From Candidatus Pacearchaeota archaeon (GTDB taxonomy: Archaea; Nanobdellota; Nanobdellia; Pacearchaeales; GW2011-AR1), in NCBI GenBank assembly GCA_018304105.1, contig JAGVWX010000007.1, positions 27,973-91,972 on the forward strand: a DNA stretch of 64,000 nt. The letters are read 5' to 3'. Below the pieces are notes generated by a model. That model was not told the origin of the DNA. It was given only the letters and a program-made list of their open reading frames with translations, and ran no database searches. Within the stretch, counting starts at the first letter, position 1, and each line of letters begins with the position of its first letter. Position numbers and translations under genes: made by a program. This document shows positions 1-64,000 of this stretch, piece after piece.

Positions 1-50
1 TTATTTAAAAGGAATTGAATTTTATTGGCACGAGATTGGTTTTTTTCATC

Positions 51-680
51 TTAATCAGAAAGGACGACTGCGTTTGAGGTTGCGTTCAAATAAATCACTC
101 TCAAGCCGGAAGTTGTTCTGATGTTTCCTGTGAGGTTGACGTTGCTCTTGTAAGCTGTGACGGAATTGCCTGAACTTGTCGAGACGTTGAAGACAATGTA
201 GTAATCCATTATTCTGATTTCATTGATGCCGTCGGGGAGATATGCTTTGACGGTTGTTCTTGCCGGATAGCCGGAGTAAAAGACTGTTTCTGACTGGGAA
301 ACTATTTTTTGTGAGAAACTTTCTATCTGGTTGAATTTCATTGTGTCTTTTATTTGTGATGAGTATGTGAGTGCGATGCCAAGAGCGGTTAAGACTATGA
401 AAAGGACGAAAGAAATTACTATGAGATATTCTGTGCTGATTTGTCCTTTGTTGAAGATATTTTGGAATTGTTTGCACCCACCCAACTCGCGGTCACGCTC
501 GGGTTGCTTGCTAATTCGCTCGCGTAACGCGCTCGCCCGCCCAGATAGTTTTGACTTGCAGTTAACTGACGAAGTCTCACGATATTCTTCGTGAGAGGCA
601 GCCAGGCAAGCTAAATTATTTCTCGCAAACAATTCTGGTTTTTCAACAGAATTATTTATTTGTCCTCTTTTGTTTTGCAT
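51..680 (-). CDS. Class III signal peptide (pilin-like) protein carrying an in-frame 73-codon repeat insertion
   Basis: KG/QISTE followed by a hydrophobic helix; MQNKRGQI start is duplicated upstream of the insertion. Confidence 0.8.
   Translation of the reverse strand: MQNKRGQINNSVEKPELFARNNLACLAASHEEYRETSSVNCKSKLSGRASALRERISKQPERDRELGGCKQFQNIFNKGQISTEYLIVISFVLFIVLTALGIALTYSSQIKDTMKFNQIESFSQKIVSQSETVFYSGYPARTTVKAYLPDGINEIRIMDYYIVFNVSTSSGNSVTAYKSNVNLTGNIRTTSGLRVIYLNATSNAVVLSD
439..666. mobile_element. MITE-like modular hairpin element (copy A1) with 9-bp target duplication
   Basis: atttgtcct at 439-447 and 658-666; tgttgaa...ttcaaca ends; modules shared with other intergenic repeats. Confidence 0.75.
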
Positions 681-743
681 AACTCTCGGAAGGAAAAGAG
701 ATTATTAAAGTTAGTGATTAGTCCGAAGGATTGTTTATACCTC

Positions 744-840
744 AATAGGACGCCAATTGAGAATGGCTGGCGTCTTGATTAGTTGGCTCACTTCGTTCGC
801 AAGTTATCATGCCGACTCCGTTAACCGATAAGTTGTGGGC
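744..840. repeat. REP-like hairpin module (AATWGGAC...GTCTTRATT + CTCACTTCGTTCGC)
   Basis: gacgcca...tggcgtc stem; related copies at 6090, 6306, 7972, 25915, 28961, 49097. Confidence 0.7.
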
Positions 841-930
841 TGTCTTTTATTATTTAAGTTTGATTTAGCCGATAACATACGATATTTTTGCTTTTATTAG
901 TTCTTTAACGAAGTTAGTTTACCAATAAAG

Positions 931-1038
931 TTTTAAAATAAAACTTAAGAAATCCTATAATAATTATAGTTAAGATTTTAAAATAAAACTTAAGAAATCC
1001 TATAATAATTATAGTTAAGATTTTAAAATAAAACTTAA
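931..1038. repeat. 45-bp tandem repeat, ~2.4 copies
   Basis: ttttaaaataaaacttaa recurs at 931, 976 and 1021. Confidence 0.9.
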
Positions 1039-1100
1039 ATGTTTACATGCATTTACATGCAATTAGTTAAAGTTTTAAAGGTTCATGCTTACTAATAATT

Positions 1101-1658
1101 ATGAAAAGCAGGCTGACTTTCTTAAGTGTATTTTTAGTGTTTTTGGTAATTGTTGCGCTCGCCCACATGTTCATTCAGATTGCCTTTTACGGAACGGGAT
1201 ATAAGGGTTTTGCGGAGAAAGGGATAACTGGGCTGGCAGTTGAAGGGAGTGAGGCGAATGGGCTGCCGATTTCGGAGGTTATTTTGTTTTTGGAATGGGG
1301 CTTGATTTTTTTGGGAGTGGTTTTTGTTTACGCGAAGCATAATATTGACTTGAAGAAGGAGTACACTTATTTGGCTTTGCTAAAAGAAAAGAAACATTTT
1401 TCCGGGGGAACTGAGTTGGACAGGTTCTACGAACTTTTGAAAGAAATGAAACATTTCAGGCTTGCGACGGCTGCGAAAGTTTTTGATGTTGACACGGAAA
1501 TTGTAGAAGACTGGGCGCAGAGTCTTGAGTCGAGCAAGGTTGCAGAGCTGACTTATCCTAGAATTGGCGGGCCGGAAATTAAATTAATTGAAGGAGCTTT
1601 ACCAAGGAATGAAGAAAGTGAAGAAGGTTCGGAAGAGGAAAAGGAGGCAAAAAAGTAG
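1101..1658 (+). CDS. Membrane protein with 2 TM segments and a C-terminal winged-helix-like region
   Basis: Two hydrophobic segments; first gene of the pilus operon. Confidence 0.7.
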   Translation: MKSRLTFLSVFLVFLVIVALAHMFIQIAFYGTGYKGFAEKGITGLAVEGSEANGLPISEVILFLEWGLIFLGVVFVYAKHNIDLKKEYTYLALLKEKKHFSGGTELDRFYELLKEMKHFRLATAAKVFDVDTEIVEDWAQSLESSKVAELTYPRIGGPEIKLIEGALPRNEESEEGSEEEKEAKK

Positions 1659-1662
1659 GTGA

Positions 1663-3855
1663 ATGGGAATAGATTTTTTTAACAAGAGAGGTGAAGCGCA
1701 AATGCCTGAGATGCCCGGATTGCCGAAGTTGCCATCACTGCCAAAGAGCAGCGATGAAGAAACGGTAAAGGAAGTAAAGAGCGTTTTGTTTAAGAAGCCG
1801 GATGATGAATTTATAAAAAGACATGAGAAAAGTCATAAAATAAAGGAAGAGGTTAAGAAAAGTCAGAAGATAAAAAGAGGAGCAGGGAAGGGTCATAAAA
1901 TTAAAAGAAAGAAGTTGAAACATATGCCGAGAAAGCTGCCTAAGAAATCACGCCGCGAAATTAAAAAAGAAATGAAGAAGCTGGGCCATGAAATTAAAAA
2001 GAAGAAGCGGAATGAGCACGGAAAAGAAAAAGAGCTGGAAGCGAACAGCGCTAAGGCGTTTGTTAAGAAAGGCTCGCTGGTAAAGATTGCGCCAGAGAAA
2101 TCAAAGAACAGCGAAAAGGTCGAAGGGTACCGCTTGGAAGTTGATGGCGCTTATGCAGATGTCGAGTTGAGAAAAGATGAAGAAGGGCTGACTTACCATC
2201 TTTCTATTCCGGAGATAAGCACGGTAACTTCTATTTTTCTGGATGAGATAAGGAATGAACTTATAAGCGCGACGACGGTCAGCATGAAAGAGCTTACCGA
2301 CCCGACGCTGTTTTACAGGATTAAGAGAAGATTTTTGGAAGATTCAAGAAAGCTGCTCAAGGAGAAACTGCCCCATACTGAAAAAGCGGTTGAAGATTTT
2401 CTTGTTGGGACGCTGATGCAGGAAATGCTGGGTTTGGGAAAGATAGAATATCTTATCTCGGACCCGAATCTTGAGGAGATTGTCATTCCGTCTGCGAAAG
2501 AGCCAATAAGAATTTATTTTAAGAAATATGGGTGGCTGATTACGAATATCAGAATTGACAGAGAAGACGAGATTGTTAATTATGCGAATATAATTTCAAG
2601 AAGAATTGGAAGGCAGATAACGGTGTTGAATCCGCTGCTTGACGCGCATCTCGTCACAGGAGACAGAATCAACGCCGTCTTGTATCCCGTGAGCACGAAG
2701 GGAAACACGATTACTATCAGGAAGTTCGCGAGAGATCCATTCACAATGATTGACATGATAACCGGGAAGACCTGCAATCTTGAAGTTGCGGCACTATTGT
2801 GGCTGGCGATTGAGTACGAGATGAACGTCCTGATTTCAGGCGGAACCGGAAGCGGGAAAACTTCTTTCCTGAATGCGTGCATGCCTTTCATTCCGCCGAA
2901 CCAGAGAATCATAAGCATTGAGGACACGCGGGAACTGATGCTGCCGGAATTTTTGTATTGGGCGCCGTTAGTTACGAGAACTCCGAATCCAGAAGGAAAG
3001 GGCGAGGTCAGCATGCTCGATTTATTGGTAAATTCTTTGCGTATGCGCCCCGACAGAATTGTCCTCGGTGAAATGAGAAAACAGCAGGAAGCGATGGTTC
3101 TGTTTGAGGCGATGCATACAGGGCATAGCGTTTATTCTACAGTTCATGCGGATTCTGCTGCCGAGACTATTTCCAGGCTGGTAAATCCACCGCTGAATGT
3201 TCCGCCGAATCTGCTGAAGTCCGTGAATTTGAATGTTGTTATGTTCAGGGATAGGAGAATGAATAAAAGGAGAGTTTTGCAAGTTGCTGAGTTTGAGGCG
3301 GACAAGGGCGGGGCGAAGGCAAATATTCTTTATAGGCTTATTCCGGACAGGGATGAAATTGTAAAGCACGCCGAGAGTTCGAGATTTTTTGAAGATGTGA
3401 CTCGAAATACGGGCATGTCTGATGTAGAAGTCAATGAAGCGCTGAAGGAAAAGATGCGAATCCTTGAATGGATGATAAAAAATGGCTTGCGAAGCCTGGA
3501 GGAAATGGGAAGGGTGACGAACCTTTATTACAGAAACAAAGAATTGCTGATGAAAGCGATCCAGCAGAATAATAAAAATTTGGTTATGAAGCAGGTTAAG
3601 AAGGAAGAGGAGAAGGCGAATAAGATAATTGCAATTGAGAGAGAAGATAAATTTGTTTTGGCAGAAGAAAAGAAAGAGATGCCTGCAGAAGGAAAGAAAG
3701 AGATGCCTGCAGAAGAAAAGAAAGAGATGCCTGCAGAAGAAAAGAAAAGCTCTGGTGAATTAGAGAATAAACAGACAATTGCCAAGCTTGACGAGCAGAA
3801 AGCAGTTGAAAAAATTCTAGGCAAAGATTTTAAACAAAAATTGGCTTGGAAGTGA
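1663..3855 (+). CDS. Type IV pilus/T2SS assembly ATPase (VirB11/TadA/CpaF family)
   Basis: Walker A GGTGSGKT, ISIEDTREL, LRMRPDRIVLGEMR, TGH..TVHA. Confidence 0.95.
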   Translation: MGIDFFNKRGEAQMPEMPGLPKLPSLPKSSDEETVKEVKSVLFKKPDDEFIKRHEKSHKIKEEVKKSQKIKRGAGKGHKIKRKKLKHMPRKLPKKSRREIKKEMKKLGHEIKKKKRNEHGKEKELEANSAKAFVKKGSLVKIAPEKSKNSEKVEGYRLEVDGAYADVELRKDEEGLTYHLSIPEISTVTSIFLDEIRNELISATTVSMKELTDPTLFYRIKRRFLEDSRKLLKEKLPHTEKAVEDFLVGTLMQEMLGLGKIEYLISDPNLEEIVIPSAKEPIRIYFKKYGWLITNIRIDREDEIVNYANIISRRIGRQITVLNPLLDAHLVTGDRINAVLYPVSTKGNTITIRKFARDPFTMIDMITGKTCNLEVAALLWLAIEYEMNVLISGGTGSGKTSFLNACMPFIPPNQRIISIEDTRELMLPEFLYWAPLVTRTPNPEGKGEVSMLDLLVNSLRMRPDRIVLGEMRKQQEAMVLFEAMHTGHSVYSTVHADSAAETISRLVNPPLNVPPNLLKSVNLNVVMFRDRRMNKRRVLQVAEFEADKGGAKANILYRLIPDRDEIVKHAESSRFFEDVTRNTGMSDVEVNEALKEKMRILEWMIKNGLRSLEEMGRVTNLYYRNKELLMKAIQQNNKNLVMKQVKKEEEKANKIIAIEREDKFVLAEEKKEMPAEGKKEMPAEEKKEMPAEEKKSSGELENKQTIAKLDEQKAVEKILGKDFKQKLAWK
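3661..3748 (+). repeat. 24-bp coding tandem repeat (EEKKEMPA)
   Basis: gcagaag(a/g)aaagaaagagatgcct ~3.5 times. Confidence 0.9.
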
Positions 3856-3859
3856 TAAA

Positions 3860-4795
3860 ATGAAATTTAATAATAGTTCTAGTTCTTTTTTGGTTGGGAA
3901 GAAGCCGAAGAGGATGCCCTTTAGAGTGCCGTTTTCTTTTTCTCAATTAGACAAGCTAAAAAAGCGTTCTGCTGTTTTTAAGAGATTTGCCGGATACAAG
4001 CGAGACACTTTACTTTTTAAGAATTTGAAAAATGCCGGAGTCGATTTGACGAGAGAAGAGTATCTCGCAATTTGCGTCGGAGGATTTGTTATCTCGTTTT
4101 TATCTTTGTTCATTTTGTCTTCGACTCTTTTGATTGTGATGCAGGTTGAGAGAGCATTAGTTCTTGCTCTGGGCTTTGCTTTTCTGTTCGGGGGTTTTGT
4201 TTTTTTCAGCCGACTGATTTATCCGAAGGTTTACAACAACAGAAAGCAGAGAAACATCGAGAGGAATCTTATTCCGGCATTGCAGGACATGCTGGTTCAG
4301 CTTTATTCGGGAGTTCCTTTGTTCACGATTATGATTAATATTTCTCTCGCGGATTATGAGGAATTGAGCGAGCAGTTCAAGAAAGCGGTGAAAGGAATAA
4401 ATGCGGGAAGGCCGCAGATAGAAGTTTTGGAAGAGTTGGGAAAGGATAATCCTTCTGAGTTTTTCAAGAAAGCACTTTGGCAGATAAGCAATGGGATGAG
4501 GGCAGGAAGCGATATTTCGATTGTTATTCAAGACACAGTGAAGTCTTTGAGCGAGGAACAGTACATCCAGATTCAGGAATATGGAAACAAGCTGAATCCG
4601 GCAATTATGTTTTATATGCTGTCTTCGGTGATTTTGCCAGCGCTGGCTATAACTTTTCTTACGATTATCTCTTCGATAGTTGGCCTTTCTGAGGCGCTGA
4701 CGCAGATGATTTTTCTTGGAATGTTTGTCGGAGTTGTAGTTATTCAAATATTGTTTTTGGGAGTTATAAAATCAGTGAGGCCGAGTTTGCTGTAA
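3860..4795 (+). CDS. T2SS F / TadC-like pilus platform membrane protein
   Basis: Follows the ATPase; TM pairs flank a T2SSF-like domain (LYSGVPL...MRAGSD). Confidence 0.9.
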   Translation: MKFNNSSSSFLVGKKPKRMPFRVPFSFSQLDKLKKRSAVFKRFAGYKRDTLLFKNLKNAGVDLTREEYLAICVGGFVISFLSLFILSSTLLIVMQVERALVLALGFAFLFGGFVFFSRLIYPKVYNNRKQRNIERNLIPALQDMLVQLYSGVPLFTIMINISLADYEELSEQFKKAVKGINAGRPQIEVLEELGKDNPSEFFKKALWQISNGMRAGSDISIVIQDTVKSLSEEQYIQIQEYGNKLNPAIMFYMLSSVILPALAITFLTIISSIVGLSEALTQMIFLGMFVGVVVIQILFLGVIKSVRPSLL

Positions 4796-6001
4796 ATGGA
4801 AAAGGAAGAAGGTAGAAAGAAGCACGAGAAAAAAATGGGCGAGCTAATGGAGGAAATAGTGCGAGCTGAAAAGAATAAAGCTAAAGGAGAAAGAGCTGCG
4901 GATAAAAAAGCCGAAGTGAAGAAAGTTGCGGAAAAAACAGTTTTTAATGAAAAAATTGCAGACAGGACGGCAAATAAAAAAGTTGAGGACAAATTTGTTT
5001 TACCTGAAAAGAAACCTGAAGAAAAAATAGCTTCTGAAAAGAAAATTCCTGAAGCAGTTAAAGCTAAAACCCTGGAGAATCAGGCTCCGGCTAGAAAATT
5101 TGGAAAAAAATATTCTGAGAAGACGACGACACTAAAACTATTTGCTTATTTTTTGATGGCAATGCTGGTTTTGACTATGCTTTATTATCTTGCTACGAAG
5201 AATGCTCGGAATTCGTTTGTGATTTTTTCCGTGGCGATTTTGCTCTTTAGTGTTTATTTAGTTATGAGAAAGCGGCTGAAGAGATATTACGAAATTAAAA
5301 AAATGGAGGATGTTTTCCCAGACTTTATTTCTCTGATGTCGTCGAATTTGAGGGCGGGAATGACAGTTGACAGGGCTTTGATTCTTAGCGCTCGGAAGGA
5401 ATTTTATCCGTTGGACAAGGAAATTATGCAGGTCGGAAAGGATATTTTGACTGCGAGGGAAATAAGCGGGGCGTTGTATGAAATGGGCCAGAGAATAGGC
5501 TCTGATGAAATTAGAAAGACGATTCAGCTGCTGATTTCAGGAATAAGGTCTGGAGGGAATTTGTCGGTCTTGCTGGAACAGACGTCGAACAACATGAGGG
5601 AAAGGGGATTTGTAAAGAAGAGGGCAGCCTCAAATGTTTTGATGTATGTTATTTTTATTTTCTTTGCTGTTGCAATCGGGGCGCCGATGCTGTTTTCTCT
5701 TTCTTCTGTTCTGGTTGAAATGATGACTACTATCTTTGCGGATGTTCCCATGAGTGAAACGGCTACAAACATGCCATTCACAATCAGCTCGATAAATATT
5801 TCGCTTAATTTTGTAATTTATTTTTCTGCGGCTTTCATAATCGTGTCTGCGATTTTGGCTTCGCTGATACTTGGGCTGGTGAGCAATGGGAACGAGAAAG
5901 ACGGCTTGAAATATATGATACCTCTAATCCTGATAGGACTTGTTGTTTTCTTCTCGTCAAGAATGGTTTTGGCAGGATATTTTGCCAGGGCGTTTGGTTA
6001 G
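4796..6001 (+). CDS. T2SS F / TadB-TadC-like pilus platform membrane protein
   Basis: FPDFISLMSSNLRAGMT...SGGNL motif; multiple TM segments. Confidence 0.9.
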   Translation: MEKEEGRKKHEKKMGELMEEIVRAEKNKAKGERAADKKAEVKKVAEKTVFNEKIADRTANKKVEDKFVLPEKKPEEKIASEKKIPEAVKAKTLENQAPARKFGKKYSEKTTTLKLFAYFLMAMLVLTMLYYLATKNARNSFVIFSVAILLFSVYLVMRKRLKRYYEIKKMEDVFPDFISLMSSNLRAGMTVDRALILSARKEFYPLDKEIMQVGKDILTAREISGALYEMGQRIGSDEIRKTIQLLISGIRSGGNLSVLLEQTSNNMRERGFVKKRAASNVLMYVIFIFFAVAIGAPMLFSLSSVLVEMMTTIFADVPMSETATNMPFTISSINISLNFVIYFSAAFIIVSAILASLILGLVSNGNEKDGLKYMIPLILIGLVVFFSSRMVLAGYFARAFG

Positions 6002-6089
6002 ACTTTGTTAATCTTGTTTGCCTTTTCTTTAATTAGACTTGCCATTTCTGAAACTGCAAGTCTTAATTATTGCTCGCTTAACTCCGCCC

Positions 6090-6383
6090 AATAGGACGCC
6101 AATTTTTGCGGCTGGCGTCTTAATTATCTGCAACTTCGCTCATTTCATTCTGCTCGCGATCAAGCGTCTAAGTAATCTTATTTTTGTGACGCTTGGTACG
6201 CTCGCTTGTTGCCTTAGTTATCGGCAATGGTTGGTTTTCAACAGAATCGTCTGGTTAGTTAAGTTTTTATATTGTTTCTGGCTTGTAGTATATAAAATAC
6301 GGGCGTTGTGCGGCGCAATAGGACTCGCTTTTCAAGAAGATGCGAGTCTTGATTTGCTGATGCGCTTCGCGCTAGCGCCGCAA
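6090..6383. repeat. Cluster of REP-like hairpin modules
   Basis: gacgcc..ggcgtc and gactcgc..gcgagtc stems; outer gcggcgc..gcgccgc. Confidence 0.7.
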
Positions 6384-6455
6384 TAAATTTATGAAAATGA
6401 AAAAGAGTGAAATAAATTTCCCACGCTTTCCATTCAACTTGGGAGGAAGCTAAGA

Positions 6456-7277
6456 ATGAAAAAGAGTATGAGACATAAACATAATCGGGCAGGGCATGAA
6501 GTGAAACATCATGCTGCTCACATAACGCATGCTTCGCACGCCGGAAAGCATTTGCATTTCGCTCACAGAGATGTTATTGGTAAAAGAGTGCAGACATGGA
6601 TTCCGCAATTTGACCATTTGATTCAGGGCGGGTTTGTGAAAGATTCCACGAATCTTCTTGTTGGGGGGAGCGGAAGCGGGAAGTCAATTTTTGCAACGCA
6701 GTTTCTTGTTGAAGCGATGAATCGTGGAGAGAAAGGGCTTTATGTTACGTTTGAAGAAAAGAAAAAGCAGTTTTATGAGAATATGCTGTCTTTGGGCTGG
6801 GACCTGGCAGATTACGAAAAAAAGGGGTTGTTTACTTTTCTAGAATATACTCCGATAAAAGTTAAGACTATGCTTGAAGAAGGCGGCGGCTCTATTGAAA
6901 GCATTATTGTAAACAAGAAAGTAAGCAGGATGGTGATTGACAGCATAACTTCCTTTGCCTTGCTGTTCAGCGATGAGCTTTCCCAGAGAGAGGCAGCGCT
7001 TGCGCTTTTCAGCATGATAAGAGATTGGGATTGCACTTCACTGCTGACTTTGGAGGAAGATCCGCTGGACAAGAATAAGTCAACTTCAAATGCCCTTGAG
7101 TTTGAAGTCGATTCGATTATTACTATTTATTATGTCAGGGAAGCAAGGGAAAGGCAAAGGTATCTAGAGATTTTAAAAATGAGGGGAACAAATCATTCTA
7201 ACAAAGTTTATCCATTTAGCATTGGAAAGAAAGGATTGGTTATAAGGAATTCGCCAGTTTCGAGAGTTTTTGGATAA
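6456..7277 (+). CDS. KaiC/GvpD/RAD55-family RecA-like ATPase with His-rich N-terminus
   Basis: GGSGSGKS, LYVTFEE, VIDSIT, ILKMRGT. Confidence 0.92.
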   Translation: MKKSMRHKHNRAGHEVKHHAAHITHASHAGKHLHFAHRDVIGKRVQTWIPQFDHLIQGGFVKDSTNLLVGGSGSGKSIFATQFLVEAMNRGEKGLYVTFEEKKKQFYENMLSLGWDLADYEKKGLFTFLEYTPIKVKTMLEEGGGSIESIIVNKKVSRMVIDSITSFALLFSDELSQREAALALFSMIRDWDCTSLLTLEEDPLDKNKSTSNALEFEVDSIITIYYVREARERQRYLEILKMRGTNHSNKVYPFSIGKKGLVIRNSPVSRVFG

Positions 7278-7382
7278 TATCTTGGTTTGTGTATTAGAAC
7301 CGATATATATATATATTATTTTGCCTGAAGAAAGTAACTAGTGTTAAGCTAGTTGATGATAGGTAATTGAAAGGAGGATGAG

Positions 7383-7940
7383 ATGGAAGGAAAACAAAAT
7401 TTAACAATAGTTGCGATTTCTTTGGTTGTCGCATTGGTAGTCTCACTGGTTGTCTCGCTGGGCGTTGCATCAAATGGTGGTTCTAACGTATATTTGAGCT
7501 CAAACTATACTGGGAATTCTTCGACAGGTAATATAAGCAGTGGAAGTAGAACCTGGAGTTATCCAGACTTGATTGCACAAAGATATGTGCCTGCGACAGT
7601 TGGCAAGGCAAACTCTACGGGGAATGATACTATGTGTAATGTGCGAATGTCGGCCGCTGTTAGAAATATTGGAAATGCAAGCGCAAATTATAGCTATACT
7701 TGGCTGCAGGCCGATTATGGGGGTTCATATGTCTATACCGTGCCTTTGGCCCCACAGCAAGCTACCGCAGTAAGCACATACTTTATTCTGCCTCCTGGAG
7801 CACACTCAGGCCTTGCATATGCTGATGCAATGGGCAATGTTGTCGAATCAAATGAATATAACAACGACTATCTGATGAACTTTACAGTTCCAGCGAATTG
7901 CGGAGTTGCGAAAGTCAGCAAGGTTATAATTGCACCATAA
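7383..7940 (+). CDS. Exported CARDB-like domain protein
   Basis: N-terminal TM; VRNIGN...ADAMGNVVESNEYNN; SD ggagg upstream. Confidence 0.8.
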   Translation: MEGKQNLTIVAISLVVALVVSLVVSLGVASNGGSNVYLSSNYTGNSSTGNISSGSRTWSYPDLIAQRYVPATVGKANSTGNDTMCNVRMSAAVRNIGNASANYSYTWLQADYGGSYVYTVPLAPQQATAVSTYFILPPGAHSGLAYADAMGNVVESNEYNNDYLMNFTVPANCGVAKVSKVIIAP

Positions 7941-7971
7941 AGATCATAAATTTTTATTTTTTTATTTTTTT

Positions 7972-8130
7972 AATTGGACGCCAGACTTGATGGTTGGCGT
8001 CTTGATTATTTTACTTGCTTCTTTTGTTTTAATTGGACTCGCAATTTTGGAAGATGCGAGTCTTAATTCTATTAGCTCACTTCGTTCGCTTAATTATCAT
8101 ACTGTCATCTTGTGCTGAAGGGTTGTGGGT
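7972..8130. repeat. Tandem REP-like hairpin modules
   Basis: Two AATTGGAC hairpins, ctcacttcgttcgc, and a tatcatactg..tgtgggtt tail shared with ~53980. Confidence 0.7.
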
Positions 8131-8197
8131 TTTCTATTAATTGTTCTAAGGATTAACTTTTAATATCTGAAGTTTCTAACTGATTATGAGGTAATAT

Positions 8198-8659
8198 ATG
8201 AAAAAAGAGGGACAGGCATGGGGATTTGATTTAGTTATTGGAATGGTCATTTTTATAATTGGCATTTTTTCTTTTTATCTTTATACTATAAATCTTTCTG
8301 GAGGCGGGGGCGAGGTAATTCAGCAGTTGGAGCAGAACGGGGAGTTGATTGCAGATAGTTTGATGTCTGAAGGAAGCCCATTGGACTGGAACGCAGGGAA
8401 TGTTGTAAGAATAGGACTGTTGTCTGAAGACAGAATAAACCAAACGAAGCTGGATGGTTTCAGGACGTTAGCAGGCGCGGACTATGCCCGCACGAAAAGT
8501 TTGTTCAGAATAAATAATGAATATTTTGTTTATCTTGATAATGATTTTGCGGGCGGAATCGGAAGAGATTCATCGAACGCAAATAATTTGTTTAAGATTT
8601 CGAGGGTTATTGTATATGATCAGAAAGTTACGACTTTGAATGTTTATTCATGGAATTGA
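8198..8659 (+). CDS. Class III signal peptide pilin-like protein
   Basis: MKKEG/QAWGFD followed by a hydrophobic helix. Confidence 0.85.
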   Translation: MKKEGQAWGFDLVIGMVIFIIGIFSFYLYTINLSGGGGEVIQQLEQNGELIADSLMSEGSPLDWNAGNVVRIGLLSEDRINQTKLDGFRTLAGADYARTKSLFRINNEYFVYLDNDFAGGIGRDSSNANNLFKISRVIVYDQKVTTLNVYSWN

Positions 8660-8667
8660 AAAAGAAA

Positions 8668-8945
8668 ATTAGTGATTTGGAAAGATTCAATGATGAGCAG
8701 GTTTTGGAGTCTGACAAGGATTTCACCTTCGGTGAAAAATTCTGCTCACAAGTTGACTCGCAAATTGTTGTTCGCCCACCCTCCCAAAACAGGCTCGTCA
8801 ACTTGCTCACTCTTCCATCCCAACCCCGCCTCCATAAAGTTAGTAAACTCGATAGACTTCGATGGAGGTTTCTATGAAAAAAGATATTACTCGCAGGTTA
8901 TTTTCTAACAAAATTTCTTATAACTTTTTGAGACGTTCTAACAGG
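8668..8945. mobile_element. Probable repeat-family insertion in the signal peptide of the VWA pilin-like gene
   Basis: gcccaccctccc and cccaaccccgcc..agttagtaaac modules between MELKKK (8650) and GAFFSTD; boundaries approximate. Confidence 0.5.
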
Positions 8946-11387
8946 GCTGGCGCGTTTTTTAGCACGGATGCTTTGATAGCATTGATAATAATCTTTTTTA
9001 TTATTTTGGCTGCGAGACCTTTGTTTAATTATGTCCAGCCGGATTCAGAAATTAATTCGGACATTTTGACTGCGCTGTCCACGCTGAAGGTCTCTGAGCT
9101 GGACGATGCGAGCGTTCAGGCGATGATTTCTGACGGAACTATCAAGAATCCTGATAAAACTCTGATTGAGCAAATTGGGGAGTTTTATGTTTTTGATTAC
9201 CCGGACATGACAAGAGCGAGAAATCTTGCTGGAATTGCCTTGAAAGAGATAAACACCACTCAGAATTTTGGAATCTGGTACGGAGACAGTTTAATTCTTT
9301 CTAAAAACATGACGGCAATTGAAACAGCGGCGAAAGTTGATGTTGCAAAACGAAGAATTTCAGGCGTTCAGGCGGGGGAAAGTTCTGTCGGATATTCTGC
9401 GAGGGCATTCTTGTCGAGCAATTCCAGGACGAAGTATTTTTATTTTGGCGGGTATGTAGGCGATGGGAACATCTCAGTCTTAGCTAACTACGATGGAGAA
9501 ATTTCTGACAATTTGGTAATTGAGATTGCGGTGAATAAAGAATTTGATTTGTATATCAATAATATTTCGTATGGCCATTTTGACAAGACGACCAGTTCGG
9601 TTTATGAGCCAGAAAGATATATTGTTAATACCAGTTTGTTTTCGCCCGGAACGAACATTTTAGAATTCAGGGGAGACAGGCTGTTTATTGCCGGAGGATA
9701 TGTAAAAATATCTTATAGAACAGATAATTATTCTGCTGGAGAAGATTATAATTTTCCCGGAATAGACGGATTGGTAAATTTGTATGACGCTCTTTATGTT
9801 TCGGAGGATTTGGAAGGAATGGAAGTTATGCTGCATGCAAATATCACTTATCCGTTTTTCTTTAATTTCGGAAATGTCACGCTTTACAATGGAACTACAA
9901 TAGGGGAGCAGTATATCACGCTTGATAACTCCGAAATTTCCTCTTTGATTGGTGATTACGGCAACATTGAAGGAAAAATGGTACCTCTGAGGCTCGGGCT
10001 GGAAGAATTGACGGAGTATTTTTATAGGACAATAGATGTTTTTACAGTCACTGATTTGTCTTCAAGCATGAACAGACCTTGCGGCGGGTGCAGTTCTCCC
10101 AAGCCGACCTTATTTGAACTTGCCAAGGATGCTAACCGCGCTTTCATAAGAGGCGTCTTGAATTACAGCGGCAATCGCGTTGGCTTGGTTGGTTATTCTG
10201 ATGAAGCTTATCCAGCATTTTATCATAGCCTTTCAAACAATACGCAATCACTGAATGGTACAATAAACAGCTGGAATACGGTGAATAATAACTGCATTTG
10301 CTGTGGGATTAACCGGGCGGTTGAAGGTTTGACCGAAGAATCGAGCGGGTCTAAAAAAATTATGGTGGTGATGGGCGACGGAAGGCCGCAAGGAATGTGC
10401 GCAGAGCAGAATACTGGAAGCGCGGATACCGATGCGATAGAAGCCGCAAGGCAGGCTTGCGAGTATTACGGGATTGTGACGCACACTGTTGGATTTGGGC
10501 CCATCGTTGATGAAACAGTTATGATAGCAATAGCTAATGCGGGGTGCGATGGCTCTTATTATTATTCTGAAGATTCGCAGATTGTTCAGGTTTACCAAAC
10601 AATCGCCCAGGATTTGATAACTTCTTATGCTGAACAGACAGTAAGTGCTGAAGGGCTCTACACAAAATTATATCCGGATTCTTATGTCAAGTTTTCGCAT
10701 AATGCGAGCACTCTTCCCTTTGGGCTGTTTGTTACATCAGAAGTGTTGTTTGATGACGAAAACGGAGGCAGTTTTTCCATTCCGGCTGATTCTTTGCCTT
10801 TAGAAACAACAATCGTTTCTTATTCTGGAGCAAGGTGGACTGCAGAAGCCAAATTAAACGGGAACTCTGTGTTTAATCTGACTAAATATGGAACTAATTA
10901 TGTTTTAATTGGCGATCCTTATCAAATAACTCTAAAGGATTCGATAGTCTTGCCTGGTTCGAATAACTATGTTAATATAACAACAGGGGTTTCGGTGACT
11001 AACAGGTCGTCTGGGTCGGCGTTCGATAAGATAATTTATACAATCTTGAAAAATGCCAGTTCGTATTCTGAAATTAAGCCAACAGCCCAGGGTTGCATAT
11101 GGAATATACAATTCGAGGACGGTTCTTATCTTTCTAATTTAAGAGTTCCTTCCGACTATCTCGACGCGGACAACTGCGTTTATGATAGCGTAGGCCTTGG
11201 AGAAATAGCCAATAGCAACGACGTTTATCAACTGGCGGTGCTCTCTCTTTTAAGGGACGTTGATTTAGACGATGATGGGATGGTTGACATATTTCTGAAC
11301 GAAAGAGATTTGGATATTACGCTGAGCGAGATAGACGGAATTCCTTTTCCTTTTGATACGGAGGTGCAGGTAAGAACATGGTCGTGA
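8874..11387 (+). CDS. Large VWA-domain protein with class III-like signal peptide (pilus adhesin-like)
   Basis: AG/AFFSTDAL + TM; MIDAS-like DLSSSM, VMGDG, HTVGFG; SD ggaggt at 8864. Confidence 0.85.
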   Translation: MKKDITRRLFSNKISYNFLRRSNRAGAFFSTDALIALIIIFFIILAARPLFNYVQPDSEINSDILTALSTLKVSELDDASVQAMISDGTIKNPDKTLIEQIGEFYVFDYPDMTRARNLAGIALKEINTTQNFGIWYGDSLILSKNMTAIETAAKVDVAKRRISGVQAGESSVGYSARAFLSSNSRTKYFYFGGYVGDGNISVLANYDGEISDNLVIEIAVNKEFDLYINNISYGHFDKTTSSVYEPERYIVNTSLFSPGTNILEFRGDRLFIAGGYVKISYRTDNYSAGEDYNFPGIDGLVNLYDALYVSEDLEGMEVMLHANITYPFFFNFGNVTLYNGTTIGEQYITLDNSEISSLIGDYGNIEGKMVPLRLGLEELTEYFYRTIDVFTVTDLSSSMNRPCGGCSSPKPTLFELAKDANRAFIRGVLNYSGNRVGLVGYSDEAYPAFYHSLSNNTQSLNGTINSWNTVNNNCICCGINRAVEGLTEESSGSKKIMVVMGDGRPQGMCAEQNTGSADTDAIEAARQACEYYGIVTHTVGFGPIVDETVMIAIANAGCDGSYYYSEDSQIVQVYQTIAQDLITSYAEQTVSAEGLYTKLYPDSYVKFSHNASTLPFGLFVTSEVLFDDENGGSFSIPADSLPLETTIVSYSGARWTAEAKLNGNSVFNLTKYGTNYVLIGDPYQITLKDSIVLPGSNNYVNITTGVSVTNRSSGSAFDKIIYTILKNASSYSEIKPTAQGCIWNIQFEDGSYLSNLRVPSDYLDADNCVYDSVGLGEIANSNDVYQLAVLSLLRDVDLDDDGMVDIFLNERDLDITLSEIDGIPFPFDTEVQVRTWS

Positions 11388-12316
11388 AAAATAAAAAAGG
11401 GATTTTCTTTTTGATGCTGACTTTGATTATAATCTCTCTTTTTCTTTTGTCGGTGACTTTCTTTTCAGAGATGGCTTTGAGAAAGAGCGTGCAGAAAAGA
11501 GTTGAAACGCTGAGCGATTTTGTCAAGGCAACCGAAGACGATTTGCCAAGGCAGCTTTTCATAACAGGATTCAGGACGGTTTTTGTTGTTCAGAGAAATA
11601 TTGTTGCAAGCGGAAATTATCCGAGTGAAACTGTTGAGGAAACTTTTAAGGAAGCATTTTTTAATGGAACTGTCGAAGGCAATGCCGAACCCATTCTGTT
11701 TGGAGCAACGTATGATGATTTGGTTTCTGATGTGCAGAGCCGGGCGAGGGAGATAAGCGCGGATGTTCAGTTTTCCAACGCAAGTGTTTCTCTCAGCCAG
11801 GAAGATCCTTGGAATATTAAGATAGATTTTGTTGCTGGCTTTTATGCTTCTGATATAAATCATCTGGCTTCATGGAACAAAACACTGCATTCTGTTTCTT
11901 ATATTCGAATCAGCAATTTTTCTGACCCGCTTTATTTGCTGAACGGCTTTCAGGAAAGAAAAATTATTGAGACGCCTTATCTGAATTTTCCTTCGGAACT
12001 GCAACAGCATGTGGGCGATTGCGGGGCGGAATGTTCTTATTATATGGCCCGCGTTGGAGCGCCGAGCTTCATTGACAGACTTGAAGGCAATTATTTGGTT
12101 CTAAAATATCCGAATGAAGGGATAGAATCTCTCGTTTATTTCCCGGCGTTTCCGAATCCACCAGGACCTCCGTATAATTCAAGGTCGGTGGTTGATTATC
12201 TTTATTTCAATGATCCTACTTCTGGAGATTGTTCTCTTCCGGGGGTTTATTCCTGGTTTTGGCTGGACACTGAGCATCTGGATGATTATGGTTTTACTCT
12301 GAGTGATTGCTCTTAA
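11378..12316 (+). CDS. Class III signal peptide protein (minor pilin-like)
   Basis: KNKKG/IFF followed by a hydrophobic helix; overlaps the previous stop. Confidence 0.8.
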   Translation: MVVKNKKGIFFLMLTLIIISLFLLSVTFFSEMALRKSVQKRVETLSDFVKATEDDLPRQLFITGFRTVFVVQRNIVASGNYPSETVEETFKEAFFNGTVEGNAEPILFGATYDDLVSDVQSRAREISADVQFSNASVSLSQEDPWNIKIDFVAGFYASDINHLASWNKTLHSVSYIRISNFSDPLYLLNGFQERKIIETPYLNFPSELQQHVGDCGAECSYYMARVGAPSFIDRLEGNYLVLKYPNEGIESLVYFPAFPNPPGPPYNSRSVVDYLYFNDPTSGDCSLPGVYSWFWLDTEHLDDYGFTLSDCS

Positions 12317-12333
12317 TTGTTTTGAGTTTTACG

Positions 12334-12960
12334 CTAAGTTGTGCAAACCAGTTTTGTTGGAATTGTTTCTTTTATTGAGTTGCATGTCAAGTTTTTGTCT
12401 GCATTCTCTCCTTGGAATTCCATAGATTTCCTGAATGTTTCAATCTCCCTGGGAGAAAGGGTTTGAGACACTAAGGCTGAATCAAGAATGTTGCTTTCTG
12501 TTTCAAAGAAGTTGAATCTTATTTCAAACAGGCCTGTTGCATCGCGGTCCAGATTTTGCACAGTAAGAGCGCAGTCTACAGTTTTTTTAGCGCATGTTGG
12601 GCCTTGGTATTCTGTGCAATTTGAGAATTTTGAAGGATTTGTAAGTGAGTATGAAATTAATGTTTCCTGGCAATTTGATGAAGAGCTGGAGTCGCTTGCA
12701 GTGCTGCCAGAGCTTTCACCACCGCTGCTGCTACCGCTTGAACTGCTGCCGCCCCCGCCGCCGGAACCCGAGCCAGAATTTTGCGAGCCATCTTCTGAGT
12801 TTTCATTGCCTGAATTGGAGTTGCTCAAGGAATCCTGGCCGTCATTTTTTGAAGAAAACACTTTTTGTATGGATTCGTCAAGGTTTAATTTCAGGGAAAT
12901 GTAAAGAAGTCCAGCTAGGATTATTAACACTAAACCGACAATAACATATGACTTTCTCAT
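12334..12960 (-). CDS. Membrane-anchored protein with Ser/Gly linker and Cys-containing C-domain
   Basis: N-terminal TM, low-complexity linker; start could be upstream (13005). Confidence 0.75.
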   Translation of the reverse strand: MRKSYVIVGLVLIILAGLLYISLKLNLDESIQKVFSSKNDGQDSLSNSNSGNENSEDGSQNSGSGSGGGGGSSSSGSSSGGESSGSTASDSSSSSNCQETLISYSLTNPSKFSNCTEYQGPTCAKKTVDCALTVQNLDRDATGLFEIRFNFFETESNILDSALVSQTLSPREIETFRKSMEFQGENADKNLTCNSIKETIPTKLVCTT

Positions 12961-13010
12961 CTCTTTCTGTTTTTTGAGGGAAAGGCGGTTAAAAAATGTT
13001 TTCAATGATG

Positions 13011-13170
13011 CAGCTTTGTTGAAAATCTTTTAGAATTATTTTACTCGCAGCCACGCTCGAAATTTATTTATTGAGTGCTCTCGCGTAACTGCTCGCCCTA
13101 TCCTCGCCCAAATTCCTTCGCCCCTAATCAATATAATAAAACCTACAACTTAGACTTTTTTAACAAAGCT
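13011..13170. mobile_element. MITE-like modular element (copy A2)
   Basis: agctttgttgaaaa...ttttaacaaagct inverted ends; ctcgcagccacgc..gcgtaac module. Confidence 0.7.
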
Positions 13171-13272
13171 CGAAGACGATAGAAACATTTTTTCATTCTT
13201 GAAAAATCAAAATATTTATAAACTGGAAATCCTTTTGGAAACCAGATAATCAATAATCAAAAGGAGGTAAAT

Positions 13273-13696
13273 ATGAAAACAAAAGGACAGGCTTGTCATT
13301 GGAGTTCTGGCTATTTACTTTAGGCCTAGTAATCTTGTTTCGGAGACAGCTTTATTAAATGCGCCATTCAATGTGGTCTCTCAAGTTGTCACACCGACTG
13401 AATTCGATGTGGAATTTAGAAATGGGGGTGGAGAAACTTATACTACTATGAGTGTTGCTTTTACTTTCAATAGTCCAAGCACAATAACTTGTGTGCCGAC
13501 GCCGGTTTTATCAGCTACCCAAGGTGGTACGGCAGTAACAACGATGACGTCTGGACAAACAGCGTTTATACGTTGCACTTATAGTGCTGCGCAAACTGCA
13601 GGGACTACGATTGATGGAGACTTAGCCATAACATACACAAGGCCTGGTGCTACTATACCTTTGACTACAACAGGGACCGTCACAGGAAAGGCATAA
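13273..13696 (+). pseudogene. Pilin gene with frameshifting deletion in the N-terminal helix
   Basis: SD aggaggt + MKTKGQA, then VIGVLAIYFRP... continues in another frame; most of the pilin helix is absent. Confidence 0.7.
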
Positions 13697-13833
13697 ATTT
13701 AATTTATTTTTTATTTTTAATTCGTTAATAAATATTGAAGGAAAGAGCCAATGATATGAGGCGAAAAGTAGTTTTTCTGGATTGTTGGTTGTTGTTCTGA
13801 GTTGTTGAATGAAGGAAACAACGTGTGCTTGTG

Positions 13834-14208
13834 TTAATGCTTATATCCAAAGACTTTATCGTAGTCTTTATGGTCATAGATGTCAAGAACGAAAGTAATT
13901 ATTTCAATTTGGTTTCCCGTTATTGTGTAAACCAATCTCCACCTATTTGCCAACTCAATTCTCCAGATATTTTCCGCATCGTATCTTTCAGAATATTTGC
14001 GTGGCATTTGCCTCTTTGGAACTTGGTCTCCTGCAAACGGATTTTCTTTAAGCAAAGTTCTTACTCTTAAAATTGATCTAAGCAAAGTTTGATGAAACGA
14101 GCTTTCGATTCCTTTTTGTCTCTCTTCTTTAACAAGTTTATCTAGCTCTTCAAACATTTCATTTGCTTCTTCAGAAAGTTTTACAATAACCTCTTTTCCT
14201 TGAAACAT
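13834..14208 (-). CDS. RelE/ParE-like toxin-family protein
   Basis: IWRIELANRWRLVYTI motif; DHKDYDKVFGY C-terminus. Confidence 0.7.
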   Translation of the reverse strand: MFQGKEVIVKLSEEANEMFEELDKLVKEERQKGIESSFHQTLLRSILRVRTLLKENPFAGDQVPKRQMPRKYSERYDAENIWRIELANRWRLVYTITGNQIEIITFVLDIYDHKDYDKVFGYKH

Positions 14209-14477
14209 TATATTTCTCTTCCTTTTTCTATTTCTTTTTTGAGTTTGGGGCTTGGATTGTAAACCCAGAGAATTCCTTTATGGCTATCAGCAATAAAGCC
14301 CTTCTCTTCCAAATATTGAAGGATTAAGTTAAGAGTTTGGTGCATTATCTTTACGGGTAGCCTTCTTTTTATTTCTTCTCTGTCTATGGAAGTATCTGCT
14401 TCTTTCAGTACTTTTTCTACCATTAGCATTGTCTTCAATGTTGGATAATGGATTATGCTTTTATTATATAAGTCCAT
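14208..14477 (-). CDS. Small winged-helix protein, putative partner of the RelE-like gene
   Basis: HTH-like; overlaps the start of the downstream toxin-like gene. Confidence 0.65.
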   Translation of the reverse strand: MDLYNKSIIHYPTLKTMLMVEKVLKEADTSIDREEIKRRLPVKIMHQTLNLILQYLEEKGFIADSHKGILWVYNPSPKLKKEIEKGREI

Positions 14478-14694
14478 ATTATATTTTATATGTATTCATA
14501 TATAAACGTTTTGTTCTACGAGTTTCGTCCACCTAGCCTTACACGAAAAGATACCATACTAACTTGCAGTCATATGCTGAGATTGATTGGATTTTGGTGG
14601 TACATAACGCGCTTATTGCTTCAATATTGGAAGAGCGAGTTTTTCAAAAGTCGTTAAAGACAAAATATAAAAAGAGTTTCTAATTAGTTTTTTT

Positions 14695-15033
14695 ATGGCG
14701 GATAAAATTGGACGTGAGGATTTTGCGAAGCTGGATTTGAGAGTTGGGGAGATAAAAAGCGTTGAAGCGCACCCGAATGCGGACAAGCTGCTTGTGCTCA
14801 AAGTTGACCTTGGAGAGGGAGAAGAAAGAACGATTGTTGCTGGATTGAAGAAGTATTACGAGACAGACGAGCTTATTGGGAAGAAAGCAATTTTTGTTGC
14901 GAATTTAGAGTCCGCTAAATTGCGCGGAATTGAAAGCAATGGAATGATTCTTGCGGCAGTTAACGAAGACCATTCTGAAGTTAAAATATTAATGGTTGAT
15001 GGTGACATGGAGCCTGGGACCAGGATTAGTTAG
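14695..15033 (+). CDS. Stand-alone tRNA-binding OB-fold (Trbp111 / MetRS C-terminal domain)
   Basis: DLRVGEI..HPNADKL..RTIVAG..GIESNGMILAA. Confidence 0.92.
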   Translation: MADKIGREDFAKLDLRVGEIKSVEAHPNADKLLVLKVDLGEGEERTIVAGLKKYYETDELIGKKAIFVANLESAKLRGIESNGMILAAVNEDHSEVKILMVDGDMEPGTRIS

Positions 15034-15063
15034 GTTTTTATATTATTATCTTGTGGGTTTTTC

Positions 15064-15378
15064 ATGATATTGAAACCAACGAGAGATATTGTTGAGAAAG
15101 TTGCTGGAGCAGTCTTAAGGGCAGATAAAAAATTAGAAGATGCAAGAGGAGAATTGCAAGATGATTATTTTCGTTTGAGATCTTATTTGGCAAATGGTCT
15201 TGGGGAGAATGGCCAGGTTTTTGTATGCAGGGTGCGGGCAAGATATAATTCCGGAAGCAGAAATTTTTATTACAGGTTTGCAGGAGAATGGGCTCAAAGA
15301 AATTATGACCTTTGTTGGCATGCATTAGGTTTTGCGCTGAAACAGAATCAAGACCGTGTTGGGGTGCCAGGGATTTAG
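15064..15378 (+). CDS. Hypothetical protein
   Basis: Fills the gap between two genes; ATG start. Confidence 0.55.
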   Translation: MILKPTRDIVEKVAGAVLRADKKLEDARGELQDDYFRLRSYLANGLGENGQVFVCRVRARYNSGSRNFYYRFAGEWAQRNYDLCWHALGFALKQNQDRVGVPGI

Positions 15379-16133
15379 TATTTTCCGAATAATCTGTCGA
15401 AGAAGCTTGGCCTACCGTCGTACTGAATGCCTTCCATTCTCGCGGCGATTCTTTTGTAAGCAAGAGCTGGGCGGGATTTTGGAAATGTATGAACGAGAGC
15501 GTCTTTCATGACGAGAGATTGCTGGACTCTTTCGTCTTCAGGAATGACTCCAAGAATTGGGAGCTCGAGCATTTCTGCGATGTTCGAAATAGGCATTTGG
15601 GTTTTGGAATTGTATTTTACCCTTGCCACGATGACTCCCTTGACTGTTTTTCCAAGCTGTTCTATTAATTTAGAAGTTTTTAGAGCGTCAGTGACTGCTG
15701 GGATTTCAGGGTTTGTGACGATTATTAATTCATCTGCTGCCTCCATCGCAGCGATTGCTTCTTCTCCAAGGCCTGCAGCGGAGTCGAAAATTATGATGTC
15801 TGCCATTTTTCTTAGTTTTTTCCCGACTTCTTTCAATCTTTTATGGTTTATTCTCCTTAGTTCGTTTACTGAAAGAGAAGAGGGGATTATTTTTGTGCCT
15901 GATTCGTGCTCATAAATCGCGTCTTCAATCTTTGCTTTTCCAAGAAGGACGTGGTTTAAACTTATCGGGACTATTGGTGCGCCTAAATGGAGGCCGACAT
16001 TGGGAGTTGTTAGGTTTGCATCTACAATTATTACATTTTTTCCGAAGGAATTAAGGGCAGCTGCGAGATTTATAGAGGTAGTTGTTTTCCCAACGCCGCC
16101 TTTTCCAGATGTTATCGTTATAAGTTTGCTCAT
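15375..16133 (-). CDS. minD: MinD/ParA-family ATPase
   Basis: SGKGGVGKTT, DANL, C-terminal amphipathic SFFDRLFG. Confidence 0.92.
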   Translation of the reverse strand: MSKLITITSGKGGVGKTTTSINLAAALNSFGKNVIIVDANLTTPNVGLHLGAPIVPISLNHVLLGKAKIEDAIYEHESGTKIIPSSLSVNELRRINHKRLKEVGKKLRKMADIIIFDSAAGLGEEAIAAMEAADELIIVTNPEIPAVTDALKTSKLIEQLGKTVKGVIVARVKYNSKTQMPISNIAEMLELPILGVIPEDERVQQSLVMKDALVHTFPKSRPALAYKRIAARMEGIQYDGRPSFFDRLFGKY

Positions 16134-16167
16134 TCTGTATACTAGTTCTACCTAGAAGTAAGACAAC

Positions 16168-16518
16168 TTATTTGATATAGCTTATAAACCTTTCTAGCGT
16201 CGCTGCGTATTCTTTCAGTTGATTGAGATTTATATTTACGATTTTATCTCGGTAAGTTACCTTGAGGTTCACGCCTTTTCTGAATTCGTTTTCGCGGAAA
16301 ATGCTTTTCAGCTGGATTAGTTTTGCTCTCGGCGCATCCGGAATTGGTTTCCATTTTTTATCTTTTTTGGCTTTTGCGACTAGGCGGTCCATGCCTTGTT
16401 CTATCATATTTTTCCATCTTGAAAGTAAATTAATAATTACGTCACAAGTTTTTGTGTATTTCAGACTTACGTAAAGAAGATGGTCGGCGCTTATTTTTTC
16501 TTTTATGATTGCTTCCAT
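16168..16518 (-). CDS. Conserved hypothetical protein
   Basis: ADHLLYVSLKYTKTCDV N-terminus; co-oriented with minD. Confidence 0.65.
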   Translation of the reverse strand: MEAIIKEKISADHLLYVSLKYTKTCDVIINLLSRWKNMIEQGMDRLVAKAKKDKKWKPIPDAPRAKLIQLKSIFRENEFRKGVNLKVTYRDKIVNINLNQLKEYAATLERFISYIK

Positions 16519-16598
16519 TAGAAAGATATCTCTACAAAAAATCCATTTTTTAGGTAGGAATACTAGAGTAATAGTTGTTTAAATAGTTTTCGCGAAGA

Positions 16599-16741
16599 GG
16601 AGATTAGTTGAAAATCTTTTTAATTAATTATTTTGCACCCACCCTCCCGCCCAGATTGTCCGCAAAGCTATCGCTTTTCGGTAATTCATTGCAAAATAAT
16701 ATGTTTGTCTGTGACTTTTTCAACAAAGACTCTGGGAGATT
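16599..16741. mobile_element. MITE-like modular element (copy A3) with G4 motif
   Basis: gttgaaaa..ttttcaac ends; ggagatt at 16599 and 16735; cccaccctcccgccc at 16638. Confidence 0.7.
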
Positions 16742-18589
16742 TTAGATTTTCTTTAATTTTCTTGCGAGATTTTCTGTTTCGTTTAAGAGAGATTCAATTT
16801 CGTTTAGTCCTTGAAGCCAGAAATCTTTTTTTGAAATGTCAATTCCAAGATTTAAGAAGATGTTTTTTGGAGAGTCTGAAGTTCCCGCGGAAAGGAACTC
16901 TTTGACCTTTTCTATGAACTTAGGATTTTGTTTGACTTTTGACTGGAGGGATTTTGAAATCAGCTCGCCCGAGACGTAAGAGTAAACGTAGAAAATGTAT
17001 CTGAAGTGCGGGACGTAAATCCACCAATTGTCCGACGATGAAGTGTCGACGAATTCTCCCAGATATGAGGACATATGCTCTTTGAATAATTCTCCAATGT
17101 TTTCTTTTGAGAGGTATCCTTTTTTTCTGAACTCTCCATGGAGTTGGGTTTCAAAATTATAAAATGCAGTTTGTCGAAAGATTGAAGCGATTTCGCCGTT
17201 GAGTTTTTCCATGAGAATTGAGAGCCTTGTTTCTTCGTCCGATTCTTTAAGGAGCTCTTGCAAGACGAAGTCTTCCATGAAAGTTGAAGCGACTTCTGCC
17301 GTTGACTTCGGAGTTTCGAAATACAGCGAATGTTGTTTTTCTCTCATCAGCTCATTGTTGATGCCGTGACCGACTTCGTGAGCGATTGTTGTAACGTCTT
17401 TTAGGGAGTTAGTGTGATTTAACATTATGTAAGTCGGCTGTGTTATGAGCATGTGAGTGCAGAAAGCACCGTTTCTTTTTCCTTTTCTTGGAAATGCGTC
17501 AATCTGGCCGTTTTTCAGATACATTTCGAAAATATCCAGGAATTTTTTGTCTAAAGATGAGAAAGTTTTTTTGACAAGTTCAATCGATTCTTCGAATTTG
17601 TATTTGGCTTTTTTCTTTCCGTAAGGAATATTTTTTTCGTAATATTGAAGTTTTTTTAAACCGAGCAATTTAGCTTTGAGCTTGTAAAATCTTTTTGAAA
17701 TGTCGAATCGGGAAGTGACTGCTTGAATCACCGTGTCAACGATTTCGGTTTCGATGTCGTCGTCCAGATGTCTTGCCTGGTCTGCACGGGAGAATTTTCT
17801 CAGCGAGTCGTTTGTTTTTTTGTTTGAGAGGATTGCATTGATTTCAGGTTCTGCTATTTCGGCGTATTGTTCGAAAATTTCCATTAACGCTTTGTTTGCT
17901 TCTTTCCTTGTCTCTTGGTTTGTATCGTCAAGCAATCCGAGAAGGTCTGAGAAATTTTTTGTTTGTTTTTTCCCTTCCATCATTATTTCTCTTTCTTGTT
18001 TGGCTAACAAGCCAGAAGTTAGTCTTTCCCAGAAATCATGAGAAGTAGATTCTTTTAACGTTAAAACTTTTTCTTCGCCTTCTGACAAGAGATGTTTAGC
18101 TTCCTGGAAAGCTCTTTCTAGATGATGCTTGTAATCTTTGAGTTCTTCTGAAGAAAGGAATTTTTGCTGGTCTTTTTCTGGAATTTTAGCAATGTTAAGC
18201 ATGAAGAACTTTTTTGAATTTCTCAATTCTTTTTCGAGCTCTTCTATTTTGTTGAGCTTTGCTTTTATTTCCGGATTTGCCTGGTCTAATTCGTATTTGA
18301 GGGCGAAATAAAATCCAGGAGAGCCGGAGTTTCCGAAGTTTCTTGAAAGCTCCTCGAGTTCATCAAGAGATTGTTTTAGGATTTTTGGCTCTTGAAGATA
18401 ATCTTGCCTTTTGGACCATTTTTGAACAAACTTGGAGTTTGCTTGTTTTACCTTCTCGAGTTCTGTTTCTATTCTTGGGTCGTTGTCTGAATTGAGAAGC
18501 GGGGAAAGATCCCAAGATGTTTGCCACGGGCAAACTTCGCGACGTTTTCCGATGGAAACACGTCCAGATGTTTTTATTTGAGGAGCCAT
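16742..18589 (-). CDS. pepF: Oligoendopeptidase F (M3B)
   Basis: WDLS N-terminus, GKRNGAFC, HEVGH zinc motif, AEVAS, YVYSY. Confidence 0.95.
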   Translation of the reverse strand: MAPQIKTSGRVSIGKRREVCPWQTSWDLSPLLNSDNDPRIETELEKVKQANSKFVQKWSKRQDYLQEPKILKQSLDELEELSRNFGNSGSPGFYFALKYELDQANPEIKAKLNKIEELEKELRNSKKFFMLNIAKIPEKDQQKFLSSEELKDYKHHLERAFQEAKHLLSEGEEKVLTLKESTSHDFWERLTSGLLAKQEREIMMEGKKQTKNFSDLLGLLDDTNQETRKEANKALMEIFEQYAEIAEPEINAILSNKKTNDSLRKFSRADQARHLDDDIETEIVDTVIQAVTSRFDISKRFYKLKAKLLGLKKLQYYEKNIPYGKKKAKYKFEESIELVKKTFSSLDKKFLDIFEMYLKNGQIDAFPRKGKRNGAFCTHMLITQPTYIMLNHTNSLKDVTTIAHEVGHGINNELMREKQHSLYFETPKSTAEVASTFMEDFVLQELLKESDEETRLSILMEKLNGEIASIFRQTAFYNFETQLHGEFRKKGYLSKENIGELFKEHMSSYLGEFVDTSSSDNWWIYVPHFRYIFYVYSYVSGELISKSLQSKVKQNPKFIEKVKEFLSAGTSDSPKNIFLNLGIDISKKDFWLQGLNEIESLLNETENLARKLKKI

Positions 18590-18754
18590 TTGCTAATGAA
18601 AGCAGAAGAGTTTATAAAAATTGGTAATTCTGAGATGAAGATAATTAGAACAAAATAGCCAAAATATTTGTAATGCCGACGGTAATTACTGATAACGTTC
18701 TTGTCAGATGTCCCAGTATTTTGAGATTAATTTGGATATTTTTGTCTTTTGGTT

Positions 18755-19110
18755 TTGTTGAAAATCTTTTTTCGAGTTGGTTGCACCCACCCACCCGCCC
18801 AGATAGTTTCGATTTGTATTAATAAATCTCTCAAATCGAATCATTTGTCGCAATTCCACTATACAAGACACCTACGGTTTCTTCTATGAAATTTTCCCTT
18901 AGTATACTGCTCAGGGCTGGTGTGAAAAACCCTACTCGCAGCCACGCATCTTAATTGAATAAATTATTGGTAATGCGTAACATGCTCGCTCGCGACCACG
19001 TGCGAAATAATTTACTAAATACTCGTCACGTAGTGCGCTCGCCCTAATCATCCGAATCCACGCACTTCCAATCAATATAGTAAAACCTGCAACTTGGACT
19101 TTTTCAACAG
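18755..19110. mobile_element. MITE-like modular element (copy A4) with G4 motif
   Basis: tgttgaaaa..ttttcaaca ends; first ~98 bp match copy A5. Confidence 0.8.
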
Positions 19111-19139
19111 AGCATCATCTTTTAAGAAAATTATTCTAA

Positions 19140-19484
19140 TTAATCTTCAGATAATTTCATAATTGCTTCGGCGATGTCGCCTTTAGTTTCTTCGAGAGCG
19201 GAGCGGGCGTCTTCTTCGGAACTTGATGTTTTTTCTGCGACAAGTTTTATATCGTCTTCTGAGAAAGATTCCGCTGATTCTTCTTTTATGTCGCCGGTGA
19301 CTTGAAATGACTCCTGACCCTGCATCGTTATTTTTTGGATTGACGGATTTTCGATTACTATTTTTGAGCCGTCTGTCTTTTCAATAGTAACTCTTTCGGC
19401 ATCGATGTCTTCCTGGTTTATACCTAGCTGCTTCATCATGCCTTTCATTTTTGCGGGATTCATGCCGCCTAATCCTGGAAACAT
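19140..19484 (-). CDS. nac: Nascent polypeptide-associated complex protein
   Basis: MNPAKMKGMMKQLGI; C-terminal UBA-like GDIAEAI. Confidence 0.95.
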   Translation of the reverse strand: MFPGLGGMNPAKMKGMMKQLGINQEDIDAERVTIEKTDGSKIVIENPSIQKITMQGQESFQVTGDIKEESAESFSEDDIKLVAEKTSSSEEDARSALEETKGDIAEAIMKLSED

Positions 19485-19520
19485 AATTTGAATGAGAATG
19501 AGAGTTATTTATATTTTTGC

Positions 19521-19883
19521 CTAGACTGCAAAATATTTGATATCTACTCTGTCGAATCTGCATCTGCTTGGAAAGTAACCGCCCATTGAAATTGGATCTT
19601 CCTTAGGGTTTGTCAGATTATGGAATCTTTCTTCAGATAACCAGACGTCGTATCTTGTTCTTTCTTTTGGAGATGCGTTTCTTGGTTTTGCGGTAACATG
19701 AAATCCAGATTCTTCACCAAGCTGGTACCAAGAGTTTGGAACATTTCTTACGATGTGAACGACTAATCTTGGTTTCTGCCATTCGGGCATTACGTATTCT
19801 ATTCTCTTTTTTTTCTCGCCCTTTTCTTTGTCAGCAAGATATAATGTTATATCTAATCCGCCTTGGTAAGATGATGCACGCAT
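19521..19883 (-). CDS. Hypothetical protein
   Basis: ATG-started ORF in a co-oriented gene run. Confidence 0.65.
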   Translation of the reverse strand: MRASSYQGGLDITLYLADKEKGEKKKRIEYVMPEWQKPRLVVHIVRNVPNSWYQLGEESGFHVTAKPRNASPKERTRYDVWLSEERFHNLTNPKEDPISMGGYFPSRCRFDRVDIKYFAV

Positions 19884-19929
19884 GAAACTTCATAATTTGA
19901 ATGGTTAAAAGGATAATTGTGCTGGAAAG

Positions 19930-20100
19930 TTATTGCACTATCGGGAAAAAGAGTTTCATTCCCAGAACAATCAGAAGGATTGCCACTAAAAATACTATGA
20001 CCTGTCCGGGCGTGATTATGAATCTAGAGTTGAATTCTTCATCGTACCTCATGAGGCCGCCGAAGGCGCCTGGCATGTGGATTTTATTGTCTTTTGCCAT
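19930..20100 (-). CDS. secG: Preprotein translocase Sec61beta/SecG subunit
   Basis: MPGAFGGLMRYDEE...ITP + C-terminal TM. Confidence 0.9.
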   Translation of the reverse strand: MAKDNKIHMPGAFGGLMRYDEEFNSRFIITPGQVIVFLVAILLIVLGMKLFFPIVQ

Positions 20101-20134
20101 GATTAGGAGAATGAGGGGGGGTATAAAAAGTTTT

Positions 20135-20479
20135 TCATGCAACCTTTCTTTCTAATTCTGGTTCTGCTAGCTCTACGCCTATTTTATAGAAGTGGTCTCT
20201 TGTGTTGGTAACTTCAAGGAGCCTTTCAAATTTTTCCGGAGCACTTATGATAGAGATTCTGCTTGTTACGTTCTGCAAATTTCTCACAATCAAAACCATT
20301 TCCGCGATGAAGGTGCTGTCGAGATGAGTAACGCCTCCCAAGTCAAAAACAACACGATCGCCAGGTTTAATGTATGGAATGGTGTGGCCAGCGAGATCTA
20401 TTCGGCGTTTATATGTGAAATCTCCAGAAAGGGCAAAAATTTGTTTTCCAAGGATTTCACGATAATCCACATGAGACAT
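20135..20479 (-). CDS. STAS-domain (anti-sigma factor antagonist-like) protein
   Basis: LSGDF..VVFDLGGVTHLDST..LLEVT. Confidence 0.75.
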   Translation of the reverse strand: MSHVDYREILGKQIFALSGDFTYKRRIDLAGHTIPYIKPGDRVVFDLGGVTHLDSTFIAEMVLIVRNLQNVTSRISIISAPEKFERLLEVTNTRDHFYKIGVELAEPELERKVA

Positions 20480-20503
20480 TGGTAAAAGAGAATATCTTTG
20501 TTT

Positions 20504-21118
20504 TTAATCTTTTAGTTTTGCCAGAAATCTCTTCTTATCTCTTCCTGGAACGTCTTTGCCCCAGAGGACGAAAATTCTGTTGATTTTGCTCCAGTATTTT
20601 TTTGGCACTAGTTTTTGCAAGGTGAGTTCTGTTTCATGAGGTGTCTTAGTGCGAACAAGGCCGAGAATATTAGAAATTCTGTGAACGTGAGTGTCGACGG
20701 TGATTCCTGGTTTTTTGTGTATTTCTGTAAGAATTAAGTTTGCTGTTTTCCTTCCGACGCCCGGCAAGGTGACGAGGTCTTCAATCGTGTTTGGAACTTT
20801 GCCATTGAAATTTTTAATGAGCATTTGCGCGGTGGCTTTAGAATTTTTGGATTTGGTTTTGTAGTAGTTGATTTTTTTTGTTAGTGATTTGATTTTTGAT
20901 AATGGAGCTTTGCTCCAGGAGCTTAATGTGGGCAAAGAGCGAAATGCGTTTGTCATTACAGGAATTGTGGTTTCATCCCTGCTTTGGGCGGAGTAGATTG
21001 TCGTTATGAGAGTTTGCCAGTCGTGCTTCCAGCCTTCTCCAGCTAGGCGCTTCTTGGATTTGGAATATTTTTTTTGGGCGAGCTTGAAGATGTGAAGGAA
21101 TTTTTGTTTGGAATTCAT
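20504..21118 (-). CDS. nth: Endonuclease III family HhH-GPD glycosylase, no FeS motif
   Basis: SAQSRD, LPGVGRKTA, VDTHVHR. Confidence 0.92.
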   Translation of the reverse strand: MNSKQKFLHIFKLAQKKYSKSKKRLAGEGWKHDWQTLITTIYSAQSRDETTIPVMTNAFRSLPTLSSWSKAPLSKIKSLTKKINYYKTKSKNSKATAQMLIKNFNGKVPNTIEDLVTLPGVGRKTANLILTEIHKKPGITVDTHVHRISNILGLVRTKTPHETELTLQKLVPKKYWSKINRIFVLWGKDVPGRDKKRFLAKLKD

Positions 21119-21153
21119 CAGGTAAAAAGAAAAAAGAAGTTAATAAGGTTTGT

Positions 21154-21831
21154 CTAGCGCTTCGCTTTCACGAAGAGAAGAACCAAAAAAATTATCAAGA
21201 GCATTGAGAGAGCCAGGAGAAGACTTGGGGCGAGTTTGTTTTGTTGCGGCAAAGGATTTGTGTTCTTGGACGAGAGTTTAATTTCATTTTGCGGGAAGTT
21301 GTAATTTATTTCCTGGAAGTTTTCTTTGGACGGTTCTGTTGAAGATTGAGAAGTCCAGACAATATTATTGGATGAACCTCCTGAACTGCCAGAGCTTTTA
21401 GACGAGGAAGTTTTGTTTTCAATAGGTCGCTCGTTGGTTTCTCCGGAAATTGAGACCTTAAGCCAGACTGCGAACTGGACGATTGAATTGCCGACTTCGC
21501 CTTGGCGGAAGACTAATGTGCCACGGTAACTTCCTGGTTTTGAGCCGGACAAGCAGACTTCTATTTCTTTTTGGTTTGGGTTTATTTCGTTTGGATAACT
21601 TATGCTTATTCTGTGGGTTTGAGAAGAAGTTTGAAAATTTGAAATGGACCATTCCTGAGAAGAAAATTGTGCCCAGACGTCTTTGATTGTTGTTTGGGAT
21701 TCTACTTCAAAGTTTATTTTCTTGCATGAGATTTGATTTTTTTCCAGATTGAATTCTAGACTTGTTGGGGAAAATTGTAATGCTGAAGTTATGGGGATTA
21801 ATAATAGAATTAGAAAAATTAATTTTCTCAT
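21154..21831 (-). CDS. Exported protein with C-terminal TM anchor
   Basis: Signal peptide MRKLIF..., FSPTSL, C-terminal TM; ATGA overlap with the upstream gene. Confidence 0.75.
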   Translation of the reverse strand: MRKLIFLILLLIPITSALQFSPTSLEFNLEKNQISCKKINFEVESQTTIKDVWAQFSSQEWSISNFQTSSQTHRISISYPNEINPNQKEIEVCLSGSKPGSYRGTLVFRQGEVGNSIVQFAVWLKVSISGETNERPIENKTSSSKSSGSSGGSSNNIVWTSQSSTEPSKENFQEINYNFPQNEIKLSSKNTNPLPQQNKLAPSLLLALSMLLIIFLVLLFVKAKR

Positions 21832-22712
21832 TGCGGAGGCAGACCTGTTACGGTGTAAGTTATGATGCCTTGATTGTGCCCCGGTTGTGCGTCTTCGGGA
21901 ATGTCGAGCGTGGGGAATGCTATTTGAATTGGTGAAGTATAATTGATTATCCAAAAGCTTCCGGTTGCTGGTTGGCCGTCGATTTTTAATCCTTGGTTGA
22001 ATGGAAAACCAAAGACTTCTGTTATTTCGACCTGGGCATCGGCAGTTGAACCAGTTATGTTAAATATAATTGGACCGTTTGTGGCAGGATTGTTTTGTGA
22101 GCCGGGCTGAACAAAGCCGAATTCTAAATTCCTCGGCAAGACTTGGAATGCGACTGTTCCAGTTATGGTAACATTGAGGTCTTGCTGATTCTGGGGCGTG
22201 ACTCCGTTTTCTGCATTGTAAGTGCATTCTGTTTTTATGAAATCGTTCTTGTCAATTCCTGTATCTTGGCCGTTTGGAATTCTTGCTAAACATTCATCTG
22301 AGAAACTGTCAGCATTGCCGTCGGGAGCGTTATCTGTGATATTGCCATCATTCCAAGTTCCGTGTGCTACTGAATCAACCAAAACTCCTTCTGAATTGTA
22401 AAGCGTGATTTGTCCGTCATCTTTTTGGTCGCCTGTCGGATTTAAAATTGTAAAATATTTATTGGGCTGAATTATTCCCTCTAAATGTACAGTTACATTT
22501 GTACCATCTGTGAGGTTTAATGTCCAGCCCGAAAGATTGACAGGATTGCTATCTGGATTGTATAATTCAAACCATTCATCGCTGCCAGTTGTTTTGTTAT
22601 CACCGTTCCGGTCAGTTTGAGGGTCGGTTGTGAATTCGTTGATGACAATCGCTGAGGAGAAAGATGCTAGGAAGACTGTAAGAATTAGGAATGATATTAT
22701 CCTCTTTTTCAT
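21828..22712 (-). CDS. Secreted lamin-tail-domain protein
   Basis: IVINEF..DEWFELYN..VNLSGWTL; ARIPNGQDT. Confidence 0.88.
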   Translation of the reverse strand: MKKRIISFLILTVFLASFSSAIVINEFTTDPQTDRNGDNKTTGSDEWFELYNPDSNPVNLSGWTLNLTDGTNVTVHLEGIIQPNKYFTILNPTGDQKDDGQITLYNSEGVLVDSVAHGTWNDGNITDNAPDGNADSFSDECLARIPNGQDTGIDKNDFIKTECTYNAENGVTPQNQQDLNVTITGTVAFQVLPRNLEFGFVQPGSQNNPATNGPIIFNITGSTADAQVEITEVFGFPFNQGLKIDGQPATGSFWIINYTSPIQIAFPTLDIPEDAQPGHNQGIITYTVTGLPPQ

Positions 22713-22799
22713 TTTATTTTGAGTTAACTTATGTTTATAAACTTTGTTGAATTTTGGTGTTTGGAAAAGGTTTAAAAATAACCGGTGTTTATTGTTGCT

Positions 22800-23027
22800 A
22801 TGAATTTGCCGAGAGATTACAATCGAGCGGATGCTGTTGAGCAAGTGGCGGACAGGGTAAGGAAGGGTGAACTGATAGATGTTGGTAGAGTGGCTGCAGA
22901 TTATAAAGTGCCTCCGAGCGAGGCGAGAGCGTTATTCTACTGTGCAAAATCAGTGGCGGGTCAAAAGCCTCAAGAGTTTCTGAAAAGATATGTTCCTAAT
23001 AAAGATAGGGATAATGGAAACTGCTAA
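22800..23027 (+). CDS. Small hypothetical protein
   Basis: Short ATG ORF after TATA-like tttaaa. Confidence 0.45.
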   Translation: MNLPRDYNRADAVEQVADRVRKGELIDVGRVAADYKVPPSEARALFYCAKSVAGQKPQEFLKRYVPNKDRDNGNC

Positions 23028-23097
23028 TCGAGTTTAAATAATATTTTCTAACTCTTTTTTAATTTAGTGATGATAATACGAAAGCTAATGAGCCAAT

Positions 23098-23150
23098 ACT
23101 GATGAAGTCAACTTCTTTCAGTCGTTGAGGCAGCCGACCGACTTGCGAAT
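23098..23150. repeat. Hairpin module CTGAYGAAGTC-stem-GAGGCAGCC
   Basis: Near-identical copy at 59566; variants at 565 and 53773. Confidence 0.75.
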
Positions 23151-23246
23151 AGTCTTTTACTGGCGATTATTTAAGGATTCTGACTTTTTCAAAAAACTAA
23201 TCTAACACAAAAACCTTAAAACCACGCACTTCTTGAGTTTTCTATT

Positions 23247-25592
23247 ATGGGTAAGAATCAACTTGACATAAAAGCGATTGAAGAAAAGTGGAGAAGGTAT
23301 TGGGAGAGAGAAGAGATTTACAAGTTTAATCCGCACTCGAAAAAGAAAGTTTATTCTGTTGACACGCCGCCGCCGACGGTTTCGGGGGATATGCACATCG
23401 GGCATGCGTCATCTTATTCGCATGATGACTTTATTGTGAGGTATAAGAGAATGAATGGGTTTGAAGTTTTGTATCCTTTCGGAACGGACGATAACGGGCT
23501 GCCGACTGAAAGATTAATTGAAAGGCTAAAGAATGTTAAAAGCAAGAATATGTCGCGGGCGGAATTTATTGAACTTTGTTTGAAAACATTGAAAGAGATA
23601 ACACCGGCGTTTGTCCAGGACTGGAAGAATCTTGGAATTTCTTGTGATTACGACGTGCATTATTCAACAATTGATGAGCATTCAAGAAAAATGTCGCAGG
23701 CTTCGTTTATTGAATTGTATAAGAAAGGATTGGTTTACAGAGAAAAGTTTCCGACGATTTATTGTCCAGAATGCCAGACGCCGGTTGCGCAGGCAGAACT
23801 TGAAGACAAGAACAAGGATACTTTGTTTACTACCTTGAAATTTCTAACGGAGAACGGAACTAGTTTACCGATTGCTACAACAAGGCCTGAACTTTTGGGA
23901 GCGTGCGTTGCGATTTTTGTTAATCCAGACGATAAAAGATATAAAAATCAAATTGGAAGGAAGGCGACAGTTCCGTTGTTTGAGTATGATGTCCCGATAA
24001 TCGCTGACAAGTCGGCGGATATTGAGAAAGGCACAGGAGTCTTGATGGTTTGTTCTTATGGAGACAAGTACGATGTTGATGCAATCAAACGATACAAATT
24101 GGAACCGAGAGTTATTTTTTCGCTGGATGGAAAAGTCAAGGCAGGGAAATATGCTGGGCTGACGATTCTTGAGACAAGGAAGAAAACGCTTCAGGATTTG
24201 AAAGAGAGAAATTTAATTTTGGAGCAGAAGAGCATAACGCATGCCGTAAATGTTCATGACAAGTGCGGAACCGGAATTGAGTTTTTGCCGACGGAGCAAT
24301 GGTTCATTAAAATTCTTGACAAGAAGAAAGAATTGATTGAGCAGGGTAAGAAGATTAAATGGCATCCGGAATATATGTTCAAGAGATATGAAAATTGGAT
24401 TCACGGACTTGAATGGGACTGGAGCATTTCGAGAGAGAGGCATTTTGGAATTCCGATACCGGTTTGGATTTGCGAGAAATGCAACGAAATAATTTTGCCT
24501 GAGGAAAAAGAATTGCCTGTTGATCCGATGCAGAAAAATAAGAAATGTCCTAAGTGCAAAATTGATGCTAAACCAGAGACTAGGGTTTTGGACACTTGGG
24601 CGACTTCATCTCTGACGCCGCAAATTGTTTCTTCACTCGTTAAAGAAAAAGTTAAAGTTCCTTATTCATTGAGACCGCAGGCGCATGACATAATTAGGAC
24701 TTGGGCGTTTTATACAATTGTCAAGTCACTGTATCACGAAAAGAAAATTCCTTGGGAAGAAATTGCGATTTCGGGATTTGTTACGCTTGGAGGAGAGAAA
24801 ATGTCGAAGTCTAAGGGAAATGTTGTCAAGCCAAAAGAAGTGATTGAAAGTTTTGGGAGCGACGCATTGAGGTATTGGGCGGCTACGGCAAAACTCGGAG
24901 ATGACGTAGATTATCAGGAAAATGATTTGGTTGCCGGAAAGAAATTCGTTACTAAACTTTTGAATGCAAGCAGATTTGTTTTTATGAATTTGAAACATCA
25001 AAGCAAGAAGCCGAAGTTGCTTGAAGCAGACAGATTATTTTTAACGCAGGTTAACAAATTGGTAAAAGGCGCGAGTGAAGCTTTTGAAGATTATAATTAT
25101 GCTAAAGCCAAGCTTGACACGGAAAGATTTTTTTGGCAGGTTTTCGCGGATAATTATCTTGAGATTGTAAAGAACAGAGTTTATAACGGAAGCGACGAAG
25201 AAAAAGCGTCGGCGTTTTATGCACTTTATCAGGGCCTGTTGGCGATTGTGAAATTAATGGCTCCGATTACGCCTTACATAACTGAAGAAGTTTATCAGAA
25301 TCATTTTAAGAAATACGAAAAGGAAAAGTCTGTTCATATCTCGAGTTGGCCGGGGAAAATTGAAGTAGGTAAGGGAAAGAACGATGAGAAAATTTGGAAC
25401 GATTTTTTGAATCTGATTGCGAGGGTCAGGCAGGCAAAATCCGAGAATCAGAAGGCGATGAATTCTAAAATTGTTTTGACTTTGAACCAAAGAGAGCAGG
25501 ATGAATTGAAAGATGTTATGCAAGATTTTAAATCGGTGATGAATATTGCTGAGCTGAAGAGCGGAGAGTTTAAAGTGGATTTTGTGGAATAA
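23247..25592 (+). CDS. valS: Valyl-tRNA synthetase
   Basis: DTPPPTVSG, HIGH, DWSISRER, DTWATS, KMSKS. Confidence 0.97.
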   Translation: MGKNQLDIKAIEEKWRRYWEREEIYKFNPHSKKKVYSVDTPPPTVSGDMHIGHASSYSHDDFIVRYKRMNGFEVLYPFGTDDNGLPTERLIERLKNVKSKNMSRAEFIELCLKTLKEITPAFVQDWKNLGISCDYDVHYSTIDEHSRKMSQASFIELYKKGLVYREKFPTIYCPECQTPVAQAELEDKNKDTLFTTLKFLTENGTSLPIATTRPELLGACVAIFVNPDDKRYKNQIGRKATVPLFEYDVPIIADKSADIEKGTGVLMVCSYGDKYDVDAIKRYKLEPRVIFSLDGKVKAGKYAGLTILETRKKTLQDLKERNLILEQKSITHAVNVHDKCGTGIEFLPTEQWFIKILDKKKELIEQGKKIKWHPEYMFKRYENWIHGLEWDWSISRERHFGIPIPVWICEKCNEIILPEEKELPVDPMQKNKKCPKCKIDAKPETRVLDTWATSSLTPQIVSSLVKEKVKVPYSLRPQAHDIIRTWAFYTIVKSLYHEKKIPWEEIAISGFVTLGGEKMSKSKGNVVKPKEVIESFGSDALRYWAATAKLGDDVDYQENDLVAGKKFVTKLLNASRFVFMNLKHQSKKPKLLEADRLFLTQVNKLVKGASEAFEDYNYAKAKLDTERFFWQVFADNYLEIVKNRVYNGSDEEKASAFYALYQGLLAIVKLMAPITPYITEEVYQNHFKKYEKEKSVHISSWPGKIEVGKGKNDEKIWNDFLNLIARVRQAKSENQKAMNSKIVLTLNQREQDELKDVMQDFKSVMNIAELKSGEFKVDFVE

Positions 25593-25626
25593 GAAATTTT
25601 ATAAACTCTTCTTGTTTTTAATTAGT

Positions 25627-25866
25627 ATGAGGGGCGATGGTTTTCTATTTGGCGACGTTCATCCTAAAGGATTATTTGGACAGCAGGCGGTGCGGACCGG
25701 AGATTCTGTTTTTGACAATAGTGGTTATGTTGAGTCGGCAAGGGCGGATGCTGCTGGACAAAGGTATATTCCTTTTCAGGAACCTGAAGTTGACATAAAT
25801 GGAAATCGAATGTTATTTGCCGGAAGAGTTTTGCATGATGAGAACGGCCGAAGTTATGACGCGTGA
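25627..25866 (+). CDS. Small hypothetical protein
   Basis: ATG ORF after tttataaa. Confidence 0.45.
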   Translation: MRGDGFLFGDVHPKGLFGQQAVRTGDSVFDNSGYVESARADAAGQRYIPFQEPEVDINGNRMLFAGRVLHDENGRSYDA

Positions 25867-25914
25867 CGCTTAGATTTATTAACGTTAATTCTTAATATAA
25901 AATATCGATGTTGC

Positions 25915-26020
25915 GCGGCGCAATAGGACACCCCTATTCGTGGCTGGTGTCACAAATATTTGACTCGCCGTTGGAATTGCTGCGAGTCTTAATTTGTTGG
26001 CTCATTGCATTTGCCGTGTG
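25915..26020. repeat. REP-like hairpin modules
   Basis: gacacc..ggtgtc and gactcgc..gcgagtc stems. Confidence 0.7.
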
Positions 26021-26038
26021 ATGCGATAACAAACTAAA

Positions 26039-28438
26039 ATGACACATGTTATTGACCCGAAAGAAAAACAGAAGCTTGAAGATTTGATTGAACTACTTGG
26101 AAGTATAAAAGGAAGACACACGGAGCTTGTTACTGTTTTGATTCCTGCCGGGGCGAACATTAACTTGATTCAGAGACAGCTCGAAGGCGAGAAGTCGACG
26201 GCTTCGAACATTAAGTCTGCTTCGACGAGGAAGAATGTTATTTCTGCGCTCGATATGATAATTCGAGAGATGAAAGGAATAAGGCAAACGCCGCCTAATG
26301 GGCTTGCGCTTTTTTGCGGGAACATCTCAGAGAAAGAAGGCTTTCCAGACATTCAGTTGTGGAATTATGAACCGCCAAAGCCGTTGAATGTAAAGATTTA
26401 CAGATGTGATCAGGAATTTATTATTGAACCTTTGAAGGAAATGGTTGCGATTGATGAAGTTTATGGATTGATTGTTATTGACCGGCAGCAGGCGACGATT
26501 GGCTTGCTCGAGGGAAGTCAGATAAAAGTTTTGCAGAAGCTGACTTCGGGAGTTCCGGGGAAAGTTAGGGCTGGAGGACAGTGTTTGTCGCCAGATACTC
26601 TGATAATGAAAGAAGACGGAGGGATAGTGCCAATAAAAAATGTCCATAACCCTATGATTATTATCACGGAAAATTTTAATCAAGAAAAAACTGAAGAGGC
26701 TCCCATAATTGCTAAATGGGAAAATGAAAAAGAAGTTTATCAGATAACAACAGCCTATCCAAAATTAAATATTCGAGCGTCTAAAGACCACACTTTTTTT
26801 GTTAGAACTGAAAAGGGCGTTATAGAAAAAGTTCTTTCGGAAATTAAGGAAGGGGATTATCTGCTCATGCCTGAAAAAATAAATCTCAACCTAGAAGAGC
26901 AGAAGATAGATTTTAAGCCATTGATTAAACAAGAATTTAATATGAAACAAGTCAATATACCAGAAAAACTAACTGCCGGTGTTGCTAAAATATTCGGCTA
27001 TTACCTTGGCGATGGTAATTATGAATTAGATAGAATTTCTTTTTCAGAACAAAGAAAGGAAGTTGCAGAATATTATAAGAAATTGATTGAAGAGTGTTTC
27101 GAAACCGAAGTAAAAATAAAGTTTAGAGAAAATAAAGGTTACTACCAATTACGAGCAGGGAGCAGAATTTTATCCCAGTTCTTTAGGAATGTATTCGATG
27201 AAAAAGAAAAAACGTTAAATGCAAGCATACCCTTGATTGTTTTAAAATCTCCAGATGAAATTGTAGCTTCTTTTATTGGTGGTTTTTTCGATGCTGAGGG
27301 GTACGTTTCAAAAAACAGGGTCGCTTTTGGAATTAACAACCAATTACTCGCAAGGCAGGTGCAGTTTGTATTATTAAGACTGGGTATTATATCTTCAATT
27401 AATGAATATGATAATAGAAAAAATCCTTATTCAAAAAAAACACGATATACTCTCGCTATCGACGATTTGGAGTCTCTTAAAAAGTTCTACGCGCTAATAG
27501 GATTTGCTTCGGGTGAAAAACAAAAAAAGGTTGCCGGGCTTATTTCAATCAGAGGCAACCGCAATAAAGTAAGGCAAATTGTCGTCAATGGAAGAGAAAT
27601 TGCACAGATAATCCATAATTCTGGCATGAACACCCGACAGTTTAATTGCCCAGACTTCTTTGTCAATAAGAAACAAATGAGCAAAGAAGTATTTAAGAAA
27701 AATATTTTGGATAAAATTCAAGACTCTGAATTAAGACGAAGGCTAGAGTTGTTTTATTTATCCAATCTTATTGCGGTTAAAATATCCTCTATTAAGTCGT
27801 GTGGTTTCCAAAAGACAGTCGATATCGAAACAAAAAACCATAACTTTATTGCAAACGGAATTTTGGTGCACAATTCAAGCCAGAGATTTCATCGTATTAC
27901 TGAAGGATTGGCGAAAGAATTTTTCAGGCGGGTTGCTGAAGATATGAAAAAGATTTTTTTTGACATGCCTAAGCTGAAAGGGATTTTGGTTGGAGGACCG
28001 ATTCCGACGAAAGAAGATTTTCTTGATGAGGGACAGTTGGTTACGAAGCTGAAGGAGAAGATTATTGCGATAAAGGACCTTGGGTATGTTGATGAGCATG
28101 GGTTGGAACTTTTAGTTGAAGCTTCGCAGGAAGAAATGCAAGAACAAGAATTGGTAAAGGAGAAAAAAATTCTTGAACGATTTTTTGAGACTCTTGGGAA
28201 AGATAGGAAAAAGGCGGCTTACAAAGAGCCGGAAGTTCGGCTTGCTTTGGAACGAGGAGCAGTTGATGTCTTGTTAATTTCTAAAAAGTTTGACAGAGAT
28301 AAACAGAAAGAATTTGAGCAGATGGCGGAGAATATTGGGTCGAGTATTGTATTGATTGGGGCAGACCATACCGATGGGGAGCAGTTTTGGAATTTGACTG
28401 AAGGGGTTGGGGCAATTTTAAGATTTAGTTTGGATTAG
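26039..28438 (+). CDS. prf1: Peptide chain release factor aRF1, intein-containing
   Basis: GRHTELVT, TASNIKS, YRCD, GGQ|...|SSQRF, GVGAILRF. Confidence 0.96.
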   Translation: MTHVIDPKEKQKLEDLIELLGSIKGRHTELVTVLIPAGANINLIQRQLEGEKSTASNIKSASTRKNVISALDMIIREMKGIRQTPPNGLALFCGNISEKEGFPDIQLWNYEPPKPLNVKIYRCDQEFIIEPLKEMVAIDEVYGLIVIDRQQATIGLLEGSQIKVLQKLTSGVPGKVRAGGQCLSPDTLIMKEDGGIVPIKNVHNPMIIITENFNQEKTEEAPIIAKWENEKEVYQITTAYPKLNIRASKDHTFFVRTEKGVIEKVLSEIKEGDYLLMPEKINLNLEEQKIDFKPLIKQEFNMKQVNIPEKLTAGVAKIFGYYLGDGNYELDRISFSEQRKEVAEYYKKLIEECFETEVKIKFRENKGYYQLRAGSRILSQFFRNVFDEKEKTLNASIPLIVLKSPDEIVASFIGGFFDAEGYVSKNRVAFGINNQLLARQVQFVLLRLGIISSINEYDNRKNPYSKKTRYTLAIDDLESLKKFYALIGFASGEKQKKVAGLISIRGNRNKVRQIVVNGREIAQIIHNSGMNTRQFNCPDFFVNKKQMSKEVFKKNILDKIQDSELRRRLELFYLSNLIAVKISSIKSCGFQKTVDIETKNHNFIANGILVHNSSQRFHRITEGLAKEFFRRVAEDMKKIFFDMPKLKGILVGGPIPTKEDFLDEGQLVTKLKEKIIAIKDLGYVDEHGLELLVEASQEEMQEQELVKEKKILERFFETLGKDRKKAAYKEPEVRLALERGAVDVLLISKKFDRDKQKEFEQMAENIGSSIVLIGADHTDGEQFWNLTEGVGAILRFSLD
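26582..27874 (+). mobile_element. 431-aa intein with LAGLIDADG homing endonuclease
   Basis: Starts CLSPDT, block B SKDHTFF, YYLGDG and GFFDAEG motifs, ends HNFIANGILVHN followed by Ser. Confidence 0.95.
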
Positions 28439-28468
28439 TTTTGGTTTATTTATTATTTGTTTTTTGAT

Positions 28469-28724
28469 TTGTTGAAAATCTTTTTTCGAGTTGGTTGCAC
28501 CCACCCACCCGCCCAGATAGTTTCGATTTGTATTAATAAATCTCTCAAATCGAATCATTTGTCGCATTAGGATTCCCACAAACTTTTCGCTTACAGCGAA
28601 AATCCCAACTCGCAGCCACGCTCGAAATCAATCAGGACATTACTCTCGCGTAACATGCTCGCCCTATCCACTATGCCACTTTACCCCAATAAATTAGTAA
28701 ACCAATATTTTGATTTTTTCAATA
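28469..28724. mobile_element. MITE-like modular element (copy A5) with G4 motif
   Basis: ttgttgaaaa..ttttcaataa ends; shares ~98 bp with A4 and the ctcgcagccacgctcgaaa module with A2. Confidence 0.8.
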
Positions 28725-28819
28725 AATTTTTTCTTATTTTTCTGAATTTTTGATTCTTCTCTTTCTTTTGATAATCTTTATCATACATATTAAGTAAACT
28801 TCTGTGTAAAACAGATAGA

Positions 28820-29233
28820 TTTATAAGGTAAAAGTCACACAAAATAAGTATCCTAGGGTGTGTGTTGTGGTAACTGAATTAGTAGTTACAAAAGTAGAAG
28901 ACTCAGTTAGCGAATTAGGTAGTTTTCAGAGTCTTACTAGTGATAATTTTAAACGGTTAATGCAGCGCAATTGGACACCAATTTTTGCGGCTGGTGTCTT
29001 AATTGTTGGTCTCGCTGCGCTCGTCATGCGCTGCATTTTTTCTATCAAATTTTTTAAACAGGAGTCGTCCACACACACCCTAGGAACCACAACACACACC
29101 CTAGTTGGACGACTCTCTGTTTCTTCTTTATCATATTTTTTGGACGGGCTGCCTAGCCACAACACATACCTTGGGAAAACACACACCCTAGAATTAGGCA
29201 GCCCTGTTTTCCTTTTCTTTCAGGAGGTGAATT
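28820..29233 (+). promoter_or_regulatory. Structured repeat/anti-repeat leader of the giant surface-protein gene
   Basis: TATA-like tttataa at 28820; anti-repeat 28852-28871; repeats at 29069, 29086, 29157, 29178 in two hairpin loops; SD aggaggtga at 29222. Confidence 0.6.
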
Positions 29234-32200
29234 ATGCATTTTGATTTAGATAATTTGGAAAAAAAGAGGAAGGAACTGCAAGAGAAAATTGGGCAGTTTG
29301 AGGCGCAGAAGAAATTTGTTAGGTCTGCGATTGAGAAGCTGACTGCGAGATACAATATCGGGGAGATAAAGTTTGATGAGTACAAAGAAGAGTATAAGAG
29401 AATTTTCAAGGACAAGACACCGGAACAGTGGACTAACTACTACAATATCCAAATCAAGTCTTGCAACGCGCAGCTGGATTGGTATGATTCTGAAATCAGA
29501 AAAGCGAGAAGTCGATTTGGGAAGAAAGCGCTAGCTGAAAGAGAGAAAGAAGAAAGGCAGAAAGCGATTCAAGAAAGGATACAAACGGCGGAGGGATACA
29601 AGAAGAGCGTTATTGGGAACGTTCAGGAACTTGTAAAGAAGTACAACGCGAGAGAGCTGACTTATGAGCAGTATCAAAGCGAAACGAAGAAACTTTACCA
29701 GGGAAATGAGCCGCAGAAACTTGTTGATTATTATGACGATTATATAAAGAAAGCAAAGAGCTTGAGCAGTTACGAGCCGAGAAAGAGCAAAGTAAAGACT
29801 AAATTAATTATGGTGCTGCCTCTGCTTTTGATTTTTGGATTGGCAATCTTCTTTTTGTTTGGTTTTGTTTTGAGACCGCAGTTTACCGGACTGACTGTTG
29901 AGATGGTTGATGAAGTTCATACGACAACTTACAATGCTGTCTTGAATGAAAGCACGATTTATGATTTTGATTTGTCTGATGAAGGAAGTTTGAATTGGAT
30001 TAAGTTTAATGGGGCGATAAGCAAGAAAGGAACAGTGAAAGTTTATTTGGATGATATTTTAATTTTGGATTCGGCAGATTTGGAAAGCGACGAACAATTT
30101 TCTGTTACTGGAAGTTTGATTAGTGGTTTTGCGAGTGAAGGAAGCGATGCGGCCGATAGCGGAACCGACCCTAGTTCTGAAGGTGCTGATTCTGGAAGTT
30201 CAGATGGCGGGAGTTCAACTGAGCAAGCGAGTGAAAGTTCAGGCACAGAAAGTTCGGGAGAAGAATCTGCTGGTAGTTCAGGAGAAGAACCAACTGGAGG
30301 GCCTAGTGCGGAGGAAGGCAGTCAAACTGGAGAAATCTCTGGAGGAACCGAGACAATGCAGACCGGTTCTGAAACTGGAAGCAACGAAAGCAACGAAAGT
30401 CCAAATGAAGAGACGAATGAAACTGAGCAAGAACCTGCGGGAAAGAATAATGAGACAGAAACTGCTGGAAATGAAACTGTTGTAGAAGAGCCTGGAGAAG
30501 AAACAGAGATTGTTGAAAAGATAAAGCTTGAAAATTATTGCAAGGAATCGTGTGACTTGAAAGAGCTCGGATTGAACAAGAGTTCTTACAAATTGAGGAT
30601 TGAAATTGAAAACGCGGAGTTTGAACTGGGCGAGTTGAATTACGAAATTAGTGTTGAGAAGGAAGCCGGCGTGGAAGAGAATGCCACGATAACCGAGCCG
30701 CCGGTTATGACAAAAGAAATTCCGAATATTGTTGTTGGGAAGAACGGATATTATGAACTGGATGTTAATGAATATTTCACCGGAGCGAGCGAATATTATT
30801 TGAAACAAACAGATAACCTTTCGACGAGTGTTTCAGGCAGCGTGATTAGAATTCAGCCAAGCGAGAATTTTATAGGAATAAGGGAAAGCAGAATTGTTGT
30901 TGTTAATGAATTTGGAAGTTCCGGAAGCAATTTGTTTAACATTACGGTTTCTGAAAATGAAAGTGCTGTTGAAGAGCTGTTAAATATTACAGGCAATGCG
31001 ACGTTTAATCTTACAACGAGACAGTATAAAGCGATAATCAATCGGCCTGTTAAATGGGTGAAGAAGATTGAACTTGGGAATTTGGAAGACGCGGGCAATC
31101 TGATTTTGGAAATTCCTAAGGAGTCTACGAATATTTCTATTAAGACTGGAGAGGAAGCAGAAGCGGCTTTGCAGGAAGCAGAAGATTATGAAGAAGCTGT
31201 TAACGATGCTGAACGGGAAGAAATTGTTGGAGGAGGAATTACTGGAAATGTTGTTAGCGACTTGCGAGGAAGAAAGGGAATTGTCACAAGAATTATAGAA
31301 TGGTTTAAAGGATTTGGAATAACTGGAAACGTAATCAGCGAAGATGAGCTGGGCGGGAGAATAACTGAAAGCAGCAACAGCAAGATTATTGACGTTAAGA
31401 AAATAGCCGAGCAGACTAACGAGAATGAAATCGCTGTCGAGTATTATACGCAGGCGCCTGGCGCGATTGAGGAAGATATAACACGAGGAAAGAGGATTAC
31501 AGTTTCAGCTCCGGATGAACTTGGCTACACAGATATTCTGGCTTATACGGCTTTGGACAATTCTCTGCAGATGGAAAATTCTAATTCCTTGAAAGTTTAC
31601 TGGCATGCATCTTACGAAGACGCAGTTGCTTACGGGTATATCAATGAAACTAAGGAAAAGAAAGTTAAGAAAAATACTGAAGAAGGCACGGAAGAAAATA
31701 TTGCGGAAGAAGATGCTGAAGAAAATGTTTCTGAAAACGCCGATATTGGAATTGCAAATGGAAGCTCTTTCCTTACGGGATTTGCTGTTTCGGGAAATGA
31801 TAAAAAATCCGGCGGGGATAATTCTAGAGATGTTCCTGTTAAAGGAACACAGGATTATTATCTTATTCCAATGGGCAGGGAAGTTTATGACATTGACGGC
31901 GACGGAAGAGTTGATTATGTTGAATGGGTTGTGCCGCACTTAAGCAATCAGACATTTGAGATAATAATAACTGATGCAGAACATCTTGATGAAAATAAGA
32001 ACTTTGTAGAAAATATTTTTGACTATGTTAATGAGATAGACGGAATAAATTATAATATTCCTGAAAATCATTACGCAAGAGCATATTTTGAAAGAGAGCT
32101 AACCAGTGATAACGTTATTGATATTGTTGTAAACAGCTCTAATTCAACCACGATTGAAGTTTATGAAAAAGATTCTAATGTTTTAGTTGGTAAAATGGAA

Positions 32201-35200
32201 AACGTTACTCAAGGATTTTATTACACTTCTTTGAATTTTTCCGGCTCGCAATCAGTGTTTGACTTAAAGTCAGTTGGGGGTGATGTAAACTATGATTATA
32301 TTCATGATGCAGCGAAAACTCTAGCTTCTGTTGCAATGTCAACTTCGCCATCGGGGAACATGAGCATTTTTGTTGGGGGCAATTTCACAATGACTTGCAC
32401 TCCAGCTTGTACAGGGTCTGGGTCGACTCCGACTGTTACAAACAATTATGTATATTCAACAACAGCATGGTGTGCGGGCAGCAATATAAACATAAATTCA
32501 AGCGGGGTGCTGACAAATCTTTCTGTTAATCCTGGTTCAGGCGCAAGCTGTGGGGCAACAACCGCAACAATTTATGCAAATTCAGCAGGGACAGTTTATG
32601 TAAGATGTAATTCAACAGAAGGTACACGTGTTGCTGTAAGCCCGCAATGTTATAACATTACTGTTAGCGCAGATACGGCTGCTCCTAACGTGAATATAAC
32701 TTATCCTTTGAATATAACTTATAATATAAATGTTAGCGCATTAAATTACACCGTAAGCGATACTGACGCATTAAGCGCATGCTGGTATAGTTTGAATGGC
32801 GGGGCGGCGAACACGACGATAACCTGTGGAGATAATGTTACAGGATTGACTTCTACAGAAGGAAGCAATACTTGGAAAGTTTGGGCAAACGACAGCGCGA
32901 ATAATGTTAATGTAAGTTCTGTAACTTTTTTGAAAGACACAGCTTATCCGATATTCTCTGCTTATTACGACAACAACGCAACTTTGACTGGAAGCGGAAC
33001 AGGATTGTTCAATGTTACTCTTACGAATACAAACGGAACTGTTTTCTTGGAGATTAACAATACGAACTACACTGCTCTAAATGTTACTTCAAATGTTTAT
33101 AATGTTTCTGTTTCATTGACGAACGGAACGTATTCATATTATTGGGGAAGCTGGGGAAATGGAACTTCTTATCTTTACAATACCTCTGGAATGAGAAGTT
33201 ATACTGTAAATGCAAGCAGCGCCACTGGAACAAATGTCTGGATATCTGCATCTGCTCAATTATTTACTAATGCGACTGCTTGGTCTCTTGGGCGCGTGCC
33301 AGTCGCCGGTGACGATGTAATATTCAATGGAACTGGAATAGGGAGCGTAAATATCACAAACAACACAATGCCGCAGGATTTGAATTCATTCACTGTCGAA
33401 AATAATTATCCCGGAAAGATTTATTTTGCGCCTTTATTTGCCGTAGGAACTTGGGGTTCGAATGCGGGAACGCTGTTGTGGAATGTTACAAATAATATTA
33501 ACATTTCAAACGGAACAATGTATGTTTATGGCGATGGATATAATATCACTGAAACTTGGATGAATAATCCCGGTATGCATAATATAACTGATGATGGACA
33601 TGGACAAGAGTGGCGTTCAGTGAACGGGAATATTACAATCGAAGCGAATGGGAAAATTGAAGGGGTTGGTTTGGGATTTGGACCTTGGATAGGACCGGGA
33701 GCACAATCTGGAAAATCAGGTACATACGGGGGCAGGGGAAATTTAAATACTGCAGACCCCTATGGGAATGCTACTGCCCCAACAAGTTTAGGAAGCGGTG
33801 GAGATTGCGTTGGTGCTGCGGCAATAAAATTGGATTCACAAAATATTGAATTAAATGGGCAAGTAAATATGAGCGGCGCTTCATGTAGCGCAGATTCAGC
33901 TTCTGGCGGAAGTATTTGGATAAAAAGTAATTCCATAGTAGGTAACGGAGTTCTGCGAGCAGATAGCGGTTCAAGCGGTATAAGGGGTGGTGGTGGTGGA
34001 AGAATAAGATTGGAATATGGAAATTCAATGAATTACACGGGCACAACTTCTATGATGGGGGCGAGAGTTGGAACTACTTCAGGAAGAGAGGGGACTTTAA
34101 CATTTACTAATAACACTTGGCCTTCTAATTGGGATTTAAAAGGAAATATAGGGTTGCTTGGAGGGAATTATGGCGACGGAAGCGTTGTAAACATTTTGGG
34201 AGATTTCAATACAAATAATTTTAATGTGACAATCTATGGAGACTGCTTTTACAATAAGACAAATCCAATAACGTGCCATAATACAACATCAGATGGAAAA
34301 GGAATTTGGCTTAATGCAAGTGGAAATATCACAATATCATCTTCTTCAATGTTAGATGGGATTGGATTAGGTTTCCCAGCTTCTACTGGACCTGGAACTA
34401 GCACGGGGGGTTCTTACGGAGGCAAGGCGGTTACTGGTGGTTCAACTTATGGAAATGAAACAATGCCGGTAAGCCTAGGAAGTGGGGGGGGAACTTCTGG
34501 AGGTTCTGCAGTGACAATAGAAGCACTCGGTTTTGTAAGAATGGATGGAAAAATTAATGTTTCGGGCACAGATAATGGTGGAGCCTACAATGGTGCTGGC
34601 GGTTCAATCTGGATAAAAGCCAGTAATATTACTGGAACTGGAGTTTTGATTGCAGTTGGCGGCGGAATATATGGCGGAGGAGGAGGAGGAAGAATTGCAC
34701 TTACTTCAACAAACATTATAGATTATGGTGGAATAATACTTAATACCGGTGGAATCTCAACTTCGAATAAAGATGGTTCAGGCGGCACGGTCTACATAAA
34801 TGCAAGCACATCAATAATAATCTCTGGAAATATTTCTGTTGTGGGAAGAAATGGAACTTCTGGAAGTGGGCAGACAATTAATGTTACTGCTCCTCTTTTG
34901 ACTTTGTCAGGAATATATAATGCATCTAGGATAAATCAAAGTGTTGCAGGAACAAGCGAAGGCAGAATAACTTTGAATTATACAGACTGTTCTTCAAACT
35001 TCACGAACGCTGTTTTTAATCCCGATGTAATTTGGTTGAATACAACTGCTTGTGGAGGGGGTACGACATATTCACTTTATCTTCCTTCCTATATAACATC
35101 TAACTTCCAAGTTAATGGTTCTGTTAATGTATCGCTTGTAAACGGCTCCTCGTATACTGACGACCAGTTTGTTAATTTCACTAACGCAACTTACGGAAAA

Positions 35201-38200
35201 AGACTGCAGATTTATGGACAATTTTCTTCGGGAAATGTAGACTTAACGAATATGACTCTTAATATGACTGATACAAAAACGGTTGTGGATTTATCTACGG
35301 TTTCCGGAATTGCAACGAACCATACGATATTTATTCCAAACAACCGCAATGCAGGAGTTGATATATGCCCGTCAGCCAAAACTCTCTCGGATTTAAACGT
35401 CAGCTGTCCGAATAAACTAAGCTTTAGTTATGCGGAACTTTCTGCTGGAACATGGAAGAGTGGGATTTTGGCGAGCGTGGAAGGAACATTGTATAAGATT
35501 GAGAATCTAACCGGTTCTGGCGGAGGAGAAGACTTTACGCCACCGAATATAAATTTCACAAATCCGACGCTGAGCAACGGAACAGCGCAGACGGCAAATT
35601 CAATTTATGTTAATGTTTCTTCATCTGACGCAAGCGACCATTACACATTTGCTGATTTTGACAGAAATGTCTTGCTGTGGATGAGAATGGATGATACGAA
35701 TAGTTCTGGAGATCCAACAGATATTTCTTCATGGAGCAATAACGGAAGCAAAGTTGGAGGAGCAGTAATTAATTCTACTTCCGGGAAATTTGGAAATGGG
35801 ACTTATTTTGATGGAAGCAACGATTTAATTAATGTTTCCAATAGCGCATCGCTGGCTTTCAATGCCGCAGGAAATTATACATGGTCTATGTGGGTGTATC
35901 CGACGACAGTGGACGCTTCACATGGCGGAATTCTTCAAAAATGTGTTGCAACCGGCAGTGGCCAGAAAGGATATAGTATTTATTTAGAAAATCAGGGAGG
36001 AGTTAAGCTCTTTTTTGGGGATTGTGGTTGGGTTGCTACAACCTACGCTGGACCTGCGGTCTCTTTGAATACCTGGACACATCTCGCAATCAGCTATTCT
36101 AACAAAAAGTTTACCTTTTACAAAAACGGGGTGGGGTCGGCGGGCAGCACTATTTCAGGCTTTACAAGCGAGAATCAATTTCCTTTGTACGTTGGGCAAG
36201 GCGTTGAATCTGCGAATACAGGCGCAACTTTACATTTTTCCGGCATGATTGATGATGTAAGTATTTTTAATAGAAATTTGAGCTCGCAGGAAGTTGCCGC
36301 GTTGTACAACGCAACAGCGAATCAATACTATAATAATTTCACTAATTTAGTTAGTGGGGCGCATACATTTACAGGTTATGCTGTTGATGCTGCAGGAAAC
36401 AAGAACCAGACTGAAGAGAGGACAGTAACGATTGATACGACGATACCGCAAATTAATTTCACGAATCCTACGCCGAGCAACGGAAGCTCGCAATCGAACA
36501 CAGATATTTATGTTAATGTCAGCTCGAGCGATTCTTCGCAGCATTATACTTTTGTTGACTTTGACAATGATTTGTTTTTGCGCTACACGATGGACGATGT
36601 GAATTCCAGTGGAGACCCAACTGATTTATCTTTCAATTCATATAATGGAAGCAGAGTCGGAGCGGCGTCGCAGACCAGCAACGGATATTTTGGAAAAGGA
36701 TTTAGCGTTGACGGACCTTCTTCTGTTTATGTCGCGGCTCCAACGATAAGCAATATGAACTTTACAATAAACGGCTTCACTCATTCGATGTGGGCAAAGT
36801 TTGACAGCCCCCCTAGCGCAGGACAGACGGATTATGTAGACTACGTTTATGCAGGAACTTCTGACGCCTTCTTTTTCAGAGTCGCAGAAAGCTTGGGAAC
36901 GTACAGCCTCTCAGCTTATGGAGAAATGAATAATGATGCATTTACTGTCACAAAGTCGGGAATGAGCCTTGCAGAATTGACGGGAGGATGGCATCATCTT
37001 ATTTCGGTTTACAATAAAACAGACGTGATATTTTATGTTGATGGAGTTGAAATTGGCTCTGACGGGACATCGAATGTTCAGACGGACACTAATTTTGAGC
37101 TGAACTTTTTCGGTTATGATATGACTGGAAAAATTGACGATGTGTTATTGTTTAACCGTTCTTTTTCAAGCCAAGAGGTATTGGCAATGTACGATGCTTC
37201 TGCAAACCAATACTATCGTAATTTCACAGGCCTTGCGGACGGAGCGCACACAATTAAGGGATATACAATTGACAGAGCGGGAAATAAGAACCAGACCGAA
37301 ACCAGAATGATAACTGTAGTTCTTCCAGACACAACGCCTCCGAATATTAATTTCACAAATCCTACTCCAACGAATGCCTCAACGCAAACATGGAATTCAA
37401 TTTATGTAAATGTTTCAACAAATGATTCTTCAGAGCATTATGCGTTTGTTGATTTTGACAAGTCACTTTTGTTGTGGATGAGGATGGACGACTTGAATGC
37501 GAGCAATGACCCATATGATTTGTCTTCTTGGAGCAATAACGGAAGCAAGCAGGGGAACGCGGCGCAGAGCAGTTCGGGGGCGTTCGGGGAGAGCTTTACA
37601 TTTGATGGGAACGGAGATTATATTTTAGTAAAGAATGAAAGCAATCTTGCGTTCAATGCGACAGGAAATTATACTTGGTCTGCGTGGGTTTATCCGATTG
37701 GAATTACACAAGGCGTAACGAATACAGGAGGGGTATTTGGGAAGTGTGCTGCAACTGCGGGCTCTAATCAGAAAGGGTATTCTATTTATTTGAATCCTGG
37801 CAGGAATGTTGTGTTCGGGGATTGCGACTATACTGCAACAGTGAGAACAAGCACGGGAACTGTAACATTAAATCAATGGAATCATGTTTTGGTTAATTAT
37901 ACAAATAAAGCGATGACGTTTTATATTAATGGAGTCGCGTCAGGAAGCGGCGCTCCAATTACAAGTCTGGGAAGCGAATCGACATTTAATTTGACGATTG
38001 GTTCTGGAGTTGAATCGTCTGCATCGGGGGTAACATTGTGGTTTAATGGTTCTATTGATGATGCGATGATTTTCAACCGTTCATTGTCCATCTCGGAGAT
38101 TTCTGCTTTGTATAACGCTTCTGCAAATCAATATTATAATAACTTTACAGGATTGAGTTCCGGAGGCCATAATTTTACAGGTTATGCTGTTGATACGGCA

Positions 38201-39601
38201 GGAAATAAGAATCAGACGGAGCAGAGACAAGTAACTGTTGATTTAAGCGCAGCTCCTACAATTCCTTACGTGTCTGCGATTGCGGATACAAATCCAATAG
38301 AAAATAATGCGACGCCGATAACATTTGTTGCAACCGTCAATGACGCGAATGGTGCGAGCGACATCAATGTTACCGGCGTGAATGCAAACTTCACTCGTGT
38401 TGGAGAGGCGTTAAGACAAAACCTAACCTGCGTAAATTTAAGCGGACAAGACACAGCAACGTCCAAGAACTTCTCTTGTTCAATAGAGATGTGGTATTTT
38501 GACTACGCTGGAAATTGGAATATCACAATAGGGGCGAGTGACCAAGGCGGACTTGGTGCGGTTAATGGCACGACTACATTCTCTTACGGTTCTTTGTCTG
38601 CAATGGTATTGTCGCCAAACAATATTAATTTTGGAAATGCAGGAAGCTCGCAGGCTAATGTAATCGGGCCGTACACGCAGGTGAATAACACTGGAAATTA
38701 TAACGCAACTAATCTTTCTATTATGGGAATGAATCTGCTTGGGCAAGACGATAGCAGCGTTGTTTTTGCTGTTGAGAACTTTACGGCAGGAACTGATCCG
38801 GCCGAAGGCTCTCCGCCGCCTTCATGTAATGTTGCCGGGGGAACCGCTACAAGATTAATCAATGGCTCTTATGTTAACATCACTGGCTCAAGCCTGCTGA
38901 GAGGAAATCATTCAGTCAACGACAATTCTACAGGACAGGAAAATATTTATTATTGCATTCCAAGCGTTCCGAATCTGCCAACTCAGGCGTATAGCACTTA
39001 CGATTCCGGAACTTCTCAGGCGTTTGAGTGGACAATCAAAATTGCTCTTGCAGTCTTCGTAAGAAAACTCAAGAGAAAGAAGAACCGCAAAGAAATCTTA
39101 AGCGAATTGAAGAAGAGACTACGCGGAGAGCTTGGAATTGAGAAGCTTGCGCTGCTGGACGAGAAACTGAAGGAAGAACAAGGCGTGAGCCTGTCAGAAA
39201 TGTTGAGCGATGTAAGAAGAGAGAAAGAGGCACTGCAGATTCCAATTGATGTATTCAGGCAGGACATAGGACCTTCTGAAGCGCTATGCAAGTATCTGAA
39301 AGAGAATGTTGGATTCAATTACAGCGAGATTGCCGATGCATTGAATAGAGATGACAGAACTGTTTGGATTAATTATAGAAATGCTGCGAACAAGAAAGCT
39401 GCAAAGACAAGAGTAAGAGCAGATACAGTTTATGTTCCAATAAGTGTGTTCAAGGACAGAAGATTGAGCGTCTTGGAAGCAGTTGTGAACTACTTCAGGA
39501 ATAGAGGACTTACAAACGTAGAAATAGCCAGATTGCTAGGAAAGGATCCAAGGAATATATGGACTTTGTACTCCAGAGCCGCTAGAAAGTTACAAAAATG
39601 A
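29234..39601 (+). CDS. Giant (3455 aa) surface glycoprotein: N-terminal coiled coil, TM, Gly-rich region, 3 LamG-like repeats, C-terminal tandem HTH
   Basis: TM near 29806-29872; many NxS/T sequons; WTHLA..IDDVSIFNRNLS LamG motifs; NYSEIADALNRDDRTVW and TNVEIARLLGKDPRNIW. Confidence 0.9.
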   Translation: MHFDLDNLEKKRKELQEKIGQFEAQKKFVRSAIEKLTARYNIGEIKFDEYKEEYKRIFKDKTPEQWTNYYNIQIKSCNAQLDWYDSEIRKARSRFGKKALAEREKEERQKAIQERIQTAEGYKKSVIGNVQELVKKYNARELTYEQYQSETKKLYQGNEPQKLVDYYDDYIKKAKSLSSYEPRKSKVKTKLIMVLPLLLIFGLAIFFLFGFVLRPQFTGLTVEMVDEVHTTTYNAVLNESTIYDFDLSDEGSLNWIKFNGAISKKGTVKVYLDDILILDSADLESDEQFSVTGSLISGFASEGSDAADSGTDPSSEGADSGSSDGGSSTEQASESSGTESSGEESAGSSGEEPTGGPSAEEGSQTGEISGGTETMQTGSETGSNESNESPNEETNETEQEPAGKNNETETAGNETVVEEPGEETEIVEKIKLENYCKESCDLKELGLNKSSYKLRIEIENAEFELGELNYEISVEKEAGVEENATITEPPVMTKEIPNIVVGKNGYYELDVNEYFTGASEYYLKQTDNLSTSVSGSVIRIQPSENFIGIRESRIVVVNEFGSSGSNLFNITVSENESAVEELLNITGNATFNLTTRQYKAIINRPVKWVKKIELGNLEDAGNLILEIPKESTNISIKTGEEAEAALQEAEDYEEAVNDAEREEIVGGGITGNVVSDLRGRKGIVTRIIEWFKGFGITGNVISEDELGGRITESSNSKIIDVKKIAEQTNENEIAVEYYTQAPGAIEEDITRGKRITVSAPDELGYTDILAYTALDNSLQMENSNSLKVYWHASYEDAVAYGYINETKEKKVKKNTEEGTEENIAEEDAEENVSENADIGIANGSSFLTGFAVSGNDKKSGGDNSRDVPVKGTQDYYLIPMGREVYDIDGDGRVDYVEWVVPHLSNQTFEIIITDAEHLDENKNFVENIFDYVNEIDGINYNIPENHYARAYFERELTSDNVIDIVVNSSNSTTIEVYEKDSNVLVGKMENVTQGFYYTSLNFSGSQSVFDLKSVGGDVNYDYIHDAAKTLASVAMSTSPSGNMSIFVGGNFTMTCTPACTGSGSTPTVTNNYVYSTTAWCAGSNININSSGVLTNLSVNPGSGASCGATTATIYANSAGTVYVRCNSTEGTRVAVSPQCYNITVSADTAAPNVNITYPLNITYNINVSALNYTVSDTDALSACWYSLNGGAANTTITCGDNVTGLTSTEGSNTWKVWANDSANNVNVSSVTFLKDTAYPIFSAYYDNNATLTGSGTGLFNVTLTNTNGTVFLEINNTNYTALNVTSNVYNVSVSLTNGTYSYYWGSWGNGTSYLYNTSGMRSYTVNASSATGTNVWISASAQLFTNATAWSLGRVPVAGDDVIFNGTGIGSVNITNNTMPQDLNSFTVENNYPGKIYFAPLFAVGTWGSNAGTLLWNVTNNINISNGTMYVYGDGYNITETWMNNPGMHNITDDGHGQEWRSVNGNITIEANGKIEGVGLGFGPWIGPGAQSGKSGTYGGRGNLNTADPYGNATAPTSLGSGGDCVGAAAIKLDSQNIELNGQVNMSGASCSADSASGGSIWIKSNSIVGNGVLRADSGSSGIRGGGGGRIRLEYGNSMNYTGTTSMMGARVGTTSGREGTLTFTNNTWPSNWDLKGNIGLLGGNYGDGSVVNILGDFNTNNFNVTIYGDCFYNKTNPITCHNTTSDGKGIWLNASGNITISSSSMLDGIGLGFPASTGPGTSTGGSYGGKAVTGGSTYGNETMPVSLGSGGGTSGGSAVTIEALGFVRMDGKINVSGTDNGGAYNGAGGSIWIKASNITGTGVLIAVGGGIYGGGGGGRIALTSTNIIDYGGIILNTGGISTSNKDGSGGTVYINASTSIIISGNISVVGRNGTSGSGQTINVTAPLLTLSGIYNASRINQSVAGTSEGRITLNYTDCSSNFTNAVFNPDVIWLNTTACGGGTTYSLYLPSYITSNFQVNGSVNVSLVNGSSYTDDQFVNFTNATYGKRLQIYGQFSSGNVDLTNMTLNMTDTKTVVDLSTVSGIATNHTIFIPNNRNAGVDICPSAKTLSDLNVSCPNKLSFSYAELSAGTWKSGILASVEGTLYKIENLTGSGGGEDFTPPNINFTNPTLSNGTAQTANSIYVNVSSSDASDHYTFADFDRNVLLWMRMDDTNSSGDPTDISSWSNNGSKVGGAVINSTSGKFGNGTYFDGSNDLINVSNSASLAFNAAGNYTWSMWVYPTTVDASHGGILQKCVATGSGQKGYSIYLENQGGVKLFFGDCGWVATTYAGPAVSLNTWTHLAISYSNKKFTFYKNGVGSAGSTISGFTSENQFPLYVGQGVESANTGATLHFSGMIDDVSIFNRNLSSQEVAALYNATANQYYNNFTNLVSGAHTFTGYAVDAAGNKNQTEERTVTIDTTIPQINFTNPTPSNGSSQSNTDIYVNVSSSDSSQHYTFVDFDNDLFLRYTMDDVNSSGDPTDLSFNSYNGSRVGAASQTSNGYFGKGFSVDGPSSVYVAAPTISNMNFTINGFTHSMWAKFDSPPSAGQTDYVDYVYAGTSDAFFFRVAESLGTYSLSAYGEMNNDAFTVTKSGMSLAELTGGWHHLISVYNKTDVIFYVDGVEIGSDGTSNVQTDTNFELNFFGYDMTGKIDDVLLFNRSFSSQEVLAMYDASANQYYRNFTGLADGAHTIKGYTIDRAGNKNQTETRMITVVLPDTTPPNINFTNPTPTNASTQTWNSIYVNVSTNDSSEHYAFVDFDKSLLLWMRMDDLNASNDPYDLSSWSNNGSKQGNAAQSSSGAFGESFTFDGNGDYILVKNESNLAFNATGNYTWSAWVYPIGITQGVTNTGGVFGKCAATAGSNQKGYSIYLNPGRNVVFGDCDYTATVRTSTGTVTLNQWNHVLVNYTNKAMTFYINGVASGSGAPITSLGSESTFNLTIGSGVESSASGVTLWFNGSIDDAMIFNRSLSISEISALYNASANQYYNNFTGLSSGGHNFTGYAVDTAGNKNQTEQRQVTVDLSAAPTIPYVSAIADTNPIENNATPITFVATVNDANGASDINVTGVNANFTRVGEALRQNLTCVNLSGQDTATSKNFSCSIEMWYFDYAGNWNITIGASDQGGLGAVNGTTTFSYGSLSAMVLSPNNINFGNAGSSQANVIGPYTQVNNTGNYNATNLSIMGMNLLGQDDSSVVFAVENFTAGTDPAEGSPPPSCNVAGGTATRLINGSYVNITGSSLLRGNHSVNDNSTGQENIYYCIPSVPNLPTQAYSTYDSGTSQAFEWTIKIALAVFVRKLKRKKNRKEILSELKKRLRGELGIEKLALLDEKLKEEQGVSLSEMLSDVRREKEALQIPIDVFRQDIGPSEALCKYLKENVGFNYSEIADALNRDDRTVWINYRNAANKKAAKTRVRADTVYVPISVFKDRRLSVLEAVVNYFRNRGLTNVEIARLLGKDPRNIWTLYSRAARKLQK

Positions 39602-39624
39602 AGAGATAATTTGCTGATGTTTTT

Positions 39625-39760
39625 AATAGCTTCAATTTTCAGAAGTAAATAGTATAACAGGTTAACACGCCCGCAATTTATCTTCAGACTACTCTCGTTA
39701 ACATGCTCCCCTAATTCCAACACCCCTCTTTTCGCCTCGACCATAATAGTAAACTGATTA
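39625..39760. repeat. Degenerate copy of the modular repeat family
   Basis: aatagcttcaatt, ctcgttaacatgctcccc, ataatagtaaac modules. Confidence 0.5.
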
Positions 39761-39854
39761 AAATATACTCCAGAGCAGTAAGGAAATTACGCAATTAGAA
39801 AAAGGGCAACATTTAAAAATAAATAACTCTTGTTAAAAATATAAAAGAGAGACA

Positions 39855-40808
39855 ATGGATAAGAAAACTGGAGTTGTTATTGTTGGTATTCTAATTTTAA
39901 TGTCAGCTTATTTAGTTTCTGCGGGAATTGGAGATTGGTTTAAGGGAATTACCGGAAGGGCGACCACTGGAGAGGCAAATGCTACGATTACATTGTCTGG
40001 GACGAATAGTGTTTCAGTGATTATTTGGAACTATACGATTACAGGTATATCTGCTGTTGAAGATACAACCGCGAGGATTTTGTTTAATATTAGCGTGACT
40101 GACGCGGATGGTGCCGCGGATATAAACGATTCAAGCGTTGATATAAATGTCACAAGAGCAAGCGAGGCGACCAAGGTAAATGATTCTTGCGCTTATAACG
40201 GGGGGCAAACTGCGACTACAAGAAATTATAGTTGTGCTTTTGATATGTGGTATTTTGAAGAGGCCGGCACTTGGACTATTACTGCAATCGCGAATGATAA
40301 TGGCAATATGACATATATACAGAATACATCCACTTTTTATTATGGCTCTACGCAGGCAATGAAAATTTCTCCAGGTTCTTTGACTTGGGCAGGGGTAAGC
40401 CCCGGGCAGAAGAATCAAACATCTAATAATGACCCTATGCTTTTTAATAATACAGGAAATTACATGGTTTCAAACTTAACGGTTATAGGAATTGATTTAA
40501 TCGGGGCGGATACAAGCTATAGCATCGGTGTGAATAACCTTACTGTTGATATTGCAACTAGTGGAGCGTGCAGCGGTTCGGCTTGCGTGGAATGCGTTGT
40601 GGATGCTGTGAGCGGTGTGACTATGCAGAATAATACTGAATTGAGAATTGTTAATGCAAACGTTACAAGAGGAAATCATTCAGTCAATGACGGAAGCACC
40701 GGGCAAGAGCAGTTGTACTTCTGCATGCCTTTAGTGCCAAGCAATATCTTATCACAGGCCTATACTACTCCAGACGAATGGACTTTCACAATAAGGTCAT
40801 ATGAGTAA
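39855..40808 (+). CDS. Secreted glycoprotein paralogous to the last extracellular module of the giant protein
   Basis: Shared D.NG..DIN, C..MWYF, NNTGNY, RGNHSVND.STGQE, QAY.T. Confidence 0.85.
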   Translation: MDKKTGVVIVGILILMSAYLVSAGIGDWFKGITGRATTGEANATITLSGTNSVSVIIWNYTITGISAVEDTTARILFNISVTDADGAADINDSSVDINVTRASEATKVNDSCAYNGGQTATTRNYSCAFDMWYFEEAGTWTITAIANDNGNMTYIQNTSTFYYGSTQAMKISPGSLTWAGVSPGQKNQTSNNDPMLFNNTGNYMVSNLTVIGIDLIGADTSYSIGVNNLTVDIATSGACSGSACVECVVDAVSGVTMQNNTELRIVNANVTRGNHSVNDGSTGQEQLYFCMPLVPSNILSQAYTTPDEWTFTIRSYE

Positions 40809-41355
40809 GATAAAAATAAGTATTTGGTTTGCAGTGCTTTTTGTAGTTGTTGCTTTGCTAAAGTCGACTAGTTCTGCAGGAGTGGCAACTCATATTTGGG
40901 AAGAGAATCATCTAAAAGCATACCCCGGACAGGATGGAACAATAGATATTTATCTTCAGAACATGGTTGGGGAAGATGATATAGTATTTCTTGTGGATTA
41001 TGAAGAGAACGATGGCGGAGTCACAAGCCTTGATAAAAAGAGGTATGAAGTTCCTTTGGGAAGGAGTGATGTTAAGGTCGAGTTAAATTATGCGATTCCA
41101 GGGGATGCGCAGGTTGGACATACTTATAATGTCCGACTTTTGTTTAGCACTGTGAGTCCGGAAACTGAAGGGGGGATTCGGGCTGCTGCGGCGTATGGAA
41201 GGGTTTTCCCAATTGATGTGATAGCTAAACCCGAAGAAGTTTTGCCTTCTCCTTCAGAAGCGGGCGCTGATTATACGTTTGTTTGGTATCTGATTGGTGT
41301 CTTGGTTGTTGCGGGAATTGTGGTTTACTTTGTGATGAGAAAGAAGAATAATTAA
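40801..41355 (+). CDS. Exported protein with C-terminal TM anchor
   Basis: Signal peptide, YPG..LQNMVG, TM followed by RKK. Confidence 0.8.
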   Translation: MSKIKISIWFAVLFVVVALLKSTSSAGVATHIWEENHLKAYPGQDGTIDIYLQNMVGEDDIVFLVDYEENDGGVTSLDKKRYEVPLGRSDVKVELNYAIPGDAQVGHTYNVRLLFSTVSPETEGGIRAAAAYGRVFPIDVIAKPEEVLPSPSEAGADYTFVWYLIGVLVVAGIVVYFVMRKKNN

Positions 41356-41387
41356 TATTCTTAGTTTAATTGGAGCTTCTTTTTTAT

Positions 41388-42287
41388 TTAGGAGTTATTT
41401 GGTCTGAGATGCTTTAACAATTCTAATGCTTCTGCGATAATCCCATGAGATTCTGCGACTTGGGACTCTCTTTCCTGTCTTTCTGCAGCTTCTCTTGCAC
41501 GCTCTTCCGCATTTTTGGCTGCTATTCTGCTCTTTTTTTCTTCAGGCGATTCTCCGCGGATTACAGAACCAATGTAAGTTGTGCCAGCAAATATTGGAAG
41601 AATGGTTAGATTTGCCCCTACCGGGTTTCTGTTTTCTGAGCGGATTAATAATGCGTCCGGAAGTGAAACTTTTTCAGGCCTGTCTCTCATTATTTGTGTT
41701 TGGACGATGGATTTGATTTGTCCGGTTGTTCTGCTGCCTGTTCCTTTTAGGAGGTCGTAAACATTTCTTCTTTCGATTTGCGTTGGGTCTTTATAACCGA
41801 GGAATTCAAGCGCCTCCGGGGAGACGTAAACTGTCCTATCGTTATGGTCTGCTGCGAACACAATGCGCTTTCTGTTTTTTAATGCTTCAAATTCTGCCCG
41901 CGTTTTTAATAACGCTTGACCTGCTTCTGCGACGTCGCGTTTCCAGTGCTGAGCTGCTTTATACTGTTTTTCAGCTGTTTCCGCTTTTGCTTCTAAGGCC
42001 CTTATTTGTTCACCTCTCGCTTGGACTTGTGCTTCAAGAGCAGCTATTGTGTAGTCTCTTCTTTGAATTGCATTTCCTGCATCATTTCTAACTTCGCCAA
42101 CATAGCCAACTGCTTCCTCGAGCTGGGTTTTCAACCAATTGTTTTCTGTTCTTTGCCTTTGAGATGCTGGGTGATCTTCAATCCAAGAAGGAGGAAAAAT
42201 TCTGATAAGGGATGAAGGATCGCCAAGGGCTCCTCTTACGCCTTTGTAAATTCGCATTGCTGTTTCTTTTAGATTGTAAAAATCCAT
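41388..42287 (-). CDS. Coiled-coil plus PAS-domain protein
   Basis: VFAADHNDRTVYVSPEALEFLGY..IERRNVYDL. Confidence 0.7.
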   Translation of the reverse strand: MDFYNLKETAMRIYKGVRGALGDPSSLIRIFPPSWIEDHPASQRQRTENNWLKTQLEEAVGYVGEVRNDAGNAIQRRDYTIAALEAQVQARGEQIRALEAKAETAEKQYKAAQHWKRDVAEAGQALLKTRAEFEALKNRKRIVFAADHNDRTVYVSPEALEFLGYKDPTQIERRNVYDLLKGTGSRTTGQIKSIVQTQIMRDRPEKVSLPDALLIRSENRNPVGANLTILPIFAGTTYIGSVIRGESPEEKKSRIAAKNAEERAREAAERQERESQVAESHGIIAEALELLKHLRPNNS

Positions 42288-42336
42288 AAATTTCTTAGAG
42301 ATAGGTAATTAATTAAGTTTTCTATTCCAGTGTTAA

Positions 42337-43332
42337 CTAGATTCCAATAAGCACATAGGCCACTACGAAGTAAATTATAATAGAAGTTACGTCTGAAATG
42401 ATTGTAGCTAACGGTCCGCTGCCTAACGCGGGGTCAAATTTGAGCTTGCTAATGATTAATGTGGTTAAGAAAGAAGTAAGGCTGCTGAGGACTAAGGTGA
42501 TGAACATCGAGATTGCTATGATTAAGGCCATGAAAGATTGCTGCCAGAATAGTGAAATTATCAGGAAGATTAAGAAACTTATGATTAGGCTAAGCAATGC
42601 TCCGATGACCATCTGCTTGAAAAAATAATGTCTTAATTTCAGGTCTTTTCCGAGAATTGCGATATCGCGTATGAAGAGGGTTTGCTGCTGCGTGCCGAGA
42701 GCGTCGCTCATGAAGACTATTGCCGGAATGAAGAATGCGAGGATAAGATAATTTTCTAGAGTGGACTCAAACATTCCGATAAATGTTGCCGCGAGGGTAA
42801 TACCAATTAATCCGATTATTAGCCAAGGAATTCTGTGAATGACGCTCATTGACAGGGGGGCGACAAGAGTGTTTTCATATTTTAGATGGGCTTTGTGAAT
42901 GCCAGCTAAATGAAGTATGTCTTCTCTTAGGGCCCTGTTTAGGATGGAGAAAATTTCTTCAATAGGAACGATTCCGATTATCTTTCCATCTTTAGTTATT
43001 GGAATGGCTTTGAGATTATGCTTGACTGCAAGGTCTGCAATTTTTTCCTGATCTGCGTCGGCAGCAGCAGTTATTGGTTTTGCTCTAATCGCTTCTTTAA
43101 TTTTGGTATGTTTTGATAGAGCTAAAATATCCCTAAGCGAAACAACGCCAAGCAAATGCTCTTTTTTATCGAGAACATAAACGTAATCTATTTTTTTTAG
43201 TCCCCTAATCTCTTTTTTTAATCGGTTCAGAACCGAACCTATTGTTTCATCTCTTTCGGCCGTTAGAAATTCGGTAATCATCTTTCTTCCGGCGGATCTG
43301 GGAGAGTAGATTTCGTGATTGCTGCTGCTCAT
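42337..43332 (-). CDS. mgtE: MgtE-family Mg2+ transporter (CBS pair + TM domain)
   Basis: YVYVLD, RIPWL, FFIPAI, DPALGSGPLATIISD. Confidence 0.92.
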   Translation of the reverse strand: MSSSNHEIYSPRSAGRKMITEFLTAERDETIGSVLNRLKKEIRGLKKIDYVYVLDKKEHLLGVVSLRDILALSKHTKIKEAIRAKPITAAADADQEKIADLAVKHNLKAIPITKDGKIIGIVPIEEIFSILNRALREDILHLAGIHKAHLKYENTLVAPLSMSVIHRIPWLIIGLIGITLAATFIGMFESTLENYLILAFFIPAIVFMSDALGTQQQTLFIRDIAILGKDLKLRHYFFKQMVIGALLSLIISFLIFLIISLFWQQSFMALIIAISMFITLVLSSLTSFLTTLIISKLKFDPALGSGPLATIISDVTSIIIYFVVAYVLIGI

Positions 43333-43529
43333 GTTTCACCTTTTTTATTATGATATTATTCAATGTTATAAATTTATCCTTGTAAATCCGTATTTAAAAA
43401 ATAGCTTCAATTAAGATTAAAGCGATAATTAAAAATTAGTAAATATGGCGCGATAGATAAAAGAGCCGAAAGAGATGATTGCTGTGGAAATTAGAATTTG
43501 GCCGCAGATAAAAATGAATTTGAGATGTT

Positions 43530-44105
43530 TTATTTGCCTTGCCTGTTCCAGGAGCGAAGGCTTGGCCTGACTTTCATGTTTGGCGACTTGGAGCGGAGAC
43601 CGCGGGATTTTTTGGCTGCGCTTGTAAGTCCGCGCTCTGCTCTTTTCCTATTTTTTTCCGAGGAAATCCAAGATGTTGTTCTATCTGATTTGATTTCTGG
43701 CTTGGATGGGTCGACCATGATGACTTCGAAAAAGTAATGCAAGCCGTCTTTGCCGACGTTGTATGAGTTTAATACCTCAAGAGTTGGATATTTTCTTGCG
43801 GCACGGATTTCGGCGACCCATTGATAATTCATCTTCAGAGTTTTACGGATTGTTGTCTTTGTGCTTTTACGACCTTTTACTCCTTCTCTCTGCCTTCTTC
43901 TTCCGCCTCTTTGGACTCTTACTCTTAGAATTATGAAACCTTTCTTTGCTTTGTAGCCTAGTGCTCTTGCTCTGTCCAATCTCAAAGGTTTTTCAACTTT
44001 CTCGACGGCATTCTCAGAACGCCATTGAATCATTCTTTCTCTTAGAACTTTCTCGTCTGGTTTTTTCCAAGCTTGACTTAGATAGTGATACATTCCGTGT
44101 GTCAT
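43530..44105 (-). CDS. rpl15e: 50S ribosomal protein L15e
   Basis: RARALGYKAKKG, LEVLNSY, FFEVIMVDP, RGLTSA. Confidence 0.97.
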   Translation of the reverse strand: MTHGMYHYLSQAWKKPDEKVLRERMIQWRSENAVEKVEKPLRLDRARALGYKAKKGFIILRVRVQRGGRRRQREGVKGRKSTKTTIRKTLKMNYQWVAEIRAARKYPTLEVLNSYNVGKDGLHYFFEVIMVDPSKPEIKSDRTTSWISSEKNRKRAERGLTSAAKKSRGLRSKSPNMKVRPSLRSWNRQGK

Positions 44106-44179
44106 TGTCAGACTGTGAGAAAAAGGGTGTTTTTAAAGTTTACCTATAAAATTATAAATGGTTTTTGTTCAAAGATTGC

Positions 44180-45247
44180 ATGGCCAAGAAATCATTTTTT
44201 GCGGAGAGAACGGCTGCACAGATTGAGGATTTAAGTGTACAGGAAGTTATGAGGCAGAGAGGGCTTGTTAAAACAATTGATGACCTTAATCCTGCAATTG
44301 ACGCGCTAGTTGTCCGAGCACAGTTAATTCCCGGAAGGTTTTTCAGAGGGGTTGAGACTCAAGCGCAGGCGTCGAGAAAAGCGTATAGGCATGGGGATTT
44401 GGTTGCGCTGAGCCATCCTCAAACAAAGCAGGACTGTTATGAAAGCAGGGAGATTCCGCTTATGATGAGGGCAAGGGATTTTGCTAGGCTTGGGGAAATG
44501 AAAGAAGAGGACATTAATTTTTTTGGTTATTCTGTAAGGCCGGAATGGGGAGACCGAACGAAAAGAGTTTTTCCATTTGTTTGGATACCGGAAGGAGTCC
44601 GGCTTTTTGGTTACGCAGAGAATAATACTGGAGGAATTGGAGTTGAACCATATGCTGATGCCAGAAAAGTAAGAACTAGCGGGGCGAGTGTTGTTGTGAG
44701 CGTTCCTTCAAGGACGAAGAAGAATCCGAGATATAAATTCAAATTAGTCAATGTGCCTTTTGTTAGCCAGACTCCCGAGAATCTTGCTAGTGTTTTAACT
44801 TTAAGGCCACAGGTCATTCAAGATGACGCTACCGGTGAGCCAATTACTGGAAGAACGCCGCACGATAATTATAACATTAGGTATGGATACGAAGGAGACA
44901 GGGAAGGAGATAATCCAATTACGTTTTATCCTCACGATTTGGCAGGATATTTGGGGATTGTGAAGGGGCAACTGGGAGAGCATAATATGACTGCAATGGA
45001 GATGAATCCGTTTGCGCTTCCGAGCAGACATCAAGCTGAGTTTTATATGAAACTTTGCAATAATGTTCTGATGTTCGATCCGACTTTAGAAGGCAAGACA
45101 AAATTGAGGAAACCACATGTTGCTGAGAAATCGCTTTTGTTGGTCAGGGCGATTGGCGTTTTTGGACATGATGACTTTGCTTTTTGGGAACCGGCTAGAG
45201 ATGGCAAGCTAAAGGATTATAACTGGGAAATTCCAGGCAAGGATTAG
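44180..45247 (+). CDS. Hypothetical protein
   Basis: Long ORF, no family recognised. Confidence 0.75.
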   Translation: MAKKSFFAERTAAQIEDLSVQEVMRQRGLVKTIDDLNPAIDALVVRAQLIPGRFFRGVETQAQASRKAYRHGDLVALSHPQTKQDCYESREIPLMMRARDFARLGEMKEEDINFFGYSVRPEWGDRTKRVFPFVWIPEGVRLFGYAENNTGGIGVEPYADARKVRTSGASVVVSVPSRTKKNPRYKFKLVNVPFVSQTPENLASVLTLRPQVIQDDATGEPITGRTPHDNYNIRYGYEGDREGDNPITFYPHDLAGYLGIVKGQLGEHNMTAMEMNPFALPSRHQAEFYMKLCNNVLMFDPTLEGKTKLRKPHVAEKSLLLVRAIGVFGHDDFAFWEPARDGKLKDYNWEIPGKD

Positions 45248-45277
45248 TTTTTTATACCCGTTTTCTTTTGAGTTTTG

Positions 45278-46726
45278 ATGGCAAAGAAAAAATTTTACAT
45301 AACGACTGCAATAGACTATGTCAATGCGGCGCCGCATATCGGCCATGCATATCAGAAAATAGTAGCGGATGCTTTGGCGAGATGGCACAGACTTTTGGGT
45401 GAAGATGTCTTTTTTTTAACGGGGACTGATGAACATGGGAAAAAAGTCCAACTGTCTGCAGAAAAGGCAGGCAAATCTCCGAGAGAATTTGTTGATGAGG
45501 TTTCTGAGAAATTCAAAGAAGCATGGAAATTACTTAATGTAAGACCAGACAGGTTTATCAGAACGACTGATGAAGATCATAAGAAAATCGTTAGGGAGAT
45601 AATTGAGAAAGTAAAGAAGAAAGGAGAAGTTTATCTTGGAACTTATGAGGGACTGTATTGCGTTGATTGCGAGGCATATTATACTGATAAAGACGCGCCG
45701 GATTTTAAGTGTCCAGTGCATAAGAAGCCATTAGAAAATTTGAAAGAAGAATCTTATTTCTTTAAGTTGAGCAAGTACAAGGATTTTCTGCTTGAACTTT
45801 ATGAAAAGCATCCGGAGTTTGTTCTTCCGAATAAGAGCAGAAACGAAGTGAGGAACCGAGTCGAAGAAGGACTGAAGGACTTGTCAATTTCAAGGACTAG
45901 TTTTGACTGGGGAATTCCATTTCCGGGAGATGAAAGACACGTTGTTTATGTTTGGTTTGACGCCTTGCTGAATTATTACACTGCGACGCAGGCATCTAAA
46001 AAATTAAATAAATTCTGGCCGGCCGATGTTCATGTTCTTGGAGTTGACAATACATGGTTTCATACGGTTTATTGGCCGGCGATGCTGAAGGCGGCCGGTT
46101 TGCCCTTGCCTAAGACTGTTTTCAATCACGGGTTTTTGACTTTCAATGGACAGAAGATTTCTAAGTCTTTGGGGAACGTCATTTCTCCGAAGGTTTTAGT
46201 TGAAAAATATGGGGCAGATACAATTAGGTATTTTGTGTTGAGGCAGTTTCCATTTGCTACGGGAGACAGCGCAGACTTTTCAGAACGGGCATTAGTTGAC
46301 AGACATAATAATGAACTCGCGAATAAGTTAGGAAATTTGGTTTCTAGAGTTTCGACTCTTGCGGAAAAATACGGACTGGAGAAGTGCAAGATAACAAATT
46401 TGAGAATTGAAGAGACGAGAAAGAAAGTTGAAAAGTATTTTGAAAGCTTTGAAATTGACAGGGCGCTGAATGAGATTTTTGCGTTTGTTGACAGATGCAA
46501 TGAGTTTGTTCAGGATAAGAAGCCATGGGAGACGCATGACAAGAAAGTTCTTTACGAGCTGGCGAATGCAATAAAAGATGCGGCAATTTTGCTGTCGTCA
46601 TTTATTCCTTCAACTTGCGAGAAGATTGCCTCAATATTTGGTTTCTCCATTAGTTTGGAAGACTTAGAGAAAGAGCTTAAGATCGGAAAGATTAAGAAGA
46701 GCGAGATTTTGTTTAGGAAGATTTAG
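45278..46726 (+). CDS. metG: Methionyl-tRNA synthetase, short form without C-terminal OB domain
   Basis: YITTAIDYVN..HIGH, GTDEHG, YVWFDAL, KISKS. Confidence 0.96.
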   Translation: MAKKKFYITTAIDYVNAAPHIGHAYQKIVADALARWHRLLGEDVFFLTGTDEHGKKVQLSAEKAGKSPREFVDEVSEKFKEAWKLLNVRPDRFIRTTDEDHKKIVREIIEKVKKKGEVYLGTYEGLYCVDCEAYYTDKDAPDFKCPVHKKPLENLKEESYFFKLSKYKDFLLELYEKHPEFVLPNKSRNEVRNRVEEGLKDLSISRTSFDWGIPFPGDERHVVYVWFDALLNYYTATQASKKLNKFWPADVHVLGVDNTWFHTVYWPAMLKAAGLPLPKTVFNHGFLTFNGQKISKSLGNVISPKVLVEKYGADTIRYFVLRQFPFATGDSADFSERALVDRHNNELANKLGNLVSRVSTLAEKYGLEKCKITNLRIEETRKKVEKYFESFEIDRALNEIFAFVDRCNEFVQDKKPWETHDKKVLYELANAIKDAAILLSSFIPSTCEKIASIFGFSISLEDLEKELKIGKIKKSEILFRKI

Positions 46727-47031
46727 ATATCTAGAGATTTATCGATGGCCCATTTCTTCTTGAATTGTTCAATTTCTTTAAGCTTGTTTTTTATTAATTC
46801 TTTTTTGTCTGAATATTCTTTATCTTCAAGAAACTTTTTCCAAGTTTTCTCTGAAAACTCTGTTTGGAATTTAATTCCTGCAGGGATTAATGCTTCAATA
46901 ATCTTTGTACGGTCCATATCATGAATCCTTGCAAGTTCATCTATCATTTCTAGATATTTCTCGTTAACATTCATCGATATCTTCTTTGTTTTTGCCTTCT
47001 CAAATGCTTTTCTTATGTCTTCAGGTTTCAT
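46723..47031 (-). CDS. Ribbon-helix-helix-like protein
   Basis: KISMNV..MIDELAR..DRTKIIE. Confidence 0.6.
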   Translation of the reverse strand: MKPEDIRKAFEKAKTKKISMNVNEKYLEMIDELARIHDMDRTKIIEALIPAGIKFQTEFSEKTWKKFLEDKEYSDKKELIKNKLKEIEQFKKKWAIDKSLDI

Positions 47032-47128
47032 TTATATTACCTTTATATTATTCAAGTAATATACTGGTATTATTTAAACCTTTCGGTTCTGCAATAATAT
47101 TTTTATACCCAAGTTTAGTTTATTTTGC

Positions 47129-47437
47129 ATGGCAATGAGAACTTTAACTTCTGATTTCAGGGAGCTTGAAGAAGAGAGGTCGCAGCTTGCAGCGTATGTT
47201 GCTGGTGCTTTGCCAGGAGCTATTGCCGGCGCAGTGGCTGGTTTGTATGGAGCCGATGCGTTGAATGATTATGTTGATGTTTTGAGAGAAGCGCCGATGA
47301 TTGTTCGAGGGCTTATGGATATTGTCGGAATGGCTGTCGGTGGCTTGGTTGGAGATTGTGCTGGAGGATTTTCTGCGGTAAAGATCTCTGCCTTAAGGAA
47401 TAGCTTAAATTTGCATAATAACGACGGTAATTATTAA
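47129..47437 (+). CDS. Small Gly/Ala-rich membrane-associated protein
   Basis: GAIAGAVAG and GMAVGGLVG glycine-zipper-like helices. Confidence 0.55.
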   Translation: MAMRTLTSDFRELEEERSQLAAYVAGALPGAIAGAVAGLYGADALNDYVDVLREAPMIVRGLMDIVGMAVGGLVGDCAGGFSAVKISALRNSLNLHNNDGNY

Positions 47438-47572
47438 TTGATATGATAAAGGGGCACGATTAGGTTGATATGTTTTGCCCCATAATTTTAAGAAATAGCT
47501 TCAATTTGCAGAGAATAATTAATAACTAAAATTTTATTTGATTTAAGAATGGAAACAGTTTAAGCTTTGATA

Positions 47573-48355
47573 TTAATAAACTAAAAGATAAAATCCAATC
47601 GTGACAGCTAATATTAAAGTGTAAAGAGCGAACCATCTGAGATTTTTGCGCGAGGAAAGAACATAGTTGAATAATAAGTAAATTGTGAGAAGGCCGACTA
47701 GGAAGCTGACTAAAGTGGCCCAAATCATTTCTGCAGGGATTCTTTTGTTTCCTATTTCTAATATTGCTGCGCCGAAGATTGCTGGGATTGAAAGGAGGAA
47801 TGAGAATTTCATTGCGTCTTTTTCTTTTAGTCCAGCTAGAAGACCGCCGGCGATTGTTGTTCCGCTTCTTGAAATTCCAGGGAATAATGCGAGAGCTTGG
47901 GCGCAGCCGATAAAGAGGGCATTTTTCCATCCGAACTTCTTTTTGAAACTTGGGATTTTGAAGTCCAAGGAAGCGATAAGAAGAATAACTGAAGTTATTG
48001 CGAATCCCACTGTGACAACAGCTAGGCTAGTAAATGCAGCTTCAAAATATTTCTGGAATAGGAAACCGACTATTGCTGCGGGAATGGTTCCTATAATCAG
48101 AAGTAATCCTAATTTTCCGTTGTCGCTTTTGAAATTTCCCCTGATGATTTCTTTCACTATGTCAACGATGTCTTCTCCGAAATAAACAAAGACAGCCATG
48201 AGTGTGCCGAAATGCAATGCAACGTCGAAAGTTAAGCTTCCAGAGTAGTTCAGAATTTTTTCAAATAACACTAGATGTCCGGAGCTTGAAATTGGAAGCC
48301 ATTCTGTAAGGCCTTGAATTATTGCAAGGAGCAAGGATGAAATTAAGTCATTCAT
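47573..48355 (-). CDS. uppP: Undecaprenyl-diphosphate phosphatase (BacA family)
   Basis: QGLTEWLPISSSGH, PGISRSG, FSFLLSIPA. Confidence 0.95.
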   Translation of the reverse strand: MNDLISSLLLAIIQGLTEWLPISSSGHLVLFEKILNYSGSLTFDVALHFGTLMAVFVYFGEDIVDIVKEIIRGNFKSDNGKLGLLLIIGTIPAAIVGFLFQKYFEAAFTSLAVVTVGFAITSVILLIASLDFKIPSFKKKFGWKNALFIGCAQALALFPGISRSGTTIAGGLLAGLKEKDAMKFSFLLSIPAIFGAAILEIGNKRIPAEMIWATLVSFLVGLLTIYLLFNYVLSSRKNLRWFALYTLILAVTIGFYLLVY

Positions 48356-48593
48356 TGAAAGGAAATAAATAAAGGGTTAATAAAGTTGATGAAGGTTAGT
48401 TTTTTGATACGGCTGAATTAATTAATATGCTTTGGTGGCTCGTTTCACTCGCTTAAATTATGTAACCAACCCCACCAGGCCGTCTTGTGAACAGGTTTCT
48501 ATTTTATTGGCTCATTTAGTTTAATGAAGATCGGTTTGAACTAGTTAAGGTAAAATTAAAAATAATAAAAAGAAAAAGAAAAAGAATTGCGAG

Positions 48594-48893
48594 CTAGTCC
48601 AAGTCTAGCATCATCTCATATTCCTCGGTTTCCTCCTCTGACCTTTCAGGGTTTTCCTGCGTTTCGTCCAGGTCATTTGTGTCTTCTAGGTCAAGTGCCT
48701 CTTGTTCAGCCATTCCCAGCAAGACTGCTTGTTTACAGTCAGGGCAGAACGACTGCTTCAAGAGGCGAGAGAAGCTGTTCCCCGCGAGAACTACTTTTGA
48801 TGCCTGCTCTTGTTCCTGCAATATGGGCCAAAGGTCGAACATTGTGTTGCAACCTTTGCACCTCACTGGCAGCATGTATGTTTCTTGTCTCAT
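48594..48893 (-). CDS. Small Zn-ribbon-like acidic protein
   Basis: CKGC...CPDC. Confidence 0.6.
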   Translation of the reverse strand: MRQETYMLPVRCKGCNTMFDLWPILQEQEQASKVVLAGNSFSRLLKQSFCPDCKQAVLLGMAEQEALDLEDTNDLDETQENPERSEEETEEYEMMLDLD

Positions 48894-49201
48894 TGTAACT
48901 AATCTAGAACGCTGTTGTTTAAATATATATAATGCAGAATAATGATTATTTTTTCATACGGCATAGCTTATATAGCGACTCCCTGCAGAGTGATGAACTG
49001 TAACTTGTGAAAGGTATCAGGCTTGTTTATATAGTGAATGATTTGAGGGGGACGAATTCTTTTGGCGCTTTAATAATTCATTTGTTCTCTTGTCTAAATT
49101 GGACTCGCTGTTCGAGGGACTGCGAGTCAGAATTTATTTGAGCTAACTTTTTATGTTTAAATTGGACTTGCCGTTGAGTATTGCGCAAGTCAAATCTGCT
49201 G

Positions 49202-49300
49202 GCAACTTCTTTATTGTAATTTTTTGGCGTTGTTTTTACCCGCCCACCCACCCGATGCGATATTGTCTTGAAAATATCATTCTTGACAATATCGCCTAAC
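49202..49300. repeat. 99-bp direct repeat, copy 1, with G4 motif
   Basis: Matches 53863-53961; cccgcccacccaccc at 49239. Confidence 0.9.
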
Positions 49301-49415
49301 AGCTCATTCGCTTGTTGCTTCCCGCCGCCCTTCGCCAAAATTATCTTATTACAACTTTTATTGGGCTATATTTCGATTACTTTTTCTTTAGTTTTTGCAG
49401 AAGAATTTATAATTT

Positions 49416-49719
49416 TTATCCGCCGAGACCGCCCAAGAGGCTGCCGAGGCCGGGCAATAAACTGAAGATTTGCTTGAGGATATCAAAAAATCCGCCGCCT
49501 CCGCCTGAGCCAGACCCTGGAAAGGCAGTGCCATAACCGGATTCGCATTTATTATCTTGCGTGTTACAATGGCTTCCTGGGCCGCAGATTGAATTTTCTA
49601 AACCATTCAACGCATTTGTTTTCTTCGATTAAACAAGCGGTTCCAGTAAAGCAGCAGCCGCCTTGGTCGCAAACATTAGGCGAAGCGCCGTCTTTGTAAT
49701 TTGCGTTGCAAGCTACGCA
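49416..49719 (-). pseudogene. Frameshifted remnant of the 3' end of the Cys-rich protein gene
   Basis: CVACNAN..GGCCFTGTACLIEENKCVE / LENSICGPGSHCNTQDNKCESGYGTAFPG; +1 nt near 49604. Confidence 0.8.
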
Positions 49720-49746
49720 GGCTTCAGCACCCAGGTAGTTTACTAT

Positions 49747-50526
49747 TTATGTTAAAGAATTTGTTGAATTTAGCAATTTTAGTTTTTTGAATGCTAAAAT
49801 GCTTATGACAATTAGAATAATGCTGAACCATTGACCAACCATTAGGCCGTGGAATGACCGCTCATCTCGGAGGAAATCTAGGAAAAACCTCCCTGTGCTG
49901 ATAAATAATACAAATGTCCAAAAAATAAGGCCGGGCTTGTGGTTTTTGAATTTCTTTTTGATAGTTAGTAGAAAAAAGAAAAGAAGAAGTCTTCCCGCTG
50001 CAGCGTAAAGCTGGATGGGGTGCCTGCAGACATTGTCTATATTTTGAAAGACAACACACCAAGGAAGAATTGTTGTTATTCCTAAGATTTCTGAATTGAA
50101 GAAGTTTGCAATTCTTCCTAAAGCGAGGAAAAATGCCGAAGGTAGGACAAGAATGTCTACAACTTTCATAATAGAAAGCTTTTTGATTTTACTATAAATT
50201 ATTGCTATGATTGTAGCACCAAATAAACCGCCGTGGAAACTTAGGCCACCTTGCCATATATAAAATATTTTTATTGGATTTTGCAAATAGAAATTTAAAT
50301 CCCAGAAGATGATATAAAATAATCTTGCGCCAACAACTGTTCCAAGAATAAGTAATATGACAAAACTATAAATTTCTTTTTCAGATAATGCGAGTTTTTT
50401 ATTTTTTGATGCATTCAGAAGTACAAACAGGATTGTTAAAAATGCCAGAATTAAGTTTAATAAGTAGTATGTAAGTTTCAATGAATAAAATTGAAGGACT
50501 ATTGGATTTGGGTTTAATTGGAACAT
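49747..50526 (-). CDS. lgt: Prolipoprotein diacylglyceryl transferase
   Basis: GARLFY, WQGGLSFHGG, GRIANFFNSE, HPIQLY, RFFLDFLRD. Confidence 0.92.
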   Translation of the reverse strand: MFQLNPNPIVLQFYSLKLTYYLLNLILAFLTILFVLLNASKNKKLALSEKEIYSFVILLILGTVVGARLFYIIFWDLNFYLQNPIKIFYIWQGGLSFHGGLFGATIIAIIYSKIKKLSIMKVVDILVLPSAFFLALGRIANFFNSEILGITTILPWCVVFQNIDNVCRHPIQLYAAAGRLLLFFFLLTIKKKFKNHKPGLIFWTFVLFISTGRFFLDFLRDERSFHGLMVGQWFSIILIVISILAFKKLKLLNSTNSLT

Positions 50527-50745
50527 TCAGGATAAAAGACAATAGAGTATAAAAATTTGGGGTTTCCCGTTTTCTAACTTTACAAATAAAATGGATGAGC
50601 AATAAAAAGCGGCAAATTTTAAGAACAATATTGAGCCAATAATACTGTTAGGAGAATGTTTAGTTGGTAAATTTATTAGGTTATGGAAAAATAAGAGGAT
50701 AGTAGATATGAGGAGTAGAGCCGGGCATTATTTCGTAATTACTAC

Positions 50746-53499
50746 TTATCCAAGGCCAGGTATAAATTGACTTAAGGAACCGAGACCGCTAAATAAGTTT
50801 CCTCCTGGAAAAGCTGTGCCATATCCGGATTCGCATTTATTATCTTGCGTGTTACAATGGCTTCCTGGACCGCAGATTGAATCTTCCAGGCATTCTACAC
50901 ATTTGTTTTCCTCAATAAGGCAGGCAGTTCCTGTCCAGCAACAGCCGCCTTGGATGCTGCAGGTACTTTCAGAAGGAATCCTAGTACAGCCAAATGAGAC
51001 TTCTTCGTTTTTTAAATTTGCATTGCAGGCGACGCAAGTATGCGAATCGGTATTACAAATTGTTTTATCTTTTGCTTCTGCTCTTGCTTCTGGAGACATA
51101 GCAAGTTTTTGGTCTTCTGTCAGGGATTTGGCGTTAACTGCGCAGTCTGCATTAGTATCGCAGGATGTTGTACATTCGTTGTTCTTACAAATTTCACCTT
51201 TTGAGGCATCGCATTGCGAATTGTTTATGCATTGGATGCAGGTGAATGGAGTTGGAGAACCTGCGGGAGCGCAGAACTTCTTGTCTTCGTTTAAATTGCA
51301 GTCTGTTTCATAAAAGCATTCATAACACTGCCCTGGAGTTCCTCCAGTTGTTTGGTTTGCGCAGAACTTATCATCTTTGCAATCAGTATCTTTGGAACAG
51401 GGGTCAACGCATTTGTTGCATTCTTCATCGCATAATTTTCCTGTGCCTAATCTTGCACATTTTATTCTACCCCTGTCTGAAGTGGGGTCGCATTGCGCTG
51501 CAAGAGGCTTTTCTACGAATAATGTCGTGGAATATAAATCACTGTCTTGCGCGTTTTTCAATGGAGTTGATGGGTCGTCTTCAGTTGCCAGGTAGAATTT
51601 GTATTGGAAGTTGCCCCCTCCGAGAAAGCTTGAGAAGTCCATTGCCCAGGGCGGCCGGAAGTCTTCGAGTTTGAGAAGTTTTTGGTCGCCAGTTACAATT
51701 TTTGGAGTATAAGTCATACGGTCTCTGAGGAGAAGAGAATTTTGTTCAGTTAAGACGAAGACGAGGTTGCCTGCGTTTTCGCAACCTTCTGTTACTGCAA
51801 CTAACTTGACCGAGTCTCCGCACATCCAGTCTTTGTTGCCTACCCATCCTTTTATGACGCTGTCTTGTCCAAGAGGGTTATCAGACGCGCTCTGCCAACC
51901 TAAGCTGGAAACCTGGCAGGAGCGCGAGAAGACGCAGGTTTTGTAAGTGTTTGATTGAGCGTTAATGTCACAGATGTAATCTTCTCCGAATTCCGCGCAG
52001 TGGGTGCTGTTGTAGCATTCCACACAATTTTTAGTGACTGGGTCGCAGAGACTATTGTCGCAATCTGCGTTTTTGGAACATACCAATAATTTCTTGCAAG
52101 TGTTGTCTTTGGTGCAGAAATATCCTGGACCGATGTCAGGATTGTCCCGGCATTCTTTATCATCTGCGTCGGAGTCTTCATTGAAATGGCATTGTGCTGG
52201 GCCCGGTTTTATTACAGTCAATGTTGGAGAAAATGGTGATGCGACTTGGGGATTGGAACCTTCGACTATTGCTTTGAAAGTGTAATAAATTGGACCTTCT
52301 GAGTTTATTCCAGGGCCTGTTTTTTCAAACCATTCAGGTTTCCAGACGAAGTATTTGTAACCGTCTATGGGCTGTTGTTCGTTTTGGGAAAAGGTATATT
52401 TCAAGGTTGGATTGCTCTGGCCTTCCCAAATTTCGAATTTTACAATGTCCTGCTGGCAGCCGGCTGCTTTGACATACAAAGACAAGTCGCTGATTCCGCG
52501 AATGTAGTCGTAATCTGAAGAATCTGTGCTTGTACCGAGCCAGCCAGTGACTTCAGATTGAGTTTCGAGTTTTGTGTTAACCCATTTCGGCTCTGTTAAG
52601 TTGCAAGATGACGTTGATGCTAAACCATTGATTGCTGTGCACATTACTCGGCTTACGCCGTTAGAATCCTGGAATGGGCCCGACTTTTTGTTGAATTTAG
52701 TGGAGCCGCAATCACCCGTGTCCGAGATTTTTATGTCCCATACATATTGGTCAGTCGTTGGATTGTTGATGTTTGCTGTTCCAACACAGAAATTGAAGGG
52801 GGTGCCGCCTAAAAATGAATACACTGAATTTGCTCCTTCTTCACATTCGTGTTCTTCCGTATTGGGATATAAGTATGCAGTTTTTACGTATAAACTGCCA
52901 TTGGTAATCTGGCTTTCAAATTTGACGCAGAGCTTACTGAGGATTGTGCTGTAAAAGCCGGTGCCATAAAATGACTCTTTTTCTGTATAACCCGAAGGGC
53001 ATCGTGCTGAAGAAACTAATTGGATGAATTGGATGTCTTTGACTATGCCTGAGGTTGGTGCTGGGGGAGGACAATCGAGGCAGTTTGAAGTGTTTTCACC
53101 TTGAGCGGGTTCACAAATTTCGTCCCCGTCGCATATGTCTGGAATGTCTAAATAAATTGTGGGAACTGTATATTCATGTGGCTCTCCTGTTTTTACGTAT
53201 ACTGAATAAGGAACCTTGACTTTTTTCTGGAAATTGGCTGCGGTGACATTTATATAAAATTCATATGTGTTGTCTGGGGGTAGAGAAGGTATTGTTATGA
53301 TGGCTCTTCCTGCTGAATTAGTTGTTCCGTCCCAAATCCCCCCATTTTGTCTGAATACTTTGACTTGCGCGCCACTTATTGGGCTTTTTGGAGACTGACT
53401 GTTCTTGACATCAACGTTAAGATAAATTGATACGGCAGATACACTAGAAATTAAGAAGACTAGAATAATGCTGAAAAGTATAAATTTTTTTGTCCTCAT
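50746..53499 (-). CDS. Secreted Cys-rich repeat surface protein
   Basis: Signal peptide MRTKKFIL..; carboxypeptidase-regulatory-like N-domain; many CxxxxDC/CVEC repeats. Confidence 0.85.
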   Translation of the reverse strand: MRTKKFILFSIILVFLISSVSAVSIYLNVDVKNSQSPKSPISGAQVKVFRQNGGIWDGTTNSAGRAIITIPSLPPDNTYEFYINVTAANFQKKVKVPYSVYVKTGEPHEYTVPTIYLDIPDICDGDEICEPAQGENTSNCLDCPPPAPTSGIVKDIQFIQLVSSARCPSGYTEKESFYGTGFYSTILSKLCVKFESQITNGSLYVKTAYLYPNTEEHECEEGANSVYSFLGGTPFNFCVGTANINNPTTDQYVWDIKISDTGDCGSTKFNKKSGPFQDSNGVSRVMCTAINGLASTSSCNLTEPKWVNTKLETQSEVTGWLGTSTDSSDYDYIRGISDLSLYVKAAGCQQDIVKFEIWEGQSNPTLKYTFSQNEQQPIDGYKYFVWKPEWFEKTGPGINSEGPIYYTFKAIVEGSNPQVASPFSPTLTVIKPGPAQCHFNEDSDADDKECRDNPDIGPGYFCTKDNTCKKLLVCSKNADCDNSLCDPVTKNCVECYNSTHCAEFGEDYICDINAQSNTYKTCVFSRSCQVSSLGWQSASDNPLGQDSVIKGWVGNKDWMCGDSVKLVAVTEGCENAGNLVFVLTEQNSLLLRDRMTYTPKIVTGDQKLLKLEDFRPPWAMDFSSFLGGGNFQYKFYLATEDDPSTPLKNAQDSDLYSTTLFVEKPLAAQCDPTSDRGRIKCARLGTGKLCDEECNKCVDPCSKDTDCKDDKFCANQTTGGTPGQCYECFYETDCNLNEDKKFCAPAGSPTPFTCIQCINNSQCDASKGEICKNNECTTSCDTNADCAVNAKSLTEDQKLAMSPEARAEAKDKTICNTDSHTCVACNANLKNEEVSFGCTRIPSESTCSIQGGCCWTGTACLIEENKCVECLEDSICGPGSHCNTQDNKCESGYGTAFPGGNLFSGLGSLSQFIPGLG

Positions 53500-53505
53500 T
53501 TTGGT

Positions 53506-53612
53506 ATTGTCCACAAATATTTTGACAATATTTTCTACCCGCCCACCCGTCCAATGCGATATTGCCAAACATTATAAGCAATATCGCCCAATGTCAAAAT
53601 ATTCTTTTGGAA
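53506..53612. repeat. Degenerate G4-module hairpin repeat
   Basis: aatattttgaca..tgtcaaaatatt stem around cccgcccacccgtcc and gcgatattg..caatatcgc. Confidence 0.65.
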
Positions 53613-53862
53613 TTTATTATTTTATAGAGATGAAACTGCTATTTAAAGTTTGTCTTGATTGAGAGGATATTTGGCAGATTGGGCTTGCTTTGCCACGTCG
53701 AAATAGAACTCGCAAGCAGTCTTGATTATTGCCTGTCCCCGACCCCCCAATATGACTCGCCATGCTTTGCGAGAGACGAGTTCAATGCTTGCACATTGAG
53801 GCAGCAAGAGACGAGGTCAATGCTTGCGCATTGAGGAGGCAGTCAGCGAGTCAAATTTGTTA

Positions 53863-53961
53863 GCAACTTCTTTATTGTAATTTTTTGGCGTTGTTTTTAC
53901 CCGCCCACCCACCCGATGCGATATTGTCTTGAAAATATCATTCTTGACAATATCGCCTAAC
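53863..53961. repeat. 99-bp direct repeat, copy 2, within a larger repeat cluster (53700-54015)
   Basis: Matches 49202-49300. Confidence 0.9.
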
Positions 53962-54150
53962 TCCGCCCTGCCCAAAAATATCATACTGCCACCTTGTGCT
54001 GAAGGGCTGTGGGTTATTTATTTTTATTTTGTTGATTCTATAATTTTAAGCAGAATGAAATATCTGATTTGTCGGTTTAGTAACTTTTAATAATCCATGC
54101 GATATTTCAATGAGACGGATAATGATATGAATAATAATAAGAATAGCGAT

Positions 54151-55596
54151 ATGGATTATGAGAAAGTTGGGCTGATGGTTGGAATTGAGATTCATCAGCA
54201 GTTGGATTGCGGGAAACTGTTTTGCAGGTGTCCTGGATATTTGAGGAAAGAAGAGCCGCATTTTATTGTGAGGAGGAAACTGCACAAGGTGGCGGGGGAG
54301 ACGGGAGAGGTTGATAGCGCTGTTGAGTATGAGACTTCATTGGATAAGACGTTTGAATATCAAGGATATGATGATACGACGTGCTTGATTGAGTTGGATG
54401 AAGAGCCGCCGAAGGAAATAAACGAGGGCGCTCTTGATGAAGTGATAAAAATTGCGCTTTTGATGAACTGCGAGATTAATCCTGTTGCGCAGATAATGAG
54501 AAAGACAGTTGTTGATGGTTCGAATACTTCGGGGTTTCAGAGGACTGTGCTCATTGCGCAAGACGGGTGGATTGAGACTTCGTTCGGGGATGTGCCGATT
54601 CAGGGAATTTATCTTGAGGAAGATTCTTGCAGGACGATTTTGAAAGACAAAAAGAATTCTGTTTATCGGCTTGACAGGCTCGGAATTCCTTTGGTTGAGA
54701 TTACGACTGCGCCGGCGATGAATAAACCTGAACAGGTAAAAGAAGCGGCGCTGAAGATTGGAGAGATTCTTAGGGCGTGCAGAGTTAGACGAGGCATAGG
54801 CACGATAAGGCAAGATTTGAATGTAAACATAAAGAAGCATGGAATTATTGAGATTAAAGGATTTCAGGAGCCGAAGATGATGATTGAAACTATTGGCAAG
54901 GAAATTTTGAGACAGCAGGCGGAACTTGCCGCGGGAAAAGACAGTCATGAAGTAAGGAACGCTTTGTTGTCAGGAGAAACCGAGTTTTTGAGACCGATGC
55001 CCGGGAAGGCGAGAATGTATCCGGAGACGGATTTGCCTTTGCTTAAAATTGGGAGAGAAAAAATTAATCAGATAAAGAAAGTTTTGCCGAAGCTGAAACA
55101 CGAAATTAGAGACGAGCTGAAGAAGAAAGGGTTGAGCGATGAGTTGGTTGATTTGGTTTTGGACGGGAATCTTGACGAGTTTGAAGTTTTGACGAAGGGT
55201 TATGAGAAGGATGCGAGTTTAGTTGCGAAAATGATTACGCTTTGGAGAAAAGAATTTGCGTCGAAGGAGAAGAAAAGTTTTGAAGAGATGAAAGATTTGC
55301 TGACGGAGAACGTTTTGGAGAAAATTTTGGAAGCGGTTAAGTCGGGAAAGATTGGGAAAGATGATGCGAAGAAAGTTATGGGCGAAATTGTTGCAGGAAA
55401 GAAGATTGAGAGTGCTTTGAAGATTGAGAAAATTTCGCATGACGATTTGGAAGAAGAGATTGCTCGTATCGTTAAAGAGAAACCTGGGTTGAGACCGAAT
55501 GCTTATATGGGGCTGGTGATGGCGAAGTTCAAAGGAAAGCTCGACGCGAAGAAGGCGATGGAGCTGGTGGGAAGGGTTTTGGGTGGGGCGGGGTGA
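54151..55596 (+). CDS. gatE: Glu-tRNA(Gln) amidotransferase subunit E, short form
   Basis: GIEIHQQL..KLFC, DGSNTSGFQRT, LDRLGIPLVEI, RGIGTIRQD, RMYPETD. Confidence 0.95.
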   Translation: MDYEKVGLMVGIEIHQQLDCGKLFCRCPGYLRKEEPHFIVRRKLHKVAGETGEVDSAVEYETSLDKTFEYQGYDDTTCLIELDEEPPKEINEGALDEVIKIALLMNCEINPVAQIMRKTVVDGSNTSGFQRTVLIAQDGWIETSFGDVPIQGIYLEEDSCRTILKDKKNSVYRLDRLGIPLVEITTAPAMNKPEQVKEAALKIGEILRACRVRRGIGTIRQDLNVNIKKHGIIEIKGFQEPKMMIETIGKEILRQQAELAAGKDSHEVRNALLSGETEFLRPMPGKARMYPETDLPLLKIGREKINQIKKVLPKLKHEIRDELKKKGLSDELVDLVLDGNLDEFEVLTKGYEKDASLVAKMITLWRKEFASKEKKSFEEMKDLLTENVLEKILEAVKSGKIGKDDAKKVMGEIVAGKKIESALKIEKISHDDLEEEIARIVKEKPGLRPNAYMGLVMAKFKGKLDAKKAMELVGRVLGGAG

Positions 55597-55670
55597 GAAA
55601 GGCCATGGAGATTTTGAATAAGCTGGTTAAGTAAATAGGCAAGGGATTTATGTTTTTAGTAACGAAAAGA

Positions 55671-56081
55671 CTATGAAATTAATTCTATCATGTCTCGTGT
55701 CGAAAACACTTTAATCTGCGATTGTTTTTTGAATGCTAGTTCGTTAGACCAGATTCCACAATTGAGCTTTAATGCAAGAGCGAAGACCGGAATATCTTTG
55801 TCGTGGGGAGAAAGCTTTTTTGCTTCTGATTCAAATTCTTTATAGGAACTGTCAGGAAGAAGTTTGAGAAGCGATACGAGTTCAGATATTGCTTTTTCAA
55901 ACTGCACCGCATTTAGTCCAGAATACTTTAATATGTCAGATTTGTTTTTTTTCAATTCTTTTATTGTATATTCTGAAACGAATAGTGAGATGTTTAAAGA
56001 TTTGGCATTTTTGAACAAGTCTTTAACTGGATTTTGTCTAAAGAATGAGACTAAGATATTGGCGTCAACAACTAATTTCAT
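55671..56081 (-). CDS. PIN-domain (VapC-like) toxin
   Basis: LVVDANIL..E..DKD...IWSNE. Confidence 0.88.
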   Translation of the reverse strand: MKLVVDANILVSFFRQNPVKDLFKNAKSLNISLFVSEYTIKELKKNKSDILKYSGLNAVQFEKAISELVSLLKLLPDSSYKEFESEAKKLSPHDKDIPVFALALKLNCGIWSNELAFKKQSQIKVFSTRDMIELIS

Positions 56082-56084
56082 TTA

Positions 56085-56321
56085 TTAATCCTCTTTCTTT
56101 AATCTGCTCCAAACACCTTGCTTGATTTTGTCTCCTAACTCAAGTGCTATATCATTAGATTCTTTGTCTAGTTCTAATTGCTTTAGCATTTGCTCTTTCC
56201 AAATGAATCTGTCTACCTTTGATTCAATATATTTCTTAATAAGCCCAGACCAATTTATTTCTGGAAATTCTTCCATTTTATGTTTAAGCTCTCCTGGAAT
56301 TGATAATGTTATGTTTGCCAT
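56085..56321 (-). CDS. RHH antitoxin (VapB-like)
   Basis: MANITLSIPGELK..EINWS; directly upstream of the PIN gene. Confidence 0.85.
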   Translation of the reverse strand: MANITLSIPGELKHKMEEFPEINWSGLIKKYIESKVDRFIWKEQMLKQLELDKESNDIALELGDKIKQGVWSRLKKED

Positions 56322-56614
56322 GTTTTCACAAGATACACAGAATGCACAAGTATATAAATTTTTTGATTTATTTGAGAAAATTGGTAAGTTAACAAGGCAT
56401 ATCGTCGCTCATGCTGCCCAAGAGTGCATAATTCAAATGTCCATCTGTAAATTGTATGTCTTATCGATTCTTTTTTCTTTCTTTGTTCATGAGAAGGCGA
56501 GGAAAATATTTCACGTTCTTCCGGGTCTTCCATAATTTCTCTTCTTTCTACCCCGTTGTAACCAAGGTCCCTAAGATTAGATACCTCTGCACGTAATGAT
56601 ATTCGGTTGCCCAT
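56309..56614 (-). CDS. Possible hypothetical protein
   Basis: ATG ORF; 3' end overlaps the antitoxin promoter/start, so it may be degenerate. Confidence 0.3.
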   Translation of the reverse strand: MGNRISLRAEVSNLRDLGYNGVERREIMEDPEEREIFSSPSHEQRKKKESIRHTIYRWTFELCTLGQHERRYALLTYQFSQINQKIYILVHSVYLVKTWQT

Positions 56615-56674
56615 AATTTTTTCATGGATACTTTTTATTTAAAGATTTATATAATCTGATTGTTTTATTGTGAC

Positions 56675-57142
56675 ATGGAAGGGGGAGCTGAAGAGGACGC
56701 TGAGGAAGATTCGGGCGACGAAATGAAAGATTGGATTGTGAGAGCGGTTCTGCTGTTTTGCGCGCTGGTTGTTGCGGGAGTTGCGGTCTATACGACTTTC
56801 ATGCTGTTTTCAGCGTATGAAATTGATATCTCTCTTTCGCCGCCGGATGCTGCGAGGTTTTCTCCTCCAGGGAACAACGGAAGTGGTTTAGGGACCGCTT
56901 CGTTTGATATTAATCAAAGTCATGAAACAGAAGAAGGAAATAAGACATTTAATAACGAAGTGATTGAGCCATTTAACTCCAACAGAAGTCTTACGCCGAA
57001 TCCGCTTATAATTTCCGAGGAGCTGGGCAAAGGAAACGGAAGGATTGCATTTGCCGTTGTGATTGCTTTGGAAGTTATCCTGGTATTTTTGATTTACAGG
57101 AAGTTGGAGAAGAAGTTGGTTAGGAAATCAATTTCAAATTAA
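56675..57142 (+). CDS. Membrane protein with 2 TM segments
   Basis: Two hydrophobic segments, basic tail. Confidence 0.7.
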   Translation: MEGGAEEDAEEDSGDEMKDWIVRAVLLFCALVVAGVAVYTTFMLFSAYEIDISLSPPDAARFSPPGNNGSGLGTASFDINQSHETEEGNKTFNNEVIEPFNSNRSLTPNPLIISEELGKGNGRIAFAVVIALEVILVFLIYRKLEKKLVRKSISN

Positions 57143-57555
57143 TATCCCTTTACATCAACAGAAGTTGTGTTTGAGTCCCCGTCCCTGTCAGTTACTTTTA
57201 ACCATATCTGATAGTTTCCCGGTTCTACTATATCGACGGTTTGTTCAGCTCTGGGCCAATAAAGTGTCGGATTCTCTTCACTCTGAGGGACTGCATATGA
57301 CCAAGAAAATTTTAAGCATGTTGTTTTTTTCACGTCATCCCTGCATCCAGGGTCGTCAGGGTCATATGAGTCATAACCAGTAAAACTCACTTGAAACGGG
57401 ACTTCTCCTTCAACTTGCCCCCGAATTACTCTGATTTGCGCGACGGGCGGTTGGTTATTACCATTTTGACTAATAATGTTTTCAATATTTGGAACACATC
57501 CAGCCATTATAATTGGAAGCATGCGCGTCAAACCACTTATTGTTCGATATCTCAT
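57139..57555 (-). CDS. PKD-domain putative lipoprotein
   Basis: IMAGC lipobox-like; NQPPVA..SYDPD..PGNYQIWLKVTDRDG. Confidence 0.78.
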   Translation of the reverse strand: MRYRTISGLTRMLPIIMAGCVPNIENIISQNGNNQPPVAQIRVIRGQVEGEVPFQVSFTGYDSYDPDDPGCRDDVKKTTCLKFSWSYAVPQSEENPTLYWPRAEQTVDIVEPGNYQIWLKVTDRDGDSNTTSVDVKGY

Positions 57556-57708
57556 AAAAAATCCATTAGCGGCTTGTTTAAAAACTTCCTAATTCTTATG
57601 ATTACTCTTCTAACTTTAAATAGTTTATCAAAAAACTCTATAGTCTCTTTCCAACAGTAAAGCCGCAAAGATAAAAACAATTAAAAACAAGTTTTCTTTA
57701 GGGATTTG

Positions 57709-59085
57709 ATGATGCGAACACACACGTGCGGGGAATTGAGAATTTCTGAAAAGGGGAATCATGTTAATCTTTGTGGGTGGGTTGACAAAATTCGGGCGTT
57801 TGGGAAAGTGAATTTTATTGACTTGCGAGACAGGTATGGAAAGACGCAGATTGTTGTGCTGGGAAAGCATGAACTGAAGCTTGAATATTGTGTGCAGGTT
57901 TCGGGAGAGGTTGTTGAAAGGAAGGACAAGAACAAAGACATGGAAACGGGAGATATTGAGATTTTTGTTAAAAAGGTTGAAGATATTAAAGTTCTGAACG
58001 AGTGCCCGTCTTTGCCGTTTAATCTTGATGACGAGAATGTTGACGAGGACATAAGATTGAAGTATAGGTTTTTAGATTTGCGGACTAAGAAGCTGCAGGA
58101 TAAGTTGATTTTGAAGCATAAGCTTTACAATGCAATTATGAATTACATGGATAAGAAAGGATTTGTTTATTTGGAGACGCCGATTCTGGCGAAGTCGACG
58201 CCGGAGGGGGCGAGGGATTATATTGTGCCTTCTCGCGTGAACCCGGGAAAGTTTTATGCTTTGCCTCAATCGCCTCAGATATTCAAACAGCTTTCAATGG
58301 TTGCGGGATTTGACAGATATTTCCAAATTGCAAGATGTTTCCGCGATGAAGACTTGAGGGCGGATAGGCAGCCAGAGTTTACGCAGCTGGATATTGAAAT
58401 GAGTTTTGTGGAAGTCGAAGACATTATTAATGAAATGGAAGGCCTGGTTAAGTTTGTTTGGAAGGAAGTTTTGCATGAAGAAATAAAGACGCCGTTTCCT
58501 AGAATTTCTTACACGGAGGCGATGAAGAAGTATGGGAGAGATAATCCTGATGTGAGGAAGAAAGGAGAAAAGTGGGGATTTACTTGGGTTGTTGATTTTC
58601 CGTCTTTTGAATGGAACGAGGAAGATGAAAGGTTTTACGCGGTTCATCATCCGTTTACTTCGCCTGAAGACAATGCTGATTTTTCTTCAAAGGAAAAAAT
58701 AAAGAAGATAAAAGCAAAAGCTTACGATTTAGTTTTGAATGGGAGCGAGATTGGCGGAGGTTCTATTAGAATTCACGATTCTAAAATTCAGAAAAAAGTT
58801 TTTGAGACGCTTGGAATTGGAGAGAAAGAGGCGCAGGAGAAATTTGGATTTTTGCTTAACGCTTTGTCTTACGGCGCGCCGCCGCATGGAGGGATTGCGT
58901 TTGGAATGGATAGAATTGCGCAGCTGATGTCTGGCTCGGACAATATTAGGGATGTGATTGCTTTTCCTAAGAATAAAGAAGCGAGAGATTTGATGATGGA
59001 TGCGCCATCTTCGATTAGCGAGGCGCAGTTGCGAGAGGCAAATATTAAGTTGGATTTGAAAGAAGAGAAAGGGAAGAAGAAATAA
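57709..59085 (+). CDS. aspS: Aspartyl-tRNA synthetase, bacterial type, lacking the GAD insertion
   Basis: MRTHTCGEL, STPEGARDY, FRDEDLRADRQPEFTQ, HHPFT, GAPPHGG. Confidence 0.96.
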   Translation: MMRTHTCGELRISEKGNHVNLCGWVDKIRAFGKVNFIDLRDRYGKTQIVVLGKHELKLEYCVQVSGEVVERKDKNKDMETGDIEIFVKKVEDIKVLNECPSLPFNLDDENVDEDIRLKYRFLDLRTKKLQDKLILKHKLYNAIMNYMDKKGFVYLETPILAKSTPEGARDYIVPSRVNPGKFYALPQSPQIFKQLSMVAGFDRYFQIARCFRDEDLRADRQPEFTQLDIEMSFVEVEDIINEMEGLVKFVWKEVLHEEIKTPFPRISYTEAMKKYGRDNPDVRKKGEKWGFTWVVDFPSFEWNEEDERFYAVHHPFTSPEDNADFSSKEKIKKIKAKAYDLVLNGSEIGGGSIRIHDSKIQKKVFETLGIGEKEAQEKFGFLLNALSYGAPPHGGIAFGMDRIAQLMSGSDNIRDVIAFPKNKEARDLMMDAPSSISEAQLREANIKLDLKEEKGKKK

Positions 59086-59089
59086 TTAA

Positions 59090-59431
59090 TCAATCTTTTA
59101 GCGGTGCATTTCGTTGGTAAGAAAGTTCTGCTTCTAATTCTTTGATTCTTGTTTGAGCTTCTGCATTTTGTGCTTGTGAAAATGCCAGATGAAGCGTTCC
59201 AATAGATAAAGCTCCTTCTGTTACGGCAGCAATCATTCTTCCCCGATATAATCCTTCAAGACCGAATATTTTTCTAACTTCTTCATCTGAAGCATCGGCT
59301 GCCTCGTAAAATTTATCGGCAGGTATTTGGAAACATTCTCTTCCGATGTGAACGTCGTAAACTGGTACAGCTTGTGGATTTTTTACTATTCTTATCGCAC
59401 CGCGATTATATAATTCTCTTGGAGTTGTCAT
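59090..59431 (-). CDS. Hypothetical protein
   Basis: ATG ORF convergent with aspS. Confidence 0.6.
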   Translation of the reverse strand: MTTPRELYNRGAIRIVKNPQAVPVYDVHIGRECFQIPADKFYEAADASDEEVRKIFGLEGLYRGRMIAAVTEGALSIGTLHLAFSQAQNAEAQTRIKELEAELSYQRNAPLKD

Positions 59432-59529
59432 TTTATTTTCTTATTTCGTTTATTTATAACTATTTAGATTATTGGGAATATTGGTTGTATGAGATTTCAT
59501 TTGAAGATATTGTCTGTGTAATACGCTAA

Positions 59530-59615
59530 CCCCAACTCCGCCTGCCCAGAAAGTTATCATCCAACACTGACGAAGTCAACTCCTTTTAGTCGTTGAGGCA
59601 GCCAGACCGACCTGG
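59530..59615. repeat. Modular repeat copy
   Basis: cccaactccgcctgccca and actgacgaagtcaac..gttgaggcagcc modules. Confidence 0.7.
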
Positions 59616-59652
59616 GGTGAGGTTCCTTGGAGAAGGCTGAGAAAACGCATTA

Positions 59653-60084
59653 TTAAATTTCTTCCAAGACCATGAGAGTTTGAGTTTTGTCGATGCCTGA
59701 GAGCTTTCTTATTTTTTCTGTTATGAGTTCGTTGAGAGAATGCATGTCTTTAATTCTAATTTGGACGATGATGTCGGTTGAGCCTGTAACTATGTCTACC
59801 GATTCGACGCCGTCGATTTCTCTGATTTGTTTTCCGATTTCGCTTTGAGAGATTTTGCTTTGGTTAATTGTTACGAGAATGAATGCTTTCAATGGCTTTC
59901 CAATTTTTTCGAAGTCGAGATTGAGAGTATAATTTTTTATGACTTTTTCTTTGTTCAGCTTTTTTATTCTGTTGTGAACTGTTGTAATAGGAATGGCTGT
60001 CTTTTTTGCTATTTGACTTGTCGTGAGGTTTGCGTTCTCCTTAAGGATTTGAAGGATTTTTTTGTCTTTCTGGTCTAGTTCCAT
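59653..60084 (-). CDS. Lrp/AsnC-family transcriptional regulator
   Basis: LDQKDKKIL..IAKKTAIPITTVHNRIKKL; VTGSTDI. Confidence 0.95.
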   Translation of the reverse strand: MELDQKDKKILQILKENANLTTSQIAKKTAIPITTVHNRIKKLNKEKVIKNYTLNLDFEKIGKPLKAFILVTINQSKISQSEIGKQIREIDGVESVDIVTGSTDIIVQIRIKDMHSLNELITEKIRKLSGIDKTQTLMVLEEI

Positions 60085-60190
60085 TTATGGAAAAATATTC
60101 CATATTTTATATACTTTATGGTAGTTTTTGTTGATAAATTCCAATTTTTCTGAAATAATTTTATATAGCTCTTTTTTTAAGTATTAGGTT

Positions 60191-60775
60191 ATGGAAAGAA
60201 AATTAGATTATGTTCCGCTGGAGCAAGCGCTTCATGGAAATCAAATGTATGTTGTTGAGGCAGCAGGAGTTTTGGGAATTGATGTCAGGGCAGTGCGGCA
60301 TGACGTTGCGACAGACACTTGTTTTGAGAAAGCGGAGCTGCTTGGATGGCTGCCAACGCGCGTTGTGAAGGCAGTTTTCTTTCATCGTGGAGGGGAGATG
60401 CATGGTTTTGTTTTTCCGGAATTAGGAGTTTGGAAGCCAACGTATTTGGACACAAGGGTTGTTTTGCCGACGCTGTTAGGAGTGTCGCGTTCGCGGGCGA
60501 AAGATTATCGTAATCATATCTGTCCAGAAGGAATGGAATTTGGGACTTGCACGCCTTTTGTTTTTGAGGATAGTTTTGCTGAATTAGGCGGACGGTTATC
60601 TGGGGTCTTTATTCACGAAATTCCTGGGCTTGATGCAGAAACTGTGGATATTTCTATTGGCGGTTTTGGAGATGTGGCGCATAGAACTTCTGTTCACTTG
60701 CCTTACTCGGGGATTCATAAAATATTAGAATATAAATTTGGAGGAGAGAGAATAAAGAGGGCGAGGCTGGTTTAA
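60191..60775 (+). CDS. YbaK/aminoacyl-tRNA deacylase-like protein
   Basis: RH...TC.EKA..RVVKAVF..GMEFGTCTPF resemble the YbaK VxK and GxxxG.xPF motifs. Confidence 0.6.
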   Translation: MERKLDYVPLEQALHGNQMYVVEAAGVLGIDVRAVRHDVATDTCFEKAELLGWLPTRVVKAVFFHRGGEMHGFVFPELGVWKPTYLDTRVVLPTLLGVSRSRAKDYRNHICPEGMEFGTCTPFVFEDSFAELGGRLSGVFIHEIPGLDAETVDISIGGFGDVAHRTSVHLPYSGIHKILEYKFGGERIKRARLV

Positions 60776-60814
60776 TTTTTGAATTATTGCAGGTTTAGGT
60801 AAAATAGTAAATCT

Positions 60815-60960
60815 GTCCGAGTAGCTCAAGGTCCTAACGGACTGAGCTCCTGACATGAGGCAAGTATGTCCGAGTAGCTCAAGGTCCTAACGGACTGAGC
60901 TCCTGACATGAGAGTAGCTCAAGGTCCTAACGGACTGAGCTCCTGACATGAGGCAAGTAT
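60815..60960 (+). repeat. Tandem ~53-bp repeats beginning with the first 14 nt of tRNA-Asn
   Basis: Units at 60815, 60868 and 60912 (partial); gtccgagtagctca equals the tRNA 5' end. Confidence 0.9.
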
Positions 60961-61074
60961 GTCCGAGTAGCTCAGTGGAAGAGCGCTTGGCTGTTAAGTG
61001 CGATAATCGCCCATTCATCGATTTTTGAAATCACTGAAACCAAGAGGTCGGCGGTTCGATCCCGCTCTCGGACG
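60961..61074 (+). tRNA. tRNA-Asn(GTT) with a 42-nt intron at 37/38 (60997-61038)
   Basis: Acceptor gtccgag/ctcggac, D-arm, cttgg/ccaag anticodon stem, GTT at 60993, T-loop gttcgat. Confidence 0.9.
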
Positions 61075-61109
61075 CTCAAAAAACATTTAAACCCTGAAAG
61101 ATTAGAAAA

Positions 61110-62459
61110 ATGACTATGACAACAAAATTCATCTCAATTCAAGACGCTATGAAAAAAGCAAGACTTTCGCAAGCTCAGTCTGGCTCGTCCAAGCTTGGCC
61201 AAGCCAAAGGGGAAGTAGCTGTGCGGGGATGGGTTTACCGAGAGCGCGGTTCGAATGTTTTGAAGTTTATTGTTTTGAGAGACTCAACGAATATTATTCA
61301 ATGCGTGCTTGACAAAAAGGATTTTGAGAAGCAATGGAGCGAGATTGATAAAGTGCAGGTTGAGGCAAGCGTTGAGATCGAAGGAGAGATTAAGGAAGAA
61401 AAGCGGGCGCCTTCTGGATACGAAATTCATGCGAAGAAATTTACTCTTGTTGGAGAAAGCAATGAGTTTCCGATAAACAAGGATTTGAACGAGGAGTTGC
61501 TTGGAGACAGAAGGCATTTGTGGTTGCGAAGTCGGAAGATGAGTTCTATTCTGAAAATAAGAAGCACGGTGACTGGAGCGCTGCATGAATATTTCAGGAG
61601 CAAAGGGTTTTATGAGTTTCAAAGTCCTGTGCTTGTTCCGGGAGGAGCGGAAGACGGACCGACGATGTTTGAGGTGAAGTATTTCAATAAGAAAATGTTT
61701 CTTACTCAGACTTGGCAGCTTTATGCGGAGGCGGCGATTTATGCTCTTGAGAAAATTTATTGCATTGCTCCTTCTTTCAGGGCGGAGCAGTCAAAGACTT
61801 CGAGGCATCTTACAGAATATTGGCATACAGAAATGGAAGTGGCTTGGGCGGACTTAGATGAGCTGATGAATTACGCTGAGGAGATGGTCAAGCATGTTTT
61901 GTCGAGGGTTTTGGAGAAGAACAAGCCGGAACTTGAGATACTTGAAAGAGACTGGAAGAAGCTTGAGCCATCGTTGAAGAAGAAGTTTCCGAGGGTTACT
62001 TACGACGAAGTTTTGAAAGAGCTGAAAAGCAAGCACAAGATGAGCGTGCCGTGGGGGAAGGATCTTAGGACGATTGAAGAAGAGAAATTTATGGATAGTT
62101 ATGACACTCCCGTTTTCTGTACGATGTATCCGAAGGAAATTATGGCGTTTTACAAACCTAGGGACAAGAAAAATCCCAAGGTTGCGAGATGCTTTGATAT
62201 GCTTGGGCCGGAATCGATGGGAGAGCTGATTGGTGGAAGTGAGAGAGACACAGACCTTGAGGAGCTGAAGAAGTCGCTGAAGGCGAAAGGCGAAAAGCTT
62301 GAAGATTATCAATATTATTTTGATGTTCATAGTTACGGAGCTGTACCGCATGGAGGTTTCGGGCTTGGAACAGAACGCTTAGTAAGATGGATTTGCGGGC
62401 TTGAAACAATTAAAGACGCGATCGCATTTCCAAGGACGATGACGAGATATTATCCTTAA
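61110..62459 (+). CDS. asnS: Asparaginyl-tRNA synthetase
   Basis: VRGWV, RHLWLRS, FRAEQSKTSRHLTEYW, ELIGGSER, PHGGFGLG. Confidence 0.93.
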   Translation: MTMTTKFISIQDAMKKARLSQAQSGSSKLGQAKGEVAVRGWVYRERGSNVLKFIVLRDSTNIIQCVLDKKDFEKQWSEIDKVQVEASVEIEGEIKEEKRAPSGYEIHAKKFTLVGESNEFPINKDLNEELLGDRRHLWLRSRKMSSILKIRSTVTGALHEYFRSKGFYEFQSPVLVPGGAEDGPTMFEVKYFNKKMFLTQTWQLYAEAAIYALEKIYCIAPSFRAEQSKTSRHLTEYWHTEMEVAWADLDELMNYAEEMVKHVLSRVLEKNKPELEILERDWKKLEPSLKKKFPRVTYDEVLKELKSKHKMSVPWGKDLRTIEEEKFMDSYDTPVFCTMYPKEIMAFYKPRDKKNPKVARCFDMLGPESMGELIGGSERDTDLEELKKSLKAKGEKLEDYQYYFDVHSYGAVPHGGFGLGTERLVRWICGLETIKDAIAFPRTMTRYYP

Positions 62460-62706
62460 AATAGCTTAAATTTTCAGGACGACGGTAATTAATAATAAGA
62501 TGATATAATATTGGTTTGTAATTAAAAGGGTAGGGGATTGGGTAGGAAAAATAGAAATATTTTGAATTGTATTATTCTTTCTTAGTTGTCATCTGTTAAG
62601 AGTGGGAAAACTTCTGGGAATTTAGTATTGAAGGGTAGTGTAAAATGGCAGAAAGTTATTTATATCTCAAATGCGTTGAAAAATATAATCGCAGGTAGGT
62701 AAAAAT

Positions 62707-63159
62707 ATGAACAAAACAATTGCGGGAATCTGCTTGATATTTTCTTTAGTGATAGTTGTCGGGATTGTGAGCGCTGCTTTGGCACTTCCACCGCCACCAC
62801 CGCCAAGTCCGACGCCGAGCTGGTGCTTCTATAAGGATGCGTGTTATGGTTCTGATGGTTCATCACCTAGTTGCCTGATATGGAATTCGTATGTGAAATA
62901 TGCGCCGCCGAGTTTAGTTGCGCAGTGCGGACAAGTAGCGCAGGCTAATGATTGCGTTGTCTTGAATGTTGTACTTGGTGGAAGTTGTCCAGAAATAAGT
63001 TCAGACAAATGTAAGCATGAGGGCGATCGCGCATGTCAATATTGGTGTAATGCGCAGGGTAAAGTTGAAAGACCTGTGCCTTGTAGTTTTTCACATATGT
63101 GCAATCAAAGAAATGACGCTTGTCTTTCTGACCCGGAAATTTACCCTCCAGTAGATTAG
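62707..63159 (+). CDS. Secreted Cys/Pro-rich protein
   Basis: SD aggt; signal peptide; poly-Pro; multiple Cys. Confidence 0.7.
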   Translation: MNKTIAGICLIFSLVIVVGIVSAALALPPPPPPSPTPSWCFYKDACYGSDGSSPSCLIWNSYVKYAPPSLVAQCGQVAQANDCVVLNVVLGGSCPEISSDKCKHEGDRACQYWCNAQGKVERPVPCSFSHMCNQRNDACLSDPEIYPPVD

Positions 63160-63173
63160 AGAAATTTATTTTT

Positions 63174-63848
63174 TTATTTTGATTCTTTTATTGACGCCCC
63201 AGTATATTTTCTGTGCGTGGGAAAGGGGGAAGTAGGAAAGTATTTTTCATCTTGAAGCGTGCTATAAATTGCAGATTCCCAGATGATTTTTTCTAATTCT
63301 CCGCCAATTGGAGCAACAGTCTCCGGAATGTCTGGTGAAGCCCATCTTTCATGGAATGTTTCTCTTAGGTCCGTGTCTTTTTGCATCAATTCATAAGCTT
63401 CGTGGGTGTAAAAAACTCTCGTTGAATAATCCGGAACGGAAGCGCTTTGCATTAAACACTCGAATGATTGTTGAGTGAATGGCTGGTCTTTTGGAAAGGT
63501 TGTACCTCTTGGATTATAAACAACGACTATTGAAGGAGTAAGTTCTCCGCGCCCTAATTCCGGCAGGCAGAAAGATTCTGAGAGCATTGTGAAATTTCTT
63601 TCTCTTGAACTGACATCATAAATTACCCTGAAACGTTTTCTTACGGCAGATTCTGCATTTCCGTCTGCAAAGCCGCGCAGGTAAAGCGGGTCTTGCGTTA
63701 TGTTTTGAGTTGGACGAGAGGTTGGCTGGGTTGTTGGGTATTGTATATGTGAGTGATTTTCTACAGGAAGAGAGTGAATTAAAAGGGCACTTGCTGCACC
63801 TACAATTGCTGCTGAACCAAGCAATACTGAACTTCTGCGTGATACCAT
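63174..63848 (-). CDS. Membrane-anchored hypothetical protein
   Basis: N-terminal SRR + hydrophobic segment (possibly Tat-like). Confidence 0.65.
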   Translation of the reverse strand: MVSRRSSVLLGSAAIVGAASALLIHSLPVENHSHIQYPTTQPTSRPTQNITQDPLYLRGFADGNAESAVRKRFRVIYDVSSRERNFTMLSESFCLPELGRGELTPSIVVVYNPRGTTFPKDQPFTQQSFECLMQSASVPDYSTRVFYTHEAYELMQKDTDLRETFHERWASPDIPETVAPIGGELEKIIWESAIYSTLQDEKYFPTSPFPTHRKYTGASIKESK

Positions 63849-64000
63849 AAAAATCCAGCTTTAGAGAAGTATTTAAGGATTTCGCTAACCGTCTGCTAAA
63901 TAGGGATTTTGTCCAGATAAATAACGAGAGATGTCTAATAGAGTTAAGTCGCGTTGAGGATATTCAATTTGCTGTTGAGGTATTTGCCGAGGAGTTTTTG

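What the first reader, a model, noticed from the sequence alone, without database searches (positions are those of the whole stretch)
439..59615. Window-wide family of modular, single-orientation hairpin insertion elements with no transposase
Seen: many intergenic gaps are built from shuffled modules. These are tgttgaaaa...ttttcaaca ends (A1 439, A2 13011, A3 16599, A4 18755, A5 28469), ctcgcagccacgc-stem-gcgtaac(a)tgctcgccc, ctgaygaagtc-stem-gaggcagcc, aatwggac-stem-gtcttratt, ctcacttcgttcgc, C3 tracts and a tatcatactg..tgtgggt tail. Stems vary while their flanks are conserved. Every asymmetric module I could recognise lies in the same orientation regardless of neighbouring gene direction. 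Some copies have target duplications (9 bp at A1, 7 bp at A3). Inference: a non-autonomous element that folds as ssDNA or RNA, grows by module nesting and spreads with a replication-strand bias. This recalls REP/RAYT or IS200/605 lagging-strand behaviour but matches no family I can name.
Basis: partly seen in the sequence, partly recalled or inferred. Interest (0 to 1): 0.8.

Follow-up and report, generated by a model that had tools for sequence, protein, structure and literature searches.

The report
Strand-locked nested hairpin mobile elements
A tiny groundwater archaeon carries about 80 small, nested, hairpin-forming mobile DNA pieces, some inside essential genes, that nearly all point the same way along the chromosome strand, most likely because an IS200-type transposase moves them as single-stranded DNA.

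Summary
Module profiles group into 83 elements: 73 lie on the G-rich strand, 2 on the C-rich strand, and 8 sit where local skew is too weak to call. Neighbouring gene direction plays no part.

The elements are mobile. Three intact genes (KEOPS Bud32, a flippase-like membrane protein, FtsY) carry them in frame. Orthologues in relatives are empty at the Bud32 and flippase sites. Nesting is shown directly.

"No transposase" is true only of the window. The genome holds an IS200/IS605 TnpA on contig C17. A same-population metagenome contig shows a second one in an assembly gap. That second copy is a 688-nt IS sitting precisely, without target duplication, inside a family member and in the family's orientation. 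Its right-end hairpin resembles the S module.

Best reading (0.55): these are PATE/REP-like derivatives and passengers of IS200-type elements, inserted as single strands at replication forks.

Unexplained: the commonest hairpin (R) pairs fully only on the opposite strand, and some shells have inverted ends plus 7-11-nt direct repeats. The closest published analogue is the PATE/SMR/MITE conglomerates of Haloquadratum. This scan noted similar strand-locked repeats before in other DPANN genomes.

The parts
439..666 (+). A1 composite element (448-657) with LE-like end, R 484-536, P 531-576 whose loop carries S 563-605, and right end TTTTCAACA 640-648. It is flanked by the 9-nt direct repeat ATTTGTCCT (439-447 and 658-666).
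744..848 (+). B-type composite: H hairpin 744-779, U 786-799, V tail 802-848
6031..6353 (+). Three H hairpins (6031-6067, 6090-6124, 6317-6353) and a weak R-like hairpin (~6148-6207) in the gap between two + strand genes
7972..8136 (+). B-type composite: H 7972-8006, H 8031-8067, U 8075-8088, V 8092-8136
8703..8739 (+). Solo Q hairpin
13011..13175 (+). A2 composite: LE, R 13042-13096, C-tracts, RE 13122-13168
16599..16741 (+). A3 composite (LE-like, C-tract plus P 16642-16696, right end) flanked by the 7-nt direct repeat GGAGATT (16599-16605 and 16735-16741)
18750..19113 (+). A4 composite: LE 18754-18784, C-tract, P 18790-18853, enlarged Q region, R 18932-18989, second R 18989-19042 abutting the first, RE 19068-19112
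23096..23150 (+). Solo S hairpin 23101-23133 followed by the GACCGACTTG box
25925..25993 (+). Two H-type hairpins (second at 25958-25993)
28465..28722 (+). A5 composite: LE 28468-28498, C-tract, P 28504-28566, Q 28567-28606, R 28608-28662, RE 28684-28722. Its left 116 nt are 95% identical to A4.
28969..29003 (+). H hairpin upstream of the giant ORF
39666..39708 (+). Partial R with RE-like tail
49097..49299 (+). H 49097-49133, H 49160-49191, W (C-tract plus hairpin) 49216-49299
53516..54020 (+). W 53516-53591, tandem S units 53766-53848, W 53877-53960 (97% identical to 49185-49300), V 53976-54020
59540..59615 (+). Miniature element: C-tract, V-like start (AAAGTTATCAT), S hairpin 59569-59601, GACCGACCTG box

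Best explanation
The gaps hold a lineage-specific population of small non-autonomous mobile elements tied to IS200/IS605-type (Y1 HUH) transposons. They take three forms: solo hairpin units (R, S, H), miniature end-only derivatives (V...S, comparable to PATEs), and about 95-460-nt composite shells (A-type).

Proposed mechanism (inferred): an IS200-family TnpA supplied in trans recognises hairpins on one DNA strand. It moves the units as single-stranded DNA into the strand exposed at the replication fork, often just 3' of the C-rich tracts that the elements themselves carry. New units therefore land inside old ones (nesting), and every copy takes the same polarity relative to the replication strand.

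Copies that land in a gene in frame survive as extra loops.

Shown: mobility, nesting, the strand lock, the presence and polarity of the transposases, and insertion of the IS without target duplication.

Inferred: that TnpA moves the small modules, that GC skew marks replication direction, and that the lock arises at insertion.
For: (1) Strand lock. 73 of 75 callable elements lie on the G-rich strand (binomial p 1.5e-19; 8 more are uncallable). In five relatives the count is 34 G-rich, 8 C-rich, 11 uncallable among 53 elements in 48 fetched stretches.

(2) The lock is independent of transcription.
- Genes split 569:572 between the strands, and GC3 skew is +0.28 and +0.25 for co- and anti-oriented genes.
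- Repeat-bearing gaps are equally common between ++ gene pairs (39 of 245) and -- pairs (38 of 208).

(3) Mobility.
- Bud32 orthologues in G010, G015, G017, G011, G005 and G014 lack the ~73-aa insert after DLTTSNMIW.
- G006, G007 and G013 carry different inserts at that same site.
- The flippase-like orthologues in G019, G009, G012 and G020 lack residues 176-242.

(4) Young and lineage-restricted. The R covariance model finds 59 copies here, 42 in G007, 22 in G009, 12 in G006, 5 in G019, 2 each in three more genomes, 0 in 12 other same-genus genomes, and 3 weak hits in 40 genomes outside the genus.

(5) Transposases.
- TnpA-1 is at C17:109622-110107 (Pfam Y1_Tnp 80.8 bits; NF033573 83.5 bits against a cut-off of 55).
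- TnpA-2 is at L276:3464-3925 (NF033573 98.3 bits). It lies in the gap between MAG contigs C11 and C4.
- The TnpA-2 IS (688 nt) sits between a C-tract and an R unit inside an A-type element. A paralogous element at C17:52612-52902 is contiguous at that point, so the insertion is precise and leaves no duplication.
- Both tnpA genes are sense on the G-rich strand. Of 14 tnpA loci, 8 are on the locally G-rich strand, 1 on the C-rich strand, and 5 are uncallable (strands, locus skews).

(6) The right-end hairpin of the TnpA-2 IS shares the S module's architecture and flanks: AACTGACG, variable stem, GAG.C.G.C.

(7) Y1_Tnp is frequent in this genus (13 of 20 relatives, often multi-copy and decayed) and rare in the rest of the order (3 of 20).

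(8) No TnpB, DDE_Tnp_1 or IS110 family gene was found in the MAG. The one rve gene has no matching ends.
Against: (a) R, the commonest module, pairs fully only on the complement of the strand that carries the tnpA sense strand. There are 96 G-U cells on the complement that are A-C on the top strand. Mean folding energy is -17.2 against -10.6 kcal/mol in 56 of 57 copies. IS200/IS605 transposases are known to act on top-strand hairpins.

(b) A-type shells have ~15-25-nt imperfect inverted ends. At least 7 of about 21 carry 7-11-nt flanking direct repeats (5 of 19 at 7 nt or more against a null of 8.5%, plus A1 and A3). Neither feature is expected of IS200/IS605 transposition.

(c) G009 (95% complete) has 22 R copies and no detectable Y1_Tnp. 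Several genomes with Y1_Tnp have no R.

(d) Module profiles do not hit the flanks of the 13 other tnpA loci fetched from relatives.

(e) The S-to-right-end and V-to-left-end resemblances are short and were not tested statistically.

(f) Replication direction is unknown. There is no skew switch at the orc1/cdc6 gene.

(g) The lock is weaker in relatives (81% of callable elements).
Confidence: 0.55

Rival explanations
1. Orientation-dependent survival. Elements insert in either orientation, by whatever transposase. Copies whose strongly folding strand (R and W hairpins plus G-tracts) lies on the lagging-strand template stall forks or are deleted by slippage. Only one polarity then remains.
For: - The stable hairpins and the G3-tract motifs sit on the C-rich strand. 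Under the usual polarity that strand is the leading-strand template.
- G4-type motifs number 18 on the C-rich strand against 12 on the G-rich strand, although GGG is 2.2 times commoner on the G-rich strand.
- Direct repeats flanking some shells would allow precise slippage loss.
- The lock is leakier in relatives (34:8).
Against: - The bias in this genome is 73:2, and near-identical copies are also co-oriented: 95-97% identical pairs at 18737/28451 and 49185/53846.
- The IS200-like unit itself shows the same polarity.
- S and Q hairpins are symmetric on the two strands yet equally locked (S 20:0, Q 16:1).
Confidence: 0.2
2. The A-type shells are classical MITEs moved by a DDE transposase that is absent or unassembled here. 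Contact between that enzyme and the replisome biases their orientation. The hairpin modules are later passengers.
For: - Imperfect inverted ends starting TGT and ending ACA, and 7-11-nt direct repeats at several copies.
- Family-specific orientation bias of DDE insertion sequences relative to replication is reported for bacteria (PMC3971601, abstract read).
Against: - No DDE gene with matching ends was found. The single rve gene has unrelated flanks. PF01609 and PF02371 give no hit.
- Repeat lengths and their offsets from the ends are irregular.
- Solo R, S and H units are just as strand-locked.
Confidence: 0.1
3. The elements, or some modules such as R, are kept for a host function that reads one strand. 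Candidates are small structured RNAs, or replication or chromosome-architecture signals.
For: - Compensatory changes keep the R stem paired, with wobble pairs on one strand only.
- The strand lock resembles that of polar chromosomal motifs.
- A conserved TATA-like stretch lies on the complement of RE. This is my reading and was not tested.
Against: - Copy number swings from 59 to 0 within one genus.
- There are presence/absence differences at orthologous sites and insertions inside genes.
- No Rfam family matches, even at E up to 1.
- No RNA data were available.
Confidence: 0.1

Closest known systems
PATEs, SMRs and MITEs of Haloquadratum walsbyi and their nested 'conglomerates' around IS605-type transposons (PMC3119063; passages read)
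   Same: - An archaeal genome with many transposase-free repeats.
- End-only derivatives of IS200/IS605-type elements with near-terminal palindromes and no target duplication.
- ~110-nt repeats with inverted ends that insert into the palindromes of other elements.
- Frequent element-in-element nesting.
- Few or no intact IS200-type transposase genes.
   Different: - The host here is a ~1-Mb DPANN archaeon.
- Modules are smaller (about 38-60 nt).
- Nearly all copies share one polarity relative to GC skew. The passages I read do not mention orientation.
- Copies occur in frame inside core genes.
- Some shells do have flanking direct repeats.
- No sequence similarity to the Haloquadratum elements was tested.
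IS200/IS605 family (IS608, ISDra2): single-strand 'peel and paste' transposition into the lagging-strand template (as summarised in PMC6006769, passages read)
   Same: - Y1 HUH transposases of this family are present (NF033573 above cut-off).
- The ~690-nt IS has imperfect end hairpins with covarying stems.
- Insertion leaves no target duplication.
- Orientation is strongly tied to the chromosome strand.
   Different: - Most copies here carry no gene and are 10-20 times shorter.
- Many are solo hairpins.
- R folds best on the other strand.
- A-type shells have inverted ends.
REP/BIME/REPIN elements with RAYT (TnpA-REP) transposases of bacteria (PMC6006769, passages; PMC3116915, search listing only)
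   Same: - Short hairpins with conserved flanks.
- High copy number, solo or clustered in mosaics.
- A Y1 transposase gene flanked by such hairpins (TnpA-2 has R units on both sides).
   Different: - The transposases score as IS200, not RAYT (21 and 25 bits against a cut-off of 80).
- Units are all in direct orientation, not inverted doublets.
- They are not confined to extragenic space.
- PMC6006769 found only the IS200-type subclass in archaea.
Rickettsia palindromic elements (selfish DNA inserted in frame in protein-coding genes; recalled, with only a search listing seen)
   Same: Small palindromic repeats inserted in frame in essential genes that stay intact, in a reduced genome.
   Different: - Unrelated host.
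- No strand lock known to me.
- No transposase link.
- Sequence relation not tested.

Membership tests
IS200/IS605-derived miniature elements (PATE-like) | A Y1 HUH transposase of the IS200 family in the same genome | tested here: met
   TnpA-1: Pfam Y1_Tnp 80.8 bits, NF033573 83.5 bits (cut-off 55). TnpA-2: NF033573 98.3 bits. TnpA-2 lies in an assembly gap and is seen only on a same-population metagenome contig.
IS200/IS605-derived miniature elements (PATE-like) | No target-site duplication on insertion | tested here: inconclusive
   - Met for the TnpA-2 IS, by comparison with the paralogue lacking it.
- Met for the 45-nt R in the G014 Bud32 gene.
- Not met for several A-type shells, which have 7-11-nt direct repeats.
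IS200/IS605-derived miniature elements (PATE-like) | No terminal inverted repeats; subterminal palindromes related to those of a resident IS | tested here: inconclusive
   - The S module resembles the right-end hairpin of the TnpA-2 IS.
- The V start weakly resembles its left end.
- A-type shells have inverted ends.
- Module profiles do not hit the other tnpA loci.
IS200/IS605-derived miniature elements (PATE-like) | Orientation tied to the replication strand (active strand on the lagging-strand template) | tested here: inconclusive
   - The lock to GC skew is met (73:2).
- Which strand is the lagging-strand template could not be set.
- R folds best on the strand opposite the tnpA sense strand.
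REP/RAYT (REPIN) systems | A RAYT-class transposase | tested here: not met
   NF047646 scores 21.2 and 25.1 bits against a cut-off of 80.
REP/RAYT (REPIN) systems | REP units paired in inverted orientation and extragenic | tested here: not met
   Units are co-oriented, including tandem arrays of 3-4 R. Some lie in frame inside genes.
Classical MITE of a DDE transposon | Terminal inverted repeats shared with an autonomous DDE element, and a target duplication of fixed length | tested here: not met
   - Inverted ends are present.
- No DDE element with those ends was found.
- Repeat length varies from 7 to 11 nt, and repeats are absent from many copies.
Any curated RNA family (Rfam 15) | A covariance-model match | tested here: not met
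   Only a tRNA matched in the window, both at gathering score and at E up to 1.

The most novel reading that the evidence does not exclude
This Pacearchaeota lineage may hold the first archaeal counterpart of a REP-type system. An IS200-class (not RAYT-class) transposase would spread 40-60-nt hairpin units in trans with near-absolute replication-strand polarity.

The dominant unit (R) is flanked by G-tracts on its folding strand and is built to fold on the strand opposite the transposase's own. That would mean a second, undescribed step: bottom-strand or nascent-lagging-strand capture, or an RNA or cDNA stage.

The units are tolerated as in-frame loops in core proteins such as Bud32 and FtsY.
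Probability: 0.2. Interest if true: 0.8.

Novelty: new variant of a known kind. Interest (0 to 1): 0.6.

Why it matters
- DPANN archaea have tiny genomes that are thought to be streamlined. Here about 80 selfish elements fill gene gaps and even extend essential proteins.
- Orientation is almost perfectly tied to one DNA strand. This gives a natural read-out of replication direction in organisms that cannot be grown.
- It is also a clean natural case for studying single-strand transposition in archaea.
- The work shows that MAG contig breaks can hide the very transposase that explains a repeat family.
- The R hairpin's opposite-strand design is a concrete, testable puzzle.

Tried and rejected
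- Rfam at gathering score and at E up to 1: only a tRNA.
- ARAGORN found no tRNA in the window, although Rfam found an intron-bearing one.
- Precise empty sites in intergenic DNA of relatives: genes are only ~70-80% identical, so gaps do not align. I used insertions inside coding genes instead.
- Sequencing runs: 20 holders, none on record as RNA ('no RNA holder listed').
- Laying Logan contigs of 4 runs gave no clean empty-site joint. The joints seen are short contigs jumping between paralogous copies.
- Pattern scan of genome contigs for the left end: 115+ single hits in unrelated bacteria. The pattern was too loose, so these are chance matches.
- R pattern in viral contigs: 0 matches.
- R pattern in metagenome contigs: 39 loci. 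Those with module hits are all 99.6-100% identical to this genome. The rest are high-GC chance hits, so there is no independent population.
- Skew switch as a test of flipping:
  - None lies within a contig of this MAG that has elements on both sides.
  - The sharp switch in G009:C12 lies at a tRNA and at a rearrangement breakpoint relative to our C17.
  - There is no switch at orc1/cdc6.
  - rpoB on the G-rich strand is a single weak pointer. The SSU rRNA lies in a skew-less stretch. The L2 search found nothing.
- A crude count of all repeat pairs at least 95% identical and 80-500 nt long gave 18 co-oriented against 12 opposite.
  - It was not restricted to the family and includes coding paralogues and palindromic arms.
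  - The profile-based count (73:2) bounds how many family copies can be inverted.
- Open-frame asymmetry of the modules: none.
- Loci from the genome search are not flipped to the match strand. Rows mis-read for that reason were dropped: G003, G012 and G008, and G006 and G009.
- A script that searched the disk for DNA energy parameters timed out. It was rerun without that step.

Full report
**What is there.** The window is G000:C6:27973-91972 of a 1,055,307-bp, 23-contig MAG.

The repeat finder recovers them as families.

I use these labels:
- LE and RE: the TGTTGAAAA... and ...TTTTCAACA ends.
- P: a C-tract plus the CCCAGATAGT hairpin.
- Q: GGATTCCCAC-hairpin-AAAAGCCC.
- R: CTCGCAGCCACGC-stem-GCGTAAC.TGCTCGCCC.
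- S: CTGAYGAAGTC-stem-GAGGCAGCC.
- H: AATWGGAC-stem-GTCTTRATT.
- U: CTCACTTCGTTCGC.
- V: the TATCATAC...TGTGGGT tail.
- W: a C-tract plus the GATGCGATATTG hairpin.

Composites are not randomly shuffled. The usual order is LE-(R)-(W)-P-Q-R(-R)-RE ('A-type') or H(-H)-U-V ('B-type'). R, S and H also occur alone or in tandem arrays. Minimal A-type shells of about 95 nt (LE, C-tract, RE) exist in relatives.

**The strand lock.** Every contig has a strong GC skew, with per-contig values from -0.215 to +0.239.

The skew is not a transcription effect:
- With a crude ORF caller, 569 genes lie on the G-rich strand and 572 on the C-rich strand.
- Third-codon-position skew of the G-rich strand is +0.283 in co-oriented genes and +0.251 in anti-oriented genes.

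Orientation follows the skew:
- Iterated nhmmer profiles put the modules almost only on the G-rich strand: R 60:0 (plus 3 on skew-less C11), P 26:1, H 27:1, RE 23:1, W 18:1, Q 16:1, LE 16:0.
- A regex for S gives 20:0.
- Most of the 'wrong-strand' hits are weak matches to palindromic stems. The one solid inverted element is C5:6468-6602.
- Grouped into elements, there are 83 in all: 73 on the G-rich strand, 2 on the C-rich strand, and 8 where local skew is below 0.05. Twelve are in the window, all on the + strand.
- With no motif chosen in advance, intergenic regions compared all against all give 2086 co-oriented and 282 opposite HSPs.

Gene direction does not matter. Of 779 intergenic regions, 126 carry repeats: 39 of 245 between ++ pairs, 38 of 208 between -- pairs, 22 of 179 divergent, and 14 of 103 convergent.

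The modules are C-rich on the G-rich strand, so base composition works against the bias rather than for it.

In relatives I fetched 48 stretches around hits and scored 53 elements by local skew within 5 kb either side. The result is 34 on the G-rich strand, 8 on the C-rich strand and 11 uncallable (G006 4:0, G007 9:2, G009 17:6, G013 2:0, G014 2:0). The bias recurs but is less strict there.

**They are mobile and they nest.** Intergenic DNA of relatives is too diverged to align, but three intact genes carry elements in frame:
- KEOPS Bud32 (TIGR03724).
- A flippase-like membrane protein (TIGR00374).
- FtsY (TIGR00064) (family names).

Bud32:
- Orthologues in nearly all relatives match as two abutting blocks, query residues 52-157 and 231-307.
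- After DLTTSNMIW our gene holds a ~73-aa insert made of H, U, a V-like piece and R.
- G010, G015, G017, G011, G005 and G014 are empty at that site. G006, G007 and G013 hold other or shorter inserts there.
- At a second Bud32 site, our genome and G014 share an insert. G014 has an extra 45-nt R inside it, which gives the exact limits of one nested unit and shows no duplication.

Flippase-like gene: G019, G009, G012 and G020 lack our residues 176-242.

Other nesting:
- R also interrupts the C-tracts of P and W and abuts other R units.
- S sits in the loop of P, or between the V-like start and the GACCGAC box.

The R covariance model finds 59 copies here, 42 in G007, 22 in G009, 12 in G006, 5 in G019, 2 each in G003, G013 and G014, none in the other 12 same-genus genomes, and 3 weak hits in 40 genomes outside the genus. 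This is a young, clade-restricted expansion.

**Structure.**
- On the complement strand R forms a 10-12-bp stem. 95.8% of cells are paired, 6 of 12 pairs changed on both sides, 0 of 500 shuffles reach this, and slid controls give 15-43%.
- In the 57-copy alignment, 8 of 10 pairs show compensatory change.
- Two positions are U-G in 35 and 51 of 57 copies.
- Folding energies agree: -17.2 against -10.6 kcal/mol, with the complement better in 56 of 57. W also prefers the complement. Q and S are symmetric. H is slightly better on the top strand because of one wobble pair.
- The mutation bias that makes the skew would create wobble pairs on the other strand, so this asymmetry looks like a designed feature rather than decay. 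That step is inference.
- The C3 tracts beside R, P, W and V read as G-tract motifs on that same complement strand.

**Transposases.** The window has none. The MAG has:
- One Y1_Tnp gene, TnpA-1 at C17:109622-110107. It belongs to a ~683-nt IS whose ends are conserved, with covarying stems, in G007 (82% amino-acid identity) and G040. Its left end contains a GTTGAAA...TTTCAAC stem that recalls the A-type ends. This is a short resemblance and is not significant by profile.
- One IS481-like rve gene with unrelated flanks.
- One XerA-like recombinase.
- A split DGR-type reverse transcriptase.
- No TnpB, DDE_Tnp_1 or IS110 hit.

The decisive piece came from the metagenome scan:
- Locus L276 is 100% identical to contig C4 over 10,820 nt. 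It bridges C4 to C11.
- In the ~450 nt that the MAG lacks sits TnpA-2, 153 aa, IS200/IS605 family at 98.3 bits.
- It is the core of a 688-nt unit with imperfect end hairpins, lying inside an A-type element: LE, R, C-tract, then the IS, then R', P, RE.
- A paralogous element at C17:52612-52902 runs straight from that C-tract into R'. The IS insertion is therefore precise, without duplication, and 3' of a C-tract.
- Its sense strand is on the G-rich strand, as is TnpA-1's.
- Combining strands with locus skews, 8 of 14 tnpA loci are on the locally G-rich strand, 1 on the C-rich strand, and 5 are uncallable. These loci are short, so this is only indicative.
- The IS's right-end hairpin shares the flanks and layout of S. 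Its first bases after the C-tract weakly resemble the start of V.
- Y1_Tnp is common in the genus (13 of 20 relatives, many multi-copy or decayed) and rare elsewhere in the order (3 of 20).
- The closest relatives of TnpA-2 in 40 relatives are only 39-43% identical.

**Interpretation.** The best-supported account is that these are miniature derivatives and passengers of IS200/IS605-type elements. They would be moved in trans as single strands at the fork. That would explain the polarity, the nesting in C-tracts and the lack of duplications for R and the IS.

Against it:
- R folds on the opposite strand.
- A-type shells have inverted ends and 7-11-nt direct repeats: 5 of 19 at 7 nt or more against a null of 8.5%, plus A1 and A3. 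Their offsets from the ends are irregular.
- G009 has 22 R copies but no detectable tnpA.
- The direction of replication is unknown.

Rival accounts are orientation-dependent survival, a DDE-type MITE shell, and host function. They are scored in their own sections.

**Comparison with what is known.**
- Haloquadratum walsbyi carries PATEs (end-only IS605 derivatives, no duplications), ~110-nt SMRs with inverted ends that insert into PATE and IS605 palindromes, MITEs, and frequent element-in-element conglomerates, with few intact IS200 genes (PMC3119063, passages read). This is the nearest published picture.
- The lagging-strand coupling of IS200/IS605 elements, and the finding that only the IS200-type subclass occurs in archaea while REP systems are bacterial, come from PMC6006769 (passages read).
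- Replication-linked orientation bias of bacterial IS families is in PMC3971601 (abstract read).
- A MITE census reports high MITE density in some DPANN genomes. In its main text 'orientation' and 'leading strand' occur zero times (PMC11602168, term search of the main text).
- A survey of archaeal IS elements finds IS200/IS605 the most widespread family (PMC13343696, passages read).
- I found no paper describing strand-locked miniature elements in DPANN archaea in searches. Supplements were closed.
- Earlier notes of this scan describe similar strand-locked hairpin repeats in other DPANN genomes. The phenomenon is therefore recurrent in the scan's data and is not unique to this window.

**Limits.**
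- Gene calls are from a simple longest-ORF rule.
- Profiles were trained on this genome.
- Relatives were sampled around hits.
- E-values of the covariance model are rough.
- The script budget ended, so later steps used the fixed tools only.

Noticed in passing
whole genome (all 23 contigs); window 1-64000: GC skew is very strong and strand-wide: about +0.25 to +0.28 at third codon positions, with T over A. Yet genes are split evenly between the strands (569:572). There is no skew switch at the orc1/cdc6 gene (C19:8338-9543).
   Followed up: partly
G000 contig ends C11:1 and C4:10820; locus L276:3439-3912: The MAG breaks exactly around an IS200-type transposase gene that a same-population metagenome contig spans. 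Several other contig ends also stop in elements, so further transposase copies may be hidden in gaps.
   Followed up: partly
window 16742-18589 with neighbours 16168-16518 and 19140-19484: The M3 oligopeptidase gene, flanked by elements A3 and A4, is missing between its two neighbours in many relatives. The neighbours are adjacent in G019, G003, G006, G007, G012 and G001. In G009 the peptidase gene overlaps the downstream gene by one base, with no element.
   Followed up: partly
window 16298/16299 and 13292/13293: Contigs of other runs carry 75 extra letters at 16298/16299 (4 of 4 runs laid; inside the 116-aa gene; a multiple of three). They carry 50 extra letters at 13292/13293 (2 of 4 runs). 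The letters were not shown, so I cannot say whether these are elements.
   Followed up: no
G000:C5:14711-18076 (L094): A DGR-like reverse transcriptase split by one stop codon, with a 78-nt repeat pair at 78% identity nearby (L094:2356-2433 and 2790-2867). This looks like a template/variable repeat pair.
   Followed up: no
window 60819-61074: An intron-bearing tRNA (Rfam 56 bits; missed by ARAGORN) is preceded by two to three copies of a ~53-nt unit that repeats the tRNA's own 5' part. Earlier notes of this scan describe the same design elsewhere in this genome.
   Followed up: no
window 29234-39601: A giant ORF of 3455 aa with internal ~900-nt repeats (35530, 36433, 37327).
   Followed up: no
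window 49516-49666 and 50804-50953: Two ~150-nt coding segments 79-94% identical in neighbouring minus-strand genes (paralogous domains).
   Followed up: no
window 931-1040: An AT-rich tandem repeat of about 47 nt, roughly 2.5 copies, just upstream of the gene starting at 1101.
   Followed up: no
G009:C12 about 30.8-31.3 kb (L076): A very sharp GC3-skew flip (-0.52 to +0.62) sits at a tRNA gene and a P-like module. Relative to our contig C17 the left arm is inverted, so this is a rearrangement breakpoint and not necessarily an origin.
   Followed up: partly
G000:C11:4319-5485: An H hairpin lies inside an MnmA-like tRNA thiolase ORF, on the strand opposite the gene. Elements can therefore be read through in either orientation.
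   Followed up: no

Follow-up and report, generated by a model that had tools for sequence, protein, structure and literature searches.

How might the expression of a giant surface protein be controlled in an archaeon with a tiny genome, and what is the role of a short element that stands upstream of such a gene and recurs, as its reverse complement, in the loops of two hairpins in front of the start codon? DPANN archaea live as episymbionts, have tiny genomes and are uncultured; the presumed role of their giant surface proteins is host contact, and cis-acting RNA control in archaea is poorly charted. The locus considered here lies in a window of 64,000 nucleotides, the whole stretch of DNA that was analysed, from Candidatus Pacearchaeota archaeon. 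The genome comprises 1,055,307 bases (1.06 Mb) in 23 contigs and is 89% complete. The leader region is flanked by the eRF1 gene (26039-28438) and by a giant gene encoding a protein of 3455 amino acids. Sequencing runs containing the DNA are for the most part labelled as groundwater metagenomes, with some from soil; no RNA run was among those listed.

A search of the window with Rfam release 15 at the gathering score gave a sole match, the tRNA at 60961-61074, and the leader was assigned to no family; when 28780-29260 was searched at E <= 10, five weak matches appeared, each far under the gathering score. ARAGORN found no tRNA in the window. The tRNA matched by Rfam contains an intron, and the eRF1 encoded in the window bears an intein.

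Anatomy of the leader region

The features of the region are collected in Table 1. The 20-nt element that the original prediction had placed at 28852-28871 is present there; it reads cctagggtgtgtgttgtggt, and complementarity to the downstream sites begins as early as 28850-28851. The four reverse-complement copies described with it were recovered by a repeat search as direct copies at 29070-83, 29091-104, 29161-74 (79%) and 29178-91, one of them degenerate. The inverted match of the 5' element to 29086-104 extends over 19 nt at 100% (from 28853-71), and further inverted matches to it cover 15 nt at 100%, 17 nt at 94% and 20 nt at 85%. In the degenerate copy, with the arms read by eye, all three positions that are not complementary are G.U wobbles on the + strand. 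Two stems had been said to enclose these copies in pairs and to share one layout, and both are indeed perfect 10-bp inverted repeats (29062-71/29106-15 and 29146-55/29195-204), the second of which ends at 29204, just before the Shine-Dalgarno sequence of the giant gene, as predicted.

Table 1. Features of the leader region and of the giant gene, in coordinates of the window.
Feature	Position	Strand	Basis or remark
Upstream box TATCATACATATTAAGTA, a copy of the initiator-region box	28779..28796	+	Single occurrence in a whole-genome search; related box at the same place before orthologues
TATA-like box TTTATAA	28820..28826	+	Kept in orthologues, about 18-20 nt ahead of TAAGTA
Initiator-region box ACACAAAATAAGTA	28837..28850	+	Single occurrence in a whole-genome search; predicted transcription start at about 28850-28851
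5' element (A) tcctagggtgtgtgttgtggt	28851..28871	+	Complementary to the loop sites; holds the first in-frame GTGs (28858, 28867)
Upstream ORF, 128 codons, GTG start	28858..29244	+	Crosses both hairpins; stops with TGA (29242-29244) on codons 3-4 of the giant gene
Two T6 runs before hairpin 1	29036..29055 (29036-29041, 29050-29055)	+	Sequence; ATATTTTTT-like runs before hairpins in several relatives
Hairpin 1, perfect 10-bp stem, 34-nt loop	29062..29115	+	Two A' copies (29070-29083, 29086-29104)
T-rich tail of hairpin 1	29116..29141	+	Closes with a T6 run (29136-29141)
Hairpin 2, perfect 10-bp stem, 39-nt loop	29146..29204	+	Degenerate A' copy (29157-29176) and exact copy (29178-29191)
T/C-rich tail tgttttccttttctttc behind hairpin 2	29205..29221	+	Sequence
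Shine-Dalgarno of the giant gene AGGAGGTG	29222..29229	+	Sequence; ATG at 29234
Giant gene, 3455 aa	29234..39601	+	Translation
C-terminal tail with two sigma-70-region-4-like HTH repeats	39068..39598	+	Sub-cut-off Pfam, structure model

Within the genome searched, the motif is confined to this locus. The sequence ACACACACCCTAG, allowed up to two mismatches, has four matches in the window against 0.38 expected, and none of 100 shuffles reached four. A search of the 1,055,307-base genome with the 13-mer core at no more than one mismatch returned only these four matches, and the reversed control gave none. Folding compared with shuffled sequences gave z scores of -5.78 (396-nt leader), -6.33 (hairpin 1) and -2.76 (hairpin 2). 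For pairing between the 5' element and each of the four sites, duplex energies are -26.1 to -38.0 kcal/mol, as against a mean of -18.8 kcal/mol (sd 3.0, best -30.8) when the 5' element is shuffled.

The upstream part of the region resembles a promoter. A TATA-like box had been predicted about 30 bp before the element; box and element are both present, and the spacing, counted from the end of the box, is 25 nt rather than 30. Because the leaderless orthologues L016, L019 and L024, from three other genera, carry the same promoter with an ATG directly after TAAGTA, the transcription start is placed just before the 5' element and would lie at the end of TAAGTA, at about 28850-28851 in the window. 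With such a start the 5' element would be the very 5' end of the giant-gene mRNA. The promoter boxes differ among paralogous giant genes, which have TAAGTA, TAAGCT or TAAGAC.

The giant protein, as read from its translation, begins with a cytoplasmic coiled-coil-like region, which is followed by a transmembrane helix near residue 200 and by an ectodomain with three Laminin_G_3 stretches. Near residue 3270 a hydrophobic segment precedes basic residues and then a tail, and by this topology, read from the sequence by eye, the tail is probably on the cytoplasmic side. The tail consists of the last 177 residues. Its Pfam scores of 23.4 and 20.7 bits fall below the cut-offs, its identity in 12 sequences from relatives is 37-71%, with putative recognition helices that are almost invariant, and its structure model (pLDDT 85.8) contains two helical repeats. 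A Foldseek search with the tail gave weak matches, among them numerous chains of sigma region 4 along with other two-part DNA-binding domains, with a best E of 0.034 and no match at E <= 0.001; comparison of the tail sequence with the PDB returned nothing under E = 0.37. On these grounds together, a membrane-tethered DNA-binding tail is plausible.

Conservation and co-variation among relatives

Orthologues were sought with the N-terminal 500 residues of the giant protein in 61 genomes, and relatives were found in 22 of them, including 16 of the 20 genomes of the same genus. The upstream DNA of orthologues whose start lies on a contig provided 19 leaders, which come from G000, 15 genomes of the same genus, two other genera (G119 and G180) and a metagenome contig (L075). 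Each of the 19 has a TAAGTA box with a 5' element starting 0-6 nt behind it, and further downstream one to three GC-stem hairpins whose loops contain the complement; since the genomes compared are relatives, this and the following counts overstate independence. The order is common to all of them and runs from upstream box through TATA-like box, TAAGTA-ended box, G/T-rich element, hairpins and T-rich tails to the start codon. In every leader the loops carry the complement of the 5' element of the same genome. The architecture that the original prediction had suggested seeking upstream of homologous genes, together with co-variation, is thus kept in 19 of 19 leaders, in which element and loop change in step. 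Several of the genomes are fragmentary, leaders L023 and L027 contain N, and several of the alignments and stem definitions used below were made by the authors from these same sequences.

The hairpins are also specific to these leaders. In the 21 genomes of the genus, a covariance model built for them (R1) matched no loci other than these leaders, bar one weak match at G010:C45 (E 0.005), which was rejected as spurious, there being no motif at that place. A family-wide pattern search of 301 genomes, a sample holding just three genomes of the genus apart from G000, gave four matches; the pattern by itself is not specific, because the reversed control gave six. Two of the pattern matches lie outside the genus and have the full architecture on inspection by eye. 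When related loci were searched for with five sequences, genome contigs yielded four loci, apparently from genomes already in the set, and metagenome contigs yielded three, of which one, L075, was new.

The 5' element and the loops co-vary. Against its own leader, a 5' element has a longest Watson-Crick run of 12.8 nt on average, compared with 8.2 nt against the leaders of other genomes, and the cognate leader is the best or tied best partner in 12 of 18 rows. The core, GGGTGT/ACACCC, is almost invariant, and switches to TGGTGT/ACACCA in G008 and G002. The flanks, found as CCTAG, CTTAG, TTTTG, AATTG and CCTCTG, vary between genomes, with element and loops changing together; one flank position, for example, passes through several types of pair (AT 10, GC 3, TA 4, with a mismatch in 1 of 18). 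An invariant core with co-varying flanks makes the comparative set unusually clean for RNA-RNA pairing. Co-variation of inverted repeats is likewise expected for co-evolving protein sites or recombining DNA repeats.

Compensatory change extends to the stems. In an alignment of 19 hairpins with 11 pairs, 86.8% of the cells are paired, against 76.0% after shuffling, and 10 of the 11 pairs have changed on both sides. None of 500 shuffles reached the observed value for four of five measures, and one of 500 did so for the fifth, further pair types; sliding the partners against each other as a control gave 32-58% pairing. In L008 and L022, two hairpins of one genome have identical loops on different stems. 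Over the stems of 25 hairpins there are 27 G.U pairs against two A.C 1x1 mismatches, a count that relies on RNAfold, and this excess of G.U fits RNA read from the + strand. Counted in fixed windows, the pairs that are not Watson-Crick number 60 G.U against 32 A.C, a comparison confounded by base composition. The energies of the hairpins on the two strands are mixed and do not uniformly favour the + strand; here the G/T-rich loops of the minus strand are a confounder.

The geometry of the pairing is regular. The loop site adjoins the 5' strand of the stem with a gap of 0-4 nt, and the duplex between 5' element and loop invades only 0-5 nt of the stem, so there is no competition with most of it. 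Because the duplex enters at most 5 nt of the stem, the pairing is not that of a classical antiterminator. Formed together with the stem it would give an H-type pseudoknot. In minimum-energy folds the 5' core is paired with a loop site in only 9 of the 16 leaders free of N; in nested folding the 5'-loop pairing excludes the stem, and the inability of such folding to represent a pseudoknot may be the reason why just these nine show the pairing. As in fold-back mRNAs, the predicted 5' end has a distant complement, and the pairing of the two is supported by co-variation.

Several features of the hairpins are terminator-like. At least four T in a row follow 16 of 21 hairpins, five being without such a run, and the T fraction in the 15 nt behind the stem is 0.60, as against 0.32 in whole leaders. 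Each hairpin of the window and of its closer relatives has, in addition, a T6 run in front of it. The hairpins with T-run tails and covarying stems sit within the upstream ORF, between the promoter and the giant gene. A simple promoter and terminator scan was uninformative here, because it accepted only loops of 3-8 nt. Archaeal termination does not need a hairpin, so that the stems may serve another role. The efficacy of archaeal termination is determined by the U-tract and aCPSF1, as described in part of PMC8716108, and FttA is the factor credited with archaeal polarity in the relevant passages of PMC12548453.

The upstream open frame and a possible mechanism

As in leader-peptide attenuators, a short ORF, here a predicted one, starts near the 5' end. 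In the window leader its frame holds no stop codon, against 10 and 12 in the other two frames (shuffle p = 0.001). A spanning frame (coverage >= 0.91), whose stop falls anywhere from 9 nt ahead of the giant ATG to 17 nt behind it, is found in 16 of 18 leaders; N in L023 and L027 cannot score as a stop in this count. The metagenome leader L075, a close relative of L027, has no stop over 440 nt as against nine in each of the other frames, and with it the frame is open in 17 of 19 leaders. Shuffling each leader gave p <= 0.05 in 13 of 18 and p > 0.05 in the other five. In L010 (G015), an exception, the frame stops at the 3' edge of the last loop, within the last hairpin and 40 nt before the ATG; in L027, whose sequence holds NN, coverage is only 0.80. 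Four leaders have an ATGA overlap of the upstream ORF with the giant gene, and in the leaders compared the first in-frame start codon lies inside the 5' element or a few nucleotides away.

The frame is kept and its product is not, because the upstream peptides are unlike one another across genomes and the ACACC core falls in each of the three reading phases (15, 8 and 4 cases). In L013 three tandem units have the core in three different phases. The window product contains a clear hydrophobic stretch, WTPIFAAGVLIVGLAALVMRCIF, and such stretches occur in several relatives; the products of L017 and L018 are hydrophilic. An SD-like 5-mer is absent from 9 of 18 giant genes, though these start 150-320 nt into the predicted transcript, which would fit a delivery of ribosomes through the upstream frame. 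Inspection by eye showed, in about half of the leaders, a second purine-rich, SD-like stretch after the element, which is complementary to the CU-rich 3' end of the loop.

The best explanation of these data is that 28850-29233 is a translated cis-regulatory leader RNA of the giant-gene mRNA, a reading to which a probability of about 0.5 is given. That the region is, more generally, a structured and translated leader acting at the RNA level appears likely from the comparative evidence. The specific mechanism of coupling plus lock outlined in the next paragraph is tentative, with the odds somewhat against it. Anatomy, conservation, co-variation, open frame and uniqueness of the motif are observations, while the start site, termination at the T-tracts, the coupling and both sign and purpose of the 5'-loop pairing are deduced from them.

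Transcription would begin right behind TAAGTA, and the 5' element would form both the 5' end of the mRNA and the start region of the upstream ORF, which crosses two hairpins flanked by T-tracts and ends on the giant ATG. A ribosome that loads at the 5' end before the polymerase has left the leader would trail the polymerase through the hairpins and would prevent these terminator-like structures from forming, or from working at the T-tracts. At the stop of the upstream ORF this ribosome would terminate and reinitiate on the giant gene. If no ribosome trails the polymerase, the hairpins would form and transcription would tend to end before the 10-kb gene. Each hairpin loop would then present a sequence complementary to the initiation region at the 5' end of the same mRNA, and because the loops hold that complement, an untranslated leader RNA could clamp this region. 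By such a clamp no ribosome would start on truncated transcripts that lack a stop codon, and the 5' end would be base-paired; the arrangement would supply one lock for the initiation region of the upstream ORF at each potential termination point. The lock by 5'-loop pairing is the weakest part of the explanation, and 5'-loop complementarity lies outside the attenuator model itself. If the mechanism is true, expression of the giant gene would be tied to ongoing translation. The leader, as a conserved control region specific to the locus, offers a concrete handle on the timing of giant-gene expression, and its length of about 400 nt makes it a compact construct for work in vitro or in a tractable archaeon.

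Attenuation of transcription by way of a translated leader is a mechanism familiar from textbooks on bacteria. Similarly to pyrBI (pyrL) of E. coli, the present locus has a leader ORF running over terminator-like hairpins between promoter and structural gene, with U-rich stretches around the hairpin. Unlike pyrL, it belongs to a DPANN archaeon, its one to three hairpins have very large loops, and its leader ORF has its stop on the main gene's start codon. Its loops complement the mRNA's own 5' end, whereas pyrL is without such a complement; it also has no known link to a nucleotide pool, and archaeal termination relies on U-tracts and FttA, not on hairpins. In the case of pyrL, as set out in part of PMC5021804, tight coupling of the ribosome stops formation of the terminator.

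The fold-back has its own precedents. The 5' end of hok mRNA in the hok/sok system of plasmid R1 pairs with a distant complement (tac-fbi) and thereby locks translation, the overlapping mok frame couples translation, and in the hok family the fold-back pairing was recognised through coupled covariations. The present leader is like hok mRNA in its pairing of the 5' end with a downstream site and in its overlapping upstream frame. It differs from it in that the main product is a 3455-aa surface protein and not a toxin, the upstream peptides are not consistently hydrophobic, and the complement lies in several copies in the hairpin loops of the leader, while that of hok lies at the 3' end. In RNA phage MS2, long-distance pairing makes translation of the replicase depend on translation of the coat gene. 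The mechanism proposed here is similar in that translation of the upstream frame would melt a long-range pairing that closes an initiation region; unlike in MS2, the closed region would be that of the upstream frame itself, with its partner within the same frame.

Coupling of genes by termination-reinitiation is found in archaea, and in Haloferax it requires a short spacing between stop and start, as reported in the sections of PMC12548453 that deal with it. The stops of the upstream frames, at -9 to +17 nt of the ATG, are inside the spacing that supports coupling in Haloferax according to the same part of that source. Unlike the upstream partner in archaeal coupled gene pairs, the one here is an open frame over a structured leader and not a conserved protein gene. 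A full-text search of the literature gave no archaeal leader-ORF attenuator among the matches listed, and one may still be in print. Each component has bacterial precedents, which the combination and the host lineage lack. An archaeal leader-ORF attenuator with a built-in safety lock, in which the 10-kb gene would be licensed only by a ribosome behind the polymerase in an array of terminators, and aborted leaders would silence themselves through the loops, is a possible reading of the whole, and on balance an unlikely one.

Other readings of the locus

Three readings had been left side by side by the original prediction: a cis-regulatory RNA, an operator array for the HTH pair at the C-terminus of the giant protein, and inversion sites. 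The first is favoured by the co-variation of element and loop, by the compensatory stems and by the position at the predicted 5' end; inversion found no support, and nothing ties the HTH repeats to the sites. Neither the upstream ORF nor the T-tracts figure in the original prediction, and both alter the likely mechanism. Among RNA-level alternatives, the leader may have another purpose, such that the ORF delivers ribosomes or encodes a small, frequently hydrophobic peptide and the pairing stabilises or stores the mRNA with no control of termination, the 5' end being paired against exonucleases and the long mRNA held in a closed, dormant form. This would account equally well for the anatomy and the co-variation, and it agrees with the large duplex energies of -26 to -38 kcal/mol and with the hydrophobic stretches in the peptides of the window and several relatives, but it leaves the T-tracts behind 16 of 21 hairpins unexplained, and a functional peptide is at odds with products that are unalike and in part hydrophilic (L017, L018) and with a motif read in three phases; it is regarded as rather improbable. 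Phase-variable inversion of DNA between the 5' copy and one of the downstream copies, which would turn T-tracts into A-tracts, has in its favour perfect inverted repeats of 15-19 bp that lie 205-311 bp apart. Against it, contigs from four DNA runs (X7, X8, X9 and X12) contain no inverted joint in 28852-29204, and so none of the joints between 28852 and 29069-29191 that inversion had been predicted to leave; contigs drop rare variants, and run X12 is fragmented around 29126-29270 and of low depth. In three DNA runs a single contig extends from 28539 or 28567 to 30400 in the orientation of the window, and all 19 leaders have a single orientation with the frame open. The promoter, moreover, lies outside the segment that would invert, and Pfam gave no recombinase family in six proteins around the locus, two of which have no family at all. 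The chance that the locus is an inversion switch is accordingly taken to be very small. A programmed -1 frameshift is judged just as improbable. It could draw on TTTTTTA/TTTTTTG heptamers that stand 3-5 nt before potential pseudoknot hairpins, on TAT TTT TTG at 29134-29142, whose phase in the upstream ORF fits X XXY YYZ by eye, and on an A' site placed right beside the stem's 5' strand, the arrangement of H-type pseudoknots. Yet the -1 frame, read by eye, reaches TAG within five codons, the first of the heptamers does not fit the register, heptamers of this kind are absent from half of the relatives, and frameshifting is made unlikely by the zero frame itself staying open. Some further candidates were dropped: a bulge-helix-bulge processing stem, as the duplexes are uninterrupted by eye; H/ACA or C/D guide RNAs, of which no boxes were seen by eye; a retron or DGR RNA, as no reverse transcriptase turned up among the six proteins scanned around the locus; and a type I toxin, as the peptides are not consistently hydrophobic.

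The operator array, in which the motif would be the DNA site of a transcription factor, maybe the giant protein's own tandem-HTH tail, and would act by repression or looping, is an improbable reading that nevertheless has points in its favour. One site lies over the predicted transcription start, a usual place for archaeal repressors, and the others lie downstream, and the tail described above, probably cytoplasmic and conserved, has two confidently modelled helical repeats and weak matches to sigma region 4. These matches nonetheless stay below the Pfam cut-offs and above E = 0.001 in Foldseek. An operator gives no reason why a site should always be in a loop, 0-4 nt behind the 5' strand of a compensating stem, why an open frame should run across the sites, or why departures from Watson-Crick pairing should be G.U over A.C. 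The flanks of the motif vary among genomes, whereas the putative recognition helices are nearly invariant, and the tail is present in G026 and G033 despite orthologues there that are leaderless and free of the motif, tail and gene in these two being presumably linked across contigs. An operator array explains less than a translated leader RNA does. The repeated promoter boxes, which differ between paralogues, are more natural candidates and look like better sites for the tail than the leader motif.

Tail of the giant protein and its possible sites

At the C-terminus of the 3455-aa surface protein encoded by the giant gene, a hydrophobic segment is followed by a stretch of basic residues and then by a conserved tail that contains two HTH repeats resembling sigma-70 region 4. 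This succession of elements, as read from the sequence, suggests that the ectoprotein ends in a membrane-tethered DNA-binding domain. Across the genus the tail is better conserved than the N-terminus, with identities of up to 71% and up to 61%, respectively.

The true sites of the HTH tail may be the repeated promoter boxes. Each of the giant-like paralogues (loci L056, L057 and L059) has its own box variant at both positions, the start site and about 60 nt upstream; the box reads TAAGTA at the window's giant gene, TAAGCT in two paralogues and TAAGAC in one other. One paralogue of the TAAGCT type has a tail (L073) that differs in its first putative recognition helix. The promoter boxes are also kept in orthologues from three other genera (L016, L019 and L024, of genomes G033, G026 and G025, respectively), where the ATG immediately follows TAAGTA without a hairpin leader, and the promoter unit of L019 is a tandem repeat.

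Coordinates of features of the giant gene and its leader
Feature	Position	Strand	Remark
C-terminal tail of giant protein, residues about 3279-3455	39068-39598	+	two sigma-70-region-4-like HTH repeats
Box at inferred transcription start	28837-28850	+	repeated about 60 nt upstream
Upstream copy of start-site box	28779-28796	+	about 60 nt from start-site copy
Perfect 11-bp inverted repeat AATGCAGCGCA / TGCGCTGCATT	28959-29037		inside upstream ORF

Variation among leaders

The inverted repeat flanks the stretch coding for the hydrophobic segment of the upstream ORF, and was not found in those leaders of relatives that were read. The leader of L013 (genome G005) contains three hairpin units in tandem that are nearly identical and recur every 79 nt; its spanning frame reads them in three different phases. 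A short element starting CTTATGCGAGCTGC is inserted within hairpin loops, with three copies in genome G009 (L027) and one in G019 (L006); no copy was found elsewhere in these two genomes, and none in G000, the genome carrying the window.

Neighbouring genes and population variants

The tRNA at 60961-61074 probably contains an intron, since 114 nt are matched to an Rfam model of 71 positions; ARAGORN found no tRNAs in the window. According to Pfam, an intein whose endonuclease domain is of the LAGLIDADG type interrupts the eRF1 gene (26039-28438).

Directly 3' of eRF1 and 5' of the promoter, at 28458-28600, metagenome contigs from four DNA runs diverge from the window. Contigs of two of the four runs carry a 23-nt insertion after 28566, and a variant lacking 28531-28597 is present in those of all four.
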